Source of the DNA: Planctomycetota bacterium
Lineage (GTDB): Bacteria > Planctomycetota > JAJSAM01 > JAJVHW01
Reading direction: 5' to 3'
NCBI GenBank assembly: GCA_021414065.1
Contig: JAIOPE010000047.1
Span: forward strand, 46,272 to 110,271
Length of the DNA: 64,000 nt
Shown: positions 1 through 64,000 of the stretch, piece by piece
Position numbering within the stretch: the stretch's first letter is position 1
Layout of the letters: every line of letters starts with the position of its first letter
Position numbers and translations under genes: made by a program
Notes under the pieces: generated by a model
What the model was told of the DNA's origin: nothing
Database searches by the model: none
The model's input: only the letters and a program-made list of their open reading frames with translations

Positions 1-236
1 TCACGTGACGGACCCCAAGTCGGATCCCCTAGCCAGGACAATTCGCGAGGGTTCGCGCCTGGCCGAGCCCGCGGGCCGTCCGCTGCGTTGGGACCCTTGC
101 CTGGCTTGACGAAGCCGACGCTGCGGGTCCCGCCTTGCGGCCGACTCCGCGGATCTCGGCCAGGACAGTGTGTGGTGGCTCGAAGGCGCTTCGAATCGGC
201 GCGAAGTACTTGCTCTTCCTACGATGCGTGCCGTTC

Positions 237-2966
237 TCACGCGAACCCTCGCGAACTGTCCGGGCTAACACTGGCCTCACGAACCCGGCCCTCTTCGAGA
301 CGCAGGCGTCGCCACGTCGGGTCGTCCCAGAACGCGCGGCGGACAGCTTCTTCGCCGTCGAGAAGCGCGCGGAACTTCGACCCCGCGCGCGCGGCGAGGT
401 CGGCAGGCAGACCGTCTTCGACAACGCGGCCCGCATCCAGCACGAGCACGCGCTCCATCGTCTGCGCCTCGGTCACGTCGTGCGTGATCCACAGGATCGT
501 GGCGCCCCGCCACTTCGCCCGGGCGCGATCGAGGAGCAGTCGCCGCTGGTCGCGCGGGAGACCGCGGAACGGTTCGTCGAGAATGACGAGTCGCGGCGCC
601 GCCCTGGCGAGCCCGCGGGCGAACCGCACGCGCTGCCCTTCGCCACCCGAGAGCAACCCGCCGCCCTCGCCGAGGTCAGTCTGGAGCCCCTGCGGCAAGC
701 GGTCCACGACGCGGTGAAGTTCCGCGGCCGCAAGGATCTCGGCGACAGGGAGCGGCTCGGCGTGATCGTTCCCGTAGGCGATGTTGTCGAGGAGCGAACG
801 GTTCCAGAGGCGCACCGCCGGATCGATCCACACGGTCTCGCGACGCAGTCGTTCGAGGCGCGCGCGGTCGAGCGTCTCGCCGTCCACGACGACGCGGCCC
901 TGCTCCGCCCGGTGCCATCCGAGCAGCAACGCCGCGAAGCTCGACTTGCCCGCACCGGACGCGCCGACGACCGCGACGTGACTCCCCGGCGGGATCTTCA
1001 GGTCCACGCCGTCGAGCACCGTGTGCCCCGCCGCAACGACGCGAACGCCCTCGAACGCGAGATCGGCGCCGGGCGGCAGCGCCGCGCGGGCGGCGTCGGA
1101 CCGAACCTGCGGGGCGGACTCCTCCTCGGGCGTGCGGAGCGGTTCGATCGCGCGCAGGAACAGGTTTCGATGGATCGGAAGCTGGCGCACGACGCGCGCG
1201 ATCTCGTCACCGAACATCGGCAGCGCGAGCGCCCAGAACGCGAGCAGGAGCACCGTCGTGGGGCTCTGCCCGCGTGCCGCGTAAGACTGCACCAGCAGGA
1301 ACGCGCCCCCGAAGCCAACGATCGCCTGGATTGCATCGACACGGACGGCCGTCCGCACGAACTCGGCCGTGGACCGCGACCACTCGACGAGCAGACTCTC
1401 GTGCTCACGCCGAACGGCACGCTCGGCGCCGTGCGCGCGCAGCGGCGCGAGGCCGAGGAGCGCGTCGAGGTAGAAGCGTCCGAGCGCGCCGGTGTGGGTC
1501 CGGGTGCGGAGGTCCGTCTCCGCGAGCTTCTTCGCGAAGAGCAGCGGGACGATCACCGCTGCCGCGGCGGCGGCCGCAGCGAGATACAGCGCATCGGGAT
1601 CGATCCACACGATCGCGACGGCCGTCAGCGCCAGCGACGCGACCGCGCGGACGAGTTCGCCGAGAACGCGCGGGAGCACGCGAAGCTGATGGAGCGAGTG
1701 CCCGCGCTCGGCCATGTCCGAGACCGGCCGCGTCTGGAAGTAACGGTCGGAGAGGCGCGGGATCTTCTCCGACAGCGCCACCCGCATCCGCACTTCGAGT
1801 TGTCGGCCGAGACGCGCGAGCCCGCCTGCGATCCCAAGTTCGAGGAGCAGCAGCGCGCCGAGGAAGAGCCCGAGCACGCCGAGCGCCGTGAGTCGTTGCG
1901 GAACGAGCGTGAGGTCCTGCCCCACTTCGAGGAGTGCGCGGAGAACGACGCCTTCGACGACCGTTCCCGCGGCGACGACGAGCGTGGCGAGCATCAGCAC
2001 GAGCGTCGAGATCAGCCCGCCGCGCAACGTCCAGCGGACGACTTCGAGCCACGGTCGCACGGGCTTCTCGTCGAGCGCGGCAGCGAGCGTGCGCGACGTC
2101 GGCGTCTCCGCGGCGGCCCCGGCCTTGCGCCCGCCGAGCGTGAGGAACACGGCGCCTCGGAGGATGACGTCCTCGGTGTGCCGTGCGCCATCTGTCGTGC
2201 CGACCGTCGCTCCCTCGACCGGCGGCGCCGCGCGCACGCTCCATGCGTCCGGCGGGATCTCGACACCGCCCTCGCCGCGGGCGAGCGTCGCCACGAGACG
2301 CGCCGCCGCACCGCCACGCGCAACGCCGCCGGCCTCGGCGACGTCTTCGACGAACCGCACCGCTGCGTCGAGGCGCGCCAGCGCAAGCCAGGCCGACGTC
2401 GCAGGCGTCGCACCGCCCGGTGGGACCGCCGCCTCGTACATCGCACGAGCGTCCGCGGCGGCGCCGAGTCGCGCGGCGCGCCGCAAGAGCCCGTCGCGCC
2501 AACTGTCGCTCGCCGCCCACGACATCCATGCATCGGCGGGAAGCCGCTGCTCGTGGATGTAGACGTCGTCCAGGAACCGCCGCTTCGACACCCAGCGCCG
2601 CCCCACGGCCGGGTCCATCAACTGCACGAGCGGCCCGTGAACGCGCCAGAGCACGACGAAGTGCGTCATGCCGCCTTCCAGCACGACGACCACGATCGAC
2701 GGCGTGGCCTCGGTCTCCGGAAGCAAGAGGTGATCGAGCGGCGCCATCGACTGCGTCGCCTCGAGTCCGATCGCCTTCGAGATGTCTTCGAGTGCGTTGA
2801 TCGACGTGCCGTCTACGTCGGTCTGGCACGCCTCGCGGAGGCGTGCGTAGCTGAGACGCACGCCAAGGCCCTGCGCGGCGGCGGCGAGCGCGGCCGGTCC
2901 GCAGTCCATCGCCGAGGTCTGCACGACCTCGGGAACGAGCAGGCGCCGACGCGAGGCGGCGCTCAC
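237..2966 (-). CDS. ABC transporter with N-terminal C39 (double-glycine) peptidase domain; peptide/bacteriocin-exporter type
   Basis: 909-aa ORF. N-terminus has a C39 Cys motif (QTSAMDCGPAALAAAA) and a downstream His motif (THFVVLW). Hydrophobic TM core in the middle. C-terminal ABC ATPase with Walker A GASGAGKSS, signature LSGGEGQR and Walker B ILDEP. 4-bp overlap with the upstream HlyD gene. Confidence 0.85.
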   Translation of the reverse strand: MSAASRRRLLVPEVVQTSAMDCGPAALAAAAQGLGVRLSYARLREACQTDVDGTSINALEDISKAIGLEATQSMAPLDHLLLPETEATPSIVVVVLEGGMTHFVVLWRVHGPLVQLMDPAVGRRWVSKRRFLDDVYIHEQRLPADAWMSWAASDSWRDGLLRRAARLGAAADARAMYEAAVPPGGATPATSAWLALARLDAAVRFVEDVAEAGGVARGGAAARLVATLARGEGGVEIPPDAWSVRAAPPVEGATVGTTDGARHTEDVILRGAVFLTLGGRKAGAAAETPTSRTLAAALDEKPVRPWLEVVRWTLRGGLISTLVLMLATLVVAAGTVVEGVVLRALLEVGQDLTLVPQRLTALGVLGLFLGALLLLELGIAGGLARLGRQLEVRMRVALSEKIPRLSDRYFQTRPVSDMAERGHSLHQLRVLPRVLGELVRAVASLALTAVAIVWIDPDALYLAAAAAAAAVIVPLLFAKKLAETDLRTRTHTGALGRFYLDALLGLAPLRAHGAERAVRREHESLLVEWSRSTAEFVRTAVRVDAIQAIVGFGGAFLLVQSYAARGQSPTTVLLLAFWALALPMFGDEIARVVRQLPIHRNLFLRAIEPLRTPEEESAPQVRSDAARAALPPGADLAFEGVRVVAAGHTVLDGVDLKIPPGSHVAVVGASGAGKSSFAALLLGWHRAEQGRVVVDGETLDRARLERLRRETVWIDPAVRLWNRSLLDNIAYGNDHAEPLPVAEILAAAELHRVVDRLPQGLQTDLGEGGGLLSGGEGQRVRFARGLARAAPRLVILDEPFRGLPRDQRRLLLDRARAKWRGATILWITHDVTEAQTMERVLVLDAGRVVEDGLPADLAARAGSKFRALLDGEEAVRRAFWDDPTWRRLRLEEGRVREASVSPDSSRGFA

Positions 2967-4144
2967 TCCGTCTTCGTCCCGCTCGGCTCGTCGCTCCCGC
3001 CGGCGAGGAGTCGCCCGGCCGACCGGAGCGCGAGGGCGAGCGGCGAGACGCGTTCGACGTCCACCTCCGCGGTGCAGCCGAGGCCGTGCTCGAGCGGGAT
3101 GAACGATGTCTGCGAGGTGTCGATCGTCAACTCCGCGCGGAACGTGCCGTCGGCCTCGGGCGTGCCGAGGGTGGTGACGGTCGCCGCGACGGTGCCGAAT
3201 CGCGTCCAGTCGAAACCGTCGAAGCGCAGACTCACCTTCTGCCCCGGACGCACGCGTCCGGCGGTGCGAAGCGGGAAGCTCGCGACGACGCGCGGCGTGC
3301 CGCGGGGCACGATCACGCAGAGCTTCTGCGCGAGTTCGACGACGGACCCGGCGCGGACGGCCGCCACTTCGCCGATGCGGCCCCCGATCGGCGCACGCAC
3401 CGTGAACTCGGTCACGTCGTGCTCCAAACGGCGGATCGTCGCGACTTCCACGGCAACCGTCGCGTCGAGGTCGGCGATCTCCCGTTCGAGTTTCGACACG
3501 CGCGTCGCGCGGTCGGCGCGGTCCACCGCGGCGCCTGCGGAGAGCGTGTCCGCCTCGATCTCGATGGTCCGCACGCGGGCACGAGCCGCATCCGCCTTCG
3601 ACCGGGCCTCGCGCGCTTGCTCCTTCGGCATCGCGTTCCGCGCGGCGAGGTCTTCGGCGAGCGTGGCCTGATGGTCGCTCAGGGCGACCTGCACGCGGGC
3701 TTCGTCGGCGCGGAGGCGCGCTGCCTCGATCAGCTTCGTCGTTGAAAGGTCCACCGATCCGTCGGCCTTGCTTTCGGCGTCGATCTCGCGGCGGATCGCG
3801 GCGATGCGCGGCGCGACCGACGCAATCCGCGAGTTCGCCGACTCAATGTCGATTCGCACCGCCTCGGCGTCGAGTTCGACGAGCACGTCCCCCGCCGCGA
3901 CCTGCGCGCCGAGCACCATGTACACCGACGACACGCGCCCGTCGCGCGGCGTGCCGACAGTCGTCGCGGCCTGATCCACCTCGACGCGCCCCGCCACCGA
4001 CACTTCGCGCAGCGTCACCTCGCTGGTCACGCCCCACACGGCCCACGGCACCAGCACGGCCGCCGCGGCGACGACGAGCGCCGAGCGCCCGATCGTGCGA
4101 TCGGTGCGGAGACTGCGGAGCGTCTGAGCGAAGGCGGCGGGCAT
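2963..4144 (-). CDS. HlyD-family membrane fusion/secretion protein
   Basis: N-terminal TM helix (IGRSALVVAAAAVLVPWAVWG) followed by long coiled-coil segments typical of HlyD. The track ORF (574 aa) is over-extended by an Arg-rich N-terminus; start re-set to ATG at 4144 (MPAAFAQTL...). Immediately upstream of, and overlapping, the ABC gene. Confidence 0.8.
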   Translation of the reverse strand: MPAAFAQTLRSLRTDRTIGRSALVVAAAAVLVPWAVWGVTSEVTLREVSVAGRVEVDQAATTVGTPRDGRVSSVYMVLGAQVAAGDVLVELDAEAVRIDIESANSRIASVAPRIAAIRREIDAESKADGSVDLSTTKLIEAARLRADEARVQVALSDHQATLAEDLAARNAMPKEQAREARSKADAARARVRTIEIEADTLSAGAAVDRADRATRVSKLEREIADLDATVAVEVATIRRLEHDVTEFTVRAPIGGRIGEVAAVRAGSVVELAQKLCVIVPRGTPRVVASFPLRTAGRVRPGQKVSLRFDGFDWTRFGTVAATVTTLGTPEADGTFRAELTIDTSQTSFIPLEHGLGCTAEVDVERVSPLALALRSAGRLLAGGSDEPSGTKTE

Positions 4145-4230
4145 CGGGGACGTGATGAGACCGGGGCGGAGCGCCGCGCGAAAGCGGAAACCCGCGCGAC
4201 GGCGCTCGCCGCCCGCTACCTTCCGCGCCC

Positions 4231-5361
4231 ATGACCGATTCCAACCATGCCGCGGATGCGGCCTCCGCCGACGCCGAGATCGACCGCGCCATCGAACTGC
4301 ACGCGCAGGCCCAGGCCCTCCACGCACAGGGAGACGCGCGCGCGGCGACCCAACTTGCAGCGGCAGCTTCCGCCACCCTGGATCGATGCCTCGGCGAGGG
4401 CCACCCCGACTCCGCGAACGTGCGAAACCTCGTCGCGCATCTCGCGGTCGAGAACGCCGACCACGCCGCGGCCATCGCGCTCTACGAGCGTTCCGTCGCG
4501 GCCCTGGAGAAGACGCGCGCCGAAGACGGCACGAGCGAGCCGATCGAGCGGATCTACGTGCAGTCACTTGAGGGACTCGGGAACTCGCTCCGCGCCGCCG
4601 CGCGGTACGCCGAGGCCGAACCCGTGCTGCTGAAGGCGCTCGCGGCCGCCGAGGCGGGCCTGCCCGCGGGCGACGCCGACATCGCAAACTGCCTGAACAA
4701 CCTCGGGATGTTCTGCAAGTACACAGCGCGTTTCGACGAGGGCCGCGCCTGGTACGCGCGGTCGCTTGCGATGGCCGTCGCGAACGTAGGCGAGGACCAC
4801 CTCGACGTGGCGTCGATCTACCACAACCTCGGCGGCATCGAGCACACGGCGGGCAACTTCGCGGCGGGCGAACCCTGGGCGCGCAAGTCGGTCGAAGTGC
4901 GGGAGAAGGCTCTCGGCCCAGACCATCCCCACGTCGCGGCGGACGTCGCTGCCTTGGCAGCGTTGCTCGACGGGCTCGGGAAGTGGGACGAGGCCGAGGC
5001 GTGCTACCGCCGCGCGCTCGCGACGTTCGAGAAGCTCTACGGGCCGAATCACTACGAGGTCGCGTTCAACCTCGGCAACCTCGCGACGCTCGAAGCGAAC
5101 CGCGGGCGACGCGAGGAGTCCCGCGCGCTGTACGTCCGCGCCGTCGACACGCTGCGCCGTGTGCTCGGCGAACGTCACCCCGAGGTCGGCCTCTTCCGGC
5201 AGAACCTGGGCGTGCTCCTCCACGAGATGGGCCTGCTCGCCGAGGCCGGGCGCGAGTTCGACGCGGCGCTGCCGATCCTGGAATCGTCGCTCGGCCCGGA
5301 CCACCCGACCACCGCCGCCTGCCGGAAGAACCGCGACGACCTCCACCGCGGCCCGAAGTAG
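4231..5361 (+). CDS. Stand-alone TPR-repeat protein (TPR_12/kinesin-light-chain type), same repeat type as the kinase C-termini
   Basis: 376 aa. Repeated 'LGPDHP..A....NLG' TPR signatures (LGPDHPHVAAD, YGPNHYEVAFNLGNLA, LGERHPEVGLFRQNLG, LGPDHPTTAA). No kinase domain. Confidence 0.75.
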   Translation: MTDSNHAADAASADAEIDRAIELHAQAQALHAQGDARAATQLAAAASATLDRCLGEGHPDSANVRNLVAHLAVENADHAAAIALYERSVAALEKTRAEDGTSEPIERIYVQSLEGLGNSLRAAARYAEAEPVLLKALAAAEAGLPAGDADIANCLNNLGMFCKYTARFDEGRAWYARSLAMAVANVGEDHLDVASIYHNLGGIEHTAGNFAAGEPWARKSVEVREKALGPDHPHVAADVAALAALLDGLGKWDEAEACYRRALATFEKLYGPNHYEVAFNLGNLATLEANRGRREESRALYVRAVDTLRRVLGERHPEVGLFRQNLGVLLHEMGLLAEAGREFDAALPILESSLGPDHPTTAACRKNRDDLHRGPK

Positions 5362-5391
5362 CCACGTCGCTTCCTTCCCAGGGTCGATTTC

Positions 5392-5425
5392 GAAATCTCC
5401 GGATTTCCATGAACAGATCCGTCGC
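5392..5425. promoter_or_regulatory. Conserved divergent-intergenic motif, copy 1 (gaaatcTCCGGATTTCC...)
   Basis: One of 10 similar elements, all 75-120 bp upstream of a small repeat-protein ATG. Coordinates approximate (+/-5). Confidence 0.4.
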
Positions 5426-5501
5426 CCGATTGCGCTCGGAGAGGTGTGGGACGCGCACGACGCGCGACCCGGACACGAACGAACGCAACGGAGACACGAC
5501 C

Positions 5502-6029
5502 ATGAAGATCAACACGACGGTGAAGGCGGGCGGGCTCGGTTTCAACCACGCGGCGAGCGTCCGCTCGGCCGTCAAAGCCGGCGGGATGAGCGCCAACCAC
5601 GCCGCTCCGGTCCGCTCCACGGTCAAAGCGGGAGGCACCGGCGGCAACCACGCGGCGGGTGTTCGCTCGACGGTCAAGGCCGGCGGCAGCGGCGTCAACC
5701 ATGCAGCAACCGTCCGCGCCACGGTCAAGGCCGGCAGCATCGGCTTCAACCACGCCGCTCCGGTCCGCTCGACGATCAAGGCGGGAGGCCGCTGCACCAA
5801 CCACGCGGCTGGCGTCCGCTCGACGATCAAGGCGGGCGGCAGCGGCGTCAACCACGCGGCAACCGTCCGCGCCACGGTCAAGGCCGGCGGGTTCAGCTAC
5901 AACCACGCGGCTCCAGTCCGCTCGACGATCAAGGCCGGCGGCATTCGCGGCAACCACGCGGCAACCGTCCGCTCGACGGTGAAGGCCGGCGGGATCAGCC
6001 AGAACCACGCCGCGTCCGTCCGCGCCTGA
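5502..6029 (+). CDS. Small tandem-repeat protein 1 (175 aa; ~10 x 17-aa repeats NHAAxVRSTVKAGGxxx)
   Basis: ATG at 5502 preceded by GGAGA (caacGGAGAcacgaccATG). Protein is MKINTTVKAGG followed by repeated NHAA.VR[ST].VKAGG units, ending NHAASVRA*. 51-bp DNA periodicity. The track ORF 4983..6029 is over-extended. Confidence 0.8.
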   Translation: MKINTTVKAGGLGFNHAASVRSAVKAGGMSANHAAPVRSTVKAGGTGGNHAAGVRSTVKAGGSGVNHAATVRATVKAGSIGFNHAAPVRSTIKAGGRCTNHAAGVRSTIKAGGSGVNHAATVRATVKAGGFSYNHAAPVRSTIKAGGIRGNHAATVRSTVKAGGISQNHAASVRA

Positions 6030-8471
6030 TCATCCCTCCCGGCGGGGCGACGTCACTTCGACCGCCGGGGAACCAACCTCCTCGCTCGTGCCTGCGCTCC
6101 GCAGGATCTCGGCGAGGAGGTCGTGCATCGATGTGGTGCGCGGCGAGTTCCCGGCCGCAGCCAGGATGTCGATGGCGCTTCGCACCTGACGCTCGGCCTC
6201 GTCTCGCCGTCCGAGATGGTGCAGGACGCGCGCGAGCTGCCCGCGGGACATCGCGAGCCGCGGGTCGGTCGGGACGACGATCCGCGCGATGTTGTCCACC
6301 ACTTTGCGGAGCAGCACCTCCGCTTCGTCCCACCGGCCCAGGTCCGCGAGAAGCGTCGCGAAGTTGTGCATCGCCGCGACGGTCCCGATGTGGCTCTCGC
6401 CCTGGATCTCGGTGAGCACGACGAGCGACTCTCCGAGCGCCGCCTCGGCCTCGGCGTGGTGCTCGGGCCGGAGCGCCAGGATCGACCCGAGGTTCGAGAG
6501 CGTGCGAGCGACCAGCGGGTGCTTCTCGCCCAGAGTGCGACGTCGCGACGCGAGGCACTCGCGCAGGAGCGCGACCGCTTCGTCGGACGTCCGATCCACC
6601 TCCTTGATCGCGAGCGCCAGGTTGTTGCAGGAGAGTTGCGTCACCTCGTGGTCGGGACCGACGACCCGCCGTGCGCGTTCCAGCGTGTCGCGGAGGATCG
6701 TGATCGCCTCCTCGTTCCGACGCGCACAGGTGAGGGCGTGCGCCAGGTTTGACTGGAACTGGAGCGTCTCCCGGTGGTCCGGGCCGAATCGCCGGGCGGC
6801 GAGGCGCGCCACGCGCTCGAGTTCGGTCGCCGACTCCGCGAAGTCGCCCATGTAGCCGAGCGTGACGCCCAGGGCGGACCGGATCTCGATCGCCATCGGC
6901 TCCGATTCGTCGCCGGCCCGCAGCGCCGCGGCGAGCGAGCGGCGGCCCGACACGAGCGCCTCCGGCGCCTGCCCGAGCCCGAGCCGGCACGTGGTGATCG
7001 TGTAGAGCACCGACGCGAGAATCTCGGGCCGGTCGGCGAACGACCGCTCGGCGTCGTCCGCGGCGCGATTCAGCAGGTCCGCCACGCGCACGTCGCGGCC
7101 GTCGCGGTCCGGGTCGGCGGAGGCGAGCATCGACTCGAGGAACTTGCGGATGCGGTCCGCCTTCTCGCGTTCGACCTCGGCGCGGGCGAGCGCCGCGCGC
7201 GTCTCGGCCTCGCGCTCGATCGCGAGGCGTTCGTTCGCCTCGGCGCGGAGCACGGCGGAGCGGAGTTCGGCGTTCCGCGTCTGCTGCTCGACGAGCAGGT
7301 CGGTCAGGGCGCGCCCGCGCTTCACGCTGCGGAGCCCACGCTCGAGGAGCCCCGCCCGCTTCGCCCGCACCTTCCGCCCGGTGATCGCCGCACGCAGGTC
7401 GTCGGCGAACGCCGCCGCGGAGGCGTACCGCCGCTCCCGGTCCTTCTCGAGCGCGGCGAGCACGACCGTCTCGAGGTCCTTCGGGATCGCGGCGTTCAGC
7501 GCAGTCGGCGGGTCCGGCTCCCACGTCTGGATGCGGCGGAGCACCTCGTGCGTCGTCGGCCCCGGGAACGGCAGGCGGAGCGTGAGCGCTTCGTAGAGCG
7601 TGGCGCCGAGCGAGAAGACGTCGGTCCTCGCGTCGAGCGAGTCGGTCGCGCCGGACGCCTGCTCGGGGCTCGCGTAGTGCGGCGTGCCGACGAACCCGTG
7701 CGTCAGCGTGAGCGTGGCTTCGTCCTCGACCGAGGCGAGGCCGAAGTCGAAGAGCAGCGCGAACCCGTCGCGCCGCAGCAGCACGTTCGACGGCTTCACG
7801 TCGCGGTGTACGACGCCCGCGCCGTGGGCGTACGTCAGCGCGTCGGCCACGTCGATCACGGACTGCACGACCGCGCGCCACCACGGCCCGGACCACCGTT
7901 CCGGCGTCGGCGAGACTCCCGCCGCGCGTGCGAAGTCCTCGCCCGTCAGCGAAGCTGCGTCCCGCCCGCGGACCGACTGGATCGCCGCCGCGAGCGTTCC
8001 GCCTTCGACGTACGCCATCGTGAAGTACGGCTGCCCGTCGTCTTCGCCCATGTCGTAGATGGGAACGACGAGCGGGTGCGAGAGCCGCGCCACGGCTCGG
8101 GCCTCGCGCAGGAACCGTTCGCGGGCCTTCCCGGCGGCGAGTCGCCGCGGGAGCACCTTCAGGGCGACGGTGCGGCCGAGCTTCGTGTGCCGGGCGAGGT
8201 GGACCTGCCCCATCCCGCCGCGTCCGAGTTCCCGCAGGATCTCGTAGCCCGCGAACGTGGGCGCCGCGGCCGGCCGCCGCGTGACGGCCTTCGACGCGAG
8301 GTCGATCACCTCACGGAGCCGCGCGTGCAGGTCCGGCCGGTCCGGGAGCAGCGCCGCCGGGTCCGCGGCGCGTCCTTCTGCGAGGTCGGACATCACCTGT
8401 CCGAACAGCGCGTCGAGGATCGCTTCGTCGGCGTCTCCGTGGTCGTCGGCGCCGAGGTCGGGAGCCGTCAC
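6030..8471 (-). CDS. Ser/Thr protein kinase (Hanks type) with C-terminal TPR repeats, STK1
   Basis: 813 aa. Motifs GRGGMGQVHLA, VALKVL, HRDVKPSNVLL, DFGLA, GTPHYASPEQ. C-terminal ~450 aa of TPR repeats. ATGA overlap with the upstream ECF gene. Confidence 0.85.
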   Translation of the reverse strand: MTAPDLGADDHGDADEAILDALFGQVMSDLAEGRAADPAALLPDRPDLHARLREVIDLASKAVTRRPAAAPTFAGYEILRELGRGGMGQVHLARHTKLGRTVALKVLPRRLAAGKARERFLREARAVARLSHPLVVPIYDMGEDDGQPYFTMAYVEGGTLAAAIQSVRGRDAASLTGEDFARAAGVSPTPERWSGPWWRAVVQSVIDVADALTYAHGAGVVHRDVKPSNVLLRRDGFALLFDFGLASVEDEATLTLTHGFVGTPHYASPEQASGATDSLDARTDVFSLGATLYEALTLRLPFPGPTTHEVLRRIQTWEPDPPTALNAAIPKDLETVVLAALEKDRERRYASAAAFADDLRAAITGRKVRAKRAGLLERGLRSVKRGRALTDLLVEQQTRNAELRSAVLRAEANERLAIEREAETRAALARAEVEREKADRIRKFLESMLASADPDRDGRDVRVADLLNRAADDAERSFADRPEILASVLYTITTCRLGLGQAPEALVSGRRSLAAALRAGDESEPMAIEIRSALGVTLGYMGDFAESATELERVARLAARRFGPDHRETLQFQSNLAHALTCARRNEEAITILRDTLERARRVVGPDHEVTQLSCNNLALAIKEVDRTSDEAVALLRECLASRRRTLGEKHPLVARTLSNLGSILALRPEHHAEAEAALGESLVVLTEIQGESHIGTVAAMHNFATLLADLGRWDEAEVLLRKVVDNIARIVVPTDPRLAMSRGQLARVLHHLGRRDEAERQVRSAIDILAAAGNSPRTTSMHDLLAEILRSAGTSEEVGSPAVEVTSPRREG

Positions 8472-9088
8472 GCGCCCGCCGAGCCCGAGCGCAGGGCCTC
8501 CAGCGCCGCCACGTACAGGGCCGTCCCGCGCCGAAGGCGGTACCAGCCCGCGGAGAGGCCGATCCCGAGTTCCGCCACGACGTTCTCCATCGGCCTCTCT
8601 TCGAAGAGGTGAAGGCGCAGCACGGCCTCGAACTCCTCCGGGAGGCTCTCGAGCGCCTGCTGCATCAGCACCGCGCGTTCACGGTGGCTCGCGATACGAC
8701 TCGGCGTCACGGACCCCGCCGGGAACAGGTCGGTGACGGACCCGTCGGCCGGCGGGGCGAGGTCGCCGAAGCCGACGGCGGGCGTCTCGCCGCCGCGCTT
8801 TTCGGCCGACGCACGTCGCGCGATGTCGGTGACGCGGTTCCGCGCGATCGTGAGGAGCCACGAGCGGTAGTCCTTCACGCCCGTCCAGCGGTGCTGCTCG
8901 CGGTCGCGCCACGCGGCGATGAGCGTCTCCTGCCAGACGTCCTCCGCCTGGCAGCGCGCGCGGACGACCGGCCCCATCATCCGGCCGATCGCGACGAGCA
9001 CGCCGTCGGGTCCGACGCTCTCGATGAGCCGGTCCCACTGCGCGGGGTCTGCGTGCGGCGCGCCGGCGAACGTCGCGTCGTCGGTCAC
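8468..9088 (-). CDS. ECF sigma factor (ECF-a), STK-associated type
   Basis: Sigma-2 (AEDVWQETLIAAWRDREQHRW...LLTIARNRVTDIAR) and sigma-4 (LPEEFEAVLRLHLFEERPMENVVAELGIGLSAGWYRLRRG). Inferred GTG start (VTDDATF...) overlaps the TGA stop of upstream ECF-b (GTGA). Stop overlaps the STK1 start (ATGA). The track ORF (364 aa) is over-extended. Confidence 0.75.
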   Translation of the reverse strand: MTDDATFAGAPHADPAQWDRLIESVGPDGVLVAIGRMMGPVVRARCQAEDVWQETLIAAWRDREQHRWTGVKDYRSWLLTIARNRVTDIARRASAEKRGGETPAVGFGDLAPPADGSVTDLFPAGSVTPSRIASHRERAVLMQQALESLPEEFEAVLRLHLFEERPMENVVAELGIGLSAGWYRLRRGTALYVAALEALRSGSAGA

Positions 9089-9708
9089 GGCGTCCCCCGG
9101 GGCGGCTCGGACCGCGAGTCGAACCCCGCGAGCGCCGCCGCGTACGTTTCCGACGCCTTGCGGAATCGCCTCCACGCGGCCGAGAGCGAGATCGAGCGCT
9201 CCGCGGCGATCGACTCCATCGTGCGTTCCTCGAAGAGGTGCGCGGTGAGGAACTCGCGGTCGTCGTCGCCGAGCGTCGCGAGCGCGTCGGACATGCGCCG
9301 GGCCCGTTCGGAGTGATGGGCGACGCGGGACGGCGTGGTCGAACCCGCGGGGAGATACGCCTCGAACGGGGCGCTCTTCCCGCCGTCGATGTCGCCGAAC
9401 AGCCCGGTCCGCTTGGCGCCCCGCTTCACGGTCCCGAGGCTGCGGGCGATGTCGCGGATGCGGTTGCGGGCGATCGTCACGAGCCAGGTGCGGTAGGCCT
9501 CCGGCGTCTCCCAGCGGTGCTGCGCCCGGTCCCGCCACGCGAGGGCGAGGGTCTCCTGCCACACGTCCTCCGGATCACACCAAGCGCGGACGTGCGCCCC
9601 CATCGACGACGCGATCACGACGAGGAGCGAATCCGGTCCGACGGAGTCGATGAGGGCATCGAACCGGGCGGCGTCCATGTGGGGCGGAAGGGGCGTGTCG
9701 GCGGTCAT
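9085..9708 (-). CDS. ECF sigma factor (ECF-b), in tandem with ECF-a
   Basis: MTADTPLPPHMDAARFDALIDSVGPD...PEDVWQETLALAWRDRAQHRW...; sigma-4 REFLTAHLFEERTMESIAAERSISLSAAWRRFRK. ATG at 9708. 207 aa. Confidence 0.8.
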   Translation of the reverse strand: MTADTPLPPHMDAARFDALIDSVGPDSLLVVIASSMGAHVRAWCDPEDVWQETLALAWRDRAQHRWETPEAYRTWLVTIARNRIRDIARSLGTVKRGAKRTGLFGDIDGGKSAPFEAYLPAGSTTPSRVAHHSERARRMSDALATLGDDDREFLTAHLFEERTMESIAAERSISLSAAWRRFRKASETYAAALAGFDSRSEPPRGTP

Positions 9709-9758
9709 CGGTGGAGGGCGGGAGTCTACCGACGCGGACGCCCAGATCCGCCCACCGG

Positions 9759-9786
9759 AACAATCCGGAGAATTCCCCGACACTTC
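9759..9786. promoter_or_regulatory. Conserved intergenic motif, copy 2 (aacaaTCCGGAGAATTCCCCGACAC)
   Basis: Between the ECF-b start and small gene 2. Confidence 0.45.
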
Positions 9787-9861
9787 CCGTCGCAACCACG
9801 CTCCCTGGATTGTGAGGACCGCACGACGCGGTCCGACGGAACGACGAACGGAGAGATGAAC

Positions 9862-10263
9862 ATGACGAACACCACGAAGACGGTTTCCTCGGCGACGGTT
9901 CGGACTGCGGTGACGGCGGGCGGCATCCGCGCGAACCACGCGGTGCCGGTCCGCTCGGTGCTCACGGCCGGCGGCTGCAAGCCGAACCACGTCGCCCCGG
10001 TGCGCACCACGGTCGTCGCCGGCGGCGTGCGGAAGAACCACGCTCCCGTCATCCGCACGGCGGTCACCGCCGGAGGCGTGAAGAAGAACCACGCCGCCCC
10101 GGTCCGCACGGCGGTCGTCGCCGGTGGCGTGAAGATTAACCACGCTCCGGCCGTCCGCACGGCACTCACCGCCGGCGGCATCAAGGTCAACCACACCCCG
10201 GCCGTCCGCACCGCGGTCGTCGCCGGCGGCGTGAAGGCCAACCACGCCGCCTCGGTGCGGTAG
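9862..10263 (+). CDS. Small tandem-repeat protein 2 (133 aa)
   Basis: GGAGAGatgaacATG; MTNTTKTVSSATVRTAVTAGG then 17-aa NHA(A/V)PVR[ST].V.AGG repeats; ends NHAASVR*. Confidence 0.8.
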   Translation: MTNTTKTVSSATVRTAVTAGGIRANHAVPVRSVLTAGGCKPNHVAPVRTTVVAGGVRKNHAPVIRTAVTAGGVKKNHAAPVRTAVVAGGVKINHAPAVRTALTAGGIKVNHTPAVRTAVVAGGVKANHAASVR

Positions 10264-10280
10264 CCGAGAGCGGATGAACC

Positions 10281-12776
10281 TCACTCCCGCTTCGTGCCGC
10301 GAACCGCGGCGGCGGAGCGGGAGTCGCCCGCGGCTTCCAACGCCGCCGCGAGCCGGTCGCGGATCGGGGCCAGCTCCGGCTCGTCCTCGACCATCCCGGG
10401 GCTCGCCTCGACGGCGCGCGTCCACATCGCCAGCGCTTCCGCAGTACGAGACGCCGACAGCATGCGCGGAACCGCGAGCAGCACCGCGCCCTCGACGAAC
10501 TGGTCCCGCCCTTCCACCGGCAGCGCCTCGTCGAGCGCCTGCAGGCCGCGGCGGATGGCCTCGTCGTCGTGCCCGAGCGCCGCCTCGATCTCGCCGAGTT
10601 GTCTCACGGTGAGCGTCCGCATGTCCCAGCCGACGGGGCCGCGCGCGAGCGTCACTTCGACCAGGTCCGCCTGCTTCGCCCTGGCTTCGTCGAGTCGCCC
10701 CGCGCGCTGCAACGCCCCGCAGAGGTTGTGGACCGCGACGACCGTGCGCATTCCGGAGGCGCCGCACTGCGCCTCGGTGGCCGCCGCGACGCGCGAGAGC
10801 ATCGCGACGGCCTCGTCGGTCTTCGACTCTTCCGACAGCAACTGCCCGAGCAACGCCGCAGTCGCTACGGCGTTGATGCTCGACGCCCCCTCCACGGCCT
10901 CCCGGCGGGCGAGCACGTCGCGGAGCAGCGGGATCGCATCGCCGTTCCGGCCGAGGAACGAGAGCGCCAGCCCCATCTCGTGGCCGGCGCGCAAGGCCAG
11001 CGGGTCGTCGGCGCCCCGCGCAGCCGTGGCCGCGTCACGGACGCCCCCGAGCAATCGCGTCGCCTCGTCGTACCCGTCGCCCGAGACGAGCACGGACGCA
11101 AGGTCCACCGACGCCTCCAGCCGGACCGAGTCCGAGGGCGGCAGCGCCGCGGCGGCGCGTTCGACGCACGTGCGGAGCAGCGCCGTCGCCTCCGCGAGGC
11201 GTCCGACGTTGCTGAGCGCCATGCCCTCCGCCGACCGCGCCCGCAGCTCGCCCCGGACGTCGCCCGTCGCGGCGTGGGCTGCGGCCGCAGCCCGGCACGG
11301 GGCCACCGACTCCTCGACGAGGCCCATGTTGTAGAGGGTGTCGGAGATGGCATCGAGCACGGCCGCGCGCGTCGCGGCGTCGCCCGCGAAGCGCGTCTCC
11401 GCCGTCTTCGCCGCGCGCTGGAGCACGTCCACGACGCGGGCCTCGCGCCCGTCCGCATCGGGGTCCGCCGACCGGAACGCCTCGAGGAGGAACTGCGTCA
11501 CGCCGTCGGCCCGATTGCGCTCCGAAGTGACGCGCGCCGTGGCCGCCATCTGCTGGACGAGGAGCGCCGTCGGCGTGCCGACGACGAGCAGGAGTCCGAG
11601 CAGGATCGCCGCGGCCGCCGCGCGGTTGCGTCGCGCCCAGCGGACCGCCCGGCCCGCAGCGCCAACCCGACGCGCCGCGATCTCGCGCCCCTCGACGGCG
11701 GCGCGCAGGTCCGCCGCGAAGTCGGCGGCGGTCCGGTACCGCCGCGAGACGTCCTTCTCGAGCGCCCGGTGGACGACGGTCGCGAGGTCGGCGCGAATCC
11801 CGCCGTTCAGGCTCCGCGCAGCCGACGGCTCACGCGTGCGGACTGCCGTCAGGATCTCGTGGGTGCTCGGGCCGGAGAACGGGCGCGCGAGGGTGAGAAG
11901 TTCGAACAGCGTCGCGCCGAGCGACCAGACGTCGGTCCGCGCGTCGAGGTCCTTCGCCGCACCGGCCGCCTGCTCGGGGCTTGCGTAGTGCGGCGTCCCC
12001 AGGAAGTCGCCGCTGATCGTGAGGGTCGCCTCGCTCGCGTCGTCGGCGAGTCCGAAGTCGAAGAGCAGGGGCCGCGCGTCCGACGTCCGGACGATCACGT
12101 TCGACGGCTTGACGTCGCGGTGGACGACCCCGTGCGTATGGGCGAAGTGGAGCGCGTCGGCGACGTCCGCGACGAGGAGCGCCGCCGCGTCGGCGTACGA
12201 CGCCGGCCAGGTGCGCGGAGGGGCCGCACCCGTGCAGGCGAGCGCGAGATCCGTCGCGGCGAGATCGCGCACCGGGCGCGCGCCCGCGCGGAGCCCGTCG
12301 ATGACCTGGGCGAGCGTGCGGCCCGCCACGAGTTCCATCGCGAACCACGCCTGGTCGTCGCTGTCGCCCGACTCGTACACGCGGACGATCCCCGGATGCT
12401 CGAGCCTGGCGACCGCGCGCGACTCCCGCTCGAACCGCTCCCGCGTGCGGGACGACGCGAGGCGCCCGGGCAGGAGCTTCAGGGCCACCACGCGTCCGAG
12501 CCGCGCGTGCCGCGCCCGCCAGACGTGCCCCATCCCGCCGCGTCCGATCTCCTCCTCGATCTCGTATCCGCCGATCTCCGGCCGTCGCACGGGGCGCCTC
12601 GGCGCGATCCGCTGCGCGAGTTCCCACGTCTCGGCCACGCGGCCGCGCAAATCCGGGCGCCCCGGGAGCGCCGCGTCGAGGTCCGGCGTCCTCCCGGCCG
12701 TCACGTCGCCCACGAATCGGCCGAGGAGTTCGTCGAGGAGAGCGTCGTCGGCACCCGATTCCGTGTCTCCCGGCAT
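10281..12776 (-). CDS. Ser/Thr protein kinase with C-terminal TPR repeats, STK2 (no adjacent ECF)
   Basis: Start re-set to ATG 12776 (MPGDTESGADDALLDELL...). Kinase motifs GRGGMGHVW, HRDVKPSNVIV, DFGLA, followed by a TPR-rich C-terminus. The upstream intergenic region leads directly to divergent small gene 3. Confidence 0.8.
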   Translation of the reverse strand: MPGDTESGADDALLDELLGRFVGDVTAGRTPDLDAALPGRPDLRGRVAETWELAQRIAPRRPVRRPEIGGYEIEEEIGRGGMGHVWRARHARLGRVVALKLLPGRLASSRTRERFERESRAVARLEHPGIVRVYESGDSDDQAWFAMELVAGRTLAQVIDGLRAGARPVRDLAATDLALACTGAAPPRTWPASYADAAALLVADVADALHFAHTHGVVHRDVKPSNVIVRTSDARPLLFDFGLADDASEATLTISGDFLGTPHYASPEQAAGAAKDLDARTDVWSLGATLFELLTLARPFSGPSTHEILTAVRTREPSAARSLNGGIRADLATVVHRALEKDVSRRYRTAADFAADLRAAVEGREIAARRVGAAGRAVRWARRNRAAAAAILLGLLLVVGTPTALLVQQMAATARVTSERNRADGVTQFLLEAFRSADPDADGREARVVDVLQRAAKTAETRFAGDAATRAAVLDAISDTLYNMGLVEESVAPCRAAAAAHAATGDVRGELRARSAEGMALSNVGRLAEATALLRTCVERAAAALPPSDSVRLEASVDLASVLVSGDGYDEATRLLGGVRDAATAARGADDPLALRAGHEMGLALSFLGRNGDAIPLLRDVLARREAVEGASSINAVATAALLGQLLSEESKTDEAVAMLSRVAAATEAQCGASGMRTVVAVHNLCGALQRAGRLDEARAKQADLVEVTLARGPVGWDMRTLTVRQLGEIEAALGHDDEAIRRGLQALDEALPVEGRDQFVEGAVLLAVPRMLSASRTAEALAMWTRAVEASPGMVEDEPELAPIRDRLAAALEAAGDSRSAAAVRGTKRE

Positions 12777-12817
12777 GGGCGGAGAGTCTGTCCGCCCGAC
12801 GCGCGCCGCGCCCGCGG

Positions 12818-12848
12818 AAAACAATCTTCCGGATTCCCCGACACGTCG
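12818..12848. promoter_or_regulatory. Conserved intergenic motif, copy 3 (aacaatctTCCGGATTCCCCGACAC)
   Basis: Between the STK2 start and small gene 3. Present although no ECF gene is adjacent. Confidence 0.45.
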
Positions 12849-12937
12849 CCGCGCGGACCGGACTCCGGGGGGTGTCCTGAGCACGGTGCGACGGACGCGA
12901 GACGAAGAAGACCAACGTACGAGGCGGAGAGTCGAAC

Positions 12938-13489
12938 ATGACGAAGACGATGAAGACGGTCGCGACGACGGTGCGGACGGGCCTGAACGCAGGCGGGAAG
13001 TCGCTGAACCACGCGATCGCGGTGCGCTCGACCGTTGCCGCGGGCGGCAAACTGTTCAACCACGCCGCGACCGTTCGCAGTGCGGTAGCTTCCGGCGGGC
13101 GCACCCTGAACCACGCGGCCGCAGTGCGCTCGGCGGTTGCCGCGGGCGGCAGGCTGTTCAACCACGCGGCCGGGGTTCGCTCGACGGTTGCCGCCGGCGG
13201 CAAGATGTTCAACCACGCGATCCCGATGCGCTCGACAGTCGTCGCAGGCGGGCGGTCCCTGAACCACGCGGCGAGCGTCCGGACGGCGGTGGCCGCCGGA
13301 ACGAAGAACTTCAACCACGCCGCGAGCGTGCGAACCGCCGTGGCCGCGGGCGGGAAGAACTTCAATCACGCCGCTTCGGTTCGCACTGCGGTGGCGTCCG
13401 GCGGGCGGAACCTGAACCACGCCGCAGTCGTTCGCTCGACCGTGGCCGCGGGCAGCAGGATGTTCAACCACGCGGCGGCCGTCCGGTAG
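12938..13489 (+). CDS. Small tandem-repeat protein 3 (183 aa)
   Basis: GGCGGAGAgtcgaacATG; MTKTMKTVATTVRTGLNAGG then NHA.AVRS.VA.GG repeats. Confidence 0.8.
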   Translation: MTKTMKTVATTVRTGLNAGGKSLNHAIAVRSTVAAGGKLFNHAATVRSAVASGGRTLNHAAAVRSAVAAGGRLFNHAAGVRSTVAAGGKMFNHAIPMRSTVVAGGRSLNHAASVRTAVAAGTKNFNHAASVRTAVAAGGKNFNHAASVRTAVASGGRNLNHAAVVRSTVAAGSRMFNHAAAVR

Positions 13490-13532
13490 CCGGTCGTTTC
13501 CCCGCCGGTCGCTCGACGCGATGCCGGAGGGG

Positions 13533-16103
13533 CTACTTCGGGATCACCACTTCCAAGGCGGCCGCAGCATCCACGCTGCCGGCCGCCCGCAGCTTCGCAG
13601 CGATGTCCTTCGCGAGACCCACCAGCTCTCCCGAGTACTCGAAGCCGCCTTCCTTCGCCGCGACGAGCGCGTCGCGCACGCACGTCGCAGCGTCGTCGAG
13701 GCGGCCGAGCTTGATGCGCACCGACGCGACGAGGAACGCCGAGTTCTCTGCCGGCGCGGCCTGCCCGCACTGCCATGCCACGGCGATCGCGCTCGTCCCC
13801 GCACGCTCGGCCGCATCGAGCTCGCCGCGTTGGACGCGCAGCAACGCGAGCTGAGCGAGCACCGCCGCTTGCACCGGGAGCGCGGTCATGTTGCCGGCCG
13901 GGATCTGGTCCGCGAGCTCCTGCTGGAGCGCGACGGCGACATCCAACCGGTTCGCGTCCATGTGGAGCCCGGCCAGATTGTGGATCGCGGCGACGGTCGT
14001 GGAGTTGCCGAGACCAAGCGTCCGGCGCGAGCCGTCGGCCGCGGCCGTCAGGATGGGCTCGGCGTCCGCGAGGCGGCCGAGCATCTTCAACGCCTGGCCG
14101 TAGTTCAGCGCCGCGTCGAGCGTGTTCCCGTTCGTCGGACCGAGCGCGCGCGTCCACCCCTCGTACGCCGTGCGCAGGAGGCTGAGTGCCTCACCGTCGG
14201 GCTGCGTCGCGTCGAGCAGGAGCCCGAGGTTCATCTGCGCCCGCAGCGTGTACGTACCGCCCGCGCCGAACACGCGCACGAGTCGCGGGATGAGCTCCCG
14301 CAGCACGGCGACGGACTCGTCCGCTCGGTTCGCCGCCGAGAGCGCGAATGCCCACGCGATCCCGGCGTTGAGGGTCCGCTGGTCGTCGTCTCCCAGTGCC
14401 TTCCTCGCAGTTCGCCAGAGGTCTCCGGACTCGCGCAGCCCGCCTTCCACGTCGCCCGCCTCCGTGAGCGCGCCGACGAGTGCCGCGCGGAGATCCAGCA
14501 CCTGCGGTGAGTCGGAACCGAGCGCGGGCTCCACCGCCGCCAACGTCGTCGTGGCGAGTGCCTGCGCCTGCTCGAAGAGCGAGAGGCTCGTGTACGTGGA
14601 AGCGATCACAGCGCAGACTTCGGCGCGCTGCCTCGGACGGTCGGCGAACTGCGACCCGGCGTCGGTGGCCGCCCCGGCGAGCGCATCTGCGATCTTCGCG
14701 TCGGGCCCGGCGAGCCCTGCGTCGGCCTCGCGAAACACACCGGTCATGAAGTCGCGCACCGCCCGCGCACTGTCGCGCTCCTCCTCGGCCGTCCGCAGCG
14801 CCGCGGCCACCTTGTCGCGTTCGTCGCGGATCGACTCGTTCGCCGCCCTCTGCTGCAGATACAAGGCGGTCGGCGTCCCGACGAAGAGGCCCGCCGCGAG
14901 CACGGCAGCCGCAGCGCGCGCCGGGTGCCGCTTCGTCCAGCGCCACACGCGTTCGGCTGGCCCCGCTCGACGCGCCGCAACCGGGCGCCCGTCGAGGAAC
15001 GCCGCGAGATCGGCCGCGAAGTCCCCCGCCGATCGGTAGCGCTTCGTGCGGTCTTTCTCGAGCGCCGCGAGACACACGGTCTCGAGATCGCGCGGGATCG
15101 ACGCGCACTCGCTCCGCGGCCGCGTCGGCTCGCGGCTCGCGATGTCGCTCAGGATCACCTGCGTGGTCGGGCCGTCGAACGGCGGGCGCAGCGTGAGTGC
15201 CTCGTACAACGTCGCGCCGAGCGACCACACGTCGGTCCGGCCGTCGAGATCGCGGACGGCGCCCGCCGCCTGTTCCGGCGACGCGTAGTGCGGCGTGCCG
15301 AGGAAGTCGCCCGACAGCGTGAGCGAGCGCTCCTCCTCGACGTCGGCCAGGCCGAAGTCGAAGAGCAGCGCGCGGCCGTCGCTGCGGAGCATGACGTTAC
15401 TCGGCTTCACGTCGCGGTGGATCACCCCGCGGTCGTGAGCGAACGCAAGCGCCTCCGCGACCTGGCGGACGACGTCCGCGACGATCCCGGCGTACGACTT
15501 CCCGGTGGTCCCCTCGACCCGCGCCGCGCGGGCGAAGTCCGCCGCGGTGAGCGACGCCGCCGGTTTCGACAGCGCGCGTAGGTCGTGGAGCACCGCCGCG
15601 AGCGTCGTGCCCGTGACGAGCTCCATCGCGAACCAGGGCTGCCCCGCGTCGTCGCCCGATTCGTAGACCCGCACGATGCCGGGGTGCTCGAGCCGTGCGA
15701 CCGCGCGCGCCTCGCGCTCGAACCGCTCGCGCGCCGTCTTCGTGACCATCCGCTGCGGCAGCACCTTCAGCGCCACGCGCCTTCGCAGTCCCTTCTGCTG
15801 CGCCAGATAGACGTGTCCCATGCCACCGCGGCCGAGTTCGCCGAGGATTTCGTATCCGCCGATCAGCGGACGAGACTCCTTCGCGCGAGGTGCCGCCTGC
15901 TTCGCCATCGCGGCGAGTTCGCGGATCTGCGCGACGAGGTCCGAGCGACCTGCGGCGGCCCCGGCGACATCGGGCTCGCGGCCTTCCGCGACGTCGTCGA
16001 GAAAGCGCGCGAGCGCGGCGTCGAGGATCGAATCGTCGTCACCGGTGGTGCCGCCGGATGTGTCGCGCTGCGATGGGTCCGGCTGCGAGCTCGCGTCAGG
16101 CAT
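13533..16103 (-). CDS. Ser/Thr protein kinase with C-terminal TPR repeats, STK3 (no adjacent ECF)
   Basis: 856 aa. GRGGMGHVYLA, HRDVKPSNVML, DFGLA. N-terminal ~90 aa nearly identical to STK4. Confidence 0.85.
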   Translation of the reverse strand: MPDASSQPDPSQRDTSGGTTGDDDSILDAALARFLDDVAEGREPDVAGAAAGRSDLVAQIRELAAMAKQAAPRAKESRPLIGGYEILGELGRGGMGHVYLAQQKGLRRRVALKVLPQRMVTKTARERFEREARAVARLEHPGIVRVYESGDDAGQPWFAMELVTGTTLAAVLHDLRALSKPAASLTAADFARAARVEGTTGKSYAGIVADVVRQVAEALAFAHDRGVIHRDVKPSNVMLRSDGRALLFDFGLADVEEERSLTLSGDFLGTPHYASPEQAAGAVRDLDGRTDVWSLGATLYEALTLRPPFDGPTTQVILSDIASREPTRPRSECASIPRDLETVCLAALEKDRTKRYRSAGDFAADLAAFLDGRPVAARRAGPAERVWRWTKRHPARAAAAVLAAGLFVGTPTALYLQQRAANESIRDERDKVAAALRTAEEERDSARAVRDFMTGVFREADAGLAGPDAKIADALAGAATDAGSQFADRPRQRAEVCAVIASTYTSLSLFEQAQALATTTLAAVEPALGSDSPQVLDLRAALVGALTEAGDVEGGLRESGDLWRTARKALGDDDQRTLNAGIAWAFALSAANRADESVAVLRELIPRLVRVFGAGGTYTLRAQMNLGLLLDATQPDGEALSLLRTAYEGWTRALGPTNGNTLDAALNYGQALKMLGRLADAEPILTAAADGSRRTLGLGNSTTVAAIHNLAGLHMDANRLDVAVALQQELADQIPAGNMTALPVQAAVLAQLALLRVQRGELDAAERAGTSAIAVAWQCGQAAPAENSAFLVASVRIKLGRLDDAATCVRDALVAAKEGGFEYSGELVGLAKDIAAKLRAAGSVDAAAALEVVIPK

Positions 16104-16254
16104 GCGCCGAGTGTGCCGACCCGACCGCCGCGAATTCGCCGGTTTTCTGCGACATGACGATCAAGGAACCGGACTCCGGGGGCGACACACGACGCCGCAG
16201 GACGCAGCCGGCTTCCCGACGAAGCGGTCCGAGCCGGGACGCCGCCGCGATTCG

Positions 16255-16300
16255 GCGAATTGCGGATTCCCCCGACATCGCCCGCGGGATTCCGGACTCA
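16255..16300. promoter_or_regulatory. Conserved intergenic motif, copy 4 (GGATTCCCCCGACAtcg...GGGATTCCGGA)
   Basis: Between the STK3 start and small gene 4. Two half-site-like elements. Confidence 0.4.
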
Positions 16301-16361
16301 TCAGGGTGTGCGACGCACGACGCGTCGCGGAGAACCCAGGACAGAACGAGGAGAGACGACC

Positions 16362-16808
16362 ATGGCGAACACGACGAACGCGAAGATCACCGTGCGGACT
16401 GCGATGACGGCGGGCGGGCTGAAAGCGAACCACGCTGCCGTGGTGCGAACAGCCGTGGCGTCCGGCGGATTGAAGACGAACCACGCTGCACCGGTCCGTG
16501 CCACAGTGCGCGCCGGCGGACTCAAGAGCAACCACGCCGCCGTCGTGCGTACGAACGTCCCGGCCGGCGGACTCAAGCAGAACCACGCTGCCGCGGTCCG
16601 TTCCACCGTGCGCGCCGGCGGACTAAAGAACAACCACGCGAGCCCCGTGCGCACGAACGTCCTGGCCGGTGGCATCCAGCAGAACCACGCTGCCGCGGTC
16701 CGTTCCACCGTGCGCGCCGGCGGGCTGAAGAACAACCACGCCAGCGCCGTGCGCACGAGCGTTCTGGCCGGCGGAGTCAAGCAGAACCACGCGCTCTCGG
16801 CGCGCTGA
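16362..16808 (+). CDS. Small tandem-repeat protein 4 (148 aa)
   Basis: aacGAGGAGAgacgaccATG; MANTTNAKITVRTAMTAGG then NHAA.VR[ST].V.AGGLK repeats; ends NHALSAR*. Confidence 0.8.
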   Translation: MANTTNAKITVRTAMTAGGLKANHAAVVRTAVASGGLKTNHAAPVRATVRAGGLKSNHAAVVRTNVPAGGLKQNHAAAVRSTVRAGGLKNNHASPVRTNVLAGGIQQNHAAAVRSTVRAGGLKNNHASAVRTSVLAGGVKQNHALSAR

Positions 16809-16865
16809 AGCGACCTCGGCGGGCCGTCGCACGACGGCCCGCCGCCGGACGTTGCCGAGCCGCGG

Positions 16866-19445
16866 TCAGCGAGCCGCGGCGGCTTCGAGTGCCGCTGCGC
16901 CGACCGGGTCGCCGACGCGCCGGAGAGCGGCGACCACTTCGCGAATGATCCCGACGAGTTCCTCCGATGGCGGCACCGCAGCCGCGCGCGTGCGGGTCAA
17001 TGCGTCGCGCGCGGCCTCCGCTGCGTCGGTGACGCGCCCGAGCTTCAGCCGCGCGGCGATCAGGATCGCGGCCGACGCATGCCCGCGCGGAGCCTCGTCG
17101 GCCGCCCAAGCGGCAGGGATTGCCTCGATCGCAGCGCGCTCGGCGTCGGCCGCCGCGCCCTGGGCCCACCGGACACGCGCGAGTTGCGAGTACACCATCG
17201 ACCGCACCGGAACGCCCTCGATCGCCCCTGCCGCGAGCCCATCCGCGAGTTCCTGCTGGAGCGAACCCGCCTCGTCGAGACGTCCCTGGTCGAGTCGCAA
17301 CCCCGCGAGGTTGTGAATGAGGAACACTGTGATGTCGGCGCGCAGTCCGGGTCCTCGACGCGCCGTGCCCGCGGCGGCGACCATCACCTCTCCGGCCTCG
17401 TCGAGACGCCCCGCTTCCTTGAGCGCCTGTCCGTAGTTGCAGGCCGCGTAGAGGGTGTTGCCGTTGTCCGCGCCGAGCAGTTCACGCCAGCCAACGTGCG
17501 CGCGCCTCAGGAACTCAACGCCTTCGGGCAACGGAGCGTCCTCGGTGAGCGCGATCCCGAGGTTCATCTGCGCGCTGAGAAGGGCTGAGTCCGGCGGCCC
17601 GGCGCGCCGCTCCAGCACTGCGACCGCGGCGCGCAACACCTCGATGGCCTCGGCGGTGCGACCGGCATCGCGCAGGACGAGGCCTCGCCCCGTCTGCACT
17701 GCGGCGGTGCGCGGATCATCGGTTCCGTAGGCGTCCACGGCCGCGGCGCACGCAAGCGTGATTTCCGCGAGCGCCGTCGCGTCGTCTGCGTTGCAGCGTG
17801 CCGCGTGGGCGACGCACAGATGCAGGTCGATGATCGACGGGTCCGTCCTGCCGACGATCGGCTCCAGCTCAGCGATGGCACGCGACGCCATCGCGCCCGA
17901 CTCCTCGTGGAGCGACAGCCCGGCGTACGTCGAGGCAACGGCGCTCATGACCGCGGCGCGGAGCTTCGGCTTGGTTGCGAGCTTCTTCGCCGCGTTCGCC
18001 TCGGCCTTGGCGAGTGCGTCCACGACCTTCGTGTCGCGCCCGCTCTCCCCGTCGTCGGCCGCCGTGAAGATCTCGGTCATGAAGTCGCGCACTGCGTTCG
18101 CGTTGTCGCGTTCGGACTCGGCGGTTCTCTGGGACGCCTCGGCCTCGATCCGCGCGTCGTCGGCACGGCGTTTCTCTGCGCGAACGTCGTCGTTCGCCGC
18201 GCGTTGCTGGACGTACAGCGCGGTCGGCGTGCCGACGCAGAGCACGAACGCGAGCACAGCGGCCGTGGCGCTCGCCGGGTGCCGCCGTATCCATCGCCGC
18301 AGCCGCCCGGGGACGCCGACGCGTCGCGCTCCGACCGGTCGCCCGTCGAGGAACGCGCCGAGGTCCGCGGCGAAGTCGGCAGCGGTCGCGTAGCGTTTGG
18401 CGCGGTCCTTCTCGAGCGCCGCAAGGCACACCGTCTCGAGGTCCCGCGACACGTAAGGAGCCGACGAACGGATGGACTCCGGCTCGCGCGTCCCGATCGC
18501 CGAGAGCACCGCCTGCGTGGTGTGCCCGGCGAACGGCACGCGCAACGTCAGCATCTCGTAGAGCGTTGCGCCGAGCGACCAGACGTCGGTCCGGCCATCG
18601 AGATCGGCCACGGCACCGGACGCCTGCTCGGGCGAGGCGTAGTGCGGCGTACCGAGAAAGTCGCCCGCAATCGTCAGCGTGCGCTCCTCCTCCACGTCGG
18701 CCAGGCCGAAGTCGAGGAGGAGAGCGCGACCGTCGCTGCGCAGGATCACGTTCTGCGGCTTGACGTCGCGATGGACGACGCCCTGCGCGTGCGCGCACGC
18801 GAGCGCCTGCGCGACCTGGCGCACGACTCCGGCCGCGGCCATCGCGTAGGTTCCGGGAGGCACAGAGGAGAGCCCCGCGGCGGTCGCGAAGTCCTTCGTC
18901 GTGATGTCGCCCGCCGTCTTGCCGAGGGATCGCAGATGCGCAACCACCGCGGCGAGTGAGCGCCCCCGCACGAACTCCATCGCAATCCACGCATGCCCGC
19001 CGTCGTCGCCGGACTCATAGACCCGCACGATGCCGGGGTGCTCCAGTCGTGCCACGGCCCGGGCCTCGCGCTCGAAGCGCAGTCGCGACGGCTCCGACGC
19101 GAGGCGCTGCGGAAGCACCTTCAGCGCCACGCGGCGGCGGAGCTTCACGTCTTCGGCGAGGTAGACCTGGCCCATCCCGCCGCGGCCGATCTCGCCGAGG
19201 ATCTCGTAGCCGCCAATGACCGGACGGGACTCCTTCGCGCGCGGTGCCGCCTGCTTCGCCATCGCGGCGAGTTCGCGGATCTGCGCGACGAGGTCCGCGC
19301 GACCTGCGGCGGCCCCGGCGACATCGGGCTCGCGGCCTTCGGCGACGTCGTCGAGGAAGCGCGCGAGCGCGGCGTCCAGGATGGACTCGTCGTCGGGCAC
19401 GGAACCCCCCGGATGCGATGGACCGAGACGATCAGAGTCGGTCAC
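16866..19445 (-). CDS. Ser/Thr protein kinase with C-terminal TPR repeats, STK4
   Basis: Inferred GTG start (VTDSDRLGPS...) overlapping the ECF-c TGA stop (GTGA at 19442-19445). GRGGMGQVYLA, HRDVKPQNVIL, DFGLA. The track ORF (1024 aa) runs on through the ECF gene in another frame. Confidence 0.8.
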   Translation of the reverse strand: MTDSDRLGPSHPGGSVPDDESILDAALARFLDDVAEGREPDVAGAAAGRADLVAQIRELAAMAKQAAPRAKESRPVIGGYEILGEIGRGGMGQVYLAEDVKLRRRVALKVLPQRLASEPSRLRFEREARAVARLEHPGIVRVYESGDDGGHAWIAMEFVRGRSLAAVVAHLRSLGKTAGDITTKDFATAAGLSSVPPGTYAMAAAGVVRQVAQALACAHAQGVVHRDVKPQNVILRSDGRALLLDFGLADVEEERTLTIAGDFLGTPHYASPEQASGAVADLDGRTDVWSLGATLYEMLTLRVPFAGHTTQAVLSAIGTREPESIRSSAPYVSRDLETVCLAALEKDRAKRYATAADFAADLGAFLDGRPVGARRVGVPGRLRRWIRRHPASATAAVLAFVLCVGTPTALYVQQRAANDDVRAEKRRADDARIEAEASQRTAESERDNANAVRDFMTEIFTAADDGESGRDTKVVDALAKAEANAAKKLATKPKLRAAVMSAVASTYAGLSLHEESGAMASRAIAELEPIVGRTDPSIIDLHLCVAHAARCNADDATALAEITLACAAAVDAYGTDDPRTAAVQTGRGLVLRDAGRTAEAIEVLRAAVAVLERRAGPPDSALLSAQMNLGIALTEDAPLPEGVEFLRRAHVGWRELLGADNGNTLYAACNYGQALKEAGRLDEAGEVMVAAAGTARRGPGLRADITVFLIHNLAGLRLDQGRLDEAGSLQQELADGLAAGAIEGVPVRSMVYSQLARVRWAQGAAADAERAAIEAIPAAWAADEAPRGHASAAILIAARLKLGRVTDAAEAARDALTRTRAAAVPPSEELVGIIREVVAALRRVGDPVGAAALEAAAAR

Positions 19446-20068
19446 GGCTGCGGTGGCGAGACGGACCGACTGCGAAGCACTTCGAGCCGCTTCGTATACG
19501 CCTCGAGCGCCTTGCGGAACCTGCGCCACGCGGCGGAGAGATGGATGCCCATCTCGCCCGCGACATCTTCCATCGGCCGCTCCTCGAAGAGTCGCGCCTG
19601 CAGGAGCGCCTGGTCCTCTTCCGGAAGCTCCGCGAGCGCCGCGAGCATCACGCGGGACCGCTCTCGCGACGACGCAACGCGACTCGGCGTCTCCGACCCC
19701 GCGGGCAGGAGGTTCCCGAGCGACGACACGCCTTCGGCCTGCTCGAAGTCGGAGAACAGCGCTCGCGTGCCCTTGCCGCCTCGCTTCTCGGTGGTGGCGT
19801 CGCGTGCGATCTTGCGGATGCGGTTTTTCGCGATCGTGATGAGCCACGATCGATAGGCCCGGACGTCGGTCCATGTGTGTTGCGCCCGGTCCCGCCAGGC
19901 GAGGGCGAGCGTCTCCTGCCAGACGTCCTCCGCCTGACACACGCCGCGCACCACGGGCCCCATCGACCGGTCGATGATCACCAGGATCGAGTCCGGACCT
20001 GCCTCGTCGATGATCGCGTCGAAACGCGACGGATCGAGATGGTCCCCGGGTTGCGTCGGCTCGCTCAC
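19442..20068 (-). CDS. ECF sigma factor (ECF-c)
   Basis: ...DPSRFDAIIDEAGPD...AEDVWQETLALAWRDRAQHTW...LPEEDQALLQARLFEERPMEDVAGEMGIHLSAAWRRFRK. Start uncertain: the only in-frame candidate after the upstream gene's stop is GTG at 20068 (VSEPTQPGDHL...). Confidence 0.7.
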   Translation of the reverse strand: MSEPTQPGDHLDPSRFDAIIDEAGPDSILVIIDRSMGPVVRGVCQAEDVWQETLALAWRDRAQHTWTDVRAYRSWLITIAKNRIRKIARDATTEKRGGKGTRALFSDFEQAEGVSSLGNLLPAGSETPSRVASSRERSRVMLAALAELPEEDQALLQARLFEERPMEDVAGEMGIHLSAAWRRFRKALEAYTKRLEVLRSRSVSPPQP

Positions 20069-20099
20069 GCGGCCATCGTCGCTTCCGTTTGCGCCCGCG

Positions 20100-21071
20100 T
20101 CACTTCGAATCGTCGATGCGCCGGAAGACGTCGGCCAGCTTGGCGGCGACCTCGGCCGGCGGCGCGTACTTCGGGTCGATGGCGCGGGCGTCGCGGATCG
20201 ACCGGACGGCGAGATCCACCTCGTTGCGAGCAACTTCCACGACGGCGAGTTCGTGGAGAAGCGCCGGCCGCTGCGCGTCTGCCGACAACTCGATCGCGCG
20301 CCGGAATGAAGCCTCGGCCGTCACGAGATCGTTCTTCGCCACGGCTGCCCGGGCGGCGTCGGCGGCGGAACCCGCGCGCACCAGATCGGAGATGCCCCAT
20401 CCGCAGAGCAACGCGACGAGCACGATCACCGCTCCCACGCCCCAGAGGAGCGCTCGCTTGCAGCCGCGGCGCCCCGGAGCGGAGCCAGCGACGGCCGGCG
20501 TCGCGACCACCGCGTGCGACGCCCCTGCGGGTCGGCCGGCGAGCGCCGCGTGCATGGTCAGGACCTGCGCGGCGTTGTCCGGCACGCCCATCGGCGCCGG
20601 GAAGAACAGGAACCTCGCGTCCGTCGGCGACGCGGAGACGCGCAACTCGTGGTAGACGGAACCCTTCTCGTGCTCGGCCGCGCGCACTGCGCCGAGCGGG
20701 ATCGAGATCCGTTCGAGGACGCCCGCGTACCGTTCGGTGAGCACGAGGATGATGAGGCGGCGGTCGGTCAGTCCGACGAACACCTTGTCGCGCTGGAAGT
20801 AGAGGACGATCGCCCCGAACACGTAGAGCCCCCGCCGGAGCGTCTTCTCCACGCTCTCCTTCGACGGCACGCGCAAGCCGAACGCGCAGGCGACGAGCGA
20901 CTCGCCCGGTTCGAGTTCCTTCGCAAACGCTTCACGGATGCTGGCAGATGTGACGGAGAGGATCATTCGCACGATGTACCGACGCCTGCGTCGCATCGCC
21001 AGACTTCCGCGCGAACCCACGTCGGCAGTCGCCTCGTTCCAAGAAACTGCGAGTCGTTCGGTCTTCCACAA
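20100..21071 (-). CDS. Hypothetical membrane protein (cytoplasmic PH/GRAM-like N-domain, one TM helix, short TPR-like tail); first gene of the ECF-c/STK4 operon
   Basis: 323-aa ORF. Start at 21071 or internal ATG ~20996 (MRRRRRYIV...). TM segment ALLWGVGAVIVLVALLCGWGI. No recognisable catalytic motifs. Confidence 0.5.
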   Translation of the reverse strand: MWKTERLAVSWNEATADVGSRGSLAMRRRRRYIVRMILSVTSASIREAFAKELEPGESLVACAFGLRVPSKESVEKTLRRGLYVFGAIVLYFQRDKVFVGLTDRRLIILVLTERYAGVLERISIPLGAVRAAEHEKGSVYHELRVSASPTDARFLFFPAPMGVPDNAAQVLTMHAALAGRPAGASHAVVATPAVAGSAPGRRGCKRALLWGVGAVIVLVALLCGWGISDLVRAGSAADAARAAVAKNDLVTAEASFRRAIELSADAQRPALLHELAVVEVARNEVDLAVRSIRDARAIDPKYAPPAEVAAKLADVFRRIDDSK

Positions 21072-21118
21072 GACGTTCTCCAGGAACGCGTTGCGTCGCG
21101 CCCAACGCGTCCGTCGTC

Positions 21119-21146
21119 GAGATTCTCGAATTCACCCGACACATTC
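21119..21146. promoter_or_regulatory. Conserved intergenic motif, copy 5 (gagattctcGAATTCACCCGACAC)
   Basis: Between the hypothetical gene upstream of ECF-c and small gene 5. Confidence 0.4.
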
Positions 21147-21221
21147 GCCCACGGGATGCGCTTGGACTCTCCGTGCGACGCAGAACGCGACGCGAGGAAC
21201 CCCACGAACGGAGAGACGACC

Positions 21222-21551
21222 ATGACGAAGCTCACGACGAAGACGAACCTGACGGCCGGCGGCGCGAAGTTGAACCACGCCGCGGCGATCCGCACGGCGG
21301 CGGTCGCGGGTAGCGCGAAGTTGAACCATGCGGCCGCGGTTCGCACCACGATCGCTGCGGGCAGCGCACGGCTGAACCACGCCGCTCCGGTGCGCACGGC
21401 GGTCGCCGCCGGGGGGATGAAGCTGAACCACGCGCCGACCGTCCGCGCCGCGGTCGTCGCCGGGGGAGTGAAGCTCAACCACGCCGCGTCGGTGAAGACG
21501 AACGTCGTCGCTGCGGGATCCAAGCTGAACCACTCCGCTCTCGCGCGCTGA
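21222..21551 (+). CDS. Small tandem-repeat protein 5 (109 aa)
   Basis: gaacGGAGAgacgaccATG; MTKLTTKTNLTAGG then NHAA.VRT.[VI]AAGS.KL repeats; ends NHSALAR*. Confidence 0.8.
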   Translation: MTKLTTKTNLTAGGAKLNHAAAIRTAAVAGSAKLNHAAAVRTTIAAGSARLNHAAPVRTAVAAGGMKLNHAPTVRAAVVAGGVKLNHAASVKTNVVAAGSKLNHSALAR

Positions 21552-21595
21552 GCCGAAGCAACCCGCCCGGACACGGTTGAGCCGTGCCGGGCGGG

Positions 21596-24124
21596 TCACA
21601 GCATTCGCAGGCGTTCCAGCAGCGTCGATGCAGCGGCTGCCATCGGAGCGGCTTCCTCGCTCATCGGCTGCCCCAGCGTCGCCTCGAGTTCCGCCATCGC
21701 CTCCGCGGCCGCGCCGCGCCGCACCATCAGTTCCGCCAGATCGACGCTGAGGTGGACGGCCCGACGGTCGCCCGGCGCCATGCGGCCCTTCCACGCAGAG
21801 CGCAGCGTCCGCAGGATCTCCTCCGCCTCGCCGAAACGACCCTGGAGAGCTCGGATGCGAGCCAACTGCCCGGCTACGCCGACACGCGTCGCAGACGTCG
21901 CGTCCAAGGTCGCGGTGGCGCCCTCGAACACCTCCTCCTGCAACGCCGCGGCAGCGTCCACCTCGCCCAGGTCGATTCGGAGACCGGCCAGGTTGTGAAT
22001 GGCCCCAAACGTGGCCAGGATGTTCGACCCGTACACCTCGCGTGCAAGACGGCACACGTCTTCCAGGTGGGCCGCCGCAGCCGCGGGTCCGTCGTTCTCT
22101 TTGACGAACTGAGCGTACGACGCCAGCGCGTCGATCGTCTCGGGATCGCGCTCGCCATAGGTCTCCCGGCGTGCGTCCCACACGACGCGCATCTCGTCCT
22201 GACCGTCGCGGTCGCGTCCGAAGAGATCGAGAAGGATCGCCCGCGTCTGACGAACGCGAAGCGTCACCCGGTGGCTCGCTCCGAGCGCATCGACGGCCCG
22301 GGGCAGCAGCGCGTCCGCGAACGTCAGCGCTTCGGCGCCGTGACCGTCCATCCACATGGCGTGGACGAAGTCGTGCTCGATGTCGAGTCGGCGTGGGTCG
22401 TCGCTGCGTAACGTGCGCACAGCCGCCGCGGCCACGTCGCGGAGCATCCGGTGCGCTGTCTCGGCGTCGCCCTGCTGCAGGAGGAGCACCGCGAGCAGGT
22501 CCTGCGCGACGAGCGTATCGGGATGATCCGGTCCGAGGCGGCGGTCGAACGTCGCGACGGCCGCGCGGAGGAGTTCGTCGGCCGCGGCGTGCTCCGCGAG
22601 ACCGGTGTAGGCCCGGCCGAGCGTCGTCTGGAGCGCGGCGCGCGTCTCCTCGTTGCCTTGGAACGCGGTGGAGAGCTCGCGGCGCGCCCGTTCGAGGACG
22701 TCGAACACGCGCGCGTCGCGGCCGCGTTGCTCCAGGTCCACCGACTCGAACATCCCCTGGAGGAACCGGTGAACCTGCGCGAACTTGTCGCGCTCGATCT
22801 CCGCGCGGGCGAGGGCAGCCTCGGTCTCGGCCTTCGCAGCGCGCGCGGCGGCCTCGCTCTCGCGAGCGAGCTTCTCGTTGCGTTCCGCGCGGAGCACCGC
22901 AGACCGGAGCTCGGCGTTGCGCGACTGCTGTTCGACGAGCAACTCCGTGAGAGCGCGGTTGCGCTTCACCATGCGGAGCCCGCGCTCAAGAACGCCTGCG
23001 CGCCGCGCTCGGACCGACTTTCCGGCAAGCACCGAGCGCAGGTCGTCCGCGAAAGCGCGCGCAGTCGGCGTGCGGCGCGATCGGGCCTTCTCCAGAGCGG
23101 CGAGGACGACCGTCTCGAGGTCGCGCGGCACGACCGGGTTCAGCTTGGACGGCGCCTCGGGCTCCCACGTCTGGATGCGACGCAGCACCTCGTGCGCGAC
23201 GGGTCCGGGGAACGGCACCTGCAACGTGAGCGCCTCGTAAAGCGTCGCGCCGAGCGACCACACGTCGCTCCGCTCGTCGAGGGACGACGTCTCGCCGGCC
23301 GCCTGCTCGGGACTCGCGTAGTGCGGCGTGCCGAGGAACCCATGCGCCTGCGTGAGCGTCGCTTCGTCCTCGACGTCGGCCAGACCGAAGTCGAAGAGCA
23401 GCGCGAAGCCGTCGCCTCGCAGCATCACGTTCGACGGCTTGACGTCGCGGTGGACCACGCCCTGCGAGTGCGCGTGTGCCAGGGCTTCGGCAATGTCGAT
23501 CGCTGCGCGCGTCGCGGCCTGCCACCACGCGCCGCGCCACGGATCCGGCGGGGCACCGGCGACACCGGCGGCGAACGCGAAGTCCGCACCGGAAAGCCCC
23601 CCGGGCTCGCGACCTCGCAGCGACTCGACCGCGGCTGCGAGCGTGCGCCCATCGACGTACTGGAGTGTGAAGTACGGCTGCCCGTCGGCGTCGCCCATCT
23701 CGTAGACCGGCACGATGAGCGGGTGCGCCAGACGCGCCACGGCCCGGGCCTCGCGCTCGAACCGCTCACGCGCTCGGCCCGACGCCAGCCGCCGGGGCAG
23801 CACCTTCAGCGCGACGAGGCGCCCGAGTCGCTTGTCCTTCGCGAGGAGCACCTGCCCCATCCCGCCGCGGCCGAGTTCACGGATGATCTCGTATCCAGGA
23901 AACTCAGCGGCGGCCGCGTGGATGCGCGGCGGCGAGATCTCCCGCGCGAGCGCCCATGCCGCTTCGATCCGCGGACGCAGATCGGGACGCTCCAGAGCAA
24001 CGGCGTCGACGTCCGGCGTGCGCCCCGCCGCGAGGTCGCGGAGGAACGCCTCCATGGCGGCATCGACGATGCGATCGTCCGGCGTCTCGCTCGAAGATCC
24101 GCGGTCCGCGCCTGCGCGCGTCAC
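21596..24124 (-). CDS. Ser/Thr protein kinase with C-terminal TPR repeats, STK5
   Basis: GTG start (VTRAGADRG...) overlapping the ECF-d stop (GTGA at 24121-24124). GRGGMGQVLLA, HRDVKPSNVML, DFGLA. TPR C-terminus. Confidence 0.8.
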   Translation of the reverse strand: MTRAGADRGSSSETPDDRIVDAAMEAFLRDLAAGRTPDVDAVALERPDLRPRIEAAWALAREISPPRIHAAAAEFPGYEIIRELGRGGMGQVLLAKDKRLGRLVALKVLPRRLASGRARERFEREARAVARLAHPLIVPVYEMGDADGQPYFTLQYVDGRTLAAAVESLRGREPGGLSGADFAFAAGVAGAPPDPWRGAWWQAATRAAIDIAEALAHAHSQGVVHRDVKPSNVMLRGDGFALLFDFGLADVEDEATLTQAHGFLGTPHYASPEQAAGETSSLDERSDVWSLGATLYEALTLQVPFPGPVAHEVLRRIQTWEPEAPSKLNPVVPRDLETVVLAALEKARSRRTPTARAFADDLRSVLAGKSVRARRAGVLERGLRMVKRNRALTELLVEQQSRNAELRSAVLRAERNEKLARESEAAARAAKAETEAALARAEIERDKFAQVHRFLQGMFESVDLEQRGRDARVFDVLERARRELSTAFQGNEETRAALQTTLGRAYTGLAEHAAADELLRAAVATFDRRLGPDHPDTLVAQDLLAVLLLQQGDAETAHRMLRDVAAAAVRTLRSDDPRRLDIEHDFVHAMWMDGHGAEALTFADALLPRAVDALGASHRVTLRVRQTRAILLDLFGRDRDGQDEMRVVWDARRETYGERDPETIDALASYAQFVKENDGPAAAAAHLEDVCRLAREVYGSNILATFGAIHNLAGLRIDLGEVDAAAALQEEVFEGATATLDATSATRVGVAGQLARIRALQGRFGEAEEILRTLRSAWKGRMAPGDRRAVHLSVDLAELMVRRGAAAEAMAELEATLGQPMSEEAAPMAAAASTLLERLRML

Positions 24125-24765
24125 GGGTCGGCCGCCGCCGACACGTCGCCCGCCGCATCGAGACCGCGCAACGCGTCTCGATACAGCACCGCGCCGCGCC
24201 GGAACCGTCGCCACGCGGCCGAGAGGTGGATGTCGAGTTCCGCCGCCACCGACTCCATCGGACGCTCCTCGAGCACGTGGAGCCTCACCACCGCCTCGAC
24301 ATCTTCGGGAAGCGCGTCGAGCGCTCGCAGGATGAGTCGCGCGCGCTCGTGGTGCGACGCGATGCGACTCGGAGTGACGGAGTCGGCGGGGAGAACGTCG
24401 GCGAGCGATCCGCTGTCCGACGCGCGCAGGTCCTCGATCCGGTCGGCAGCGTGCCCCGCGCCGCGCTTCTCCGCGGAGAGGCGGCGACTCGCGTCGCGGA
24501 TGCGGTTCCGGGCGATCTCGAGCACCCACGCGCGGTAGGCGTCCCGCGAAGTCCACGTGTGCTGGGCCCGGTCCCGCCAGGCCGCGGCGAGGGTCTCCTG
24601 CCAGATGTCCTCCGGCTCGCACGCCGCGCGGAGTCTCGGACCCATCGACCGCGCGATGATCGCGACGATCGCGGCCGGCGAGAGGCTCTCGACGAGGGCA
24701 TCGAATCGCACCGGGTCTGCGTGCGAGGGCAGGTCGTTCGCGGGGCGGGACGGGGAGTCGGTCAT
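24121..24765 (-). CDS. ECF sigma factor (ECF-d)
   Basis: ATG 24765 (MTDSPSRPANDLPSHADPVRFDALVESL...). PEDIWQETLAAAWRDRAQHTW; sigma-4 LPEDVEAVVRLHVLEERPMESVAAELDIHLSAAWRRFRRG. Confidence 0.8.
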   Translation of the reverse strand: MTDSPSRPANDLPSHADPVRFDALVESLSPAAIVAIIARSMGPRLRAACEPEDIWQETLAAAWRDRAQHTWTSRDAYRAWVLEIARNRIRDASRRLSAEKRGAGHAADRIEDLRASDSGSLADVLPADSVTPSRIASHHERARLILRALDALPEDVEAVVRLHVLEERPMESVAAELDIHLSAAWRRFRRGAVLYRDALRGLDAAGDVSAAADP

Positions 24766-24821
24766 GGCACTGGGTCCGGTCGGGACGGGGAGGATCCCGT
24801 GCGTCGCGGAGCGATCGTCAC

Positions 24822-24846
24822 GAAATCTCCGGATTTCCCCGACAGG
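24822..24846. promoter_or_regulatory. Conserved intergenic motif, copy 6 (GAAATCTCCGGATTTCCCCGACAgg)
   Basis: Between ECF-d and small gene 6. Palindromic GAAATC-n4-GATTTC. Confidence 0.45.
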
Positions 24847-24922
24847 TTCGCCCGCGCCTTCCGCTCCCTCCCCATGTGGCGCGAGGAACGAGCCACAGGA
24901 ACCGAAACGAGGAGAGACGACC

Positions 24923-25468
24923 ATGACGAAGACCACGAAGATGACGGTGAAGACGACGATCCTGGCGGGCGGCACGCGCCTGAACCACGCCGCTGCGGTC
25001 CGCTCGACCGTCGTCGCCGGTGGCGTGCGCACCAATCACGCGGCGCCCGTCCGGACGGCTGTCACGGCGGCCGGAATGCGTCTGAACCACGCGGCGGCCG
25101 TTCGCTCGACCGTCGTCGCCGGTGGTCTGCGCTGGAATCACGCGGCGCCGGTGCGGACGTCGGTGATCGCCGGCGGCCTACGCCTGAACCACGCCGCGGC
25201 CGTTCGCTCGACCGTCGCCGCCGGTGGAACGCGCAACAACCACGCGGCGCCGATCAGGACCTCGGTGATCGCCGGGGGCCTCCGGCAGAACCACGCGGCG
25301 CCGATCCGCTCCACGATCGCCGCCGGCGGCCTCCGCTGCAACCACGCCGCGACCGTTCGCTCGACCGTCGTTGCGGGCGGCGTCCGCCAGAATCATGCGG
25401 CCCCGGTCAGGACGTCGGTCGTCGCCGGCGGCTTCCGACGGAACCACGCCGCGGCTGTCCGGGCCTGA
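24923..25468 (+). CDS. Small tandem-repeat protein 6 (181 aa)
   Basis: aacGAGGAGAgacgaccATG; MTKTTKMTVKTTILAGG then NHAA.[VI]R[ST].V.AGG repeats; ends NHAAAVRA*. Confidence 0.8.
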   Translation: MTKTTKMTVKTTILAGGTRLNHAAAVRSTVVAGGVRTNHAAPVRTAVTAAGMRLNHAAAVRSTVVAGGLRWNHAAPVRTSVIAGGLRLNHAAAVRSTVAAGGTRNNHAAPIRTSVIAGGLRQNHAAPIRSTIAAGGLRCNHAATVRSTVVAGGVRQNHAAPVRTSVVAGGFRRNHAAAVRA

Positions 25469-25479
25469 GCCGCACTTGA

Positions 25480-27897
25480 CTACGACTGCGCGGCGCGGGC
25501 GGCCCAGTCCCTCGCGTCGCGGAGCGCCACCTCGGCCTCGTCGTGCCGACCAAGGTCCGCGAGGCAGCGAGCGTGGACCTGCGCCGCCTGTTCGCGCCAC
25601 CGGAACGAACCGTTCAGTTCCGCCGCGCGTGCGGCATCGGTGACAGCGTCGATCGCGCCGGCGTGGTCGCCCTTGAGATGGAGCAGGCGAGCCAGTTGCA
25701 CGAGCGGGAACGCACGCAGCGGCGAGTCGGGCGGCGACGTCGCCAGCGCACGGTCCACGACCGATCGCTGAAGTGCAGCGGCTTCCTCGATCCGCCCGGC
25801 GTCGAGGAGCACGCCGGCCAGGTTGTGGTCTGCCGAGATGCTCGCGAGATGGCCGGGTCCGAACACTTCAGACGACAACGCGGACGCGCGGCGGATGAGC
25901 GGGACCGCCTCGTCGATGCGCCCAACCTCCTTCAGCATCTGACCGAGGTTCGCCAGCCCGAACAGCGTCTCCGGGTGTCGCTCGCCGAGCGTCCGCTCAC
26001 GTGCCGCGCAGGAGGACCGGAGCAGTCCGATGCCCTCGTCCGCGCTTTCCGCACGAAGCGACAGGATGAGGCCCAGGTTCTGCTCCGCGCGAAGTGAAAC
26101 CTCGTGATCGGGACCGAGCACGCGGCGGGCACGTTCGAGCGCAGAACGGATCGTCGCCTCCGCCTCGTCTCGCCGCCCGGCCCACTCGAGCATCTGCCCG
26201 ACCTCTGCGTCGTAACGGATCGTGCGAGCGTCGTCGGGCCCGAACACGCGGCGAGCCCGCTGCGCAATCTCGACCGCGTCTCGCGCGGGTCCGAGCGGAG
26301 CGCCGAGTTGGGCCGCAGAGGAGCTCCACACGAACTCGAGATCGATCCGTGCGGCGTTCGAAGCGTCGAGTCGCGCGCACGCCGCGTCCACGGCCGGCCG
26401 ACCGAGGGCCACAGCCTCGGCGTGGCGTCCGAGTTCGCCGAGCACAGCGACGATCACCGTCTGGATCTCGGCTGCGGCTTCCGGGTCTCCGGCGAACGAT
26501 GCGCCGGTGCGCGCAAGGCCCCGCTCCAGCACATCGGCGACGCGCACGTCGCGCCCTTCCTGCGCCGGGTCCGCGGAACTGAGAGTCTCCTTGAGGAACG
26601 TGAGCGCCGACTCGGCGCGGCGCCGCGCGGCGAGGGCCTCCGCCTCGTTCCGCTCTGCGCGCAGCACGGCGGCGCGGAGCTCTGCGTTGCGCGACTGCTG
26701 CTCGACGAGAAGCTCCGTCAGCGCGCGGTTGCGTTTCACGACGCGCAGCCCGCGTTCGAGCATCCCGGCGCGACGTGCGCGGATCTTCCGCCCCGCAAGG
26801 AACGCGCGCAGATCGTCGGCGAACTCGGCGGCGGTCGCGTATCGCTTCGCCGGGTCCTTCTCGAGCGCGTGGAGGACGATCGTCTCCAAGTCCGGCGGCA
26901 GCCCCGGAACGAGTTTCGACGGCGGCTCCGGTTCCCATGTCTGCACGCGGCGCAGGATCTCCTGCGTCGTCGGCCCGGGGAACGGGAGCTGCAACGTGAG
27001 CGCCTCGTAGAGCGTCGCGCCAAGCGAGAAGACGTCGGACCGGGCGTCGAGCGCGTCGTTCGTGCCCGCGGCCTGCTCGGGACTCGCGTAGTGCGGCGTG
27101 CCGAGGAACCCGTGCGTCAGCGTGAGCGACGCTTCGTCTTCGACGTCGGCTAGCCCGAAGTCGAAGAGCAGGGCGAAGCCGTCGTCGCGCAGCAGCACGT
27201 TCGACGGCTTCACGTCGCGGTGCACGACGCCGCTCGCGTGCGCGTGCGACAACGCATCGGCGACGTCCATCGCGGCGCGCGCCGCCGCCCTGGCCCACGT
27301 GGACGTCCAGGGCTCCGGCGGGGCCTTCGTGCATCCGGCGGACCGCGCGAAGTCGGCGCCCGTGAGCAAAGCGACCCCGGTGCGCGACTCGCGCGTCGCT
27401 CCGATGGCCTGCGCGAGCGTGCGGCCCGGTACGTAGCGCATCGAGAACCACGGCTGGCCGTCGTCCTCTCCCGTCTCGTAAACCGGCACGACGAGCGGAT
27501 GGTCGAGCTTCGCGACGGCCCTGGCTTCGCGCAGGAAGCGGTCCTTCGCCCGCGGCGACGTGATCCGTCGCGGAAGCACCTTCAGCGCGACCACGCGCCC
27601 GAGGCGGAGGTCGCGGGCCAGATACACCTGCGCCATTCCGCCGCGGCCCAGCTCGCGGAGGACTTCGTGCCCGGCGATCGTCGGCCGCGCAACCGCGCCC
27701 CGGCGCGTCGCGACGTCGTGCGCGAGCGCCGCGAGCTCGCGGACGCGATCGGCGAGGTCCGGTCGGCTCGGAAGTGCCGTCTCGACCACGATCGCCCGCC
27801 CGGCGGCGACGTCTGCGACGAACTGTCCGAAGACGCCGTCGAGGAGCGCGCCGTCCGGATCGCCCTGGGCGGACGAGCTCGAATCTCGCTCCGTCAC
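25480..27897 (-). CDS. Ser/Thr protein kinase with C-terminal TPR repeats, STK6
   Basis: GTG start (VTERDSSSS...) overlapping the ECF-e stop. GRGGMAQVYLA, HRDVKPSNVLL, DFGLA. Confidence 0.8.
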   Translation of the reverse strand: MTERDSSSSAQGDPDGALLDGVFGQFVADVAAGRAIVVETALPSRPDLADRVRELAALAHDVATRRGAVARPTIAGHEVLRELGRGGMAQVYLARDLRLGRVVALKVLPRRITSPRAKDRFLREARAVAKLDHPLVVPVYETGEDDGQPWFSMRYVPGRTLAQAIGATRESRTGVALLTGADFARSAGCTKAPPEPWTSTWARAAARAAMDVADALSHAHASGVVHRDVKPSNVLLRDDGFALLFDFGLADVEDEASLTLTHGFLGTPHYASPEQAAGTNDALDARSDVFSLGATLYEALTLQLPFPGPTTQEILRRVQTWEPEPPSKLVPGLPPDLETIVLHALEKDPAKRYATAAEFADDLRAFLAGRKIRARRAGMLERGLRVVKRNRALTELLVEQQSRNAELRAAVLRAERNEAEALAARRRAESALTFLKETLSSADPAQEGRDVRVADVLERGLARTGASFAGDPEAAAEIQTVIVAVLGELGRHAEAVALGRPAVDAACARLDASNAARIDLEFVWSSSAAQLGAPLGPARDAVEIAQRARRVFGPDDARTIRYDAEVGQMLEWAGRRDEAEATIRSALERARRVLGPDHEVSLRAEQNLGLILSLRAESADEGIGLLRSSCAARERTLGERHPETLFGLANLGQMLKEVGRIDEAVPLIRRASALSSEVFGPGHLASISADHNLAGVLLDAGRIEEAAALQRSVVDRALATSPPDSPLRAFPLVQLARLLHLKGDHAGAIDAVTDAARAAELNGSFRWREQAAQVHARCLADLGRHDEAEVALRDARDWAARAAQS

Positions 27898-28529
27898 GAG
27901 CCGGGCCCACCCGGCGGCATCGACCGCGACTCCAGCGATTTCACGAGGTCCCGGAACAACTGCGAGCCCCTGCGGAAACGCCGCCACGCGGCCGAGACGT
28001 GCGCGTTGAGCTCTGCGGCGATCGTCTCCATCGGCTTGTCTTCGAAGAGGTGCATGCGCACGTACGGCTCGACGTCGGGAGGCAGCTTCTCGAGGGCTTC
28101 GGTCAGGATGCGCGACCGCTCGCGGTGCGACGCCACGCGACTCGGCGTGACCGACCCGGCGGGCAGGACGTCGGCGAGGGAGACGCTGTCCGAGGGGTTC
28201 CGCTCCGAGAAGAGCCCGGTGCCGCCCGTCCCACCGCGCTTCGCCGCGCCGTCGGCTCGAGCGAAGTCGCGGATGCGGTTCCGCGCGATCGAGATGAGCC
28301 ACGTGCGATACGAGTGGAGCCCCTCCCACCGGTGCGTCGTGCGATCCCGCCAGGCCGACGCGAGCGTTTCCTGCCAGACGTCTTCCGGCTCATAGCGCCC
28401 GCGGAGCGTGGCTCCCATCGAACGGGCGATCACGACGAGGACTTCGTCCGGGGCGACGCTCTCGATCACGCGGTCGAACTGCGCAGGGTCCGCGTGGGGT
28501 GCGTCGCCGGTGAAGTCGTCGTCGGCCAT
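27894..28529 (-). CDS. ECF sigma factor (ECF-e)
   Basis: ATG 28529 (MADDDFTGDAPHADPAQFDRVIESVAPD...). PEDVWQETLASAWRDRTTHRW; sigma-4 LPPDVEPYVRMHLFEDKPMETIAAELNAHVSAAWRRFRRG. Confidence 0.8.
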   Translation of the reverse strand: MADDDFTGDAPHADPAQFDRVIESVAPDEVLVVIARSMGATLRGRYEPEDVWQETLASAWRDRTTHRWEGLHSYRTWLISIARNRIRDFARADGAAKRGGTGGTGLFSERNPSDSVSLADVLPAGSVTPSRVASHRERSRILTEALEKLPPDVEPYVRMHLFEDKPMETIAAELNAHVSAAWRRFRRGSQLFRDLVKSLESRSMPPGGPGS

Positions 28530-28595
28530 GGGCGGGCGAGGATACCCCGGCGAACGTCGTGAAGTGGCGTCCGGCGCGGCGAGGAATCCGCGCTC

Positions 28596-28626
28596 CGGGA
28601 GAATTCCGCGGAATCCCCCGACACGC
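28596..28626. promoter_or_regulatory. Conserved intergenic motif, copy 7 (gagaATTCCGCGGAATCCCCCGACAC)
   Basis: Between ECF-e and small gene 7. Confidence 0.45.
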
Positions 28627-28702
28627 CCGCCGAGATCCGTCGCTTCGATCCCCATGCAGCGCAGGACGCGCCGCAAGGAACGAACGAAACGGAGCGACGA
28701 CG

Positions 28703-29149
28703 ATGCAGACGAAGACGACGGTGAAGGCGGGCGGCGCGAAGTTCAACCACGCGGCGACGGTCCGCACGGCGGTGCAGGCTGGTGGCATCCGCTACAACCA
28801 CGTGGCGGCCACGCGCACGGCGCTGACGGCAGGCGGGATCAAGTTCAACCACGCGACGCAAGTCCGCACGGCGGTGCAGGCTGGCGGCACCAAGTTCAAT
28901 CACGCGGCGATCGTGCGCAACGCAGTCGTGCGCACCGCGATCGTCGCAGGCGGGGTCAAGTACAACCACGCGCCTGCCGTTCGCACGGGCTTCGCCGCCG
29001 GCGGCGTGAAGTTCAACCACACCCCTGCCGTCCGCACGGACGTCGCGTCGGGTGGCATCAGGTTCAACCACGTCGCCCAGGTCCGCACCGGCGTCGCCGC
29101 CGGCGGGAACCGCTTCAACCACTCGGTGGCGATGCCCCGCGCTCGCTGA
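28703..29149 (+). CDS. Small tandem-repeat protein 7 (148 aa; variant C-terminus)
   Basis: aacGGAGcgacgacgATG; MQTKTTVKAGG then NHA..VRT.[VL].AGG[IT]K[FY] repeats. C-terminus ...NHSVAMPRAR* differs from the usual NHAASVR* and overlaps the STK7 stop by ~35 nt. Confidence 0.75.
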   Translation: MQTKTTVKAGGAKFNHAATVRTAVQAGGIRYNHVAATRTALTAGGIKFNHATQVRTAVQAGGTKFNHAAIVRNAVVRTAIVAGGVKYNHAPAVRTGFAAGGVKFNHTPAVRTDVASGGIRFNHVAQVRTGVAAGGNRFNHSVAMPRAR

Positions 29150-31490
29150 GCGCCGCCGCAGCGTCGTCCGCAACGCGCGACGCGCGCTCCGCCGCCTCCG
29201 TCAGCCCGAGCCCCGCGAGGATCGCCCGGGCCCGGAGCGCGGCCTCCGCGGCCCCGCCGTGGTCCAACAACCCGGCCCGGATGCGGGCGAGTTGGAGGAT
29301 CACGGCGGCCATCGGCCCGGAGTCCGCCGCGAGGGCACCGGGCGCGGCGCGCAGCGCCCGTTCCTGGCATCGGAGCGCCTCGGGGAAGTCGCCGGCGTCC
29401 ATCGCCGCCCCGGCGAGGTTGTGCAGGTTCATCACGGTCGTCGGATGGCGTTCGCCGAACACGTCCATCGACAGTTCGACGGCGCGCTCGAACATCGGCC
29501 GCGACTCCGCCACGCGCCCCGCCTCCTTGCGAAGCTGCGCCGCGAGTCCGAGCGAGTTCAGCGTGTCCGGATGTCGCTCGCCGACCGTGTCGCGCCGGCC
29601 CACCCACGTCGCGTGCATCAGGACGTCCGCCTCGTCCGACCGGCCGGAGTTCGCGAGCGCCAGCGCGAGGTTGTTCTGGGCGTGGAGCGTGGACTCTGCC
29701 GAAGGTCCGAGCGCGCGGACCGCGTCGGCGAGCGCCGGCCGCAGCACCGCCTCGGCCTCGATCGGCCGGTCCGCCGCCGTCAGGATGCCGCCCAGATTCG
29801 CGCTCGCTTCGACGGTCACCGGGTGCTCGTGGCCGAAGGCGCGCGCGGCGGAGTCGGCCGCCTCTTGCGCGAACGCGAGCGCCCGGTCGAACTCCCCGAA
29901 CTGACCGGCTGCGGACGCCGCGACGCCGAGCAGGTGGATCGTCTCGATGCGATCCGGGCCGAGGTCCGCACGCGCGCGGACGAGCGCCTCCTCCGCAACC
30001 TGCACAGCCTCTTCGCTCGCACCGAGTCCCGTGAACGTCTTCGAGACGACGAGCAGCACCGCTGCGCGGAGTTCCGGATGGTCCGCGAAGTCCCGACGGG
30101 CTCGCTCCGCAGCCTTTCGCAGCACGTCGGCCACGCGCACGTCGCGCCCGCCCATCTCGGGGTCGGCGGAACCGAGCGTGTCCACGAGGAGCGACGTCAC
30201 CGCGGCCGCCTTGTCGCGTTCGGCCTCCGCCCGTGCTCGCGCCTCGCGCGCCTCGGCCTCGTTCCGCTCGGCGCGCAGCACCGCCGAACGCAACTCGGCG
30301 TTGTGCGCCTGCTGTTCGACGAGCAGGTCCGTCAGGGCCCGGCCGCGTTTCACGCTGCGAAGGCCGCGCTCGATGAAGCCCGCACGCTTCGCGCGCACCT
30401 TCCGGCCGTCGAGGACCGCGCGCAAGTCTTCGGCGAACGCAGCGGCGCTCGCGTACCGCTTCGCCGGGTCCTTCTCGAGGGCGGCGAGCACGACCGTCTC
30501 CAGATCCTTCGGGATGCTCGCGTTCAGCTTCGACGGCGACTCCGGCTCCCAGGTCTGGATGCGACGCAGCACCTCGTGTGTGGTCGGCCCGGGGAACGGG
30601 AGCGCCAGCGTGATCGCCTCATAGAGAGTCGCGCCGAGCGAGAAGACGTCGGTCCGCACGTCGATCGAGTCCGTCGCGCCGGCCGCCTGCTCGGGACTCG
30701 CGTAGTGCGGCGTGCCGACGAAACTGTGCGTCAGCGTGAGCGTCGCTTCGTCGTCCACGGACGCGAGACCGAAGTCGAACAGCAACGCGAACCCGTCGCG
30801 CCGGAGCATCACGTTCGACGGCTTCACGTCGCGGTGCGTCACTCCCTGCGAGTGCGCGTACGAAAGCGCATCGGCGACGTCGGCTGCGGACTGCGCCGCC
30901 GCGCGCCACCACGGGCCGGCCCAACGCTGCGGCGGCGGCGCGACTCCCGCGCATTGCCCGAAGTCAGCGCCTGTCAGAGCCTGCGGATCCCTCGATCTCA
31001 CCGACTGGATCGCCGTCGCGAGCGTCGCGCCTTCGACGAACGCCATCGTGAAGTACGGCTGCCCTTCGGCCTCTCCGAGATCGTAGACCGGCACGACGAG
31101 CGGGTGCTGGAGCCGCGCCACCGCGCGGGCTTCGCGATCGAATCGCTCCCGCGCCCGGCCCGCGGCCATGCGCCGCGGGAGCACCTTCAGCGCGACCGTC
31201 CGGCCGAGCCGGGTGTGGCGGGCGAGGAGCACCTGACCCATGCCCCCGCGTCCGAGTTCACGGAGGATCTCGTAGCCGGCGAACGTCGGCCGCAGCGCCG
31301 GCCGACGGGGCGCGATGTCGATCGCGAGTGCCCACGCGGCCCGGACACGGTCCCTGAGATCCGGGCGGCCCGGCACGGCGGCGTCGAGGTCCACCGCGCG
31401 GCCTTCGGACACGGCGTCGATGAAGTCGGTCAGGAGACGATCGAGGAGATCGTCGTCGGGCGACCCGGCGTCGCTGTCGGCCCCGCTCAC
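29115..31490 (-). CDS. Ser/Thr protein kinase with C-terminal TPR repeats, STK7
   Basis: GTG start (VSGADSDAGSPDDDLLDRLL...) overlapping the ECF-f TGA stop. GRGGMGQVLLA, HRDVKPSNVML, DFGLA. Confidence 0.8.
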   Translation of the reverse strand: MSGADSDAGSPDDDLLDRLLTDFIDAVSEGRAVDLDAAVPGRPDLRDRVRAAWALAIDIAPRRPALRPTFAGYEILRELGRGGMGQVLLARHTRLGRTVALKVLPRRMAAGRARERFDREARAVARLQHPLVVPVYDLGEAEGQPYFTMAFVEGATLATAIQSVRSRDPQALTGADFGQCAGVAPPPQRWAGPWWRAAAQSAADVADALSYAHSQGVTHRDVKPSNVMLRRDGFALLFDFGLASVDDEATLTLTHSFVGTPHYASPEQAAGATDSIDVRTDVFSLGATLYEAITLALPFPGPTTHEVLRRIQTWEPESPSKLNASIPKDLETVVLAALEKDPAKRYASAAAFAEDLRAVLDGRKVRAKRAGFIERGLRSVKRGRALTDLLVEQQAHNAELRSAVLRAERNEAEAREARARAEAERDKAAAVTSLLVDTLGSADPEMGGRDVRVADVLRKAAERARRDFADHPELRAAVLLVVSKTFTGLGASEEAVQVAEEALVRARADLGPDRIETIHLLGVAASAAGQFGEFDRALAFAQEAADSAARAFGHEHPVTVEASANLGGILTAADRPIEAEAVLRPALADAVRALGPSAESTLHAQNNLALALANSGRSDEADVLMHATWVGRRDTVGERHPDTLNSLGLAAQLRKEAGRVAESRPMFERAVELSMDVFGERHPTTVMNLHNLAGAAMDAGDFPEALRCQERALRAAPGALAADSGPMAAVILQLARIRAGLLDHGGAAEAALRARAILAGLGLTEAAERASRVADDAAAALSERGASPPSG

Positions 31491-32116
31491 GTCGCGCGAC
31501 TCTTCGATTCGAACGACTGCAACGCTTCGCGGTAGATCTCCGCGCCGCGACGGAACCGCCGCCACGACTGTGAGAGTCCGAGCCCGAGCGCCGCGGCGAC
31601 GTCCGGCATCGGCGTCTCCTCGAGCAGGTGCATCCGCACGATCGGCTCGATGTCGTGCGGGAGTGCCGCGAGCGCCGCGAGAACCGCCTTCGCACGCTCG
31701 TTGTGGGACGCCACGCGGCTCGGGGTGACCGACCCCGCAGGGAGCACCGCCGAGAGCGACACGCTCCCCGCGCCGCGCAGCGCGCCGAACGTCGCCGCCC
31801 CCGCCCCACCGCCCCGCTTCTCGGCGTGGGCCACGCGGATCATGTCCTTGATCCGGTTCTTCGCGATCGTGAGGAGCCAGTTCCGGTAGCCGCGGTTCCC
31901 CGCCCAGACGTGCTGCTCGCGATCGCGCCAGGCCTGCGCGAGCGTCTCCTGCCAGACGTCGTCGGCTTCGCAGATCGCGCGCGCCGCGGGCCCCATCGCG
32001 CGGTCGATGAGCGCCAGCAGCGACTCCGGGCCGATGTCGTCGATGAGCGCGTCGAACCGAATCGGGTCGAGGTGCGGGGCCGCTCGCTGGTCGGAAACCG
32101 GGAGATTCTCGGTCAA
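31487..32116 (-). CDS. ECF sigma factor (ECF-f)
   Basis: Likely TTG start at 32116 preceded by AAGGAG (caAGGAGtttgcgcTTG). ...HLDPIRFDALIDDIGPE...ADDVWQETLAQAWRDREQHVW; sigma-4 IVRMHLLEETPMPDVAAALGLGLSQSWRRFRRG. The start codon choice is uncertain. Confidence 0.7.
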   Translation of the reverse strand: MTENLPVSDQRAAPHLDPIRFDALIDDIGPESLLALIDRAMGPAARAICEADDVWQETLAQAWRDREQHVWAGNRGYRNWLLTIAKNRIKDMIRVAHAEKRGGGAGAATFGALRGAGSVSLSAVLPAGSVTPSRVASHNERAKAVLAALAALPHDIEPIVRMHLLEETPMPDVAAALGLGLSQSWRRFRRGAEIYREALQSFESKSRAT

Positions 32117-32169
32117 GCGCAAACTCCTTGCTGTGCATGGGTTGTCGCCGACACGCCGACCCGGGCCGC

Positions 32170-32200
32170 GGGATTTTTGAATCTGGGCCGACACTTCCGG
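32170..32200. promoter_or_regulatory. Conserved intergenic motif, copy 8 (ggatttttGAATCTGGGCCGACAC)
   Basis: Between ECF-f and small gene 8. More diverged. Confidence 0.35.
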
Positions 32201-32269
32201 TCGCGTCTTCCGCTCTCTGGTCCCGCGACGCACTGGACGCGGCGCAGAAAACCAACAGGAGATGCAACG

Positions 32270-32653
32270 ATGAGCAAGCACATGGAGACGAAGACGACGG
32301 TGAAGGCGGGCGGCGGCGGCAGCAACCACGCGGCGGGTGTCCGGACGACGGTCAAGGCCGGCGGCATCGAACCCAACCACGCGGCCACTGTCCGGTCCAC
32401 GGTCAAGGCGGGCGGCATGGACCCCAACCACGCGGCCGTGGTCCGGTCCTCCGTGATGGCGGGCGGCGTCCACCTGAACCACACCCCGGCGGTCCGCTCG
32501 ACGGTCAAGGCCGGCGGCGGTGGCGCGAACCACGCGGCGTGTGTCCGTACGACGGTCAAGGCCGGCGGCGTCGACCCCAACCACGCGGCCACTGTCCGTT
32601 CCACGGTGAAGGCGGGCGGCACGGATCCCAACCACGCCGCTTCCGTGCGCTGA
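32270..32653 (+). CDS. Small tandem-repeat protein 8 (127 aa)
   Basis: caacAGGAGAtgcaacgATG; MSKHMETKTTVKAGGGG then NHAA.VR[ST][ST]VKAGG repeats; ends NHAASVR*. Confidence 0.8.
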   Translation: MSKHMETKTTVKAGGGGSNHAAGVRTTVKAGGIEPNHAATVRSTVKAGGMDPNHAAVVRSSVMAGGVHLNHTPAVRSTVKAGGGGANHAACVRTTVKAGGVDPNHAATVRSTVKAGGTDPNHAASVR

Positions 32654-32671
32654 GGACCGGCGCGAACGACG

Positions 32672-35305
32672 TCACACCGAGAGGCGTTCTCGCACGACCG
32701 CCGCATCCTCGATCCGCCCCGCGGACGAGAGGATCGCGGCGGTCCGTTGCAATCCCTGGCGCCACGCGGGCCGGCCCAACCACCCGCGGGACGTCATCGT
32801 GTCCAAGGCACCGCCGGCGAACGCGACGGCCTCGTCGAGGCGCCCCGCCGCCGCCCGGATCGCAGACAGACGAACCAGCGCGGCGCAGCGGTCGTCGTCA
32901 CCCGCGGCCCCGAACGCCTCCGCGATCCGGATGACGTCGGCATACGCATCCGCGGCCGCGACGTCGTCGCCGCAGCCGACGAGCGCGTTCCCGAGGCGGC
33001 ATCCGAGCGCGCAGACCGTGCTATCGGACTCCCCGTAGACGCGCTTCCACGTCGCCATGCAGTCGCGCGCGAGCGACGCCGCCTCCGCGAAGCACCGGCA
33101 CGCCGTGAGGGCCGTGACCCGGTGCGCCGCGGTGATCAGCGTGGACTTGTGCTCCGGCCCGAGGACCTCTTGCGAGATCGCGAGCGCTTCGGCGAGCAGC
33201 GCCTCCGCGGCGCGCGGATCGCCGCGGTCGGTCAGGCTCGTCGCGAGGTTCACGCGGGCGACGTTCGTCCGAGGATGACGTGCGCCGAGCGTGCGGCAAC
33301 GGACGTCGAACACCTGCTGCAGGAGCGCGAGGGCCTCGGGCGACGAGCGATCGCGGTTGCGAATCGCCTGCGCGAGGTTCGCGAGGGTCGTGACCGTGTC
33401 CGCGTGATCCGGCCCGAGCTTCGTCGTGGCGCGTTCGAGGAGATCGCGGCTGAGCGCCTCCGATTCCTCGAAGCGACCGGCCGCGTTGGCGATTCGGGAC
33501 ATCACGGACGTGAAGGAGAACCACAGCTCGCCGCCGGGCTCCGCCGTGCGTTCGATCGTCGCGGCGAGCGCGCGCGCCCGGCGCTCCGCTTCCGCGCGGT
33601 CGCCGCCGTCGAAGAGCACCGTGAGCTGGTAGACCTGCGCCTCCAGCGCGGCGCGCGCATCCGGCCCGTGCGCTCGCGCCGACGCCTCGATGCACGCCTC
33701 GCCCGTGCGACGACTGTCCGCGAACCGGCCGAGCCCGTAGTGGACGGCCGAGATCTTCCCGAGGATCTCCGCGACGACGGCCGGCCGCCCGGCGAAGTCG
33801 CGTAGCACGTCGGTCTCGGCCCGGGCGAGCACGTCGGCGACGCGCACGTTGCGATCGCCGGTCGAAGGGTCGGCCGTGCCGAGGAGTTGCGTGAGGAACG
33901 AGACCACGTCGTTCGCGGTGTCGCGCTCGGCCTCGGCGCGCGCCCGTTGCGCATCCGCTTCGCGACGGGACCGCTCCGACTCCTCGCGGGCGGCCTGCGC
34001 CTCGGCCTCGTTCCGTTCCGCGCGCAGCACCGCGGATCTGAGCTCCTCGTTCCGCGCCTGCTGCTCGACGAGAATCTCGGTGAGCGCACGGTTCCTCTTC
34101 ACCAGCCGCAGGCCGCGCTCGAGCACGCCCGCCCGGCGCGCCTTCACCTTCCGGCCGCCGAGGAACGCGCGCAGGTCCGCCGCGAGTGCGGCGGCCGACG
34201 CGTATCGCTTCGTGCGGTCCTTCTCGAGCGCGCAGAGGACGATCGTCTCCAAATCCGCCGGGACATCCGCCGCGATCTTCGACGGCGGCACCGGCTCCCA
34301 CGTCTGCACGCGGCGGAGGACTTCGTGCGGTGTCGGCCCGGGGAACGGGAACTGCAGCGTGAGCGCCTCGTAGAGCGTGGCACCGAGCGAGAAGACGTCG
34401 CTCCGGCCGTCGAGCGAGTCCGTGCCGCCGGCCGCCTGCTCGGGGCTCGCGTAGTGCGGCGTGCCGAGGAAGCCCCGCGAGAGCGTGAGCGAGCCTTCGT
34501 CTTCGACCGCGGCGAGACCGAAGTCGAGGAGCAACGCGAACCCGTCGGGGCGCAGCATCACATTCGAGGGCTTCACGTCGCGGTGGACCACGCCGTTCGC
34601 ATGAGCGTGCGCGAGCGCCTCGGCGACATCGAGAGCGACGTGAGCGACCGCGCGGGCCCACGACTTCCGCCAGCGTTCCGGCACCTCGCCGGCCACGCGA
34701 GCGGAGCGCGCGAACGTCGATCCGTCGCGCGCCGCGATCTCACCGGACGTCCGCGCCGACGCGATCGCCTGTCCGAGCGTGCAACCATCGACGTACGCCA
34801 TGGAGAACCACGGCTGCCCGTCGTCGCCGTCGAGCCCGTCGCCGATTCCGTGGATCGGAACGATGAGCGGATGCGACAGCCGGGCGATCGCCCGCGCCTC
34901 GCGGAGGAACCGGTCCTTCGACCTCGGCCCCGTGAGCCGCTGCGGGAGCACCTTGAGCGCGACAGTGCGCCCGAGCCGCCGGTCCCGTGCGAGGTAGACG
35001 TGCCCCATCCCGCCGCGTCCGATCTCGCGCAAGATGTCGTGCCCGGCGATCTGCAAGGGCGCCGCCGCGGGCAGGGCGCGGCCCGGCGACACCTCGCGCG
35101 CGATCGCCAGCATCTCGGCGACGCGATCGTTCAGGTCCGGGCGGCCGGGTGCGGCGGCGGCGACGTCGGGCTCGCGCCCCGCCGCGAGGTCCGCGATGAA
35201 GCCCGCGAGAACTCCGTCGAGCAGGGCTTCGTCCGGCCCGGCGTCTCCCCCGTCGTCATCGTCGGGCGACGGACCGGGCCGGCCCACCGCAGACACGCCC
35301 GTCAC
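32672..35305 (-). CDS. Ser/Thr protein kinase with C-terminal TPR repeats, STK8
   Basis: GTG start (VTGVSAVGRPGPSPDDDDGG...) overlapping the ECF-g stop (GTGA 35302-35305). GRGGMGHVYLA, HRDVKPSNVML, DFGLA. Confidence 0.8.
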   Translation of the reverse strand: MTGVSAVGRPGPSPDDDDGGDAGPDEALLDGVLAGFIADLAAGREPDVAAAAPGRPDLNDRVAEMLAIAREVSPGRALPAAAPLQIAGHDILREIGRGGMGHVYLARDRRLGRTVALKVLPQRLTGPRSKDRFLREARAIARLSHPLIVPIHGIGDGLDGDDGQPWFSMAYVDGCTLGQAIASARTSGEIAARDGSTFARSARVAGEVPERWRKSWARAVAHVALDVAEALAHAHANGVVHRDVKPSNVMLRPDGFALLLDFGLAAVEDEGSLTLSRGFLGTPHYASPEQAAGGTDSLDGRSDVFSLGATLYEALTLQFPFPGPTPHEVLRRVQTWEPVPPSKIAADVPADLETIVLCALEKDRTKRYASAAALAADLRAFLGGRKVKARRAGVLERGLRLVKRNRALTEILVEQQARNEELRSAVLRAERNEAEAQAAREESERSRREADAQRARAEAERDTANDVVSFLTQLLGTADPSTGDRNVRVADVLARAETDVLRDFAGRPAVVAEILGKISAVHYGLGRFADSRRTGEACIEASARAHGPDARAALEAQVYQLTVLFDGGDRAEAERRARALAATIERTAEPGGELWFSFTSVMSRIANAAGRFEESEALSRDLLERATTKLGPDHADTVTTLANLAQAIRNRDRSSPEALALLQQVFDVRCRTLGARHPRTNVARVNLATSLTDRGDPRAAEALLAEALAISQEVLGPEHKSTLITAAHRVTALTACRCFAEAASLARDCMATWKRVYGESDSTVCALGCRLGNALVGCGDDVAAADAYADVIRIAEAFGAAGDDDRCAALVRLSAIRAAAGRLDEAVAFAGGALDTMTSRGWLGRPAWRQGLQRTAAILSSAGRIEDAAVVRERLSV

Positions 35306-35973
35306 GCACCGCCCCCGCGCGACGCAGCCGAGTCGAGAGCGCGGAGCCGGTCGCGGTAGAGCGTCACGCCGCGCCGGAACCTGCGCCACGCCGCGGCGAG
35401 GTGGATTCCGAGGTCCGCTGCGATGCTCTCCATCGTGCGCCCCTCGAAGAGGTGCAGGCGGACGACCGGTTCGACGTCCGCCGGCAGTTCGTCGAGCGCA
35501 GCCAGCATGAGCCGCGACCGCTCGTTGTGCACCGCGATGCGCGACGGCGTCACGGAGCCGGCGGGCAGGATGTCGGCGAGCGACAGGCTCTCGGCCGGCT
35601 TGCGCTCGGAGAAGAGCGCCGCGCCGCGCTCCCCGCCGCGCTTCTCGGCGGACGCGGCGCGCGCCATGTCGCGCACGCGGTTCAGCGCGAGCGTCACGAT
35701 CCAGCGTCGGTACGCGGCGAGGTCCTCCCACGTGTGCGACTCACGGTCCCTCCACGCCGACGCGAGCGCCTCCTGCCAGACGTCTTCGGGCTCCATCCGC
35801 CCCCGCAACGCGGGCCCCATCGCCCGGGCGATCACGACGAGCATCGCATCCGGGCCGACGCTCTCGATGAGCGCGTCGAACCGGGCTGGGTCGCAGTGCG
35901 GGGCAGGGCCCACTTCACGCGCGGGCACGCCTGGCTCCGGCGGGTTTCCGGAGGATTGCGGCCGAATCTCCAT
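35302..35973 (-). CDS. ECF sigma factor (ECF-g)
   Basis: ATG 35973 preceded by AAGGAG (MEIRPQSSGNPPEP...HCDPARFDALIESVGPD...). PEDVWQEALASAWRDRESHTW; sigma-4 VVRLHLFEGRTMESIAADLGIHLAAAWRRFRRG. Confidence 0.8.
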   Translation of the reverse strand: MEIRPQSSGNPPEPGVPAREVGPAPHCDPARFDALIESVGPDAMLVVIARAMGPALRGRMEPEDVWQEALASAWRDRESHTWEDLAAYRRWIVTLALNRVRDMARAASAEKRGGERGAALFSERKPAESLSLADILPAGSVTPSRIAVHNERSRLMLAALDELPADVEPVVRLHLFEGRTMESIAADLGIHLAAAWRRFRRGVTLYRDRLRALDSAASRGGGA

Positions 35974-36029
35974 CAATCGTAAACTCCTTGCGGGATGGAC
36001 TTTACCGCTCGGTGTCGCGCCGCGCCGGA

Positions 36030-36060
36030 CGAAATCCGGAACTTCGACCGACACATCCGT
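36030..36060. promoter_or_regulatory. Conserved intergenic motif, copy 9 (GAAATCCGGAACTTCGACCGACAC)
   Basis: Between ECF-g and small gene 9. Confidence 0.4.
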
Positions 36061-36129
36061 ACCAGTCCGGCGCTGTTCAGTCCAGCGACGCAACGAGTGC
36101 GACGCAGAACACCAACAGGAGACGAGACG

Positions 36130-36768
36130 ATGAGCAAGCTCATGGCGACGAAGACGACGGTGAAGGCGGGCGGAAGCAGCCTCAACCACGCGGCGGCGGT
36201 CCGGTCGGCGGTCAAGGCCGGCGGACTCAGCACGATCAACCACGCGGCGGGTATCCGGTCCACGGTCAAGGCCGGCGGGCTCAGCAGCATCAATCACGCC
36301 GCGGGTGTCCGGTCCACGGTCAAGGCCGGTGGACTCAGCACCATCAACCACGCCGCGGCCGTGCGCTCGACCATCCGCAGCGGCGGCTGGGGCAACCACG
36401 CCGCGGTCGTGCGGTCCACGGTCAAGGCCGGCGGCGGCGGCAACAACCACGCGGCTGTCGTTCGCACCGAGATCCAGTCCGGCGGCTGGGCGAACCACGC
36501 CGCGGGCGTGCGTTCCTCGGTCAAGGCCGGCGGCCTCAACAGCGTCAACCACGCCGCGGGCGTGCGTTCGACCATCCGTAGCGGCGGCTGGAACAACCAC
36601 GCGGCCATCGTCCGCACGGCTGTCCAGTCCGGCGGATGGACGAACCACGCCGCGGGCGTGCGTTCCTCGGTGAAGGCGGGCGGGCTCAGCAGCATCAACC
36701 ACGCCGCGGGCGTGCGCTCGACCATCCGCAGCGGCGGATGGAGCAATCACGCGGCTCAGGTCCGCTGA
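36130..36768 (+). CDS. Small tandem-repeat protein 9 (212 aa; 17-18-aa repeat variant with GGL(S/N)xxI/GGW)
   Basis: caacAGGAGAcgagacgATG; MSKLMATKTTVKAGGSSL then NHAA.[VI]RS.[VI].[AS]GG repeats; ends NHAAQVR*. Confidence 0.8.
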   Translation: MSKLMATKTTVKAGGSSLNHAAAVRSAVKAGGLSTINHAAGIRSTVKAGGLSSINHAAGVRSTVKAGGLSTINHAAAVRSTIRSGGWGNHAAVVRSTVKAGGGGNNHAAVVRTEIQSGGWANHAAGVRSSVKAGGLNSVNHAAGVRSTIRSGGWNNHAAIVRTAVQSGGWTNHAAGVRSSVKAGGLSSINHAAGVRSTIRSGGWSNHAAQVR

Positions 36769-36775
36769 ACGCTGG

Positions 36776-39325
36776 TCACGCGAGGCGGGCGCGCAACAAC
36801 GGCGCCCGCCCGCCGCGCTCCTCGATGCGTCGCGCGACGCCCTCGACTTCGCTCCGGACCCGCGGGTCCGAGCAGAGGGCGAGGGCGTCGATCGCTGACG
36901 CCTCGGCCGCTGCGACGTCTCCCGCGAGGACTCGGGCGAACGCGAGCATCGCCGCCGACAGGCCGCGTTCGATCGCGTCGCCTGCGTCGATCCTTGCCGC
37001 CGACGCCACGGCTTCTTCGGCGACGGCGACGGCTCCCGCGATGTCGCCCGACTCGGCGCGCATCCGGCAGAGGTAGCGCAACACGACGCCGATCCGCACG
37101 TCGGTGGACGCATACACGCAGCGCCACGCGGCGACGGTCGCCTCCTCGATCGCCAGCGCTTCGGGGAGCCGCCCGAGCGCTCGCAGCATCCGCGCGTGGT
37201 TGTGCCGCGCGAGCAGCGTCACTTTGTGCTCCGGACCGAGCAGGTCGCATGCGATGGCGCACACCTCCGCCTGCAACGCCTCGGCCTCGACGATTCGTCC
37301 GGCGTCGAGGAGGTAGCCGGCGAGTGCGCCCGCCGTCCGGAACGTCTCCGGGTGGCGATCGCCGAGCACGCGGCGGCGCCCCTCGTAGCAGTGCGTGTAG
37401 AGCGCGCCGGTCTCCGGCGCGTCGTGGTGTCGCACCGAGATCGCGAAGCCGAGCATGTTCTCGCACGAGAGCGTGGTGAGGTGGTCCGGTCCGAGACCCG
37501 CGCGGCAACGCGCGAGGACGTCGCGGAGTTCCGGCTCCGATTCGTCGCGCCGATTCAGGAGCGTCAGCGCGAACCCGCGGGCGCTGCGCCACGCGAGCGT
37601 TCGTGCGTCGCCGGGACCGAACACGCGGCCGCCGATCGCAGCGAGCGCCGAGAACTCGGCCTCGGCGGCAGCTATCCGGCCCGTCTCGGCGAGGCACTCG
37701 GCGTAGATCTCGCGGACGTCGCAGGTGCGGCCGTGGTCGTCGCCGAAGGCACTCCGCGCTGCGACGAGCGCCCGTTCGGCGACGCGGCGGGCATCGGCGT
37801 ACCGGCCGAGACCGACGAGCGTGCGCGCGATCGTCACGTACAGATCCACCGCCACTTCCGGCCGCGCCGCGAACTTCGCCGCGGCGTCCGTCTCCGCACG
37901 CCCCAGGAGATCGGCCACACGCACGTCGCGCGCGCCCTGCGTCGGGTCGGCCGAAGCGAGCAGGTTCTGGAGGAACTGCACGACGTCCTTCGCGTTGTCG
38001 CGTTCGACGATCGCGCCGCGCCGCTCCCGGTCCGCCTCTTCCCGCGCCGCGCGCGCATCGGCTTCGTTTCGCTCGGCGCGCAACACCGCGGAGCGCAACT
38101 CCTCGTTGCGCGTCTGCTGCTCGACGAGCAGTTCCGTGAGTGCCCGGTGGCGCTTCACCATCCGGAGCCCGCGTTCGAAGACGCCCGCCCGGCGCGCGCG
38201 GACCGGCCCGCCGTCGAGGAACGCGCGCAGATCGTCGGCGAACGCCGCAGCCGACGCGTACCGCTTCGCGCGGTCCTTCTCGAGAGCGCAGAGGACGACC
38301 GTCTCCAGATCCTCCGGCACGTCGGCGGCGAGTTTCGACGGTGCCCGCGGGTCCCAGGTCTGGACGCGTCGCAGGATCTCCTGCGGCGTGGGCCCGGGGA
38401 ACGGGACGTCGAGCGTGAGCGCCTCGTAGAGCGTCGCGCCGAGTGAGAACACGTCGCTCTGCGCGTCGAGCGAGTCGGTCCCGCCCGCCGCCTGTTCGGG
38501 GCTCGCGTACTGCGGCGTTCCGAGGAACCCGTTCGTGAGCGTGAGCGGGCTCTCGTCTTCCACGTCGGCCAGCCCAAAGTCGAGCAGGAGCGCGAATCCG
38601 TCGGGGCGGAGCATCACGTTCGACGGCTTCACGTCGCGGTGGACGACGCCGTGCGCGTGAGCGTGCGCCAGCGCATCGGCGACGTCGATCGCCGCCTGCA
38701 CCACCGCTCGCACCCACGACTCCCGCCAGCGCTCCGGGGCGATCCCCGCGATGCCTGCGGCGCGTGCGAACGCGCTGCCGTCTCTCGAACCCCCGCCGCT
38801 CGCGCCGCGGACCGCCGAGAGCGCCTGCGAGAGCGTCCGGCCCTCGACGTACGCCATGGAGAACCAGGGCTGACCGTCGTCGCCGTCGAGTCCGTCGCCG
38901 ATGCCGTGGATCGGGACGATGAGCGGGTGCGAGAGTCGCGCGATCGCGCGCGCCTCGCGGAGGAACCGGTCCTTCGACTTCGGCCCCGTGAGACGCCGTG
39001 GCAGCACCTTCAGGGCGACCGTCCGCCCGAGGCGCAGATCCACGGCCAGGTAGACGTGCGCCATCCCGCCGCGTCCGAGTTCACGCACGACCCGGTGCCC
39101 CGCCACGATCGGTTGCGCCGCCGCGCCGCGCTTCGGAGCCACGTCTCGCGCGATCGCGAGCACCTCGCGGACCCGATCGCGCAGGTCGGGGCGTCCGGGG
39201 ACCGCCGCGTCGGGGTCGATGTCGCGACCGGCGGCGAGATCCGCCAGGAACCGGACCATGAGGCCGTCGAGCAGGGCGTCGTCGGGGTCGTCGCTCGCGT
39301 CGTCGGCGGCGCCTGCAGGAGTCAC
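36776..39325 (-). CDS. Ser/Thr protein kinase with C-terminal TPR repeats, STK9
   Basis: GTG start (VTPAGAADDASDDPDDALLDGL...) overlapping the ECF-h stop. GRGGMAHVYLA, HRDVKPSNVML, DFGLA. Confidence 0.8.
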   Translation of the reverse strand: MTPAGAADDASDDPDDALLDGLMVRFLADLAAGRDIDPDAAVPGRPDLRDRVREVLAIARDVAPKRGAAAQPIVAGHRVVRELGRGGMAHVYLAVDLRLGRTVALKVLPRRLTGPKSKDRFLREARAIARLSHPLIVPIHGIGDGLDGDDGQPWFSMAYVEGRTLSQALSAVRGASGGGSRDGSAFARAAGIAGIAPERWRESWVRAVVQAAIDVADALAHAHAHGVVHRDVKPSNVMLRPDGFALLLDFGLADVEDESPLTLTNGFLGTPQYASPEQAAGGTDSLDAQSDVFSLGATLYEALTLDVPFPGPTPQEILRRVQTWDPRAPSKLAADVPEDLETVVLCALEKDRAKRYASAAAFADDLRAFLDGGPVRARRAGVFERGLRMVKRHRALTELLVEQQTRNEELRSAVLRAERNEADARAAREEADRERRGAIVERDNAKDVVQFLQNLLASADPTQGARDVRVADLLGRAETDAAAKFAARPEVAVDLYVTIARTLVGLGRYADARRVAERALVAARSAFGDDHGRTCDVREIYAECLAETGRIAAAEAEFSALAAIGGRVFGPGDARTLAWRSARGFALTLLNRRDESEPELRDVLARCRAGLGPDHLTTLSCENMLGFAISVRHHDAPETGALYTHCYEGRRRVLGDRHPETFRTAGALAGYLLDAGRIVEAEALQAEVCAIACDLLGPEHKVTLLARHNHARMLRALGRLPEALAIEEATVAAWRCVYASTDVRIGVVLRYLCRMRAESGDIAGAVAVAEEAVASAARIDAGDAIERGLSAAMLAFARVLAGDVAAAEASAIDALALCSDPRVRSEVEGVARRIEERGGRAPLLRARLA

Positions 39326-39954
39326 GCGCCTCCTCCTAGAGGCAGGCGCGAAGCGGCTTCGAGCGCCACGAGGCGCTCGCGGTAGATCGTCACGCCCTTG
39401 CGCAGCCGCCGCCAGGCCGCCGCGAGGTGGATGCCGAGTTCCTCGGCGATCGACTCCATCGTGCGGTCCTCGAACAGATGGAGGCGCACGACCGGTTCGA
39501 CGTCGGCCGGCAGCTCGTCGAGCGCCGCGAGCATCAGGCGCGACCGCTCGTTGTGCTGCGCCACGCGCGACGGCGTGACCGACCCGGCCGGCAGGACGTC
39601 GGCGAGCGACACGCTCTCGGCCGGCTTCCGCTCGGAGAAGAGCCCGGTCGCGTTCTCGCCGCCGCGCTTCAGTCGCGACCCGGCCCGCGCCAGATCGTGG
39701 ATGCGGTTCTTCGCGATCACCACGAGCCAGCGCCGGTAGGCCGTCGGGCTCTCCCACGTGTGCGTCGCGCGGTCCTTCCACGCCGACGCCAGCGTCTCCT
39801 GCCAGACGTCCTCCGGCTCGAAGCGCCCGCGCAGCGCAGGACCCATCGCTCGCGCGATGATCACGAGGATCTCCTCCGGGCCGACGCTCTCGAGGAGCGC
39901 GTCGAACCGCGCGGGGTCCATGTGCGGCGGAAGGTCTGGGGAGGGTTCGGTCAT
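39322..39954 (-). CDS. ECF sigma factor (ECF-h)
   Basis: ATG 39954 (MTEPSPDLPPHMDPARFDALLESVGPE...). PEDVWQETLASAWKDRATHTW; sigma-4 VVRLHLFEDRTMESIAEELGIHLAAAWRRLRKG. Confidence 0.8.
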   Translation of the reverse strand: MTEPSPDLPPHMDPARFDALLESVGPEEILVIIARAMGPALRGRFEPEDVWQETLASAWKDRATHTWESPTAYRRWLVVIAKNRIHDLARAGSRLKRGGENATGLFSERKPAESVSLADVLPAGSVTPSRVAQHNERSRLMLAALDELPADVEPVVRLHLFEDRTMESIAEELGIHLAAAWRRLRKGVTIYRERLVALEAASRLPLGGGA

Positions 39955-40007
39955 GCGTAACCGTCGTAGGTACAGGAGGTTGACGCGGTGATCGCAGAGC
40001 GGCGGAA

Positions 40008-40042
40008 GAAATCTCCGGGAATCCGCGACGGATCCGGCGGCA
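40008..40042. promoter_or_regulatory. Conserved intergenic motif, copy 10 (GAAATCTCCGGGAATCCGCGACGG)
   Basis: Between ECF-h and small gene 10. Confidence 0.4.
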
Positions 40043-40110
40043 CACGTCGCTGGAACGGGTGTGGAGCGAGGAACGCTCCGCAGGAAACGAACCAACACGG
40101 AGAGATGACC

Positions 40111-40500
40111 ATGACGAGCACGAACAAGATGATGGTGAAGACAACGATCACGGCGGGCGGCGTGAAGATGAACCACGCGCCGGTGATCCGGTCCGGCGTC
40201 GCCGCAGGCGGCTACCGCATGAACCATGCGGCGCAGGTCCGCGCCACCGTGCGCGCCGGGGGCATCTCGATGAACCACGCCCCCGTGATCCGGTCCGGCG
40301 TCACGGCCGGCGGCCGGACGATGAACCACGCTGCGGCCGTGCGGTCCGGCGTCGCCGCGGGAGGCGCCCGGATGAACCACGCGGCTCAGGTCCGCGTGGC
40401 CATCCGAGCCGGCGGGCTCAAGATGAACCACGCCCCCGTGATCCGGTCCGGCGTCGCCGCGGGCGGCTTCCGCATGAACCACGCGACGTCGGCGCGCTGA
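40111..40500 (+). CDS. Small tandem-repeat protein 10 (129 aa)
   Basis: cacGGAGAGatgaccATG; MTSTNKMMVKTTITAGG then NHA..[VI]RSGV.AGG..M repeats; ends NHATSAR*. Confidence 0.8.
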   Translation: MTSTNKMMVKTTITAGGVKMNHAPVIRSGVAAGGYRMNHAAQVRATVRAGGISMNHAPVIRSGVTAGGRTMNHAAAVRSGVAAGGARMNHAAQVRVAIRAGGLKMNHAPVIRSGVAAGGFRMNHATSAR

Positions 40501-40504
40501 ACCG

Positions 40505-42916
40505 TCACGCGCCTCCACGCAGCGCGGCGGCGAGGAGTTCCTCCGCCGCGCTGCGGCTTCGTCCGCCCGACGGCTCCGCCTTGATCCACGCCGCGACGGC
40601 GCGGCGCGCGACGGACAACGTCTCCTCAGTCGGACCTTCCGCCGCCATGAGCACGCGCCCGAGTTGCGCGAGCGCGAAGCGCGCGTGATACGAGTCTTCG
40701 CCGAGCGTGCGCACCGAGGCCTCCGCGACGTGCCGCTGCGCGGAGACCGCTTCGGCGGCGCGGCCCAAGTCGAGGAGCACGCCGCAGAGGTTGTGCTCCG
40801 CGATGAGCGCCGACGGGTGATCCGGGCCGAGTCGCTCGCGCCCGCCATCGTACGCAGCGCGCAGTACGGGCTCCGCTTCCGCGAGCCGCCCGGCCTCCTT
40901 CAACGTCTGTCCGTACATCATGCACGACATCAGAGTGTCCGGGTGTGCGACGCCGAGGGCGCGCCGCCGCGACTCCCACGCCGCGCGCAGCACGTCGAGG
41001 GCTTCGTCGCGCCGAGCGCCGCGCGACAGCAGAAAACCGAGGTTGTGCGTCACGAGGAGCGTCGCCGGGTCGTCCGCGCCGAGCACGCGCGTGGACACGT
41101 CGAGGGCCCGCCGGAGGACGCCCTCCGCCTCCGGCATGCGCCCGGCGTCGCTCAGTCCCTGACCGTAGTCGCCGAGACACCGCGCCGTGGCCGGATGCTC
41201 CGGACCGAACACGCGCTCCGACGACTCCAGCGCCCGGCCGAGCGGCCCGAGCGCCGCCTCGATGTCGCCGCTCTCCCACAGCGTCTGCCCGTACGTCGTC
41301 TCCCACTCGATGCGAAGCGGATCGTCCGCGTCCAGCGCGCTCGTCGCCCGGGTGTGCGCATCGCGTGCCAGTTCAAGCCCCTCGCTGTACAGCCCGAGCC
41401 CGACGAGCGTCGAGACGATCGCCCGTTCGACCGAGAGCCGCAGTGCGGGGTCGGCGTCGAGCGACTGTCGGGCGCGCAGGGCGGCGCTGGTCAAGACGTC
41501 GGCCACACGGACGTCGCGTCCGGAGATCGAGGGGTCGGCAGACGACAGAGCATCTTCGAGGAATGAAAGCACCGTGCGGACCCGTGCGCTCTCCTCGCGC
41601 GACTTCCTCGCCTCGTCGTCGGCGCGGCGGCGCTCTTCCTCGGCCCGCTCCTGCGCCGCGCGCGCCGCGGCCTCCTCGCGTTCGGCACGGAGCACGAGCG
41701 CGCGCAACTCCGCGTTCCGGGCCTGCTGCTCGACGAGCAGGTCCGTCAGCGCGCGTCCGCGCTTCACGCTCCGCAGACCGCGTTCGAGGAGCCCGGCCCG
41801 CTTCGCCCGCACTCGTTTCCCGTCGAGCGCAGCACGGAGGTCGTCCGCGAACGCCGCCGCGGTCGCGTAGCGCTTCGCGCGGTCCTTCTCGAGAGCGGCG
41901 AGGATGACCGTCTCCAGGTCCTTCGAAACGCCGGCGTTCCGGGCCGACGGCGGTTCCGGCTCCCACGTCTGGATGCGACGCAGCACCTCGTGCGTGGTGG
42001 GCCCGGGGAACGGGAGCTCCAGCGTCAACGCCTCGTACAGCGTCGCGCCGAGCGAGAACACGTCCGACTGCGCGTCGAGGCTCGACGTCTCGCCCGCCGC
42101 CTGCTCGGGACTCGCGTAGTGCGGCGTGCCGACGAACCCGTGCGTCAGCGTGAGCGTGGCTTCGTCGTCCACCGACGCGAGTCCGAAGTCGAAGAGCAAC
42201 GCGAACCCGTCGCGGCGGAGCAACACGTTCGACGGCTTCACGTCGCGATGGACCACGCCGAGCCCGTGGGCGTAGGAGAGCGCATCGGCCACGTCGATCA
42301 CCGCCTGCACCGCGGCCCGCGTCCACGCGCCGGCCCACCGCTCCGGCGGTGTACCGGCAAAGCCCGCGCCCCGGGCGAAGTCCGCCCCGGTGAGCGCCGC
42401 CGGGTCGCGCCCGCGCACCGCGTGGATCGCGGAGGCGAGCGTCCCGCCCTCGACGTACGCCATCGTGAAGAACGGCTGCCCGTCGTCTTCGCCGAGGTCG
42501 TAGATGGGCACGATCAGCGGGTGCTGGAGACGCGCGACGGCCCGCGCCTCGCGCTGGAACCGATCGCGCGCCTTCCCCGCCGCGAGGCGCCGCGGGAGCA
42601 CCTTCAGCGCGACGGTGCGCCCGAGCTTCCGGTGGCGCGCGAGCAGCACCTGCCCCATCCCGCCGCGCCCGAGTTCACGGACGATCTCGTACCCGGCGAA
42701 CGTGGGCCGCTCCGGAGGCCGCCGCGGCGCGATCTCGCGCGCGATTTCGACGATTTCCACAACGCGAAAACGAAGGTCCGGGCGCTCCGGGAGGAGCAGC
42801 GCCGGATCGACGGCACGGCCATCCGAGAAGTCGCGCACGACGCGGTCGAGGAGCGCGTCCAGGAGCGCCTCGTCGTCGGATGTGCCAGGGTCGGAGGCTG
42901 CTCGGTCGTCCGTCAT
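40505..42916 (-). CDS. Ser/Thr protein kinase with C-terminal TPR repeats, STK10
   Basis: ATG start (MTDDRAASDPGTSDDEALLDALL...) overlapping the ECF-i stop (ATGA 42913-42916). GRGGMGQVLLA, HRDVKPSNVLL, DFGLA. Confidence 0.8.
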   Translation of the reverse strand: MTDDRAASDPGTSDDEALLDALLDRVVRDFSDGRAVDPALLLPERPDLRFRVVEIVEIAREIAPRRPPERPTFAGYEIVRELGRGGMGQVLLARHRKLGRTVALKVLPRRLAAGKARDRFQREARAVARLQHPLIVPIYDLGEDDGQPFFTMAYVEGGTLASAIHAVRGRDPAALTGADFARGAGFAGTPPERWAGAWTRAAVQAVIDVADALSYAHGLGVVHRDVKPSNVLLRRDGFALLFDFGLASVDDEATLTLTHGFVGTPHYASPEQAAGETSSLDAQSDVFSLGATLYEALTLELPFPGPTTHEVLRRIQTWEPEPPSARNAGVSKDLETVILAALEKDRAKRYATAAAFADDLRAALDGKRVRAKRAGLLERGLRSVKRGRALTDLLVEQQARNAELRALVLRAEREEAAARAAQERAEEERRRADDEARKSREESARVRTVLSFLEDALSSADPSISGRDVRVADVLTSAALRARQSLDADPALRLSVERAIVSTLVGLGLYSEGLELARDAHTRATSALDADDPLRIEWETTYGQTLWESGDIEAALGPLGRALESSERVFGPEHPATARCLGDYGQGLSDAGRMPEAEGVLRRALDVSTRVLGADDPATLLVTHNLGFLLSRGARRDEALDVLRAAWESRRRALGVAHPDTLMSCMMYGQTLKEAGRLAEAEPVLRAAYDGGRERLGPDHPSALIAEHNLCGVLLDLGRAAEAVSAQRHVAEASVRTLGEDSYHARFALAQLGRVLMAAEGPTEETLSVARRAVAAWIKAEPSGGRSRSAAEELLAAALRGGA

Positions 42917-43542
42917 TCGGGCCGCGGTGCCGACGAAACCGAGCGAAGCGCCCGCAACCGTTGCGCGTACAAGGCCGCGCCGCGGCGGTAGCGGTGCCAA
43001 GCGGCCGACACGCCGATGCTCAGCTCGGCGGCGACCTCCTCCATCGGCTTCTCTTCGAGCAGGTGCAGGCGCAGCACGGGTTCGACGTCGTCCGGCAGTG
43101 CGGCCAGCGCGTCGAGCACGATCCGCGACCGCTCCCGCGCCCCCGCCACGCGGCTCGGCGTGACGGACCCCGGCGGCAGCATCTGCGACAGCGACGTGCC
43201 GGACGGCGAACCCATCTCGGAGAACAGCTCGTGCTTCGCGCCGCCGCCGCGCTTCTCCCGCGAGATCGACCGGGCGATGTCGCGCACGCGGTTCCGGGCG
43301 ATCGCGAGGAGCCACCGGCGGTAGTTCGAGACGTCGATCCACGCGTGCTGTTCGCGGTCGCGCCACGCCAGAGCGAGCGCTTCCTGCCAGACGTCTTCCG
43401 GCGCGCAGTACGCGAGCACCGACGCTCCCATCATGCGGTGGACGACCGCGATCGCGGTGTCGGGCCCGGCGGCTTCGATCACGAGGTCGAACTGCGACGG
43501 ATCAGCGTGCGGCGCGGCGCCCTCGAACGCGGTATCGGTCAT
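42913..43542 (-). CDS. ECF sigma factor (ECF-i)
   Basis: 209-aa ORF as in the track (MTDTAFEGAAPHADPSQFDLVIEAAGPD...PEDVWQEALALAWRDREQHAW...; sigma-4 VLRLHLLEEKPMEEVAAELSIGVSAAWHRYRRG). Confidence 0.8.
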   Translation of the reverse strand: MTDTAFEGAAPHADPSQFDLVIEAAGPDTAIAVVHRMMGASVLAYCAPEDVWQEALALAWRDREQHAWIDVSNYRRWLLAIARNRVRDIARSISREKRGGGAKHELFSEMGSPSGTSLSQMLPPGSVTPSRVAGARERSRIVLDALAALPDDVEPVLRLHLLEEKPMEEVAAELSIGVSAAWHRYRRGAALYAQRLRALRSVSSAPRPE

Positions 43543-43602
43543 GTACGGAGGATCATCGCAGGCGACGTCCTCGGCGTCACGCTCGTAGGTCGTGTGCCCG
43601 CA

Positions 43603-45321
43603 TCAGCGGGGCGGCGGCGAGAACGGCCCGATCAGAAGCGCCGTCTTCTCCCCCGCGCGGATGAGCACCGCCAGCCGTTGCCAGCGGACGCGGCCGACGA
43701 AGACGTCGAACACGACCTCGCCCGGCTCGAACGGCCCGAGGATCGTCCCTGCGTCCGCGTCGGCCCGCGCCGACGTGAACGACTCGTCGGTCGATGTGCG
43801 TATGAGCAGCGGCGCACCGTCGGCCCGCGCGATCTCGATCGCACCTGAGCCGCGCGGCGGCGGCGTGCGCGGCACGACGACCGCGTACCCTCCGACGACC
43901 TCGCGCATCGTGTAGAGGACTCCGCCGGAGAGGCGCACCGGGCCCGCGACGTGGTCGTCGAGATCTCCGTTGTCGGGGTCGAGCTCGGAGGGCACGACGA
44001 CCCAGCTCCCCGGCGAAGGAAGGGCCACCTCCTTCCCTGGCCACAGCCGAGCTTCTCGGATCTCGTCGCCGCGGCGCAACGGGTTCCAGAGCACGCCCTC
44101 TACCCGACTGTCCGGCGCTCGCCACGGAGAGGGCTCAAGCACGACTCGGGGTGCGGCGAGACCAGGCGCCGGCCGATGGCGGACGTCGATCGCGAGTCTG
44201 TCGGAGCTCGACAGGTCGTACGCCGCCGAGCCGGGTTCGACTTCCGGCCCCCACCAGCGGAGCACGCCCTTCTCCGATTTCGTCGGCACGGTCCACTCTG
44301 CGCAGTCGCCGTCGATGGACTCCCCGTCCAAGTAGAACGCCCATCCGTCGAGCGGGCCGGACCCGGTGTCGAAGACGAGGTCGATCTGACGCTCACACGC
44401 GGCGGGACCCTCTGCCGTGCGGATCGTCGCGGCGACGGGGACAATGAGCGGCGGCGCGCGCACGACGTGCACGACCGCCGGCGTTCGAACGACGTCCGAT
44501 TCGACTGCCCATCCCGGCGGCGCCGTCAGACGGAAGGGCAACCCCGGCGGGCTCGAGATCGTCGCGGAACGCTGGCCCTGATTGAGCGTCACGTTCCATC
44601 CGCTCCCGGCGAGTCCGACGACGCTCGTTCCGTCGGTCAGCGCGATCGTCTCCGCAAGTGCGGTCGCCGTCACCACGACGTTCTCGGCCCCTGGGTCGTC
44701 ACTGAGTGTCAGGCTGACGTTCTCCTCGGTCGGCTCACTCAGGACGACGCGCCCGGAGGACGGCGCGACAATCCCGTGCCGCGCGACGGCGTACATGCCG
44801 AGATCGACCTGCACGGTGTAGCGCCCGGGGGACGGCACCCGGATGCGGGCGATGCCGCCCTCGCCGGTCTCGCCGCCGGCGAACGCGTCCGTCTCGTCGT
44901 GCTGCCGGTCGAACCCTCCGTCGGCGGGCACCACGAGGATGTGCTCGCCGCGGTTCGGCTCGCCGTCGCCGCCGATCACCTGCACCTCGAGTTCCGCGAA
45001 CCCGGTCGGCGCGTCGGGCAGGACGAACTCGCGCACGTCCGGGTCGCCGGGCTCGCGCGGCGGGAGCACGAGCACCGTCTGCGACGTGTTCGCCGCGGAC
45101 GACCGCGCGTCATGGTTCGAGTCGGCGACGGCGGCTCTCGCCCGAGGCGGCGCGTCCCGTCGCGCCATCGTCTCGGACCGTGGATCGGAACGCGACGGAG
45201 CCGTCCCGAGGACCACCGTCGGCCCGTCGGCCGTCACGCCGAGCACGAACAGGGCGACGATCAGCCCGGTCGCGACGCCCACGGCGAAGCCGAGCACTCC
45301 GGTTACGGTCGCGCGTCCCAC
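43603..45321 (-). CDS. Hypothetical signal-anchored/secreted protein (572 aa), co-oriented just upstream of ECF-i
   Basis: N-terminal TM/signal anchor (VLGFAVGVATGLIVALFVLGV). Long beta-rich extracytoplasmic region with no recognised catalytic motif. Stop is 60 bp from the ECF-i start. Confidence 0.55.
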   Translation of the reverse strand: MGRATVTGVLGFAVGVATGLIVALFVLGVTADGPTVVLGTAPSRSDPRSETMARRDAPPRARAAVADSNHDARSSAANTSQTVLVLPPREPGDPDVREFVLPDAPTGFAELEVQVIGGDGEPNRGEHILVVPADGGFDRQHDETDAFAGGETGEGGIARIRVPSPGRYTVQVDLGMYAVARHGIVAPSSGRVVLSEPTEENVSLTLSDDPGAENVVVTATALAETIALTDGTSVVGLAGSGWNVTLNQGQRSATISSPPGLPFRLTAPPGWAVESDVVRTPAVVHVVRAPPLIVPVAATIRTAEGPAACERQIDLVFDTGSGPLDGWAFYLDGESIDGDCAEWTVPTKSEKGVLRWWGPEVEPGSAAYDLSSSDRLAIDVRHRPAPGLAAPRVVLEPSPWRAPDSRVEGVLWNPLRRGDEIREARLWPGKEVALPSPGSWVVVPSELDPDNGDLDDHVAGPVRLSGGVLYTMREVVGGYAVVVPRTPPPRGSGAIEIARADGAPLLIRTSTDESFTSARADADAGTILGPFEPGEVVFDVFVGRVRWQRLAVLIRAGEKTALLIGPFSPPPR

Positions 45322-45354
45322 GCAGGGCAGGATACGCGCTGGTGGCTGCTCACG

Positions 45355-46545
45355 TCACCCGCCGATGCGTGCCGCCTCGTTCGCCGCGTAGACCGACGTG
45401 TCGGGACTGCGGTGCGTGTGCGCGGCGCGTTGGAGCCACGGGATCGCCGCCGCACGATCGTTCAGCCCGCGCGAATAGAGCAGCCCGATGCGGAACGCCG
45501 CCTCGGGGGCTTCGTCGTCGGTCGGGTGGGTGTCGAGGAATCGCTTGTACGCTGCGATGCCGTCGCGGGCGAGTCCCTGACGGTAGAACTCATGTGCAAT
45601 CTCGAGTTGGACCTCCGGCGGCAGCGGGCGCTCGCGACGCATCGCCACGTAGCCGGGGTAGACGTCGATCGCCTCGCGAAGGCGCCCCGCGCGGACGAGT
45701 TCGACAAGCGCGTCCTCGACCTCGCGCGAGCTGTCCTCCATCGGCTCGTGCGGCGTGAACCACTCGGTCGCCGCGCGCCCGCTGCCCGTGCGAGGCGTGT
45801 GCTCCGTCCCGTCGCGGGTCGTCTTCGCGAAGCCGGTGTGGACCTCCCATGCGTCGCCGTCGCCGCCGCCGCCGAGTGACTTCTTCATCGCGAGGGCCGT
45901 GAGAATGCCGAACACGCCGCCGCCGACGTGCGCCGCCGTCGCGACGCCGCCGGCCGCGGGGCCCTTCGCCATGAGCGTCTGCACGAAGTCCAGCGCGATC
46001 GTCAGCCCGATGAACCACTTCGCCGGCACGCGGAACACCTGCACGAAGACGAAGAGCCACGCGAGCAGACGAATGCGCGCTTCCGGGAAGAGCACCACGT
46101 AGGCGCCCATCACCGCGTAGACCGCACCCGACGCCCCGACGAGCGGCGGATGCTCGCGGCCCAGTTCCTCGTAGACCCCGGCCGGCGGGTCCGCGACGTT
46201 CGCGATCGCCGAGTACGCCCACGCGGCCACGAACCCGCCGACGAGGTAGAAGAGGAGGAACCGCACCTTCCCGAACTTGTCCTCGACGTTGTCACCGACG
46301 ATCCAGAGCACCCACATGTTCCCGGCGATGTGCAGGAGCCCCGCGTGCAGGAACATCGACGTGAACGCCTGCACCGAGACCGGGTTCGCGCTGTCGTACC
46401 CCCACCGCAGGAAGAGCTGGTGGATGTCCCCTTCGCTCGTGCCGAGATTGCACGCGAAGTAGACCAGCGCGTTCGCCGCGATCAGGAGGATCGTGACGAC
46501 CGGCGTCGAGCGGCGTGGGTTGTCGTCTCCGAGCGGGAAGAACAT
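45355..46545 (-). CDS. Rhomboid-family intramembrane serine protease with C-terminal TPR-like domain
   Basis: Six TM rhomboid core with GASGAVYAVMGAY (catalytic Ser) and AAHVGGGVFG (catalytic His). C-terminal soluble helical repeat region (AAFRIGLLYSRGL...). Confidence 0.8.
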   Translation of the reverse strand: MFFPLGDDNPRRSTPVVTILLIAANALVYFACNLGTSEGDIHQLFLRWGYDSANPVSVQAFTSMFLHAGLLHIAGNMWVLWIVGDNVEDKFGKVRFLLFYLVGGFVAAWAYSAIANVADPPAGVYEELGREHPPLVGASGAVYAVMGAYVVLFPEARIRLLAWLFVFVQVFRVPAKWFIGLTIALDFVQTLMAKGPAAGGVATAAHVGGGVFGILTALAMKKSLGGGGDGDAWEVHTGFAKTTRDGTEHTPRTGSGRAATEWFTPHEPMEDSSREVEDALVELVRAGRLREAIDVYPGYVAMRRERPLPPEVQLEIAHEFYRQGLARDGIAAYKRFLDTHPTDDEAPEAAFRIGLLYSRGLNDRAAAIPWLQRAAHTHRSPDTSVYAANEAARIGG

Positions 46546-46637
46546 GTGCCGCTCAGTATCGACGACCGCTGGAGGAGATCGTCAGGAACGCGCCGGAGCG
46601 GCCCGCGGGCGCGGCCGGACGCGCGCGCCGGCCGGGG

Positions 46638-47114
46638 CTATTGAACGGCGCGAATCGCGGGCACCGGTCCCACGACGACGACGTGCCCCGAAGCGTCGCG
46701 CACCTGCACCCGCCGGGCGGCGAGGTCGGCGAGCGTCGCCCCGAACGGCAGCGACTGCGGGCTCGTTCCCCCGAACCGCAGCACGGCGGTCCGGTTGCCC
46801 TTCGGCACGAAGTCGTACGGCGGGATTCTCACGAGCGACTCGGACCCGTCGGTCGGATCGTCGGCCCAGAGGGAGTACGTCCCGCCCTTCACGAGCCGGC
46901 TGAGCGAGACCTCGAGCGTCTCCCGTTCGGGCAGCTTCTTCGTGGCTTCCTGCCGCTGCACCTTGATCCGGCCCTTCACGCGGAACTCGGGATCGCTCGC
47001 CAGCGTCGTCTGCGCGGTCCTGGTGCGGCGCGCTGCGTCGGCGCGCTCCGTCGCGGCGGCGACGCCCAGCGTGCACATCAGAACGGCCCAGGCGAGTCTC
47101 GATCGGCTACTCAT
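46638..47114 (-). CDS. Hypothetical secreted protein with signal peptide
   Basis: Start re-set to ATG 47114 (MSSRSRLAWAVLMCTLGVAAATERADA...). ~160 aa. No homology motifs recognised. Confidence 0.45.
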   Translation of the reverse strand: MSSRSRLAWAVLMCTLGVAAATERADAARRTRTAQTTLASDPEFRVKGRIKVQRQEATKKLPERETLEVSLSRLVKGGTYSLWADDPTDGSESLVRIPPYDFVPKGNRTAVLRFGGTSPQSLPFGATLADLAARRVQVRDASGHVVVVGPVPAIRAVQ

Positions 47115-47507
47115 GCGGCACCTCCGCGACCGGCGGGGACTCCGCGATCGTGGGGGCATCGTCACGGAACGCGAGCCGTCCGCGGCGCGAGTGTCTCAAC
47201 TTGGACGATTCGAGTGCCCGGAAACATGACGGCGGCAACTGTCGTCACGGGGCGGCGCAGGCGCCGGAGCGGCGTCGCCGATCGATGGATGACGGCGTCA
47301 TGCATCGGTCCGCGGCGCGGACGGCCTGGCGGCGCGGCCGGGGGTACGGGCTTTGCTGGCGTCCGGCATGGACACGGAAGTCCCGTTTCCACGGTCCCCC
47401 AGCCGGCCGCCTCGACCGCGGCGTCGTCCGTGGGTTCCCGGCACGCGCGGCGGCGCGTCCGGCGTTTCCTTTCCCGCACGGAGCGCGTCACTGCGCGGTA
47501 ACTCCCC

Positions 47508-48248
47508 ATGACCCCCACGACGACCGACACGCGAACGCAAACCGCCGCGCAACCCGATCGGTGGCTGCGTGAGCAGTACGCCGCAGAGCACTTCGAGCGC
47601 GGCGCAATCGTCATTGAAAACACGTTCATGCAGACAGACGCCGGCGGCCGCACGCCGCTCGTCGCCTACGTCCACGAAGGCCTCGTCCGCGGCGTCTGGC
47701 ACCGCGACAAGATTGCACCGACGAGTCGCGCGACGGCGCTGGTCGCGGGCGACGGCTGCTGGATCGGCGTCGATGCGTTCAAGCACGGCGAGAACCTGTT
47801 CCGCTACCAGGCGCTCGCGCCGACCGTCGCGACGATCCTCCCCATGTCGAGTCTGAAGATCGAGGCGCCGCGCGCGGTGGTCGTCCACGCGATGGAGAAC
47901 CTCGCGCGCGACTGGTGCACCGCCGTGTCGCTCCTGTCGCTCGGGAACCAGACCCTCACCTGCCGCGCGATGGTGCTCCTGCACCACATGAGCCGCGTCC
48001 ACCCGCGGCCGGAGATCGAGGTGCGGCAGCAGGATCTGGCCGACATGCTCGGCGTCGCGCGGCAGTCGCTCCAGCCCGTGCTGAAGCGCCTCGCGTCCGG
48101 CGGTCTGATCGATCTCGGCTACGGCGAGATCGTGGTCGCAGACTCCGGACGCCTGTTCGACGAGCTGCGCCGCGGCCGTCGCCCGGTGCCGCCGACGACC
48201 GCGGCCGCCCGAGACGCAGGCGCGACTGCGCCGCCCGCGCGCGGATGA
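47508..48248 (+). CDS. Crp/Fnr-family transcriptional regulator (cNMP-binding-like domain + C-terminal HTH)
   Basis: 246 aa. Beta-roll-like N-domain. HTH: DLADMLGVARQSLQPVLKRLASGGLI. Confidence 0.6.
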   Translation: MTPTTTDTRTQTAAQPDRWLREQYAAEHFERGAIVIENTFMQTDAGGRTPLVAYVHEGLVRGVWHRDKIAPTSRATALVAGDGCWIGVDAFKHGENLFRYQALAPTVATILPMSSLKIEAPRAVVVHAMENLARDWCTAVSLLSLGNQTLTCRAMVLLHHMSRVHPRPEIEVRQQDLADMLGVARQSLQPVLKRLASGGLIDLGYGEIVVADSGRLFDELRRGRRPVPPTTAAARDAGATAPPARG

Positions 48249-48249
48249 C

Positions 48250-49155
48250 TCAAAGCGCGAGTTCCCAGGTCTGGCTCACGAACGCGCCGCCGTATCGCCG
48301 CTCGCTCTTCTCGCTGCGCAGGCGAAACCCGGCGCGCTCGTACAGCCGCCGCGCGTCCTCCAGACCGGCCTCCGTCCACAGCGCGATCTTCCGGTAGCCG
48401 CCGCTCCGCGCGAACGCGATGCAGGCGTCGAGCAGGCTCCGCCCGACGCCGCGCCCGCGGAATCCCGGCTCGACCAGGAGGAGCCTGAGTTGGGCGACCG
48501 ATTTCGTGCGGGCCACGAGAAGCACGGAACCGATCCGTTCGCCGCCCGACTCGGCGATCCAGAGTCGCTCGCGTGCGCTTTCGCCCCGCTCGGCGAAGTC
48601 CGCGACGACGCGCGCGACGAGCGCCTCGAACCCGACGTTCCACCCGCGGAGTTCCGCGTAGAGCGCGCCGTGGCGCTCGACGATCCACCCGAGGTCGCCC
48701 GGTCGGGGCGACCGGAGCACGCACTCGCCGGCTTCCGGCTTCCGCCCTGCAAGGACGCTTTCGATCTCCCGCATGTCGCCCAGCAGGCGCTTCCGCGCGC
48801 CCGGCGCGAGCGGCCCGAGCATCGCTGCGACCTGCGCGCACGCGGCGCGGTCGAGGCGTGACAGCGCCGTGCGCCCGGCGCGAGTGAGCGAGAGATGGCG
48901 CTTGCGCGCGTCGGCCGCGGAACGCGCGCGGCGGACGAGACCCCGCTTCTCGAACCCGCTGAGGATGCGGCTCAGATACCCCTGGTCCAGGGCGAGCCCG
49001 CGTCCGAGGTCCGTGGCGGTCGGGAGACGGTGGTGGGCGAGCTCGTAGAGCACACGCCCCTCGGCGAGCGTGAAGTCGCTGCCGAGGAGCGACGGCCCGA
49101 GGACACCGATCTGCTGCGTGTAGAAGCGGTTGAAGCGGCGCACCGCGCGGACCAT
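48250..49155 (-). CDS. MarR-family HTH regulator fused to GNAT N-acetyltransferase
   Basis: Start re-set to ATG 49155 (MVRAVRRFNRFYTQQ...). MarR winged-HTH (LTLAEGRVLYELAHH...TATDLGRGLALDQGYLSRILSGFEKRGLV). C-terminal GNAT core (VARTKSVAQLRLLLVEPGFRGRGVGRSLLDACIAFAR). Confidence 0.7.
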   Translation of the reverse strand: MVRAVRRFNRFYTQQIGVLGPSLLGSDFTLAEGRVLYELAHHRLPTATDLGRGLALDQGYLSRILSGFEKRGLVRRARSAADARKRHLSLTRAGRTALSRLDRAACAQVAAMLGPLAPGARKRLLGDMREIESVLAGRKPEAGECVLRSPRPGDLGWIVERHGALYAELRGWNVGFEALVARVVADFAERGESARERLWIAESGGERIGSVLLVARTKSVAQLRLLLVEPGFRGRGVGRSLLDACIAFARSGGYRKIALWTEAGLEDARRLYERAGFRLRSEKSERRYGGAFVSQTWELAL

Positions 49156-49310
49156 CGGGTCCTGCGCACCGTCGCGCGCGCGTCCGCGTTGCCGGGGGAC
49201 GTTCGTCACGCGGCCACTCTCTCCGAATCTGCCGCGCAGTTCAACAGGCGCCGGGCGCCCTCCCGCGCGCGAAACCGACGCCCCGCAAGGGGGACCGTCA
49301 GGAGCCCGCA

Positions 49311-49372
49311 CTCGGTACCGTTCACGCCTCGGGCCTACCTCGTCGGGGACGTCGCCACGAGCGCCCGGTCAC
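49311..49372. repeat. Intergenic palindromic repeat unit (inverted copy of the 63.6-64.0 kb element family)
   Basis: The reverse complement ggtgaccgggcgctcgtggcgacgtccccgacgaggtagg... closely matches 63770-63830. It contains the internal inverted repeat CTCGTGG...CCGACGAG. Confidence 0.55.
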
Positions 49373-49504
49373 CTGCTCCTCGGTCCGGCCCGGCCGCTCT
49401 GCTCCGCGGATGCGCGTCGCGAGACGCACCGATCGCGAATCGAAGCCGCCGAGGCGGGCGTGGCCCGACTCGGCGGCGGTGCTGCGTCTTGGAGAGCGTG
49501 CGCG

Positions 49505-50566
49505 CTACTTGCCCTTCTGGACCTCTTCGACCATCCAGTCGCCGATCTGGCTGCACGGGTGGGTGCCGGCGGAGAGGCTCTTCACCTTGCCGGACGTGAG
49601 GAGCGAGCGGACGCCATCGTCGATCGCCTTGCCGGCCTTCTTCTCACCGAGGTACTCGAGCATCATGCCGACAGCAGCGGCGGTGGCGAGGGGGTTGGCG
49701 ACGTTCTTGCCGGCGTACTTCGGCGCCGACCCATGGATCGGCTCGAACATCGAGACCTGGCCCGGGTGGATGTTGCCGGAAGCAGCGATGCCCATGCCGC
49801 CCTGAATCTGGGCGCCGAGGTCCGTGATGATGTCGCCGAACAGGTTCGTCGTGACGATCGTGTCGTAGAACTCGGGCGACTTGACGAACCACGCGCAGGT
49901 GGCATCGACGTAGCCGTGGTCCTGCGTGATCGTCGGGTACTCCTTGCCGACCTCCGCGAAGACGCGGGTCCAGATGTCCTGGGCGCGACAGGCGTTCGCC
50001 TTGTCCACCATCGTGAGCTTGTTCAGGTCGTTGCGGCTCTTGCAGAGCTCGTACGCGTAGCGGATCACCCGCTCGGTGCCCTTGCGCGTGTAGATCATCT
50101 CCTGGATCGCGATCTCGTCGGGCGTGCCCTTCTTCATGAAGCCGAAGGGGCCGGCGTACGCGTCTTCCGTGTTCTCGCGGACGACGACGAAGTCGATGTC
50201 CTCCGGCGTCTTGTCCTTCAACGGGCAGAAGCGCGCGTCGTAGAGCTTGATCGGGCGCAGGTTGACGTAGAGGTCGAGGCCCCAGCGCATGCCCGCGATG
50301 ATCGCCCGCTCGAGGCGGCCGACCTCGATGCGCGGGTCGCCGATGGCGCCGAGCAGGATGGCGCTCTGCTGCTTCATCTCGGCGAGCGCGCTCGCCGGGA
50401 ACTCCTCGCCCGTCTTCAGGAAGTGGTCGGCGCCGTAGGGGTACGTGACGAGCTCCGTCTGGAACCCGTAGACCTCCGACGCGGCGTGGAGGACCTTCAG
50501 GCCCTCGCGAACCACCTCGGGCCCGATGCCGTCACCCGCGACGATTCCGATCGTGTACTTGGCCAT
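49505..50566 (-). CDS. Isocitrate/isopropylmalate dehydrogenase-family enzyme (3-isopropylmalate or tartrate dehydrogenase-like)
   Basis: ATG 50566 (MAKYTIGIVAGDGIGPEVV...). NLFGDIITDLGAQIQGGMGIAASGNI signature. 353 aa. Confidence 0.8.
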   Translation of the reverse strand: MAKYTIGIVAGDGIGPEVVREGLKVLHAASEVYGFQTELVTYPYGADHFLKTGEEFPASALAEMKQQSAILLGAIGDPRIEVGRLERAIIAGMRWGLDLYVNLRPIKLYDARFCPLKDKTPEDIDFVVVRENTEDAYAGPFGFMKKGTPDEIAIQEMIYTRKGTERVIRYAYELCKSRNDLNKLTMVDKANACRAQDIWTRVFAEVGKEYPTITQDHGYVDATCAWFVKSPEFYDTIVTTNLFGDIITDLGAQIQGGMGIAASGNIHPGQVSMFEPIHGSAPKYAGKNVANPLATAAAVGMMLEYLGEKKAGKAIDDGVRSLLTSGKVKSLSAGTHPCSQIGDWMVEEVQKGK

Positions 50567-50636
50567 GGTCTTCCTCTGCTTCCTCTTCTCGCTGCCTGCT
50601 CGGGGGGATGCTGACGTCTGCGATACGCACCCAGGT

Positions 50637-51851
50637 CTACTTCGCTTCCGGGTTCTCCACCAGAATCGCGATGCCCTGGCCGCCGCCGATGCACGCCGAG
50701 GCGACGCCGAAACGGCCGCCGCGCTCGCGCAGTTCACGGGCGATGGTCAGGACGAGCCGCGTGCCCGAAGCGCCGAGCGGGTGGCCGAGGGCCACCGCGC
50801 CGCCGTTCACGTTGCACTTGGTCCGGTCGAGTCCAAGGGCCTTCTCGCACGCGAGGTACTGCGCCGCAAAGGCTTCGTTGATCTCGATCAGATCGAGTTG
50901 GTCCCGGCGGACGCCCGTCTTCTCGCACACCTTCTGGATCGCCGGGACGGGCCCGATGCCCATGATGCGCGGTTCGACGCCCGAGATCGCCCATCCGCGG
51001 ATGATCGCGAGCGGCTTCCGGCCGGCCGCTTGCGCACGATCGGCGGTGGTGACGATGACCGCGGCGCCGCCGTCCACGATGCCCGACGCGTTGCCGGCCG
51101 TGACGGTGCCGTCCTTGCCGAACGCGGCTCGCAGCTTCGACAGCCCTTCGATCGTGGTCTCGGGCTTGATGTGATCGTCCTGGTCGATCGTGATCTCGTC
51201 CTTGCCGCGCTTGACCTTCACGGGGTGGATCTCGGCCGCGAACTTGCCGGCCTTGACGGCCTTCGAGCCCTCGGCGTGCGAGCGGTACGCGAACTCGTCC
51301 TGCGCCTCGCGGGTGATGCCGTACTCCTTCGCGAGGTTCTCGGCCGTCTGCGCCATGAAGAAGTTGCAGTAGGGGTCCATCAGCGAGTCGAAGAGGAGGT
51401 CCTGGAGTTCCGCGCCGGGGCCGAAGCGGAGGCCCTCACGCGCGCCGCGGAGAACGTGCGGCGACTGCGACATCGACTCGAACCCACCGGCCGCGACGCA
51501 CGTGGCCTCGTCGAGGAGCAGCATCTGCCCGGCCGTGATGATGCTCTGGAGGCCCGAGCCGCAGATTCGGTTGACGGTGAGCGCCGGGACGGTGTGCGAG
51601 AGGCCCGCGTAGAGCGACGAGTGCCGCGCGCCGTAGATCGAGTACCGGCTCGACTGCGAGGCGTTGCCCATCACGACGTGGTCGATCTCTTCCTTCGCGA
51701 TGCCGCTCTTCAGGATCGCGCCCTCGATGGCACGGGCCCCAAGCTCCATCGCAGAGACGTCCTTGAACTTGCCGAAGCCGGGCGTGCCGACGTACTCCGC
51801 CATCGCGGTCCGTGCGCCTCCGAGGATCACCAGTCCCTTCGTCATGTCCAA
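50637..51851 (-). CDS. Acetyl-CoA C-acetyltransferase (thiolase)
   Basis: 404 aa. Thiolase motifs NRICGSGLQ (active-site Cys), NVNGGAVALGHPLGASG and ACIGGGQG. Confidence 0.85.
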   Translation of the reverse strand: MDMTKGLVILGGARTAMAEYVGTPGFGKFKDVSAMELGARAIEGAILKSGIAKEEIDHVVMGNASQSSRYSIYGARHSSLYAGLSHTVPALTVNRICGSGLQSIITAGQMLLLDEATCVAAGGFESMSQSPHVLRGAREGLRFGPGAELQDLLFDSLMDPYCNFFMAQTAENLAKEYGITREAQDEFAYRSHAEGSKAVKAGKFAAEIHPVKVKRGKDEITIDQDDHIKPETTIEGLSKLRAAFGKDGTVTAGNASGIVDGGAAVIVTTADRAQAAGRKPLAIIRGWAISGVEPRIMGIGPVPAIQKVCEKTGVRRDQLDLIEINEAFAAQYLACEKALGLDRTKCNVNGGAVALGHPLGASGTRLVLTIARELRERGGRFGVASACIGGGQGIAILVENPEAK

Positions 51852-51909
51852 GTTCCTTGGCCGTCGTTCGTCGATCGCTGTTCGTCGCCGTAGATCCGTG
51901 CCGCCGCGA

Positions 51910-52704
51910 TCAGCGCCCCGTGAACTGCGCCTTCCGCTTCGCGAGGAACGCCGCGGTTCCCTCGCGCATGTCGTCCGTCCCGAAGCACGCGCCGAAGAGA
52001 GCCTGCTCGCGGAGGTAGCCCTGCTCCACCGAGCGGTCGGTCCCGGTCAGCACGCAGTCGATCGCGTTGCGCACGGCCACCGGGCCGCGCGACGCCACCT
52101 TACGCACCCATGCGATCGCTTCGGCGACGAGTTGGTCGCGCGGCACGATGCGGTTGACGATGCCGAACCGCTCGGCTGTCGCGGCGTCGATCATGTCGCC
52201 CGTGAGCATCATCTCGAACGCGCGCCCTGCGCCGATGAGCCGCGCGAGCCGCTGCGTGCCGCCGTAGCCGGGGATGAGCGCCAGCGTCACTTCGGGCAGC
52301 CCGAGCTTCGCCTCGGGGCACGCGAACCGCACATGGCAGGCGAGTGCGATCTCGAGCCCGCCGCCGAGCGAGAACCCGTTGATCGCAGCAGCGACCGGCT
52401 TCCCGCACGTCTCGATGGAGCCGAAAACGCGCTGCCCGAACGCCGAGTGCGCCTCGGCCTCAGCCGGGCCCATGTTCGCGAGTTCCGCGATGTCCGCGCC
52501 CGCGACGAACGCCTTCTCGCCGTCCCCCGTGAGGACCGCGCCGCGGATCTCGGGGTTCGTCCGCACCTCGGTGAACGCGCGCTCGACTTCCTCGTGGGTT
52601 TTCGTGTTGAGCGCGTTCAGCGCCTTCGGGCGGCAGACCGTGACGACGGCGATGCCCTCGCGGAGCTCGAACCGCAGGTTGTCGAAGCTCGGGAGTTCGG
52701 CCAT
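51910..52704 (-). CDS. Enoyl-CoA hydratase/isomerase (crotonase family)
   Basis: 264 aa. Crotonase fold motifs (AAINGFSLGGGLEIALACH..., TGDMIDAATAERFGIVNRIV). Confidence 0.8.
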   Translation of the reverse strand: MAELPSFDNLRFELREGIAVVTVCRPKALNALNTKTHEEVERAFTEVRTNPEIRGAVLTGDGEKAFVAGADIAELANMGPAEAEAHSAFGQRVFGSIETCGKPVAAAINGFSLGGGLEIALACHVRFACPEAKLGLPEVTLALIPGYGGTQRLARLIGAGRAFEMMLTGDMIDAATAERFGIVNRIVPRDQLVAEAIAWVRKVASRGPVAVRNAIDCVLTGTDRSVEQGYLREQALFGACFGTDDMREGTAAFLAKRKAQFTGR

Positions 52705-53112
52705 CGGGAGGGTCTCCGGAGGACTTTCCGGCGCAGGGCACGCCGGAAAGAGGCGAGGTTAGGATCGCCCCGCCGCCGCAGGCCAGAGAAACGCAGACGG
52801 ACGCCGCGGGAGGGCGGTATCCGCGTGACTTAGGACGGCAGTCAGCCGCCGGCGCCCGGCGTTTCCTTGCGCGAGGGGCCGCTCCGCAGATTCGGTTTCA
52901 GCACGATTCCGCGACGCTCGGAAGTCCGTCGATCGCGGATGTCGATCCCGGCTCGGCGCGCCCGCCACCGGGCACCGCAGTCAGAACGCCGCAGGCACGG
53001 TGCCGTTCATTGGGACTTCGTCCCGCTCGCAAGCTGGTACATCCTCGTCCACCTCCCGCCGCGACCGGATCCCCGCGGCACAGGGCGGCGGAAACGCGCA
53101 AGGACTCGTCCA

Positions 53113-54567
53113 GTGACCTTCAACGCCTACCCGTTCTTCATCTTCCTCGCGATCGTCTTCCCGCTGTATTGGCTCCTGCCGCGCCGGGGTCAGAACCTCC
53201 TCGTCACGATCTCAAGCTTCGTCTTCTACGGGTGGTGGGACTGGCACTTCCTCCCGCTGCTCTGGTTCTCGACGGTCATCGACTACGCCGCCGGACTCGG
53301 GATCGAGCGCTCCACCTCCGAGCGGAAGCGCAAGGCCTGGCTGGCCGTCTCGTTGGTGACGCAGCTCGGCATGCTCTTCGTCTTCAAGTACCTCGACTTC
53401 GGCATCACGTCGATGCAGTCGCTCTTGGAGTCGCTCGGGTTCCGCCCGAACCTGGCCACGCTCGGCCTCATCCTTCCGGTCGGGATCAGCTTCTACACGT
53501 TCCAGACGCTCTCCTACACGATCGACGTCTACCGGCGGCAGCTCCGCGCCACGCACGACCTCGTGGAGTTCAGCGCGTTCGTCACGTTCTTCCCGCAGCT
53601 CGTCGCCGGGCCGATCGAACGCGCCGCGAACCTGCTCGGACAGTTCCAACGGAAGCGGACGTTCGACTCGGCGCTCGCGGCGGACGGCTGCCGGCAGATG
53701 CTCTACGGTCTGTTCCTGAAGACCGTCGTGGGCGACAACTGCGCTCGTGTCGTGGAGCGGGCGTTCGACATGTCGCAGTTCGAGCACGTTTCGGGCTGGA
53801 CGCTGCTCTTCGCCGCGTACCTGTTCGCCTTCCAGATCTACGGCGACTTCGCCGGCTACTCGCACATCGCCATCGGCTGCGCACGGCTGTTCGGGTTCGA
53901 CCTGATGCGCAACTTCGCATACCCGTACCTTTCCCGGAGTCCGGCTGAGTTCTGGCACCGTTGGCACATCTCGCTCTCCACCTGGTTCCGCGACTACGTG
54001 TACATCCCACTCGGCGGCGGTCGCGTGTCGCCCGTCCGCAGGAGATGGAACGTGTTCGTCACGTTCGTGCTCTCCGGGATCTGGCACGGTGCGGGGTTCG
54101 GCTTTCTCTTCTGGGGAGTGATCCACGGCGCGTGCGTTGCGCTGCAGTGGTGGCCGGCCGGCACGAAGATCGACGCACCCTGCGGTCGCGGCCTCGTGCC
54201 GAAGGCGAAGGACCTGCTGCAAGTGGCACTGACCTTCCATCTCGTGTGCGCCGCGTGGGTCTTCTTCCGGTCCCCCACCGCGACGGTCGCCGTCGAAGTG
54301 CTCGGGAGGATCGGCGGGTCCATCGGCGACGCCTCGTGGGCGCAGTTCACGACGGCGCTTCTGCGCTACCCCGAGCCGGTCGTCTCGATCTTCGCACTCG
54401 TCGCCGTTCTGATGGCGATCGAGTGGGTCCAGCGCAACCGTCCGCACGGGCTGGTGATGGAACGGATGCCACGCGCGGCGCGGTGGTGCATCTACTTCAC
54501 CACGGCGTTCGCGATCATGACGTTCGGGCGCGTCGAGCAGGTGCCGTTCATCTACTTCCAGTTCTGA
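53113..54567 (+). CDS. MBOAT-family membrane-bound O-acyltransferase (AlgI/DltB/PatA-like)
   Basis: Multi-TM protein. Conserved MBOAT His region (FRDYVYIPLGGGR...SGIWHGAGFGFLFWGVIHG). Start taken as GTG 53113 (VTFNAYPFFIFL...), uncertain. The track ORF starts at 52867. Confidence 0.7.
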   Translation: MTFNAYPFFIFLAIVFPLYWLLPRRGQNLLVTISSFVFYGWWDWHFLPLLWFSTVIDYAAGLGIERSTSERKRKAWLAVSLVTQLGMLFVFKYLDFGITSMQSLLESLGFRPNLATLGLILPVGISFYTFQTLSYTIDVYRRQLRATHDLVEFSAFVTFFPQLVAGPIERAANLLGQFQRKRTFDSALAADGCRQMLYGLFLKTVVGDNCARVVERAFDMSQFEHVSGWTLLFAAYLFAFQIYGDFAGYSHIAIGCARLFGFDLMRNFAYPYLSRSPAEFWHRWHISLSTWFRDYVYIPLGGGRVSPVRRRWNVFVTFVLSGIWHGAGFGFLFWGVIHGACVALQWWPAGTKIDAPCGRGLVPKAKDLLQVALTFHLVCAAWVFFRSPTATVAVEVLGRIGGSIGDASWAQFTTALLRYPEPVVSIFALVAVLMAIEWVQRNRPHGLVMERMPRAARWCIYFTTAFAIMTFGRVEQVPFIYFQF

Positions 54568-54580
54568 GGTGCGCGCAACG

Positions 54581-55588
54581 ATGCCTGCAACTCCCCGTCA
54601 GTTCGCGATCCGGGTCGCAACCTTCGTCCTCGTCTTGGGCGTGGCCACGTTCGTCGCGGACGCGGCGCTGACCCGACTCGCGATCCGTGGCATCCGAATC
54701 GTGCCGAAGATCCCGGCGCCGGAGTACTTGCGTCTGCTCGACGCCGAGGACCGTGTCCTCGTACTGGGGGATTCCGTGATGCTCTACGCCCCCGAGGGCG
54801 AGTCGAACCGGCGGTCGCTCGTCGCGCGACTGGGAGACGAGTTCGCGGTCGCGATCGAGAACGCCACGCGCGCCGGTCGCGGCACGGAGATGGCCCGGGC
54901 GCAGATCGCCGCACTCGTCCGACTCGGCGTCCGGCCCCGCGCCGTCGTTGTCGAGGTCAGCCTGCGCCAGTTCTCGCCGCTGTGGGAGGGGAACCCCAAT
55001 CTGGAAGATCCCTCGCTCGAGCGCATGCTCCTGACCGGGTCGTTCCTTCCGCTCCGCGCCGCCGGGGTGTTCAAGTACGAGTTCGGACGCATCACGCCGC
55101 GCGAGTATCGCGCCAAACCGGTCTTCGTCGCAGGCACGCCGGTCGGAACCGTCGGCGACCTCGAACACAAGGGCGCGGGCATCGGCCGAGCGGGTCCGCT
55201 GGATTCAGGCATCGTCGGCGACCGGTGCCGCCTCGCGTACGCATTCGACCTCGATCGCAGCACGCGCCTGTCCATGCTGCGCGAGCTGTTCGCAACGCTG
55301 CGAGCGGCCGACATCCCGTGCGTCGCGTTCGTGACTCCGCTCGACATGGAGTTCATCGCCTCGCACTGTGCGCCCGCCGACGTGGAACGGGTCCGACAGA
55401 ACCTCGCGGCACTTGGCGGCGAGATCACGCAGCCCGGTGTCTTCGCGGCGGACCTCTCCCAGACGCTTTCGCTCGCCGACTTCGACCACCCCGCTGACTG
55501 GCCCGACGAGCACCTCCGGTTCGCCGGGCGGGAGTTCGTCGCGAAGCAGGTCGGCGCGCTCGTGCGTCAGGCGCTCGGCGAACGCTGA
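54581..55588 (+). CDS. SGNH/GDSL-like partner protein of the MBOAT (DltD/AlgJ/PatB-like)
   Basis: N-terminal TM anchor. VLVLGDSVM (GDS motif). Directly follows the MBOAT gene. Start ATG 54581 (alternative GTG 54569). Confidence 0.6.
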   Translation: MPATPRQFAIRVATFVLVLGVATFVADAALTRLAIRGIRIVPKIPAPEYLRLLDAEDRVLVLGDSVMLYAPEGESNRRSLVARLGDEFAVAIENATRAGRGTEMARAQIAALVRLGVRPRAVVVEVSLRQFSPLWEGNPNLEDPSLERMLLTGSFLPLRAAGVFKYEFGRITPREYRAKPVFVAGTPVGTVGDLEHKGAGIGRAGPLDSGIVGDRCRLAYAFDLDRSTRLSMLRELFATLRAADIPCVAFVTPLDMEFIASHCAPADVERVRQNLAALGGEITQPGVFAADLSQTLSLADFDHPADWPDEHLRFAGREFVAKQVGALVRQALGER

Positions 55589-55613
55589 TCGGCTGCGCCG
55601 CCGGAACGCGTCA

Positions 55614-57227
55614 CTACTTCGTCGAGCCGATCGCCGTGTAGGTGCCGTGGTTCTCGGCGGCGAGGACCTTCATGAAGCGGACGAATGCGCCCTTGCCGAC
55701 GCTCGGGTCGATGGCGATGGTGTGGATGGTCAGGTGGGCGAGGCGGTTCCACTCGCGGACGGCCTTCAGGATCTCCTCGGGGGGCATGGGCTTCGCCGCG
55801 TCGAGGGAGTCGTCGGTCGGGGCGCCGTCGGAGAGGAAGAAGATGGTGTCCACGAGCGGGTCGAACTTGCCGGTGACAGGCGTGCCGTTGACGCCCGCGA
55901 ACTCGAATGCCTGGCGGAGCGCGCCGAGCGCGTACGTCGATCCGGCGGCCTGGAGGTCGAAGATGGCTGCGTCGGCCTTGGCCTTGATCTCGGCGGTCGC
56001 GGGGACGAGCTTGTCCTGGAACGTCGTGACCTGGTGGTTGAAGAACACGATGTTGAACGTGGTCTTCGCCTCGAGCTTCGCGATCGCCTCGCCGAGGATG
56101 CGCTTCGCGACCTCGATCTTCGGGCCGGTGTACGGCTGGTCCTTCTTGCTCACGCCGGTCGTCTCGACGGGGTCGTTGCCGATCGGGTCCTTCATCGAGC
56201 CCGAGATGTCGATGACGAACAGGACGCGACGGGAGACCGTCTCGACGCCGTAGTAGTTCACCGGCGCCGGGGCCTTCGCGCCGGGCTTCACGACCTGGGG
56301 CTTCGCGCCCTGGCCCGAGAGTTCGTCCTTGTGCTCCTCGTACCACCGGCGCCAGACGTCGGCGAAGTGGCCGAGCGTCTGACCAGTGAGCGCGGTGAGC
56401 GCCTTTCCGAACGCCTCGAGGAGCACGCCCTCCTCGGTCTGCATCGCGGCGACCAGCGCGGGCACGGCCTTGACGTCGCCGAGCGCCTGGAGGACCGCGA
56501 TCGCCGCCCGCCGCACGGGCCAACCGGTGTCGGTGAGCGCCTTCGTGGCGTACTCGGCGAACGCAGGGTCCTTGCGTGCGGCCATCGCCTCGAGGGCCAT
56601 GATCTTGATCGCCGGCGAGTCTTCCTTCTGGAGGCGCTTCACGAGATCGGCAGGCTTCGACGCCGGGTTGGCGACCAGGCCGCCGAGGAACACCGACCGC
56701 GCGCGCCCGTCGGCTTCGCCCGCGGCCGCGCGATCCACAGCGGCGACGGCGTCGGGGCTCTTCATGCGGGCGATCGCGGTGACCGACGCCTGGGCAACGA
56801 CCGAGAGGCCCTCCAGGCGCTCCTCTTCCTGCTCGATCTGATCGCCCAGCTTCTTCTTCATCGCCCAGTCCTTCTGCTCCTTCATGGTGAAGCCGCGGAA
56901 GGGCTCGTAGGCGAGCAGTGTCTGGCGGTGCGTGGTCTCGATCTGCGTCCATCGGAAGCCGAGCGCGGTGATCACCTCGGCGAGCGCCTTGCCCGCATCG
57001 GCGTCGTCCAGGGCACCAAGGTCGGCCACGGCCTTCGCGCGTACGAGCGCATCGCCGTCCACCTGCACGGCCTCCATGGCGCGGTCGCGGCGCTCCTTGA
57101 GCGCGGCGGCGTCGGCTGCGAAGACGGGGGCAGGGTTGCCCACGACGGCGCCCGCCGACGCCATCGCGCCGAGCGCAACTGCGAGCACGGCGGCGCGGAC
57201 GAGCCTGGGGACACGGGGGGCGTTCAT
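55614..57227 (-). CDS. Secreted HEAT-repeat / von Willebrand factor A (VWA) domain protein
   Basis: Start re-set to ATG 57227 with signal peptide (MNAPRVPRLVRAAVLAVALGAMASAGA). HEAT-like repeats, then a VWA MIDAS motif (LFVIDISGSM...). Confidence 0.65.
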   Translation of the reverse strand: MNAPRVPRLVRAAVLAVALGAMASAGAVVGNPAPVFAADAAALKERRDRAMEAVQVDGDALVRAKAVADLGALDDADAGKALAEVITALGFRWTQIETTHRQTLLAYEPFRGFTMKEQKDWAMKKKLGDQIEQEEERLEGLSVVAQASVTAIARMKSPDAVAAVDRAAAGEADGRARSVFLGGLVANPASKPADLVKRLQKEDSPAIKIMALEAMAARKDPAFAEYATKALTDTGWPVRRAAIAVLQALGDVKAVPALVAAMQTEEGVLLEAFGKALTALTGQTLGHFADVWRRWYEEHKDELSGQGAKPQVVKPGAKAPAPVNYYGVETVSRRVLFVIDISGSMKDPIGNDPVETTGVSKKDQPYTGPKIEVAKRILGEAIAKLEAKTTFNIVFFNHQVTTFQDKLVPATAEIKAKADAAIFDLQAAGSTYALGALRQAFEFAGVNGTPVTGKFDPLVDTIFFLSDGAPTDDSLDAAKPMPPEEILKAVREWNRLAHLTIHTIAIDPSVGKGAFVRFMKVLAAENHGTYTAIGSTK

Positions 57228-57249
57228 TCGGTTCTCCGGGCTCCGTACT

Positions 57250-58191
57250 TCATCCGACGTGCCAAGGCAGCGGCTTGTCGAGCAGGTCGTCGCCGTCGCT
57301 CTCGGGATGGACCGGCCGCACGGGTGCCGGGCGCTCCTCAGCCTCGCGGATGGTCCATGCGCCCGCCAGATGGAAGAGTCGGGTGGCCTCGCGGAGAGCG
57401 ACGAGCAACTGTCCCAGGACGAGGACAACGAGCGAGGTCGCAACGTACGCACCGTCGGCCATCCGGATGAGCACGACGAACACCGCCACGACTCCCACCT
57501 CGAGCGCGAGGCCGATCAGGTAGAAGCCGGACGTGCGGAACGGATGCTGGAAGACGAACATCGCCGACCGCCCGAACTCGGCGAGCACGCCCGGGCGGCG
57601 CCGCATCCGCACACCGACGCGCGCGTAGTCGGCGATCATCGCGGGCAGGCACATCGCGAGGAATACGATGACCTGCGCCACGGTGCGAGCGTTGGTCGCC
57701 GAGACCTCGGTGGGTTCGGTCTGGGCGAACCGCTCCACGGTGTCGAGGAGGGGTTTCAGGCCGACGGAGACCGCGCCGACGAGCAAGGCGCACACGGCGG
57801 AGATCCGGAGGAACTTCCAGTACGTGTTGCCGCCCTCGCGCACGAACTTCGCGAACGTGAGGCGCTTCTTCGTCGCGGAGATCCCGGCGTAGCCGCCCCA
57901 GAGGAGCGGACGCAGCGCGAACGCGAGGACCAGCGACACGACCACGAGCGCGATCGCGTCGGCGTCGAACGACGGGGTGGTCGATCGCACGTCGGCGAAG
58001 AAGTCGGGGTCGAGGTACCGGGCGACCTCGGTGGCGTCCGGACGTCGCGCGCCCTGGGCGTCCACTTGGCGCGCGACGTAGACGGCAAGGGGCAGACTGG
58101 CGAGCCCCGTGCTCAGCGCGCAGCACGCGAGCAGGCGCTTCGAGCGCCTCACGGCCCCGAATCCGGCGCGGCAGGCGTCGGCGAGCAGCAT
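57250..58191 (-). CDS. Hypothetical polytopic membrane protein
   Basis: Hydrophobic ~310-aa ORF. Start near 58190 (MLLADACRAGF...), abutting the stop of the upstream M1 peptidase gene. Start is approximate. Confidence 0.45.
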   Translation of the reverse strand: MLLADACRAGFGAVRRSKRLLACCALSTGLASLPLAVYVARQVDAQGARRPDATEVARYLDPDFFADVRSTTPSFDADAIALVVVSLVLAFALRPLLWGGYAGISATKKRLTFAKFVREGGNTYWKFLRISAVCALLVGAVSVGLKPLLDTVERFAQTEPTEVSATNARTVAQVIVFLAMCLPAMIADYARVGVRMRRRPGVLAEFGRSAMFVFQHPFRTSGFYLIGLALEVGVVAVFVVLIRMADGAYVATSLVVLVLGQLLVALREATRLFHLAGAWTIREAEERPAPVRPVHPESDGDDLLDKPLPWHVG

Positions 58192-60521
58192 CAGAAGAAC
58201 CGTCCCCACGAGGCGAGGGCGTGCTCGAGCCACACCAGCGCGTGCGTGCCCCACTTCACGCCGGGACGCGCGCTCCGGCGGTCGGTCCAGACGTTGTCGG
58301 AGAGGCGGGCGTCCTGCGGGAAGAACTGCTGCGGGTCCACCATCACCGTCGTGACGCGGCCCTCGACGGCGAACCGCTTCCAGCGTTCTGCGGCATCCCA
58401 TCGGAGGAGGACCGGCTCCTTCGCGCCGTGTACGCCGCAGCGGATCGTGACGGGCACGACCACTTCGCCGCGTCGGCGGACGAGGATCTCGCTCCACGTG
58501 CGAGCGGGCGCGTCGGCGGTGGCGTGCTCCTCGACCACCCGGACCGGCTCGACCGAGAAGTCGAGCAGACCGGTCGTCTTCGCGAGTGCCTCGAAGAGCT
58601 GCGGCAACTCGACGAGATCGGTCTCGCGACGCAGCACGCGGAGCAGGTCGGCGGTCGTCGGGTGGCCGAACCGGAACTGGCGGGCGTACTCGCGGAACGC
58701 GCGCAGCACGCGGCGCTCGCCGTCGCGGTCGTCGGGCCGGTCGAAACGGTCGCGCACGTGGCGGGCGATGGTCTCCATCAGCAGGATGCCGCGCGGGTAC
58801 GCATTGCCGCGGTAGCTGTCGGACGTCATGTACTCCCAGCCGGTCTTCACGAGTTCGTCGGTGCCTGCGGATCGCAGATAGCTGCGCCGCGCGGGGAGCG
58901 TCGGGTCCTGGTCGGGGCGGTAGCGCCACGCAGTCGTCGAGAGCAGGAGCGGCGCGTCGCGCCAGAGGCGGAAGATCTCAAGGTCCGGCGGCCGCACCCA
59001 CCCGGGCAGGTCGAGAGCGTCCGGCCACCCGGCTGTGAGCCCGGGGAACGAGATCGGTGGTTCCGTGGAGAAGTGGTTCCCGAGGATCGTCGTCAACTGC
59101 GTGTTCGGTCCCCAGGCGCGATGCATGGCTCGCGCGGTGAACCACGAGTTGAGCCCCTCGTCGAGCCACGCCTCCTCGGCCTCGTTGCTCGCGAGCAGGT
59201 TCATGAACCACTGGTGGCCGATCTCGTGCACGACCACGTGCTCCGGGCGCCGCGCGTCGAGCGGCGTGCCCGCGGACGTGCCCGCCGTGACGAGCATCGG
59301 GTACTCCATCCCGCCGACCGGCGCGTCGTGGGCCGGGTCCACGATCGTGAGCCGCGCGTAGGGGTACGGCCCGAGCCACGTGCCGAACAGCGAGAGCGCC
59401 ACGCGGGCGGCCTCGAAGTGGCGCTCTTCCTGGTCCAGGTGCTCCGGCTGGAGCAGCAGGTGGACTTCGACCGGCGGCAGCGCGGTGTCTTCGTCGCCCG
59501 CACCGAGCAGCGAGCGGTCGCCGCTCACCTGGTTCGCCACGGCGTCGCCGGCCGAGAGGTCGTCCGGGCGGATCGTCCGCACGCGCTCGACGTAGCGCAG
59601 GCCCGCGGTCCACGCGAAGTCCACGACGCTCTTCGCCTGCCAGGTGACGGTCCTCGTCCCGGGGATCTCGTCGCGGGGCGCGTCCTTCGACGGCGGGATC
59701 GGAATGCCCGTCGCTCCCACGGTCCAGGTGTCGGGCGTGTGCAGCGTGACGTCGTAGTCGGCGAAGTCGGCCGCGAACTCCGGACCCGCGTGGTAGTGGT
59801 GGCAGTACCAGCCGTCGTGGACGTTCCTCGCCCACGGCAGTTCCACGCCCGTGCCGGTGCCGGCGTCGATGCGCTGCCCGAGCTTCGGGTACCACTGCGC
59901 CGCCATCACGAAGTCTCTCGTGGCCCCCATCCGGGCGATCGGCCGCGGCAGCTTGGTCGTGAAGTCCACCCGCAGGACGACGCTCGCGCCCTTCTCGACG
60001 GGCTGCGGGAGCTTCGCGCGCATCACGGTGCGGTCGCCCGGCGCGCCTTCGCACGGCACGAACTCCATCACCGGCTGGCGGCCGTTCGTCGAGTTCACGA
60101 CCGTGAGTTGCTGGATGTCGGTGCCGCCCCACGTCATCGGGTCGGGCACGGGGCGCCCCTCGCGCTTCATCTCCCGGACGAACGCCGACTCCTCGTCGCG
60201 CCAGGCATTGGCGTAGAGGTGGAACCACAGGGACTCGACGGGCTCGTGACCGTAGTTCGTGAAGACGATCGTCTCGCGCCCCTGGATCTGGCGCGGCGAG
60301 TCCTCGCCGTCGATCGAGCGCAGGGTGGCGTCGATCGTGTAGCGGGCGGGGACGCGGTCGGCCTGCGTGCGCCACGCGGGCTGCGCGACCAGGGGAGCGT
60401 CGCCCGACGACCCGACGAACACGCCCGCCGCGAGCGCGGCGGCACAGACGAGCCGACGGAGGGAGGTCCGGGACACGAGCAGGATCGTAACGCGGAGGCG
60501 GGCGTCAGCCGCCGAACGCAT
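58191..60521 (-). CDS. M1-family zinc aminopeptidase (aminopeptidase N-like), secreted
   Basis: 776 aa. N-terminal signal peptide. HEXXH (VVHEIGHQWF) plus downstream Glu (NEAEEAWLDEGLNSWF). Confidence 0.8.
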   Translation of the reverse strand: MRSAADARLRVTILLVSRTSLRRLVCAAALAAGVFVGSSGDAPLVAQPAWRTQADRVPARYTIDATLRSIDGEDSPRQIQGRETIVFTNYGHEPVESLWFHLYANAWRDEESAFVREMKREGRPVPDPMTWGGTDIQQLTVVNSTNGRQPVMEFVPCEGAPGDRTVMRAKLPQPVEKGASVVLRVDFTTKLPRPIARMGATRDFVMAAQWYPKLGQRIDAGTGTGVELPWARNVHDGWYCHHYHAGPEFAADFADYDVTLHTPDTWTVGATGIPIPPSKDAPRDEIPGTRTVTWQAKSVVDFAWTAGLRYVERVRTIRPDDLSAGDAVANQVSGDRSLLGAGDEDTALPPVEVHLLLQPEHLDQEERHFEAARVALSLFGTWLGPYPYARLTIVDPAHDAPVGGMEYPMLVTAGTSAGTPLDARRPEHVVVHEIGHQWFMNLLASNEAEEAWLDEGLNSWFTARAMHRAWGPNTQLTTILGNHFSTEPPISFPGLTAGWPDALDLPGWVRPPDLEIFRLWRDAPLLLSTTAWRYRPDQDPTLPARRSYLRSAGTDELVKTGWEYMTSDSYRGNAYPRGILLMETIARHVRDRFDRPDDRDGERRVLRAFREYARQFRFGHPTTADLLRVLRRETDLVELPQLFEALAKTTGLLDFSVEPVRVVEEHATADAPARTWSEILVRRRGEVVVPVTIRCGVHGAKEPVLLRWDAAERWKRFAVEGRVTTVMVDPQQFFPQDARLSDNVWTDRRSARPGVKWGTHALVWLEHALASWGRFF

Positions 60522-61386
60522 CCGCAGCGTCGCCGCCGAAACGCTCCGCGACGTACCGTTTGCCGTCGCGCCGCACGCGGGCCGGACGCGGGTCGGGGTC
60601 GTGGTAGAAGAAGCACGCGGCTGCGCGGGCGGCGCACTCCTCCAACATCTCGCGCTTCTTCGTGATGACCTGCTGCGGGTGCAGATCGTACGCCATCGTG
60701 TAGGCCGGAGGCAGGTGCCAGGCCGTCGGCAGCAGGTCGCCGAAGAAGACGCCGCGGTCGGTCCCGCCGTCGAGTTCGATCACCTGGTGGCCGTCGGTGT
60801 GGCCGCCCGTGAATCGGAGCTTCACACCGGGGAGGACCGCTTCGTCGCCCCGGACCTCGCGGAGCCGCCCGCGCGCGGCGATGCGTTCGAATGGCCCGCG
60901 GTAGCTCGCCTTCTGCAGTTCCGGCGGCCGCATCGCCGCGCGCCACTCGATCCCCTGGAGCAGGTGGACGGCGTTCGCAAATCGCACGTCGCTCTCCGCA
61001 GTCGGCGCATCCGGCGCTTCGCCCGTGAAGAGCCCGCCGCTGTGATCGAAGTGAAGGTGCGACGCGGTGACGTGGGTGACGTCTTCCGGCCGCACGCCGC
61101 AGGCGGCGAGTCCGCGAACGAGTGCGTCCGGGTCCTGGATGCCGAAGAAGGCGCGTTCGTCGGCCGTCCAGCGGGCGCCGCAACCGGACTCGATCAGCAG
61201 CACGAACTGTGCGCCGCGGACCAGGAGGGCGTTCGTTCCCATCACGATGCGGTGGCGGTCGTCGGGGCGGGCGAACGTCTCCCAGCGGGGGCGCGGCACT
61301 TGGCCGAACATCGCACCGCCGTCGAGGCGGAACTCACCGCAGGGGATCACGTCCACGCGCAGGCTTCCGAAGTCGAGGGTGCTCAT
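60505..61386 (-). CDS. MBL-fold metallo-hydrolase
   Basis: Start re-set to ATG 61386 (MSTLDFGSLRVDV...). HxHxDH motif HLHFDHSGG. Overlaps the downstream gene start. The track ORF is over-extended. Confidence 0.75.
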   Translation of the reverse strand: MSTLDFGSLRVDVIPCGEFRLDGGAMFGQVPRPRWETFARPDDRHRIVMGTNALLVRGAQFVLLIESGCGARWTADERAFFGIQDPDALVRGLAACGVRPEDVTHVTASHLHFDHSGGLFTGEAPDAPTAESDVRFANAVHLLQGIEWRAAMRPPELQKASYRGPFERIAARGRLREVRGDEAVLPGVKLRFTGGHTDGHQVIELDGGTDRGVFFGDLLPTAWHLPPAYTMAYDLHPQQVITKKREMLEECAARAAACFFYHDPDPRPARVRRDGKRYVAERFGGDAADAFGG

Positions 61387-63401
61387 CCGGCGGAGCCTAC
61401 ACGGCCCGCCCGCACGAGCAGGAACAGGGTCAGGCCGAGCGCCAGCAGCGAGACGCTCGCGCCGATGCGCCACGACGCCGGGGCGTACTCGGCGGTCACG
61501 CGGTGTCTTCCCGCCGTCGCCACGCGGACCACCGGGAACGCGAGGTTGCCGCGGCGCGTCTCGGCGGGTTCGCCGTCCACGGAGTACGTCCAACCGGGGT
61601 ACAGCCGCGTCGAGACGACGAGCCACCCCGGGCCCGACGACTCCACGTCGAACTCAAGGCGTCCCGGCGGCGCGGCGACGAGCCTCGCGGTCCCGCGTGC
61701 GCCGGCGTCGGCCGGAACCGCGGGGCCGTCGAGGAAGAGCGTGCGCTCCCCCGCCTGGAGACGACGCAGAGCGGCGTCGTCCGTCACGCCGGTCACGGCG
61801 GCGCCGAAGAAACCGGCGGGGCCCATCGTTGGGTAGGGCTTCGCGAGAAGTGACGTGAGCGTGAATGCGTCGGGGCCGCCGCCCGGCTCGACCTCGCACG
61901 CGAGATCCACCCACCAGGCCACGGCGGGCGACGGCGCGTCGACGAGCGGGCCCCATCCCTTCGTTCGGACGAAGCACGGCATCCGCAGCGTCCACTGCGG
62001 ATCGCCGCCGGGCACCGCGCGTTCGAGGTTCGTCATCTGGTAGAGCGCTCGGGCGTGGACGCGGTGACCACGAGCGGCGGGCGGCAGCAGCGCGGCGACG
62101 TCCTGACGAAAGAGCGAGTCCGGCACGGACGCCACGCCCGGCACGCCGAACGCGATCGCCGCGGGAACGACGAGGAACCGCACCGCGCGGCACAGCCAGT
62201 GCGTCGCGGCGAACCGCGCGCCCACCGCATCCACGCCGTGGGCGGCGAGCACGGGGACGGCGGTCAGCGGCAGGAGGAGGAACCGCCCCGGCGACCGGGC
62301 GGAAGAGAACGGAGGGACGTCCTGGATCCACGCAGTGAAAGGCGTGCGCGTGCCCATCGAAGCCACGAGCCCCGCGACGGCCGCCCCGCCCCAGAGCCAG
62401 CGCCGCGGCGCGCCGCGCACGAACCCGAACGCTGCCAGCGCGAACGCCCAGACGCCGGCGATCCCGCGGAACTCGTGTCGGAAGTCCAGGTCGGCCGCCG
62501 CCGGCGCCGGCCCGGGGAACGCGGCGATCGCCTTCAGCGCGAGCGTTCCGGGCGGCACCGAGACGCCGAGCACCACCTGGGGGGTCTCGACCGCCGGAAG
62601 GGCCTGCGAGAGGAACTCGGCGGTGAGGGCGATCTGCGCCGCCGCGATGGCGACCGCGAGCGCAGCCCCGCCGGCGATGCGGCGGAACGCGGCGCCGCGG
62701 TCGCGGGCGCCCATCGATTCGACGAGCGCGAACGCGGCGGCGAGCGGTCCGAGGTAGAACCAGACCTGCACGTGGCCGGCGAGCAGTCCCGCCGCGGCGC
62801 AGATCGCGAGGGCCGGCACGGCGCGCCGTTCGCCCTTCACGCAGGCGTCGATCCAGCGCAGCACCCACGGCATCCACGCGACCGGCAGCACCAGATTGAG
62901 GTGGCCGCACGCAGTCCGGCCGACGAACCACTCGGAGACCGCGAACAGCACCGCGCCCGTCACCGCCGCCTGCAACGAGCAGTTCCGCCGCCCGAGAAAC
63001 GAGGCCATCCCCGCGGCGCCGAGTCCGGCGTGAACCGCTGCGGTCCACGCCCAAGCTGCGCCGAACGGCAGCACGAGAAACAGCGCGAGCCCCGGCGAGA
63101 GCAGGCCGTACATCCACGACGCCGCGAGCGGCGACCCGCCGTCGAACTCGTGGAACCAGAGGGGGAAGTGCCCGCTGCGCACCTTTGCCGCGGCCTGCTC
63201 GAAGACTGTCCCGACGAACGCCACGTCGTCGGTGTCCACGACGTCGCGCGGGAGCGAACCCCCGAACGCGGGGGCGCGGAAGATGACGAGGAAGACGAGC
63301 GCGACGGCGGCGCCGACGATCCACGGGGCGAGCGGCCCGGCGGCGCTCACGACGAGCGGTGCGCCGCGCGGTGACGGCTCGCGTGTCGTCGAGGCTCCCA
63401 T
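61383..63401 (-). CDS. Large polytopic membrane protein (YfhO-like / putative glycosyltransferase-type), 672 aa
   Basis: More than 10 predicted TM segments N-terminally, with a C-terminal extracytoplasmic domain. ATGA overlap with the MBL gene. Family assignment is tentative. Confidence 0.5.
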   Translation of the reverse strand: MGASTTREPSPRGAPLVVSAAGPLAPWIVGAAVALVFLVIFRAPAFGGSLPRDVVDTDDVAFVGTVFEQAAAKVRSGHFPLWFHEFDGGSPLAASWMYGLLSPGLALFLVLPFGAAWAWTAAVHAGLGAAGMASFLGRRNCSLQAAVTGAVLFAVSEWFVGRTACGHLNLVLPVAWMPWVLRWIDACVKGERRAVPALAICAAAGLLAGHVQVWFYLGPLAAAFALVESMGARDRGAAFRRIAGGAALAVAIAAAQIALTAEFLSQALPAVETPQVVLGVSVPPGTLALKAIAAFPGPAPAAADLDFRHEFRGIAGVWAFALAAFGFVRGAPRRWLWGGAAVAGLVASMGTRTPFTAWIQDVPPFSSARSPGRFLLLPLTAVPVLAAHGVDAVGARFAATHWLCRAVRFLVVPAAIAFGVPGVASVPDSLFRQDVAALLPPAARGHRVHARALYQMTNLERAVPGGDPQWTLRMPCFVRTKGWGPLVDAPSPAVAWWVDLACEVEPGGGPDAFTLTSLLAKPYPTMGPAGFFGAAVTGVTDDAALRRLQAGERTLFLDGPAVPADAGARGTARLVAAPPGRLEFDVESSGPGWLVVSTRLYPGWTYSVDGEPAETRRGNLAFPVVRVATAGRHRVTAEYAPASWRIGASVSLLALGLTLFLLVRAGRVGSAG

Positions 63402-63559
63402 CGCGGATCACCCAGCCGGGGACAGGGTCAGCTAGAACAGCCGCACGCCATCGTGCGGCGGACGGCGGCACCCAGGAACACCCAGGCGACCGTCGGCCCG
63501 TTGAAGCTAACCGAGCCAAGGCACGCGCGGCGACGACCGACTCGGGACTGCGTGGGGGG

Positions 63560-63965
63560 AGGCTTGACCTGTCGGGCGTGAGGTCCAAGCGCGCGTCCGA
63601 CTCCGCAACGGAACCGGCCCGGACCGAGGAGTCGATGACCCCTCGCTCGTGGTGGTGCACCCGACGAGGTAGGGACGAGTTCCGACGGTACAGGAGAGGC
63701 TCGACACACGTTCGCCCTCCGCGTCGAGCATCAGCGCCCATCGCGGCCGGGCCGGATCGAGGAGCTGGTGACCCGGCGCTCGTGGCGACGTCCCCGACGA
63801 GGTAGGCACGAGTCGCGAACGGTACAGGAGTCTTGACCTGTCGGGCGTGAGGTCCAAGCGCGCGTCCGACTCCGCAACGGAACCGGCCCGGACCGAGGAG
63901 TCGATGGCCCCTCGCTCGTGGTGGTGCATCCGACGAGGTAGGCACGAGTCGCGAACCGTACAGGC
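63560..63965. repeat. Three tandem copies (~135 bp each, middle copy diverged) of a palindromic intergenic repeat; conserved 3' core ...CTCGTGG(Y)G(R)YG(T)CCCCGACGAGGTAGGCACGAGTCGCGAACGGTACAGG
   Basis: Direct repeats at 63560-63695, 63696-63830 and 63831-63965. The same core occurs inverted at 49311-49372. Each unit carries a short stem-loop (CTCGTGG/CCGACGAG). Confidence 0.6.
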
Positions 63966-64000
63966 GCGAGACGCGCTATGCGCTGATCGCGGCCAGGATG

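Follow-up and report, generated by a model that had tools for sequence, protein, structure and literature searches.

Ten genes of a planctomycetal contig encode tandem-repeat proteins beside the genes for a double-glycine exporter, which raises the question of what these proteins are for: are they exported, and are they cut at their glycines into many small peptides, as a sequence-only reading of the locus had proposed? The locus, analysed here in a window of 64,000 nucleotides (the whole stretch of DNA examined), probably encodes a regulated secreted-peptide system, in which division of a polyprotein into many small secreted peptides is plausible.

The exporter and the repeat genes

The exporter gene encodes a peptidase-containing ABC transporter (PCAT) with a C39 domain at residues 14-132, followed by an Ala-rich insert of about 185 residues, a membrane domain and an ATPase domain. 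Pfam matches are to Peptidase_C39 (PF03412, 4e-20 over residues 14-132), ABC_membrane and ABC_tran. In an alignment to the structures of PCAT1 (4RY2) and ComA, the four catalytic residues, namely the oxyanion Gln, Cys (in MDCG), His (in HFVV) and Asp (in DP), are all in register, and the gene for the HlyD-family protein overlaps the start of the PCAT gene. These features bear out the earlier description of an HlyD/ABC exporter with a bona fide C39 domain, which, judged by its three domains and aligned catalytic residues, looks competent. The window has no ABC2 gene, and no outer-membrane channel gene was identified among its annotated genes.

The ten R genes encode proteins of 109-212 residues from 51-nt tandem units with the consensus xxxNHAAxVR(S/T)xVxAGG, and each has a GGAG-type ribosome-binding site 6-9 nt 5' of its ATG. 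Each protein has 6-12 NH units; the total of 85 comprises 75 internal units and ten truncated C-terminal units of 9-13 residues. Most internal units have 17 residues (65 of the 75), the others having 18 (five), 16 (four) or 22 (one), so that the 17-mers of the earlier reading are indeed the rule, while its figures of 8-11 per precursor and about 90 altogether have to be revised. The short N-terminal segment ending in AGG was correctly recognized and has 11-23 residues up to the first GG; no Sec signal peptide is evident there by inspection. The statement that every internal repeat ends in AGG does not hold: the junctions are GG (78), GS (4), GT (1) and AG (2), preceded by Ala in most units and by Ser in a minority. 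Only 64-76% of nucleotides match between units (Tandem Repeats Finder scores 135-625) and no two of the 75 internal units have the same sequence, but N, H, R and AGG hardly vary; the repeats thus point to selection on the motif rather than recent duplication.

Table 1. Features of the window. Starts marked ~ are approximate; r2.2, sigma region 2.2 motif.
Feature	Position	Strand	Remarks
PCAT	237..2966	-	909 aa; Pfam; catalytic residues aligned to PCAT1 and ComA
HlyD-family membrane-fusion protein	2963..4144	-	HlyD_3, HlyD_D23 (Pfam); type_I_hlyD 5e-27
TPR-only protein	4231..5361	+	TPR_10/TPR_12 type (Pfam); conserved partner of peptide/exporter loci
24-nt motif, R1	5392..5415	+	about 85 nt upstream of R1; alignment
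24-nt motif, R2-R10	9760-9783, 12821-12844, 16255-16278 (plus 16132-16155), 21119-21142, 24822-24845, 28601-28624, 32171-32194, 36031-36054, 40008-40031	as R1	upstream copies
R1	5502..6029	+	175 aa; leader MKINTTVKAGG, 9 internal units, terminal ISQNHAASVRA
R2	9856..10263	+	135 aa, 7 NH units
R3	12938..13489	+	183 aa, 10 NH units
R4	16362..16808	+	148 aa, 8 NH units
R5	21222..21551	+	109 aa, 6 NH units
R6	24923..25468	+	181 aa, 10 NH units
R7	28703..29149	+	148 aa, 8 NH units, one of 22 aa
R8	32270..32653	+	127 aa, 7 NH units
R9	36130..36768	+	212 aa, 12 NH units of 16-18 aa; AlphaFold2 model
R10	40105..40500	+	131 aa, 7 NH units
K1	6030..8471	-	Ser/Thr kinase, TPR_10/12 array, no membrane helix; Pfam
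K2	10281..12791 ~	-	kinase, membrane helix, TPR; no adjacent sigma gene
K3	13533..16079 ~	-	kinase, membrane helix, TPR; no adjacent sigma gene
K4	16866..19433 ~	-	kinase, membrane helix, TPR
K5	21596..24121 ~	-	kinase-TPR, no membrane helix
K6	25480..27897	-	kinase-TPR, no membrane helix
K7	29115..31499 ~	-	kinase-TPR, no membrane helix
K8	32672..35275 ~	-	kinase-TPR, no membrane helix
K9	36776..39325 ~	-	kinase-TPR, no membrane helix
K10	40505..42919 ~	-	kinase-TPR, no membrane helix
S1, ECF sigma	8468..9100	-	Sigma70_r2/r4_2 (Pfam); Sig-70_plancto1 4.5e-17; 3' end overlaps K1 start
Extra ECF sigma paralogue	9085..9726 ~	-	adjoins S1; tblastn; r2.2
S4, ECF sigma	19442..20086 ~	-	tblastn; r2.2
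S5, ECF sigma	24121..24768 ~	-	tblastn; r2.2
S6, ECF sigma	27894..28541	-	tblastn; r2.2
S7, ECF sigma	31487..32119 ~	-	tblastn; r2.2
S8, ECF sigma	35302..35943 ~	-	tblastn; r2.2
S9, ECF sigma	39322..39969 ~	-	tblastn; r2.2
S10, ECF sigma	42913..43542	-	tblastn; r2.2

The peptide family and the double-glycine junctions

The R proteins are members of a large, previously undescribed family of peptides of soil bacteria, which a profile search resolves into 1,102 clusters at 50% identity and which has no match in Pfam, NCBIfam or the literature. Its members range from single-unit peptides of 22-32 residues to 12-unit chains and keep a fixed phase, in which a mini-leader is followed by n repeats of core plus leader copy and by a final core. 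The conserved mini-leader has a modal length of 11 residues (for example, MTIRTQLKAGG), the length of the N-terminal segment in 31 of a parsed set of 85 sequences that includes the ten R proteins. Internal units have 17 or 19 residues, and most members stop 9-13 residues past the last GG; the last unit has 9-13 residues in most tail-less members, with Arg as the final residue in 28 of 67. Single-unit members consist of the leader and a core of 11-12 residues, as in MTIKTNVKAGG followed by LTVQHNESFRR, in MTIKTNVKAGGLTVQHNESFRR of locus L113 and in MNTTKTKSRLKVRSTVKAGGLKTCNHSR(A/T)VLS of L023 and L050, while a peptide near a related PCAT in L125 keeps the family leader on an unrelated, Cys/Gly-rich core. 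The fixed phase, the single-unit members and the L125 peptide together support GG as a processing site.

Of 74 independent family loci, drawn from soil metagenomes and MAGs, 17 have peptide genes directly next to HlyD, C39-ABC and/or partner ABC2 genes, which supports the repeat proteins as cargo of the C39 exporter. The other loci are mostly contigs of 1-3 kb. In other phyla the adjoining genes encode HlyD, the C39-ABC protein, a second ABC protein and the conserved TPR-only protein. In L001, L003 and the P0025 contig, genes for a sigma54 activator, HlyD, C39-ABC and ABC2 are directly followed by 3-5 family peptide genes, and exporter genes also lie next to peptides in L070, L100, L113, L122, L043, L099, L057, L069, L074, L077, L083, L084, L092, L097 and L114. 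The C39 domains of the loci with an exporter are 57-71% identical to that of the window PCAT. A random sample of five PCATs whose C39 domains are about 60% identical has no NH-repeat peptide within 10 kb, so that the exporter subfamily is broader than the NH-repeat cargo.

Although export and a processing site at GG are thus supported, cleavage after each GG, as originally proposed, is not established for every junction. Double-glycine leader HMMs do not match the R proteins, the 11-residue family leader is shorter than known leaders, and positions -4, -7 and -12 (A, K, V and others; S or T; A) do not hold the large hydrophobic residues that ComA and LahT150 need there (PMC10885120). Position -4, where Lys or Thr had been said to be frequent, is variable in the 65 17-mers, and Lys (15) and Thr (6) are joined by Ala (19, the commonest), Val (11), Arg (5) and Gln (3). 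In relatives, GG is found at about 76% of junctions, and K, R, D, E, T or Y replaces the second Gly at the other 24% or so (AG-K or AG-R at about 10%, some first junctions included), so that not all members of the family can be cut at every junction. Because the C39 domain works on the cytoplasmic face of the membrane, incomplete cutting would export pieces of several units that could not be cleaved further.

Lys, Arg, Asp or Glu in place of the second Gly would suit turns rather than C39 sites, as expected if the mini-leader alone, or nothing, were removed and the whole R protein were exported to fold or polymerise on or outside the cell. Such a surface or matrix repeat protein would be a beta-solenoid or cross-beta fibre with Asn/His ladders, in which GG marks the turns. 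The AlphaFold2 model of R9, a regular two-strand-per-unit beta-solenoid of moderate confidence (mean pLDDT 69.8, pTM 0.57, 120 residues at 70-90), fits an intact folded product, and a weaker version is predicted for R1. In VRSTVKA, polar residues alternate with apolar ones, the invariant N, H and G resemble those of solenoid turns, and PCAT cargo C-terminal to the first cut leaves at once. However, AlphaFold2 is prone to turn short Gly/Asn repeats of any kind into solenoids, and a fold search gives no significant match (all E > 0.9, TM < 0.4). Because single-unit members could not form a solenoid alone, the number of repeats is free to range from 1 to 12, and tight gene-by-gene alternative-sigma control with kinase linkage is commoner for signals or toxins than for structural proteins, an intact solenoid or fibre is regarded as unlikely.

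Regulatory modules and the proposed pathway

The 24-nt motif upstream of the R genes is a GAAATC-N4-GATTTC dyad followed in most copies by CCGACAC. In a position-weight-matrix scan of the whole window it occurs upstream of R genes only, except for one weak match inside K10, and a sigma54-linked subfamily carries its own YGGCAC-N5-TTGCT box on each peptide gene. Each peptide gene has its own promoter. The sigma and kinase genes of the array overlap, while K1 and R1 are convergent with abutting stop codons. In other phyla, Ser/Thr kinase-TPR and ECF sigma genes, or sigma54 activators, lie near peptide genes. The set of ECF sigma, kinase-TPR and peptide (with TPR-only and ABC proteins) recurs in Thermoanaerobaculia (L043), Solibacteraceae (L024), a proteobacterial MAG (L050) and Polyangia (L016, L046). 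TPR-only orthologues, 44-53% identical, are found next to family peptides in L043, L065, L070, L073, L100 and L113. By this conservation, the TPR-only protein and the modules of sigma factor and kinase-TPR belong to the system, a point that the sequence-only reading had missed along with the peptide family and its fixed phase.

With no membrane helix in seven of the ten kinases, the TPR arrays of these seven lie in the cytoplasm, out of direct reach of exported peptides. This favours an intracellular role, in which the R proteins would be multivalent ligands, pseudo-substrates or substrates of the TPR kinases and the TPR-only protein, phosphorylated at the invariant Arg-Ser/Thr, and export by PCAT would merely remove them (FlgM-like secretion-coupled regulation) or PCAT would have other cargo. 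The nearly invariant R-[ST] at positions -8/-7, the kinase-peptide link kept in at least 13 loci, the TPR_10/12 module found by peptides as a kinase fusion, on its own or fused to a CHAT protease (L079), and the occurrence of the PCAT subfamily without NH-repeat peptides are in keeping with such a role. It is nevertheless quite improbable, as peptide genes lie immediately 3' of HlyD/ABC1/ABC2 in many loci with no kinase in the available sequence (L003, L070, L100, L122), export is indicated by the conserved AGG leader at the N terminus and by the L125 peptide, which is similar in its leader only, and a phosphorylation-dependent domain such as FHA is absent from the window modules. The invariance of Asn-His and Arg in every unit could also mark RiPP cores, modified at these residues by an enzyme encoded elsewhere before the GG cut, with antimicrobial or metal-binding products instead of signals. 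PCATs commonly complete RiPP pathways (PMC10885120), the L050 single-unit peptide has a methyltransferase and a JmjC/cupin oxygenase on its flanks, and a luciferase-like monooxygenase is near the peptides in L113 and L125. Modified products are, however, very unlikely: no modifying enzyme recurs across family loci or lies within or beside the 44-kb array, and family loci do not share the proteins encoded downstream of the array.

The preferred reading, held tentatively and at somewhat less than an even chance, is that the R genes encode short-leader double-glycine precursors that are cut by PCAT at the leader and at many or all internal AGG copies and exported under kinase/sigma control. Each precursor would be a chain of cassettes, opened by the mini-leader M..T.VKAGG (11-23 residues here, 11 in most relatives), continued by 5-11 units, each made of a variable tripeptide, an NHAAxVR core and [ST]xVxAGG and each ending in a nine-residue copy of the leader, and closed by a core that stops at ..NHAAxVR(A). 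PCAT and HlyD would form the processing and export machine; the cytoplasmic C39 domain would cut after the leader AGG and most probably also after many, or even all, of the internal copies, and PCAT would export the pieces C-terminal to each cut. The products, about 85 different peptides in all, would be mainly 16-18-mers with one terminal 9-13-mer per gene, possibly mixed with uncut multi-unit pieces, and the TPR-only protein would probably act as a chaperone or adaptor that binds the conserved part of the precursor. Since the R genes have their own motif copies and adjoin their own ECF sigma/kinase-TPR pairs, it is proposed that kinase-to-sigma signalling switches on production module by module. 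The kinase TPR arrays diverge fast and may be the receptors of the variable residues that distinguish the peptides of different paralogues; their recognition of peptides could close a pheromone-like feedback loop analogous to ComC/ComAB/ComDE. Against the reading, peptide and kinase divergence show no correlation across the ten paralogues.

Comparison with known systems

The three-gene make-up of the NHLP/Nif11 bacteriocin export system (TIGR03794 HlyD, TIGR03796 ABC1 with C39, TIGR03797 ABC2) recurs in relatives of the locus, where HlyD, C39-ABC and second ABC genes are followed by several precursor genes with leaders ending in (A)GG. The NHLP/Nif11 system provides the best NCBIfam matches of the window ABC (NHLM_micro_ABC1) and HlyD proteins, although the scores are far under the family cut-offs (190 vs 853 bits and 46 vs 156 bits), ABC2 is missing, and the precursors are tandem repeats without an NHLP or Nif11 domain.

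Many tandem short peptides per gene, with protease-site spacers, are also seen in Kex2-processed repeat proteins, yeast alpha-factor, cyanobactin PatE and multi-core graspetides (PMC10885120, PMC8939145). Those systems rely on Kex2 cutting at dibasic sites, on PatA/PatG, or on one leader in front of several cores. In the R proteins, by contrast, a copied double-glycine export leader separates the cores, and the exporter's own C39 domain would act as protease. The suggestion that multi-core precursors are new to double-glycine exporters has to be narrowed, since graspetides combine them with C39 exporters (PMC8939145); no case with its own GG mini-leader on every core, and no PCAT substrate with leader-copy spacers between tandem cores, was found described.

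As in EcfP/PknT and EcfK/PknS (PMC13147305), the window ECF sigma genes are in operons with Hanks-type kinases and no anti-sigma gene is visible. ECF43 sigma factors are known to be phosphorylated directly by the kinases encoded next to them (PMC13147305, PMC7826278). The window sigma factors, however, still have the acidic motif of region 2.2, (E/D)D(V/I)WQE, that ECF43 members have lost, which rules them out as ECF43-type phospho-switches, and most of the kinases are soluble with TPR arrays; phosphorylation is a candidate switch.

The streptococcal pheromone systems ComC/ComAB/ComDE and BlpC/BlpAB/BlpRH (PMC7595303) likewise bring together in one locus the genes for a small double-glycine peptide, for a C39-ABC exporter and its accessory or fusion protein, and for a sensor kinase and transcription regulator dedicated to the system, with the peptide gene as regulated output. 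They use a histidine kinase and response regulator, while the window has Hanks-type Ser/Thr kinase-TPR proteins and ECF sigma factors (a sigma54 activator in relatives) and most of its sensor domains are cytoplasmic. In contrast to Com and Blp, the R leader of 11-23 residues lacks the -4/-7/-12/-15 hydrophobic pattern, the precursor has 6-12 cores, each preceded by its own leader copy, and a single exporter is common to ten paralogous modules.

Exporter gene pair and repeat proteins

The exporter gene pair of the window (72% G+C) encodes a peptidase-containing ABC exporter (PCAT), with its membrane domain and ATPase domain in one polypeptide, and a HlyD membrane-fusion partner. The first 149 residues of PCAT align to the solved structures of PCAT1 (4RY2) and ComA (3K8U), with a counterpart for each active-site residue: the oxyanion Gln and the catalytic Cys (both in VQTSAMDCG), the His in HFVV and the Asp in DP. 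Since the catalytic set is complete, this is a genuine C39 protease domain, not a Cys-less C39-like domain, and the Cys and His motifs claimed for it in the sequence-only reading are borne out by the alignment. The C39 and membrane domains are set apart by an Ala-rich insert of about 185 residues (aa 133-318). Because orthologous ORFs are close in length to the 909 residues of PCAT (903 aa at locus L003 and about 907 aa at L070), this insert is probably a trait of the subfamily. No outer-membrane factor gene was identified among the window genes, and no second ABC gene (ABC2) follows PCAT in the remaining 236 bp of the window.

The exporter was also compared with the NHLP/Nif11 system (TIGR03794/03796/03797). 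PCAT scores 190 bits against the ABC1 model (TIGR03796, equivalog cut-off 853) and the adaptor 46 bits against the HlyD model (TIGR03794, equivalog cut-off 156) in NCBIfam. The NHLP/Nif11 system has an ABC2 and its own precursors, whereas no ABC2 lies downstream of PCAT in the window and the repeat proteins are unrelated to those precursors. This assignment was rejected on all three counts.

Coordinates of features in the window and at loci of relatives
Feature	Sequence	Position	Strand	Remark
PCAT, 909 aa	window	237-2966	-	Peptidase_C39 (PF03412, 4e-20) aa 14-132; ABC_membrane aa 319-552; ABC_tran aa 651-800
HlyD-family adaptor	window	2963-4144	-	overlaps PCAT start (Pfam)
TPR-only protein	window	4231-5361	+	R1-R10 come after it
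Super-repeats (examples)	window	5515-6026; 16413-16792; 36393-36755		102 and 153 nt
Extra ECF sigma paralogue	window	9085-9726	-	adjoins sigma gene S1
Kinase-TPR gene K2	window	10281-12791		without its own sigma gene
Kinase-TPR gene K3	window	13533-16079		without its own sigma gene
Second, weaker R-gene motif copy	window	16132-16155	+	about 120 nt upstream of the R4 copy, within the K3 start region
R7	window	28703-29149		
572-aa protein	window	43603-45321	-	nothing in Pfam; by eye, one hydrophobic stretch at the N-terminal end; beyond last sigma gene
Rhomboid protease fused to TPR region	window	45355-46545	-	beyond last sigma gene
NHNEAL protein with C-terminal tail	L003	6199-6642		
NHNEAL protein with C-terminal tail	L070	5192-5632		
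SAM methyltransferase	L050	1918-2976	-	directly downstream of single-unit peptide
JmjC/cupin oxygenase	L050	6615-8000	+	after kinase-TPR gene
TPR_10/12 array fused to CHAT protease	L079	3045-6173	-	
46-aa peptide	L125	7184-7324		
PCAT/HlyD/ABC2	L126	3675-7565		same C39 subfamily

The ten repeat-protein genes, R1-R10, each have a GGAG ribosome-binding site and an ATG start, and all ten contain 51-nt arrays whose units match at 64-76% of nucleotides (Tandem Repeats Finder). Each protein begins with a Thr/Lys-rich segment of 11-23 aa with AGG at its end, continues with 5-11 internal units (75 in total, 65 of them 17 aa long) and closes with a truncated unit of 9-13 aa (n = 10), finishing ..NHAAxVR(A). 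Counted back from the end of the unit, Asn at -14 and His at -13 are invariant, Arg occupies -8 in 64 of 65 units, positions -9 and -5 are Val or Ile, -7 is Ser or Thr, and A-G-G at -3 to -1 is nearly fixed. The three residues after each GG are variable, as are positions -10, -6 and -4, and all 75 internal units are distinct in sequence. The variable tripeptide has a paralogue-specific signature (..M in R10, ..F/Y in R7, LK. in R4). The repeat observation of the sequence-only reading holds overall, but its counts needed minor corrections: not every repeat ends in Gly-Gly, since the 85 junctions, the C-terminal ends of leaders and units, comprise 78 GG and four GS together with the atypical GT (one) and AG (two).

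Larger super-repeats, with 80-84% matches, lie atop the 51-nt unit; two or three types of unit take turns in them, as NHAAAVRSTV.. and NHAAPVRT.V.. do in R4 and R6. R7 contains one 22-aa unit (TKFNHAAIVRNAVVRTAIVAGG) with an apparent internal five-residue duplication of the VR..V segment, and its C-terminus, ..NHSVAMPRAR, is atypical.

A family of mini-leaders and cores

The R proteins have no family in Pfam, where they find only sub-threshold DUF noise, nor in the NCBIfam and curated leader/precursor models, where R1 has no family and R9 only noise. No paper was found in a full-text literature search with their sequence motifs, and an Rfam scan of the window gave no match. Relatives are nevertheless numerous. 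A word-indexed protein search matched 26 hypothetical proteins (the closest relative of R1 being 40-62% identical), and a profile search of 1.84 billion representatives gave 1,102 clusters, defined at 50% identity, at E <= 1e-3 and 132 at E <= 1e-10; nearly all of the best 150 matches are 50-240 aa long. In metagenomes, a DNA-pattern scan picked up 66 loci, each of them a true member; by sample name, most come from soil or rhizosphere. The alignment of all ten R proteins lacks a conserved stretch usable for genome search, and a search of 185,579 species genomes with an alignment of three gave no relative. A looser DNA pattern for VRSTVKAGG gave eight true loci among 52 matches in species genomes: two in Polyangia, one each in Solibacteraceae and Thermoanaerobaculia, two in unclassified proteobacterial MAGs and two others. 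The family thus amounts to about 1,100 clusters at 50% identity with neither a Pfam or NCBIfam model nor a match in the literature searched.

The subfamilies have different cores (NHAAxVR in the window; NHNEALxVR, NHNRxGLKVR, NHAEGIVV and NHNSS.. elsewhere) in the same phase. A mini-leader, M[TK]I[RK]T.[LV]KAGG, with a modal length of 11 aa, comes first and is followed by internal units, 17-20 aa long, that each end in nine residues similar to it. The proteins stop soon after the last NH, most tail-less members 9-13 aa past the last GG, and the C-terminal residue is Arg in 28 of 67 tail-less members. Some members have a single unit, such as the 22-aa MTIKTNVKAGG/LTVQHNESFRR, which is among six paralogues at locus L113, and MNTTKTKSRLKVRSTVKAGG/LKTCNHSRAVLS. 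Since these consist of a leader and a core, the repeat proteins are best read as (leader-core)n.

The NHNEAL subfamily, including many metagenome loci, has a strongly conserved C-terminal tail, ..TTSRKEDRLELLVVRAGLRAGRR, which resembles a double-glycine-type leader (E-L-x-x-V-x-A-G) set at the C-terminus; the window proteins have no such tail. A GlyGly-CTERM/rhombosortase reading, prompted by this tail and the nearby rhomboid protease, was discarded, since the tail contains nothing like a hydrophobic helix and does not occur in the window proteins. The 572-aa and rhomboid-TPR proteins and a 185-aa protein after the array were also rejected as parts of the system, as they have no counterpart in the 74 family loci.

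At E <= 1e-10, more than 1,100 relatives of the C39 domain were found, and the best of them (57-67% identical) are named Gemmataceae, Pyrinomonadaceae, Bryobacteraceae and Polyangia. In a reverse test, five sampled PCAT loci on long contigs, with C39 domains about 60% identical to that of the window, contained no NH-repeat peptide, and one had a leader-only relative. An exporter subfamily dedicated to NH-repeat peptides is therefore ruled out: where the peptides occur the exporter is implied, but the reverse does not hold. Regulatory genes lie near two of the five PCATs: one has an ECF sigma together with a kinase-WD40 protein, the other a kinase together with an FHA-type sigma54 activator. 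At L125, a 46-aa peptide (MKVKSNVRAGLAATLTTTVAGRCGGVTGPIRLPGGGGRCSGIVAVA), encoded 1.9 kb upstream of HlyD/C39-ABC/ABC2, has only the short leader in common with the family, suggesting that this exporter subfamily serves a broader class of short-leader cargo. The exporter genes of L126 are adjoined by a Planctomycete-type ECF sigma (PF07638) and a kinase-membrane helix-WD40 protein, with no recognisable family peptide in what is an error-prone assembly.

Regulators, promoters and genomic neighbours

Each R gene is convergent with a Ser/Thr kinase-TPR gene (K1-K10). An ECF sigma gene directly precedes eight of the ten K genes, overlapping the kinase start; with K2 and K3 lacking one and an extra paralogue beside S1, the array is irregular. 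A 24-nt motif, a GAAATC-N4-GATTTC dyad followed in most copies by CCGACAC, lies about 85 nt upstream of all ten R genes and essentially nowhere else in the window. One further, weaker copy is listed in the table. In a sigma54-linked subfamily (L001, L003, L070, L100, L076, L122 and others), every peptide gene has its own -24/-12 box, YGGCAC-N5-TTGCT, and 29 of 42 matches to this box fall in the 250 nt before a peptide start. With putative promoter elements of their own, the peptide genes are individually regulated outputs of dedicated alternative-sigma systems.

The array sigma genes adjoin Hanks-type kinase genes, and no anti-sigma gene was identified among the annotated array genes, as in the ECF43 sigmas. 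In ECF43 sigmas the acidic DxxD of region 2.2 is lost and a phosphorylatable Thr is found instead (QTTA consensus) (PMC13147305). Unlike these phospho-switch sigmas, all nine sigma factors of the window retain an acidic region 2.2, which reads ..(E/D)D(V/I)WQE.

At L003, HlyD, C39-ABC (C39 58% identical), ABC2 and then three peptide genes are on the same strand; L001 and the P0025 contig have this gene order plus a sigma54 activator. The sequence-only reading had asked whether genomes with the repeat proteins always encode a C39 ABC transporter: exporter genes were detected in 17 of the 74 family loci, most of which are contigs of only 1-3 kb. TPR-only orthologues, 44-53% identical to that of the window, occur at L043, L065, L070, L073, L100 and L113. 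Since both recur, the exporter and the TPR-only protein are conserved partners of the peptide genes.

The Thermoanaerobaculia locus L043 mirrors the window module almost wholly (ECF sigma, kinase-TPR, peptide, TPR-only, peptide, ABC). Elsewhere, a kinase-TPR gene, an ECF sigma gene and two peptide genes all point the same way at L024, and at L016 a single-unit peptide is accompanied by two kinases and an FHA-bearing sigma54 activator. At L079, about 1.2 kb separates a family peptide gene from the gene for a TPR array joined to a CHAT (caspase-like) protease, so that the same TPR type occurs with a kinase, a protease or no effector domain. At L050, a sigma gene, a single-unit peptide and a methyltransferase lie opposite a kinase, a TPR protein and a JmjC oxygenase; the two enzymes may be modifying enzymes in that one lineage. 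As regards a multi-core RiPP precursor, for which a recurring modifying enzyme is the criterion, none recurs with the peptides across the loci examined and none is present in the window array.

Possible cleavage and function

The R proteins are probably the cargo of PCAT, and cleavage of at least the first GG is rather likely, if somewhat less so. That most junctions are cut is more doubtful, and the polyprotein interpretation of the sequence-only reading is to that extent only partly supported, while the observation behind it is confirmed. Several features argue for cleavage at every GG. The iterated spacer is a leader copy, the phase is fixed across the family, single-unit members exist, and the spacer is missing after the final core. 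The L125 peptide, near a related PCAT, has nothing but the leader MKVKSNVRAG in common with the family, and GG or GS is kept at 96% of window junctions even though the units diverge by 25-35% in nucleotides.

Other features argue against it. ComA and LahT150 depend on bulky hydrophobic side chains at leader positions -4, -7 and -12 (PMC10885120). The R leader is very short and this pattern is absent: position -4 is A/K/V/T/R/Q, as the sequence-only reading had cautioned, -7 is S/T and -12 is A; L/F/M is frequent at -15 alone, and the hydrophobic residues of the units are at -5 and -9 instead. Compared with classical double-glycine leaders (TIGR01847), which have GG, GA or GS at -2/-1, the R proteins agree in their GG and GS junctions and lack the amphipathic helical pattern, which in those leaders also takes in position -15. 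In about 24% of relatives' junctions the second Gly is replaced by K, R, D, E, T, Y or others, while Ala-Gly stays fixed. AlphaFold2 predicts a beta-solenoid with two strands per unit, at a mean pLDDT of 53.7 for R1 (10 sequences) and 69.8 for R9 (35 sequences); a Foldseek search of the PDB gave no match with E < 0.9. Structures of PCAT1 provide the basis for C39 action on the cytoplasmic face (PMC6959990, PMC8794836). By analogy, the C39 domain here would be cytoplasmic and only the part C-terminal to a cut would be exported, so that full conversion to single units would need repeated cytoplasmic cutting; otherwise a multi-unit mixture would be exported.

Signalling is the leading idea for the function of the R peptides. 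Their constant association with kinase-TPR and sigma pairs, or with sigma54 activators, is similar in logic to ComC/ComAB/ComDE (PMC7595303), though the regulators differ. That the TPR arrays read paralogue-specific peptide residues would fit their divergence among the ten kinase paralogues (55-78%, against 21-49% for the kinase domains), the good conservation of the TPR-only protein across phyla and the tripeptide signature of each R paralogue. This idea is weakened by the lack of detectable co-divergence between R and K proteins across the ten paralogues: Spearman rho is -0.19 to 0.06 over the two registers, and R8/R9 with K8/K9 are the only pairs in line with convergent R(n)-K(n) pairing. 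It is weakened further by the topology, as a membrane helix between kinase and TPR is found only in K2, K3 and K4 and the other seven TPR arrays are cytoplasmic, and by the acidic region 2.2 that sets the sigmas apart from ECF43.

To our knowledge, double-glycine peptides and PCAT exporters, though well known, always have one leader and then one cargo. The locus is a version of this theme with tandem mini-leader/core cassettes, a large undescribed family and kinase-TPR and ECF sigma modules. If each unit is released, it would be the first export leader iterated within a precursor, with one translation product giving many peptides; recognition by the C39 domain would rest on a short leader of 9-11 residues that does not look helical, which would broaden the substrate rules of PCATs and offer a new tool protease. 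The signals of Ser/Thr kinase-TPR/ECF sigma pairs are, as far as we know, almost entirely unknown, and the tie of the R family to such pairs provides this large regulator class with a concrete candidate ligand or output.

In the furthest-reaching proposal, which is unlikely as it stands, the R proteins would be pheromone polyproteins. The exporter's own C39 domain would chop the multi-copy precursor at the iterated copies of the export leader, and the ten paralogues would serve as ten orthogonal auto-induction channels, each with a cognate kinase-TPR receptor and ECF sigma. If true, the system would represent a new and widespread class of cell-cell signalling among soil Acidobacteriota, Myxococcota, Planctomycetota and Proteobacteria. 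Such precursors would be multi-copy like those of yeast alpha-factor and animal neuropeptides.

What the first reader, a model, noticed from the sequence alone, without database searches (positions are those of the whole stretch)
5502..43542. Ten-fold iterated module pairing an ECF sigma / Ser-Thr kinase (TPR) operon with a divergent gene for a 17-residue-tandem-repeat mini-protein
Ten paralogous plus-strand genes start at 5502, 9862, 12938, 16362, 21222, 24923, 28703, 32270, 36130 and 40111 and encode 109-212 aa. Each protein is essentially only a short Thr/Lys-rich N-terminus (M-x-K-T-T-x-K-T-x-x-T-x-AGG) followed by 6-11 degenerate copies of a 17-aa unit, x-x-x-N-H-A-A-x-V-R-[ST]-x-V-x-A-G-G. 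None has a signal peptide or TM segment. Each has a near-identical strong SD (GGAGA, 6-8 nt spacing).

Each gene is transcribed divergently from a minus-strand operon of an ECF sigma factor and a Hanks-type kinase with a long TPR sensor-like tail. Each is also convergent with the next kinase. I do not recognise this repeat protein as belonging to any described family. Such tight, repeated genomic coupling to sigma/kinase signalling pairs is unusual. It suggests the mini-protein is the regulated output (sigma target) and/or the substrate of the module.
Basis: seen in the sequence. Interest (0 to 1): 0.85.

Follow-up and report, generated by a model that had tools for sequence, protein, structure and literature searches.

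The report
Repeat-peptide genes with exporter and kinases
Ten unannotated genes in a Planctomycetes genome encode proteins made only of a 17-residue repeat; they belong to an undescribed, widespread family that always sits beside a peptide-cleaving exporter and a TPR protein, and here each copy has its own receptor-like kinase, which suggests a ten-channel secreted-peptide sensing system.

Summary
Ten plus-strand genes encode 109-212-aa proteins made only of 17-aa units (85 units; Asn-His and Arg invariant), and codon patterns show selection at the protein level. The interpretation needs correcting in three ways. (1) Only 9 sigma genes accompany the 10 kinases: two sit in tandem, and K2 and K3 have none. 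(2) The conserved unit is convergent, [sigma>kinase> <mini], not divergent; single-copy modules in two other genomes show this. Exporter, TPR protein and repeat genes recur together in unrelated lineages, where the regulator is a sigma-54 activator or a LuxR-type protein instead. No Pfam or NCBIfam model covers the repeat family. All relatives are "hypothetical", and the ten window genes are absent from a 15-billion-protein collection. AlphaFold finds no fold. My best reading is exported, possibly Gly-Gly-cleaved repeat peptides whose production is coupled to PknS/EcfK-like kinase-sigma pairs through the TPR tails. ECF-kinase pairs are already known; the peptide family and its ten-fold array are new. 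Function is inferred, not shown.

The parts
237..2966 (-). Peptidase_C39 + ABC_membrane + ABC_tran exporter (PCAT, 909-aa ORF)
   Evidence: Pfam. The oxyanion Gln, Cys (DCG), His (THF) and Asp (MDP) align to PCAT1/ComA. It is 46-49% identical to the PCATs of relatives' cassettes and 74-80% to L067. Best NCBIfam match is TIGR03796 at 190 bits, below the 853 cutoff.
2963..4150 (-). HlyD-family membrane-fusion (adaptor) protein; start approximate
   Evidence: HlyD_3/HlyD_D23. One TM helix. 34-40% identical to the adaptor of relatives' cassettes and 66% to L067.
4231..5361 (+). Stand-alone cytoplasmic TPR_12/TPR_10 protein (376 aa), a conserved cassette partner
   Evidence: Pfam. No TM helix. 41-48% identical to the TPR protein in L019, L021, L065, L066 and L069.
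5502..6029 (+). mini m1 (175 aa, 10 units)
6030..8471 (-). kinase K1 (Pkinase + TPR; TM core deleted)
8468..9708 (-). Two tandem ECF-type sigma genes: S1a 8468-9088 and S1b 9085-9708, with 4-nt overlaps
9862..10263 (+). mini m2 (133 aa, 7 units)
10281..12884 (-). kinase K2 (TM helix retained; no sigma gene upstream)
12938..13489 (+). mini m3 (183 aa, 10 units)
13533..16103 (-). kinase K3 (TM helix retained; no sigma gene upstream)
16362..16808 (+). mini m4 (148 aa, 8 units)
16866..20068 (-). kinase K4 (TM retained; ~16866-19445) and sigma S4 (19442-~20068)
21222..21551 (+). mini m5 (109 aa, 6 units)
21596..24765 (-). kinase K5 (~21596-24124) and sigma S5 (24121-~24765)
24923..25468 (+). mini m6 (181 aa, 10 units)
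25480..28529 (-). kinase K6 (~25480-27897) and sigma S6 (27894-28529)
28703..29149 (+). mini m7 (148 aa, 8 units; its 3' end overlaps the K7 stop by 35 nt)
29115..32122 (-). kinase K7 (~29115-31490) and sigma S7 (31487-~32122, TTG start)
32270..32653 (+). mini m8 (127 aa, 7 units)
32672..35973 (-). kinase K8 (~32672-35305) and sigma S8 (35302-~35973)
36130..36768 (+). mini m9 (212 aa, 12 units of 16/17/18 aa)
36776..39954 (-). kinase K9 (~36776-39325) and sigma S9 (39322-~39954)
40111..40500 (+). mini m10 (129 aa, 7 units)
40505..43542 (-). kinase K10 (~40505-42916) and sigma S10 (42913-43542; 100% match to NCBI K8T90_06455)
5388..5501 (+). Example of the conserved upstream block found before every mini: palindrome GAAATC-N4-GATTTC, CCGACA-N17-CGCTC, a 5-nt-loop hairpin and a GGAG SD. 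The others lie at 9756-9861, 12815-12937, 16255-16361, 21117-21221, 24818-24922, 28593-28702, 32171-32269, 36023-36129 and 40000-40110.
   Evidence: Alignment A1. nhmmer hits only these ten sites. The hairpin has z -2.3 to -4.2 in 8 of 10. The block is conserved upstream of the L067 ortholog, and the promoter blocks also upstream of the L068 mini.

Best explanation
The ten mini-proteins belong to an undescribed family of all-repeat small proteins. I infer that they are cargo of a dedicated C39-peptidase ABC exporter, with a HlyD adaptor in this diderm. Each protein reads as Met + a short 'xTVKAGG' element, then n x [xxxNHAAxVR + S/T-x-V-x-A-G-G], and it stops right after a final '...VR'. This (spacer-core)n layout is what a multi-copy peptide precursor cut after Gly-Gly would look like, but whole-protein export after a single cut is equally allowed.

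A cytoplasmic TPR protein is a constant partner and probably binds the unfolded repeats, as a chaperone or adaptor. In this Planctomycetes lineage the usual regulator of the cassette (a sigma-54 activator or LuxR-type protein elsewhere) has been replaced. In its place are Hanks kinases carrying the same TPR subtype as a sensor tail, mostly co-transcribed with an ECF-type sigma. This architecture matches the characterised PknS/EcfK pair.

The module [sigma>kinase> <mini] was then amplified ten-fold. Each mini acquired its own residues at the variable unit positions, and each kinase a strongly diverged TPR tail. The proposed logic is as follows. The TPR tail binds its cognate repeat peptide: outside the cell for the TM-bearing K2-K4, inside for the TM-less K1 and K5-K10. 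The kinase then activates a sigma, and the sigma drives the shared mini-gene promoter. Unavoidable convergent transcription into the kinase operon would add negative coupling.

Shown: the gene content, the conserved synteny, the intact catalytic residues, the topology classes and the promoter motif. Inferred: export, cleavage, TPR-peptide binding, sigma phosphorylation and promoter dependence.
For: Family and novelty: a profile search of 1.84e9 representatives gave 229 hits, the best at only 89 bits, and 124 of the top 150 have periodic NH units. A second profile found 593 proteins, all 'hypothetical'. No Pfam or NCBIfam family covers them.

Exporter link: PCAT + TPR + repeat genes co-occur in the window, L019/L020, L021, L065 (an Actinophytocola MAG), L066, L067 and L069, in fragmentary form in L064, and in one further contig without DNA (PCAT there lacks a C39 call and the TPR lies beyond the listed genes). 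Orthology to the window is PCAT E 1e-145 to 1e-171 and TPR E ~1e-60. The C39 catalytic residues are intact. The C39 domain is ~59% identical across cassettes, against ~47% for the whole transporter.

Kinase/sigma link: L067 has MFP>PCAT>ABC2>sigma>kinase co-directional with overlapping junctions, followed by a convergent 69-aa mini that carries the same promoter and hairpin. L068 and L069 show sigma>kinase> <mini. All ten kinases keep their catalytic motifs.

Diversification: TPR tails differ by 59-82% while kinase domains differ by 16-49%. Identity at variable unit positions is 0.37 within a gene and 0.15 between genes.

Promoter: the motif occurs only before the ten minis, and no sigma-70-like promoter is found in 5300-25200.

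Precedent: PknS (TM kinase with periplasmic TPR) phosphorylates EcfK (PMC13147305). Convergent overlap: stop-to-stop gaps are 0-57 nt, one pair overlaps by 35 nt, and terminators are at chance level.
Against: The residues before each GG (A-12, R-8, S/T-7) do not fit the canonical PCAT leader consensus L-12/E-8/L-7 (PMC6959990); only the GG matches. The N-terminal 'leader' would be only 11-21 aa.

No export, cleavage or binding is demonstrated. Similarity between the kinase TPR tails and the partner TPR protein (27-34%) is no more than generic TPR_12 resemblance.

The co-phylogeny test of minis against kinase or TPR was not significant (best r=0.19, p=0.10). The ten promoters are nearly identical although the sigmas are only ~50-56% identical, which argues against ten orthogonal channels at the promoter level.

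The motif is absent upstream of the sigma operons, so there is no autoregulation signature. K2 and K3 have no sigma. The sigmas retain the acidic sigma-2.2 motif, so the ECF43-type phospho-switch does not apply. The homolog in L016 shows no exporter, TPR, sigma or kinase in the 7.5 kb available on its upstream side.
Confidence: 0.55

Rival explanations
1. The mini-proteins stay in the cell and act as regulators or substrates of the kinases. The kinase phosphorylates the Arg-Ser/Thr site in every unit, or the repeats titrate the TPR tail and so act like an anti-kinase or anti-sigma factor. The exporter is then only a neighbour.
For: Position 11 is Ser/Thr in 58 of 64 units and follows an invariant Arg. 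Seven of ten kinases are cytoplasmic, and the partner TPR protein is cytoplasmic too. Linkage is tight, with 0-57-nt gaps. Kinase-linked ECF groups typically lack anti-sigma factors (PMC7826278).
Against: The same Ser/Thr is conserved in relatives whose cassettes contain no kinase at all. Exporter co-occurrence spans phyla. The single-copy, apparently ancestral kinases have a TM helix that places the TPR outside the cell.
Confidence: 0.2
2. The mini-proteins are exported intact and assemble outside the cell into a repetitive beta-rich structure (a solenoid, amyloid-like fibre or surface layer). The ten paralogs would be structural variants, and the kinases would monitor envelope status.
For: The periodicity is strict. 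The first AlphaFold model shows two short strands per unit. Mini m6 has a supra-threshold hit to the GlmU-type hexapeptide left-handed beta-helix model (35 bits against a 23.3 cutoff). Type-I-like exporters often carry repeat proteins (background knowledge).
Against: Both AlphaFold runs are low-confidence (pLDDT 55 and 49, pTM 0.43 and 0.22), and the deeper 79-sequence alignment gave mostly coil. Most relatives have only 2-5 units, too few for a stable solenoid. The hexapeptide hit appears for only 1-2 of the paralogs.
Confidence: 0.12
3. The minis are precursors of a post-translationally modified peptide (RiPP) or a bacteriocin. The invariant Asn-His-...-Arg would mark the modification or activity site. 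The locus would then serve inter-bacterial competition rather than signalling.
For: The PCAT's nearest named family is the NHLP bacteriocin exporter. The TPR partner's nearest NCBIfam models are RiPP-system TPR proteins (FxSxx_TPR, HaaT). A conserved 490-aa unknown protein accompanies the sigma-54-type cassettes. Multi-core precursors exist but are rare (PMC5934393).
Against: No recognisable modifying enzyme or immunity gene is present in the window. The 490-aa protein has no homolog in the window and no gene of that size lies in the Actinophytocola cassette. All NCBIfam matches are far below their cutoffs.
Confidence: 0.13

Closest known systems
PknS/EcfK (Xanthomonas citri) and PknT/EcfP (Vibrio parahaemolyticus): Hanks receptor kinase plus ECF43 sigma
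   Same: A sigma gene is co-transcribed with a Hanks kinase that has a TM helix and a C-terminal TPR sensor region (as in K2-K4, L068 and L069). There is no anti-sigma gene. A conserved Ser/Thr block sits in the sigma-2/sigma-4 linker, where EcfK is phosphorylated (PMC13147305).
   Different: The sigmas here keep the acidic sigma-2.2 motif instead of ECF43's 'QTTA'. Seven kinases have lost the TM helix. Two kinases lack a sigma. The output and partner is a repeat-peptide gene plus exporter, not a type VI secretion system.
Double-glycine peptide export by PCAT/AMS transporters (PCAT1-CtA, ComAB-CSP, CvaAB-colicin V, NHLP/Nif11 bacteriocin export systems)
   Same: A C39 Cys-His-Asp peptidase is fused to an ABC exporter, with a HlyD adaptor in diderms. 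Small cargo genes lie adjacent. Gly-Gly motifs are present in the cargo (PMC6959990).
   Different: The cargo is an all-repeat protein with a GG in every 17-19-aa unit, and it lacks the canonical L-12/E-8/L-7 leader. A TPR protein is an obligatory partner. The NCBIfam score is far below the equivalog cutoff (190 against 853 bits).
Multi-core or multi-copy peptide precursors (three-core microviridin AMdnA, cyanobactins, fungal alpha-factor and ustiloxin-type repeats)
   Same: One polypeptide carries many near-identical short units separated by a constant recognition or spacer element (PMC5934393).
   Different: There is no leader domain and no known modifying enzyme. Up to 12 copies occur, with ten paralogous genes, and no processing has been demonstrated.
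Peptide quorum-sensing circuits with repeat-domain receptors (RRNPP family; convergent prgQ/prgX of pCF10)
   Same: In concept, a secreted peptide is sensed by a cognate TPR-type receptor encoded next to it, and the peptide and receptor genes are transcribed convergently (background knowledge; analogy only).
   Different: The receptor is a Ser/Thr kinase rather than a DNA-binding or phosphatase protein. The organism is a Planctomycete. No sequence homology was tested or claimed.

Membership tests
ECF43 (kinase-activated ECF sigma factors) | Genomic co-occurrence with a Hanks-type kinase | tested here: met
   Eight of ten kinases have one or two sigma genes immediately upstream, with 4-nt overlaps.
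ECF43 (kinase-activated ECF sigma factors) | The acidic sigma-2.2 motif DxxDxxQE is replaced by uncharged residues with a conserved phospho-Thr ('QTTA') | tested here: not met
   All nine sigmas read [E/D/Q/A]-x-[E/D]-D-[VI]-W-Q-E; criterion taken from PMC13147305.
ECF sigma factors (general) | [quoted passage not shown] | tested here: met
   Sigma70_r2 and Sigma70_r4_2 hits, TIGR02937 at 38 bits (just below its 42.9 cutoff), best subfamily TIGR02984 Planctomycete-type at 56 bits; 195-215 aa.
Kinase-linked planctomycetal ECF groups (ECF59-62, ECF217/267/283) | Assignment by the ECF-classification HMMs | not testable with these tools
   The ECF Hub models are not available here. Only the literature statement that such groups exist could be used (PMC7826278).
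Hanks-type Ser/Thr kinases | Gly-loop, VAIK Lys, HRD catalytic loop, DFG, APE/SPE | tested here: met
   All motifs are present in K1-K10; only the strict G-loop pattern misses in K6. Pkinase E 1e-35 to 1e-42.
Peptidase-containing ABC transporters (PCAT/AMS) | N-terminal C39 domain with catalytic Cys, His, Asp and oxyanion Gln | tested here: met
   Alignment to PCAT1 (4RY2) and ComA shows Q, DCG, THF and MDP conserved.
Peptidase-containing ABC transporters (PCAT/AMS) | The substrate carries the canonical leader L(-12)xxxE(-8)L(-7)xxxxG(-2)G(-1) | tested here: not met
   The units have A(-12), R(-8) and S/T(-7); only the GG is present (one search compared with PMC6959990). Relatives' C-terminal tails match E-8/L-7/V-4/xG.
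NHLP-type bacteriocin export system (TIGR03794/03796/03797) | Scores above the equivalog cutoffs | tested here: not met
   190 bits against 853 for the PCAT, and 46 against 156 for the adaptor.
Left-handed beta-helix / hexapeptide repeat proteins | Confident beta-helix fold and a hexapeptide signature in all members | tested here: not met
   PF24894 is above its cutoff only for m6. AlphaFold pLDDT is 55 and 49.
Known anti-phage defence systems (PADLOC) | System-specific protein models matched by more than the generic kinase domain | tested here: not met
   Only the kinase domain hits PD-T4-6/mad6 models. The sigma, the mini and the unknown ORFs give nothing.

The most novel reading that the evidence does not exclude
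This would be a previously unrecognised kind of bacterial peptide communication or self-recognition system. A polyprotein of 6-12 short peptides is exported and cut at Gly-Gly by a dedicated PCAT. Each peptide 'flavour' is read by its own TPR-tailed Ser/Thr receptor kinase, which switches on an ECF sigma. Ten parallel channels are encoded in one Planctomycetes locus. The underlying peptide/TPR/PCAT cassette is an undescribed secreted-peptide family spread across several phyla.
Probability: 0.25. Interest if true: 0.9.

Novelty: new variant of a known kind. Interest (0 to 1): 0.74.

Why it matters
If the reading is right, three things follow. First, it defines a new, phylogenetically broad family of exporter-linked repeat peptides (more than 590 database members, none annotated or named). 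Gene callers can miss this family entirely, as they did for all ten genes here.

Second, it gives a candidate ligand and output for the abundant but functionally opaque ECF-kinase pairs of Planctomycetes. That makes the long-standing question of what these kinases sense directly testable with synthetic 10-17-mer peptides.

Third, it offers a natural example of a signalling module amplified ten-fold with diversified ligand and sensor parts. Such a set is of interest for studying how orthogonal channels evolve and for synthetic biology.

Even on the more modest readings (bacteriocin or structural protein), the conserved mini + TPR + PCAT cassette is an uncharacterised system worth naming.

Tried and rejected
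(1) Indexed protein search with m6 gave no hits. The 8000-candidate prefilter was flooded by low-complexity words, so I treated this as a weak negative and replaced it with the exhaustive HMMER search.

I replaced it with a periodic DNA pattern, AACCACGC-N43 three times over. In genome contigs this gave 18 loci, of which only L016 is a true homolog. In metagenome contigs it gave 41 loci with no true homolog; all are unrelated simple repeats.

(3) Beta-solenoid hypothesis: two AlphaFold runs, both low-confidence. I did not run a fold search because the models are unreliable.

(4) Mantel co-phylogeny of minis against kinase or TPR, for both pairings: not significant. The pairing was settled by comparative synteny instead.

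(5) A regular-expression promoter search was too permissive in 72% GC DNA (72 hits). I replaced it with an nhmmer profile.

Individual folds with shuffle controls were used instead.

(7) A search for a sigma-54 promoter in L019 and L021 found none; only L016 has one.

(8) No ABC2 partner was found at the window's left edge.

(9) The look-up of the window's own sigma returned only a 7-kb Logan contig, so the NCBI annotation of the mini positions could not be viewed directly.

(10) The Jogler 2012 paper on planctomycetal kinase-linked ECFs is not held.

(11) A PADLOC defence identity was rejected; only generic kinase-domain hits appeared.

Full report
OBSERVATION. Translating from the ten stated starts gives ten clean ORFs of 109-212 aa. 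Anchoring on Asn-His splits them into 85 units, of which 64 are exactly 17 aa. m9 alternates 16- and 18-aa units, and m7 has one 22-aa unit. In the 64 canonical units N4 and H5 are invariant, R10 is 63/64, G16 62/64 and A15 60/64, and position 11 is Ser or Thr in 58/64. Every protein begins with Met plus a half-unit ending in AGG, and every protein ends right after '...NH-x-x-x-(V/A)-R', with Arg or Arg-Ala as the last residues. A three-unit DNA pattern occurs 25 times in the window against 0 in shuffles.

The genes are under protein-level selection. Between genes, unit identity by codon position is 0.64, 0.76 and 0.49. The invariant Arg is written with five codons including AGG, and Gly and Ala with four each. 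An invariant GGAG lies 8 nt before each ATG. The unit count is 6-12 rather than 6-11, and the description of the neighbours is only partly right.

NEIGHBOURS. tblastn with window-derived queries finds ten Pkinase+TPR genes but only nine sigma paralogs. Two sigmas sit in tandem ahead of K1 (8468-9088 and 9085-9708). K2 and K3 have no sigma upstream. An extra 323-aa ORF lies between S4 and m5. m1 is preceded by a plus-strand TPR gene, not by a sigma. All kinases keep their catalytic motifs. K2-K4 have a TM helix directly after the kinase domain, whereas K1 and K5-K10 share a clean 15-residue deletion that removes it. The array therefore mixes receptor-type kinases with an external TPR and cytoplasmic ones. 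Stop codons of each mini and its convergent kinase are 0-57 nt apart, and one pair overlaps by 35 nt. Terminator-like sites occur at chance level (6 found, 5.9 expected), so convergent transcripts must overlap.

Immediately left of the array are three genes. The first is a 909-aa Peptidase_C39 + ABC exporter (237-2966, minus strand). The second is a HlyD adaptor (2963-~4150, minus strand). The third is a 376-aa TPR_12/TPR_10 protein (4231-5361, plus strand). The C39 domain aligns to PCAT1 and ComA with the oxyanion Gln, the Cys, the His and the Asp all conserved. It is therefore predicted to be an active double-glycine protease, unlike the degenerate domain of HlyB-type transporters.

THE FAMILY. 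Pfam and NCBIfam have no model for the minis; only m6 crosses a hexapeptide-repeat threshold. A profile of the ten proteins searched against 1.84 billion representatives gave 229 hits, with the best at only 89 bits. Of the top 150, 124 are small proteins with 2-7 NH-anchored units of 17-21 aa. These are mostly 19-aa units of the form xxxNH[NS]E[AT]L[RQ]VR[ST]A[VL]KAGG, starting MKIRTQLKAGG. A profile of those relatives found 593 proteins, every one unnamed or 'hypothetical' and nearly all from metagenomes; they too lack any Pfam or NCBIfam family. Many relatives carry a basic C-terminal tail (...DRLELLVVRAGLRAGRR...) that the window proteins lack. None of the ten window proteins is in the 15-billion-sequence collection by exact look-up. 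The sigma next to them is present, as a protein of an NCBI 'MAG: Planctomycetes bacterium' (K8T90_06455, 110.5-kb contig). The ten genes are therefore effectively unannotated.

CONSERVED CONTEXT. Genomic look-ups of relatives give a consistent cassette. In L019/L020, L021, L066 and one contig without DNA it is: a divergent sigma-54 activator, an adaptor, a PCAT, a second ABC protein, 2-5 tandem repeat genes, a 490-aa unknown and a ~380-aa TPR protein. In an Actinophytocola MAG (L065) it is: a divergent AAA_16-GerE regulator, a mini, a TPR protein, a PCAT and an ABC protein.

The window's PCAT, adaptor and TPR protein are orthologous to these, at 46-49%, 34-40% and 41-48% identity, with E values down to 1e-171. 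The C39 domain is the best-conserved part of the transporter, at about 59% identity even to the actinobacterial copy. So the invariant partners of the repeat genes are the exporter and the TPR protein, while the regulator is lineage-specific. None of these non-planctomycetal cassettes contains an ECF sigma or a kinase.

THE KINASE-SIGMA LINK AND ITS GEOMETRY. Close homologs of the window's sigma lead to two other genomes. In L067 (GCA_034680565.1) the adaptor, PCAT, ABC2, sigma (77% to S10) and kinase (67% to K10) are co-directional with overlapping junctions. They are followed by a convergent 69-aa mini of three 17-aa units ending in ...NHAAVGR, and then by another sigma-kinase pair. The palindrome, promoter blocks, hairpin and SD upstream of that mini match those of m10.

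In GCA_031409275.1, L068 is a lone sigma>kinase> <mini module. The gene divergent from its sigma is unrelated, and the mini promoter blocks recur there as GCAACAC-N16-CGCTCT. L069 has sigma>kinase> <mini <ABC <PCAT <adaptor, then a TPR protein. A more distant sigma-kinase pair (L070) has no mini.

The conserved unit is therefore convergent, [sigma>kinase> <mini]. In the window this pairs all ten minis with all ten kinases and leaves none over. The divergent reading would orphan m1 and S10. The single-copy kinases carry the TM helix, so the receptor form is probably ancestral and the TM-less clade (K1, K5-K10 and L067) derived.

REGULATORY DNA. All ten minis share an upstream block: a palindrome (GAAATC-N4-GATTTC), then CCGACA-N17-CGCTC, then a short hairpin, then an A-rich stretch with GGAG. 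An nhmmer profile of this block hits only those ten sites in the window. It does not hit upstream of the sigma operons, the exporter or the TPR gene. The hairpin is more stable than shuffles in 8 of 10 cases (z -2.3 to -4.2), and the stems differ in sequence between copies. No sigma-70-type promoter is detected in 5300-25200. This fits an alternative-sigma promoter, but it does not show which sigma is used.

SIGMA TYPE. The closest characterised architecture is PknS/EcfK of X. citri and PknT/EcfP of V. parahaemolyticus (ECF43). There a TM Hanks kinase with a periplasmic TPR region phosphorylates its sigma in region 2.2 and in the linker (PMC13147305). The window sigmas keep the acidic 2.2 motif ([E/D]xEDVWQE), so they fail ECF43's defining 'QTTA' signature. 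Their sigma-2/sigma-4 linker, normally variable, contains a near-invariant LPAGSVTPSRVA block, which is a candidate phosphosite by analogy only. Other kinase-linked ECF groups are known, several of them planctomycetal (PMC7826278). I could not run that classification.

STRUCTURE. AlphaFold on the ten-paralog alignment gave pLDDT 55, with two short strands per unit. On a relative with 79 aligned sequences it gave pLDDT 49 and pTM 0.22, with coil through the repeats and a helix only in the tail. This gives no support to a folded solenoid and fits a disordered precursor, although AlphaFold can miss amyloid-like folds.

MECHANISM. Shown: the gene content, the synteny, the intact catalytic sites, the two kinase topologies, the diversified TPR tails (59-82% different, against 16-49% for kinase domains), the gene-specific residues at variable unit positions (identity 0.37 within genes, 0.15 between) and the shared promoter.

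Inferred: the minis are cargo of the PCAT. The (spacer-core)n layout, a start with ...AGG and an end with ...VR all suggest cutting after Gly-Gly, possibly at every unit. The TPR partner and the kinase TPR tails bind the repeats. The kinases activate the sigmas, which drive the mini promoters. Convergent transcription couples mini and kinase expression negatively.

The main weakness is that the residues before each GG do not match the canonical leader consensus L-12/E-8/L-7 (PMC6959990). In addition, the co-phylogeny test was not significant, and the near-identity of the ten promoters argues against ten orthogonal outputs.

VERDICT. ECF-kinase pairs and PCAT exporters are known kinds. What is new is the repeat-peptide family with its obligatory TPR and PCAT partners, its recruitment to kinase-sigma control in Planctomycetes, and its ten-fold amplification. 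I rate it a new variant of a known kind, interest about 0.74. There is a one-in-four chance that it is a truly new multi-channel peptide-sensing system.

Noticed in passing
window 20100-21071 (-): An extra 323-aa ORF with coding-like codon-position GC, one TM helix and a TPR-like C-terminus. It has no Pfam, NCBIfam or PADLOC family. It lies between sigma S4 and mini m5, and this is the only module with an added gene.
   Followed up: partly
window 43603-46545 (-): Directly right of the array lie a 572-aa protein with an N-terminal TM helix and no family, and a rhomboid intramembrane protease fused to TPR_16. A membrane protease next to a putative peptide-precursor array could take part in processing.
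   Followed up: no
window 8468-9708 (-); 10281-16103 (-): Two tandem sigma paralogs with 4-nt overlaps precede K1, while the next two kinases (K2 and K3) have none. The count (9 sigmas for 10 kinases) suggests that sigmas are shared or reassigned.
   Followed up: partly
window 16362-16808, 24923-25468, 40111-40500, 36130-36768: There is a higher-order two-unit (34-aa) period. Units i and i+2 are more alike than neighbours in m4 (0.82 against 0.64), m6 and m10. m9 alternates 18-aa '...KAGGLSxI' and 16-aa '...RSGGWx' units.
   Followed up: partly
relatives P0152 etc.; L019 6730-8441, L021 6656-8372: Most 19-aa-unit relatives end in a conserved, Arg-rich tail '...ISMRRQPRTT..DRLELLVVRAGLRAGRR'. 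It is predicted helical and matches the canonical double-Gly leader positions E-8/L-7/V-4/xG, but it sits at the C-terminus. The window proteins lack it.
   Followed up: partly
L016 459-473 (-): The only other 17-aa-unit homolog in the genome collection (a MAG labelled Pseudomonadota, 74% GC) has a sigma-54-type promoter, TGGCACG-N4-ATGCA, upstream. It shows no exporter, TPR, sigma or kinase in the 7.5 kb available.
   Followed up: partly
L019 9324-10796; L021 8455-9900; L066 8851-10323: A conserved 481-490-aa protein with no Pfam or NCBIfam family sits between the repeat genes and the TPR gene in the sigma-54-type cassettes. It has no homolog in the window, and no gene of that size is in the Actinophytocola cassette. 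It is a candidate modifying enzyme.
   Followed up: no
L071 (Logan contig of the same organism): An independent public assembly of the same organism breaks inside kinase K10. Arrays of this kind are therefore likely to be under-assembled, as well as under-annotated, in metagenomes.
   Followed up: no
window 47508-49311: A Crp-like HTH regulator and a MarR-GNAT fusion lie a few kb right of the array. The palindrome upstream of every mini gene could be a site for a dimeric regulator of this sort. This was not tested.
   Followed up: no

What the first reader, a model, noticed from the sequence alone, without database searches (positions are those of the whole stretch)
24121..24765. Invariant LPAGS-x-TPSR-x-A(S)H-x-ER motif in the sigma2-sigma4 linker of all nine ECFs: candidate phospho-switch for the coupled kinase
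All nine ECF proteins share an unusually conserved segment between region 2 and region 4. Examples: VLPAGSVTPSRVASHRERS, LFPAGSVTPSRIASHRERA, YLPAGSTTPSRVAHHSERA, LLPAGSETPSRVASSRERS and MLPPGSVTPSRVAGARERS. It is preceded by a conserved AEKRGG.

Linkers of ECF sigmas are normally poorly conserved. The Thr-Pro/Ser cluster is a plausible Hanks-kinase target. No anti-sigma factor gene is present anywhere in the array. Instead each ECF is translationally coupled to a kinase. It has been reported for Vibrio parahaemolyticus EcfP/PknT that an STK-linked ECF sigma can be activated by Thr phosphorylation rather than by anti-sigma release. This locus may use an analogous mechanism with a different (linker) site.
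Basis: partly seen in the sequence, partly recalled or inferred. Interest (0 to 1): 0.55.

Follow-up and report, generated by a model that had tools for sequence, protein, structure and literature searches.

The report
Invariant Ser/Thr cluster in kinase-coupled sigma factors
Nine tandem sigma-factor genes of an uncultured planctomycete, and about 150 relatives elsewhere, carry an unchanging Ser-x-Thr-Pro-Ser-Arg patch where the sigma factor threads out of RNA polymerase; it is a reasonable but unproven target for the protein kinase encoded next to each of them.

Summary
All nine ECF sigma genes in the window share P126, S129, T131, P132, S133, R134, A136, E140 and R141 (numbering of the ECF at 24121-24765). 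The motif is a family signature. In about 147 cluster representatives from Planctomycetota metagenomes, position 131 is always Thr or Ser. Position 129 is Ser/Thr in 89% and position 133 is Ser in 84%.

The motif is not free linker. T131 caps the first sigma-4 helix and P132 starts it. It aligns with N117-P118-E119 of E. coli sigma-E, where the linker enters the RNA-exit channel. P132 and E140 are generic ECF features. The Ser/Thr residues and R134 are family-specific, and they replace the acidic residues that unrelated ECFs usually have there.

Region 2.2 keeps its acidic motif, so the EcfP/ECF43 mechanism does not apply. A Hanks kinase lies next to the ECF on the same strand in 26 of 32 related loci. 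No anti-sigma domain was found.

Linker phosphorylation of a kinase-coupled ECF already has a precedent (EcfK, 2026). A phospho-switch is therefore the best reading (about 0.4), but it is untested. A purely structural contact with RNA polymerase is nearly as likely.

The wider locus looks more unusual than the motif: 17-residue-repeat genes, ECF-kinase/TPR modules and a C39 exporter.

The parts
24121..24765 (-). ECF sigma factor gene (214 aa; NCBI MCE9635318.1). This is the gene named in the finding.
   Evidence: Pfam Sigma70_r2 at residues 37-97 and Sigma70_r4_2 at 143-191. AF2 model with pLDDT 87. Foldseek hits to ECF sigma factors. Exact match to the NCBI protein.
24343..24393 (-). Codons for L125-R141: LPADSVTPSRIASHHER. 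The core is S129-x-T131-P132-S133-R134, and the T131 codon is at 24373-24375.
   Evidence: Invariant in the nine paralogues. Family-wide. T131 is the N-cap and P132 the N1 residue of helix 132-150. Aligns with sigma-E N117-P118-E119-N120...E126.
24460..24474 (-). Codons for A98-G102 (AEKRG). This is the end of the long sigma-2 helix, the 'head' of the linker.
   Evidence: K100, R101 and G102 are invariant in the nine copies and at least 97% conserved in 104 homologues. They align with the GRR of AlgU.
21596..24124 (-). Hanks-type Ser/Thr kinase with a C-terminal TPR domain (842 aa). Its GTG start overlaps the ECF stop codon (GTGA).
   Evidence: Pfam Pkinase 9.7e-39 plus TPR_12 and TPR_10. VALK, HRDVKPSN, DFG and GTPHYASPE motifs are intact, and there is no transmembrane segment. 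Junction shown.
24923..25468 (+). Divergently transcribed small gene (181 aa) made of 17-residue repeats, AGGxxxNHAAxVR[ST]xVx.
   Evidence: GC3 of 0.83 in this frame. Listed with its paralogues and aligned. Weak match to a hexapeptide-repeat Pfam family.
24822..24855 (+). Conserved promoter-like element GAAATCTCCGGATTTCCCCGACAGGTTCGCCCGC, upstream of the small gene.
   Evidence: Aligned in nine upstream regions. Its function is inferred only.
8468..9088 (-). ECF paralogue. Motif P..S.TPS at 8699-8722. Kinase 6030-8471 lies downstream.
9085..9708 (-). ECF paralogue. Motif at 9328-9351. It is coupled to the next ECF, not to a kinase.
19442..20068 (-). ECF paralogue. Motif at 19682-19705. Kinase 16866-19445 lies downstream and has a transmembrane helix.
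27894..28529 (-). ECF paralogue. Motif at 28140-28163. Kinase 25480-27897 lies downstream.
31487..32122 (-). ECF paralogue. Motif at 31718-31741. Kinase 29115-31490 lies downstream.
35302..35973 (-). ECF paralogue. Motif at 35542-35565. Kinase 32672-35305 lies downstream.
39322..39954 (-). ECF paralogue. Motif at 39568-39591. Kinase 36776-39325 lies downstream.
42913..43542 (-). ECF paralogue. Motif at 43153-43176. Kinase 40505-42916 lies downstream.

Best explanation
The nine proteins belong to a Planctomycetota-specific family of ECF sigma factors, each encoded next to a Hanks-type Ser/Thr kinase.

Shown:
- The family signature S-x-T-P-S-R...E sits where the sigma2/sigma4 linker turns into the helix that runs through the RNA-exit channel and continues as sigma-4 helix 1.
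- The Pro and the Glu are generic ECF residues.
- The hydroxyl residues and the Arg are family-specific. They stand where unrelated ECFs usually carry Glu or Asp.

Inferred:
- The partner kinase, switched on through its TPR sensor domain, phosphorylates this cluster. T131 is the most likely acceptor because it is the only position that is Ser/Thr in every family member. S133 and S129 are alternative or additional sites.
- The phosphate supplies the negative charge that canonical ECFs have built in, and it stabilises the N-terminus of the tail helix.
- The linker tail then seats in the basic RNA-exit channel, and the holoenzyme becomes competent for open-complex formation and promoter escape.
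- The likely target is the ECF-type promoter in front of the divergent small repeat gene of each module.

This would be the counterpart, in a family with an intact DAED-like region 2.2, of the charge-restoring phosphorylation known from ECF43 sigma factors.
For: - The motif is invariant in the nine paralogues, which are 48-57% identical. It ranks among the most conserved columns of 104 homologues: P132, S133 and E140 are three of only nine invariant columns.
- S129, T131 and S133 are the only 100% Ser/Thr columns.
- In 146 representatives of 50%-identity clusters, position 131 is T in 137 and S in 9, with no Asp, Asn or Ala.
- Both serine codon families encode S133.
- In the AF2 model T131 is the N-cap of helix 132-150. 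It follows a low-confidence, presumably flexible and exposed linker.
- The motif aligns to sigma-E N117-P118-E119, and 'LPADSVTPSR' aligns to Mtb sigma-E 'VPADEPNPEQ'. Sigma-E residues 119-130 form the linker tail in the RNA-exit channel (PMC6648896).
- Unrelated ECFs are acidic at P+1 or P+2 in 19 of 30 cases; the family is acidic in 0 of 34.
- Region 2.2 is acidic in all members.
- A kinase is adjacent on the same strand in 26 of 32 related loci. Overlapping stop/start codons occur in all nine window copies and are frequent elsewhere.
- The kinases keep their catalytic motifs.
- No anti-sigma domain was found.
- Precedents exist for linker phosphorylation: EcfK by PknS, and SigH by PknB (PMC13147305).
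Against: - There are no phosphorylation data of any kind.
- Thr/Ser followed by Pro is what a helix N-cap plus N1 position needs, so a structural role could explain much of the conservation.
- A Pro at +1 is, from general knowledge, not a favoured context for PknB-like kinases.
- S133 is Gly in 13 of 146 representatives.
- The motif persists in the window ECF that is not directly coupled to a kinase, and in 4 related loci with no kinase within 5 kb.
- 'PSR' or 'TPS' occurs at the same position in a few other planctomycetal ECFs outside the family.
- The middle of the linker is also Ser-rich (positions 111, 118, 120 and 122 are 60-76% Ser). It lies closer to the position of the proven EcfK sites.
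- No PP2C phosphatase gene is in the window.
- ECF and kinase paralogues show no co-phylogeny.
Confidence: 0.4

Rival explanations
1. The motif is purely structural. T-P-S-R is an N-capping box that starts the tail helix of the sigma3.2-like linker and sigma-4 helix 1. It is conserved because it packs against the RNA-exit channel, the beta-flap or the beta' dock of the planctomycetal RNA polymerase. The kinase regulates something else, or acts on the sigma factor at another site.
For: - T131 is the N-cap and P132 the N1 residue in the AF2 model.
- Pro at this position (23 of 30) and Glu at position 140 (25 of 30) are general ECF features.
- The same place is conserved within the RpoE/AlgU group (NPEN versus SPER).
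- PSR or TPS occurs in other planctomycetal ECFs.
- The motif is kept where no kinase is adjacent.
Against: - Good N-caps include Asp and Asn, yet none occurs in 146 representatives. Control ECFs tolerate L, A, P and R at this position.
- In E. coli sigma-E the whole tail can be replaced without loss of core binding, and linkers in general show no residue conservation (PMC6648896).
- Three hydroxyl residues in five positions, in place of the acidic residues of canonical ECFs, is more than capping requires.
Confidence: 0.3
2. The motif is a docking surface for the kinase rather than a phospho-acceptor. The kinase would hold the sigma factor in an inactive complex, like an anti-sigma factor, through its kinase domain or through the conserved ~55-residue helical region that precedes it. 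It would release the sigma factor on activation.
For: - Overlapping stop/start codons, typical of sigma/anti-sigma pairs, occur in all nine copies.
- No anti-sigma gene is present.
- All ten kinases share a conserved N-terminal segment (DDxLLDxxxxxFxxDxxxGRxxDxxxxxPxRPDL) of unknown role.
- Seven of the eight ECF-coupled kinases are soluble, so they could bind a cytoplasmic partner.
Against: - The N-terminal segment matches no anti-sigma Pfam family.
- The motif and the ECFs do not co-vary with their kinases.
- Kinases of related loci carry quite different architectures (FGE-sulfatase sensors, reversed gene order), yet the motif is unchanged.
Confidence: 0.12
3. The kinase does phosphorylate the ECF, but in the Ser-rich middle of the linker (positions ~111-122, pattern S-x-S-x-S), as in EcfK. 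The S-x-TPSR block is only the structural anchor next to it.
For: - Positions 111, 118, 120 and 122 are Ser in 60-76% of 104 homologues, and this stretch is disordered in the model.
- The EcfK sites T104, T106, S108 and S110 show the same alternating pattern in the loop that contacts beta' (PMC13147305).
Against: None of these positions is as conserved as 129, 131 or 133, and acidic residues already occur in this stretch (position 112 is D/E in 88%).
Confidence: 0.1

Closest known systems
EcfK/PknS of Xanthomonas citri (ECF43)
   Same: An ECF sigma factor encoded beside a Hanks kinase with a TPR-rich sensor domain, and no anti-sigma factor. The kinase phosphorylates the sigma2/sigma4 linker (T104, T106, S108, S110), and T106 is needed for function. 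The phosphate is proposed to replace the acidic residues that other ECFs carry at that spot (PMC13147305).
   Different: - EcfK also uses T51 in a non-acidic region 2.2. The family here keeps an acidic region 2.2.
- The EcfK sites lie in the loop that faces the beta' patch around R322/K325. The candidate sites here lie further along, at the start of the tail helix.
- EcfK T106 is S/T/D/E in only 77% of ECF43 members. T131 is T/S in 100% of this family.
EcfP/PknT of Vibrio parahaemolyticus (ECF43)
   Same: A kinase-coupled ECF activated by threonine phosphorylation that restores a missing negative charge (PMC8999054).
   Different: The EcfP site lies in region 2.2, where STTA replaces DAED. Here region 2.2 reads EPEDVWQE, so that mechanism is not needed and not available.
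Planctomycetal kinase-associated ECF groups (ECF59, ECF61, ECF62, ECF217; Jogler 2012, Casas-Pastor 2021)
   Same: Planctomycetota ECFs with a co-encoded Ser/Thr kinase and no anti-sigma factor. The reviews state that groups other than ECF43 keep a DAED-like motif and may work differently (PMC7826278 and PMC8999054).
   Different: Membership could not be tested, because the group HMMs and descriptions were not available. All family members found are from uncultured MAGs. No conserved linker-tail motif has been described for those groups in the papers I could read.
Mycobacterium tuberculosis SigH/PknB
   Same: An ECF phosphorylated by a Hanks kinase at two threonines (T106, T110) in the sigma2/sigma4 loop (PMC13147305 discussion).
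   Different: SigH has an anti-sigma factor (RshA) and its kinase is not co-encoded. The consequence of SigH phosphorylation is unknown.
E. coli sigma-E linker 'tail' (residues 119-130) in the RNA-exit channel
   Same: T131-P132-S133-R134...E140 aligns with N117-P118-E119-N120...E126, and the spacing to the LP of region 4 is the same. This tail forms a continuous helix with sigma-4 helix 1 (PMC6648896).
   Different: Sigma-E has Asn and Glu where this family has Thr and Ser. Sigma-E is controlled by the anti-sigma factor RseA.

Membership tests
ECF (group 4) sigma-70 factors | [quoted passage not shown] | tested here: met
   Pfam Sigma70_r2 and Sigma70_r4_2 in proteins of 206-223 aa. TIGR02937 at 50 bits, above its cut-off of 42.9. 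Profile hits to solved ECFs. Foldseek hits to ECF sigma factors.
ECF43 (EcfP/EcfK type) | The acidic DAED motif of region 2.2 is replaced by uncharged residues with a conserved Thr (STTA/QTTA) | tested here: not met
   Region 2.2 is EPEDVWQE, or [PA]ED[IV][WL]Q, in all nine copies and in all family members.
ECF43 (EcfP/EcfK type) | Co-encoded Hanks Ser/Thr kinase and no anti-sigma factor | tested here: met
   Eight of nine ECFs are directly coupled to a kinase. 26 of 32 related loci have an adjacent kinase. No anti-sigma Pfam domain was found.
Kinase-associated planctomycetal ECF groups (ECF59, ECF61, ECF62, ECF217) | Score against the group HMMs of the ECF classification (ECF Hub) | not testable with these tools
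   The supplementary group descriptions and HMMs are not held. Only the context features (Planctomycetota, kinase neighbour, retained acidic region 2.2) agree.
TIGR02984 Sig-70_plancto1 | Score at or above the curated cut-off of 183.75 bits | tested here: not met
   It is the best NCBIfam hit, but at only 71.6 and 73.3 bits.
Hanks-type Ser/Thr protein kinases (partner genes) | Gly-rich loop, VAIK Lys, HRD catalytic loop, DFG and an APE-like motif | tested here: met
   GRGGMG, VALK, HRDVKPSN, DFGLA and GTPHYASPEQ occur in all ten kinases. Pfam Pkinase E-values run from 1e-35 to 1e-42.
Phospho-regulated sigma factor | Demonstrated phosphate on the sigma factor, with an effect on its activity | not testable with these tools
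   This needs kinase assays, MS mapping and mutant reporters.

The most novel reading that the evidence does not exclude
The array is a bank of about ten parallel peptide-signalling circuits.
- Each small gene encodes tandem 17-residue units, each ending in Gly-Gly. The C39-peptidase ABC exporter at the edge of the locus cuts and exports them.
- The strongly diverged TPR domain of each kinase recognises its own peptide.
- The kinase phosphorylates T131 (and S129/S133) at the N-cap of the linker-tail helix of its ECF.
- The activated ECF transcribes the divergent precursor gene.

This would be a quorum-sensing-like positive loop built from a Hanks kinase and a phospho-activated sigma factor, and a new site class for sigma-factor phosphorylation.
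Probability: 0.12. Interest if true: 0.85.

Novelty: new variant of a known kind. Interest (0 to 1): 0.5.

Why it matters
Kinase-coupled ECF sigma factors are common in Planctomycetota. The only worked-out mechanism (ECF43: a phosphate replaces a missing acidic residue in region 2.2, and in EcfK also in the linker loop) cannot apply to families that keep an acidic region 2.2. Reviews list how those families are controlled as an open question.

This family offers a sharply defined, testable candidate. It is a Ser/Thr cluster that never varies, at the point where the linker enters the RNA-exit channel, and it stands in place of acidic residues of canonical ECFs.

If the idea is confirmed, 'charge restoration by phosphorylation' would extend to a third contact point between sigma and core RNA polymerase. 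It would also give a sequence rule for predicting kinase-regulated sigma factors. If it is refuted, the motif still marks a lineage-specific sigma-core contact.

Tried and rejected
- EcfP-type regulation at region 2.2: rejected, because the acidic motif is retained in every member.
- DNA-level conservation or gene conversion as the cause: rejected. Synonymous codons vary, and Ser133 uses both codon families.
- Membership in TIGR02984: rejected on score.
- Assignment to an ECF Hub group: not possible. No supplements are held, and Jogler 2012 and Wiegand 2020 are not held.
- Co-phylogeny of the ECF and kinase paralogues as a sign of specific pairing: not significant (Spearman 0.11, Mantel p 0.33).
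- Homologue search for the small repeat protein: no hits at all, probably because of composition filters.
- Search for NHA-repeat ORFs in 72 related loci: none. One was later found in L073.
- AF2 model of the small repeat protein: all-beta, but pLDDT is 56, so it is not usable.
- A hand-made regular expression for the promoter-like element was too loose to be informative.
- Foldseek of the ECF model only confirmed the ECF fold in a compact arrangement.
- A sigma-kinase complex could not be modelled, because the tool predicts single chains only.
Full report
**What is there.** The window has 72% G+C. It matches a 110,521-bp contig of an uncultured 'Planctomycetes bacterium' MAG; the ECF at 24121-24765 is NCBI MCE9635318.1. 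A six-frame motif search, stop-to-stop extension and an HMM scan find exactly nine ECF sigma genes, all on the minus strand. Pfam finds Sigma70_r2 (ending near residue 97) and Sigma70_r4_2 (starting near residue 143) in them.

All nine stop codons overlap the next start codon (GTGA or ATGA). In eight cases the next gene encodes a protein of 790-880 aa with an N-terminal Hanks kinase domain and C-terminal TPR repeats. In the ninth case (9085-9708) the next gene is another ECF (8468-9088). Two further kinase/TPR genes (10281-12884 and 13533-16103) have no ECF.

**The observation.** The nine ECFs are 48-57% identical. Forty-four columns are invariant, among them K100, R101, G102, P126, S129, T131, P132, S133, R134, A136, E140 and R141.
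- The 16-residue window 126-141 contains nine invariant columns. That equals the region 2.2/2.3 core and is unlikely if invariant columns were spread evenly (P about 0.002).
- Codons vary synonymously. Ser133 is AGY in six copies and TCN in three, so selection acts on the amino acid.
- The copy at the given coordinates reads LPADS rather than LPAGS, and of 'A(S)H' only the Ala is invariant.

**Is the motif family-wide?** Yes.
- A word-indexed search returned 120 homologues, nearly all at about 50% identity and, where named, from Planctomycetota MAGs. S-x-TPSR occurs in 114 of them.
- In an alignment of 104 full-length homologues only nine columns are invariant, and P132, S133 and E140 are three of them.
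- S129, T131 and S133 are the only columns that are 100% Ser/Thr.
- An exhaustive profile search of 1.84 billion cluster representatives gives a sharply bounded family of 148 clusters at E <= 1e-30. In 146-147 informative representatives, position 131 is T (137) or S (9) and nothing else. Position 129 is S/T in 89%. P132 is present in 141, S133 in 123 (Gly in 13), R134 in 124 and E140 in 139.
- A scan of one genome per GTDB species found 32 family loci, all in Planctomycetota MAGs, and all carry the motif.

**Where the motif sits.**
- The AlphaFold2 model (pLDDT 87, pTM 0.79) has a long sigma-2 helix ending at 102 (so AEKRG is the linker 'head'). A low-confidence stretch follows at 103-120, then a helix at 132-150. 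T131 is therefore the N-cap and P132 the first residue of the first sigma-4 helix.
- Sequence searches against solved structures align TPSRIASHHER with NPENLMLSEEL of E. coli sigma-E (1OR7, 6JBQ), dsvtPSr...E with DIESPER...E of AlgU, and LPADSVTPSR with VPADEPNPEQ of the M. tuberculosis sigma-E linker.
- Using my own residue numbering of sigma-E, which agrees with the R76/I77 mutants named in the paper, T131 = N117, P132 = P118, S133 = E119 and E140 = E126.
- Fang et al. divide the sigma-E linker into head (88-98), middle (99-118) and tail (119-130). The tail is a helix continuous with sigma-4 helix 1 and lies in the RNA-exit channel. They note that ECF linkers in general show no residue conservation (PMC6648896).
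- The motif therefore straddles the middle/tail junction. 'Linker' is defensible, but it is the structured end of the linker.

**What is generic and what is special.** In 30 unrelated or distant ECFs aligned to the family profile, Pro is at the P132 position in 23 and Glu at the E140 position in 25, so these two are ordinary ECF features. The position before Pro is variable (T, L, A, P, S, R...). The one or two residues after Pro are acidic in 19 of 30. In 34 family members they are always S-R. The family-specific part is thus a hydroxyl cluster plus Arg in place of acidic residues. A few other planctomycetal ECFs outside the family also have RPSR, TPSQ or TPSV here, at least some of them next to kinases.

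**Link to the kinase.** Among 32 related loci with enough flanking sequence, a kinase domain lies immediately downstream on the same strand in 21. It lies immediately upstream on the same strand in 5, a sub-family with reversed gene order. Two loci have a kinase on the opposite strand and four have none within 5 kb.
- Sensor domains differ between loci (FGE-sulfatase in L002).
- The ten window kinases keep the glycine loop, VALK, HRDVKPSN, DFG and GTPHYASPEQ.
- They share a conserved ~55-residue helical segment before the kinase domain.
- Only three of them (10281, 13533 and 16866) have a transmembrane helix. The other seven carry a 15-residue deletion there and should be soluble.
- Pfam finds no anti-sigma domain and no PP2C phosphatase in the window.

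**Comparison with known mechanisms.**
- In ECF43 (EcfP, EcfK), region 2.2 has lost its acidic DAED motif, and a phospho-threonine restores the charge (PMC8999054 and PMC8103513).
- Here region 2.2 is EPEDVWQE, and it is acidic in every family member. The family therefore fails that defining feature of ECF43.
- Reviews state that the other kinase-associated groups keep a DAED-like motif and may work differently.
- A 2026 paper shows that PknS, which also has a TPR-rich sensor domain, phosphorylates EcfK at T51 and also at linker residues T104, T106, S108 and S110. T106 matters in vivo, and other sigma factors carry acidic residues at that spot. The same paper recalls that PknB phosphorylates Mtb SigH at two loop threonines (PMC13147305).
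- Linker phosphorylation of an ECF is therefore established in principle. The position and the strict invariance seen here are not described in what I could read.

**Most likely mechanism (inference).** The kinase phosphorylates the cluster. T131 is the strongest candidate by conservation. S133 is a candidate because it stands where sigma-E, AlgU, SigW and Mtb sigma-E have Glu. S129 is a candidate because it aligns with a Glu of Mtb sigma-E. A phosphate at a helix N-terminus stabilises the helix (general knowledge, Doig laboratory work, not checked here), and it would add the negative charge that canonical ECFs have at the entrance of the basic RNA-exit channel. That would favour seating of the tail and productive initiation. 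I put this at about 0.4.

The main rival (about 0.3) is a purely structural N-cap and core contact. Lesser rivals are a kinase-docking or anti-sigma-like interface (0.12), and phosphorylation in the Ser-rich middle of the linker instead (0.1).

Points against the favoured reading:
- There are no data on phosphorylation.
- Pro at +1 is an unfavourable context for PknB-like kinases.
- S133 is Gly in 9% of representatives.
- The motif is retained where no kinase is adjacent.
- ECF and kinase paralogues show no co-phylogeny.

**Surroundings.** Each ECF or kinase operon is preceded by a divergent plus-strand gene of 127-212 aa, with coding-like GC3 of 0.82-0.87. These genes are built from 17-residue repeats AGGxxxNHAAxVR[ST]xVx. 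A conserved promoter-like element, GAAATCTCCGGAATTCCCCGACAC..TCCG, lies about 70-100 nt upstream of each.

At the left end of the array are an ABC exporter with a C39 peptidase domain that keeps its catalytic Cys motif, a HlyD protein and a TPR protein. The same combination recurs in another MAG (L073): C39/ABC exporter, ECF, kinase/TPR, and a small NHA-repeat gene on the opposite strand. The TPR parts of the kinases are only 19-38% identical, whereas the kinase domains are 53-78% identical. This suggests, without proof, diversified ligand-receptor pairs. It is the basis of the 'novel case'.

**Verdict.** It is a new variant of a known kind of system: kinase-regulated ECF sigma factors.

Noticed in passing
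window 5502-6029, 9856-10263, 12938-13489, 16362-16808, 21222-21551, 24923-25468, 28703-29149, 32270-32653, 36130-36768, 40105-40500 (all + strand): Ten small genes (roughly 110-212 aa) made almost entirely of 17-residue repeats AGGxxxNHAAxVR[ST]xVx. Each is divergent from an ECF or kinase operon, and each ends in phase with the repeat (...NHAAxVR). GC3 is 0.82-0.87. There is a weak match to a hexapeptide/beta-helix Pfam family. The AF2 model is all-beta but low-confidence. A homologue search gave no hits.
   Followed up: partly
window 237-2966 (-), 2963-4687 (-), 4231-5361 (+); locus L073 1304-6339: A C39-peptidase ABC exporter (catalytic motif QTSAMDCGPAAL present), a HlyD protein and a TPR protein flank the array. 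The same exporter + ECF + kinase/TPR + small NHA-repeat gene arrangement occurs in a second MAG (GCA_034680565.1). Every repeat unit of the small proteins ends in Gly-Gly, the cleavage signal of C39 peptidases.
   Followed up: partly
window 5392-5425, 24822-24855 and the equivalent positions upstream of the other small genes: A conserved element, GAAATCTCCGGAATTCCCCGACAC..TCCG(TC), lies about 70-100 nt upstream of each small gene. A conserved leader, GCGACGCA.GAACG...GGAGAGACGACC, precedes the ATG. The element resembles an ECF-type promoter (GGAAT/C ... CGTC), but this was not tested.
   Followed up: partly
window kinases 10281-12884, 13533-16103, 16866-19445 versus the other seven: Only these three kinases have a hydrophobic transmembrane-like segment between the kinase and TPR domains. 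The other seven have a clean 15-residue deletion there and look soluble. TPR-mediated sensing would then be cytoplasmic in most modules.
   Followed up: partly
window 8468-9708 and 10281-16103: The array is irregular. Two ECF genes are in tandem, coupled by GTGA, with one kinase between them. Two kinase/TPR genes have a small repeat gene but no ECF.
   Followed up: no
window, the eight ECF-kinase pairs: The TPR regions of the paralogous kinases are only 19-38% identical. The kinase domains are 53-78% identical and the ECFs 49-77%. Only the pair 35302/39322 is clearly a recent duplicate.
   Followed up: partly
window 20100-21071 (-): An extra 323-aa ORF lies directly upstream of ECF 19442-20068. 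It has a hydrophobic segment and a weak TPR match. It is the only module with such a gene, and its role is unknown.
   Followed up: no
window 45355-46545 (-) and 43603-45321 (-): A rhomboid protease fused to TPR repeats and a 572-aa protein of unknown function lie directly to the right of the array.
   Followed up: no
loci L002, L006, L007, L012, L013, L014: In related genomes the partner kinase can carry an FGE-sulfatase domain instead of TPR repeats. In one sub-family (motif SQTPSR) the gene order is kinase then ECF.
   Followed up: partly
L027 2553-3296, L034 ~1934, L012 (- strand ~9244), L036 1305-1931: Other planctomycetal ECFs outside the family have RPSR, TPSQ or TPSV at the position equivalent to 131-134. 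At least L027 and L036 are next to kinases. Pro-Ser at the start of the tail helix may therefore be wider among kinase-linked planctomycetal ECFs.
   Followed up: no
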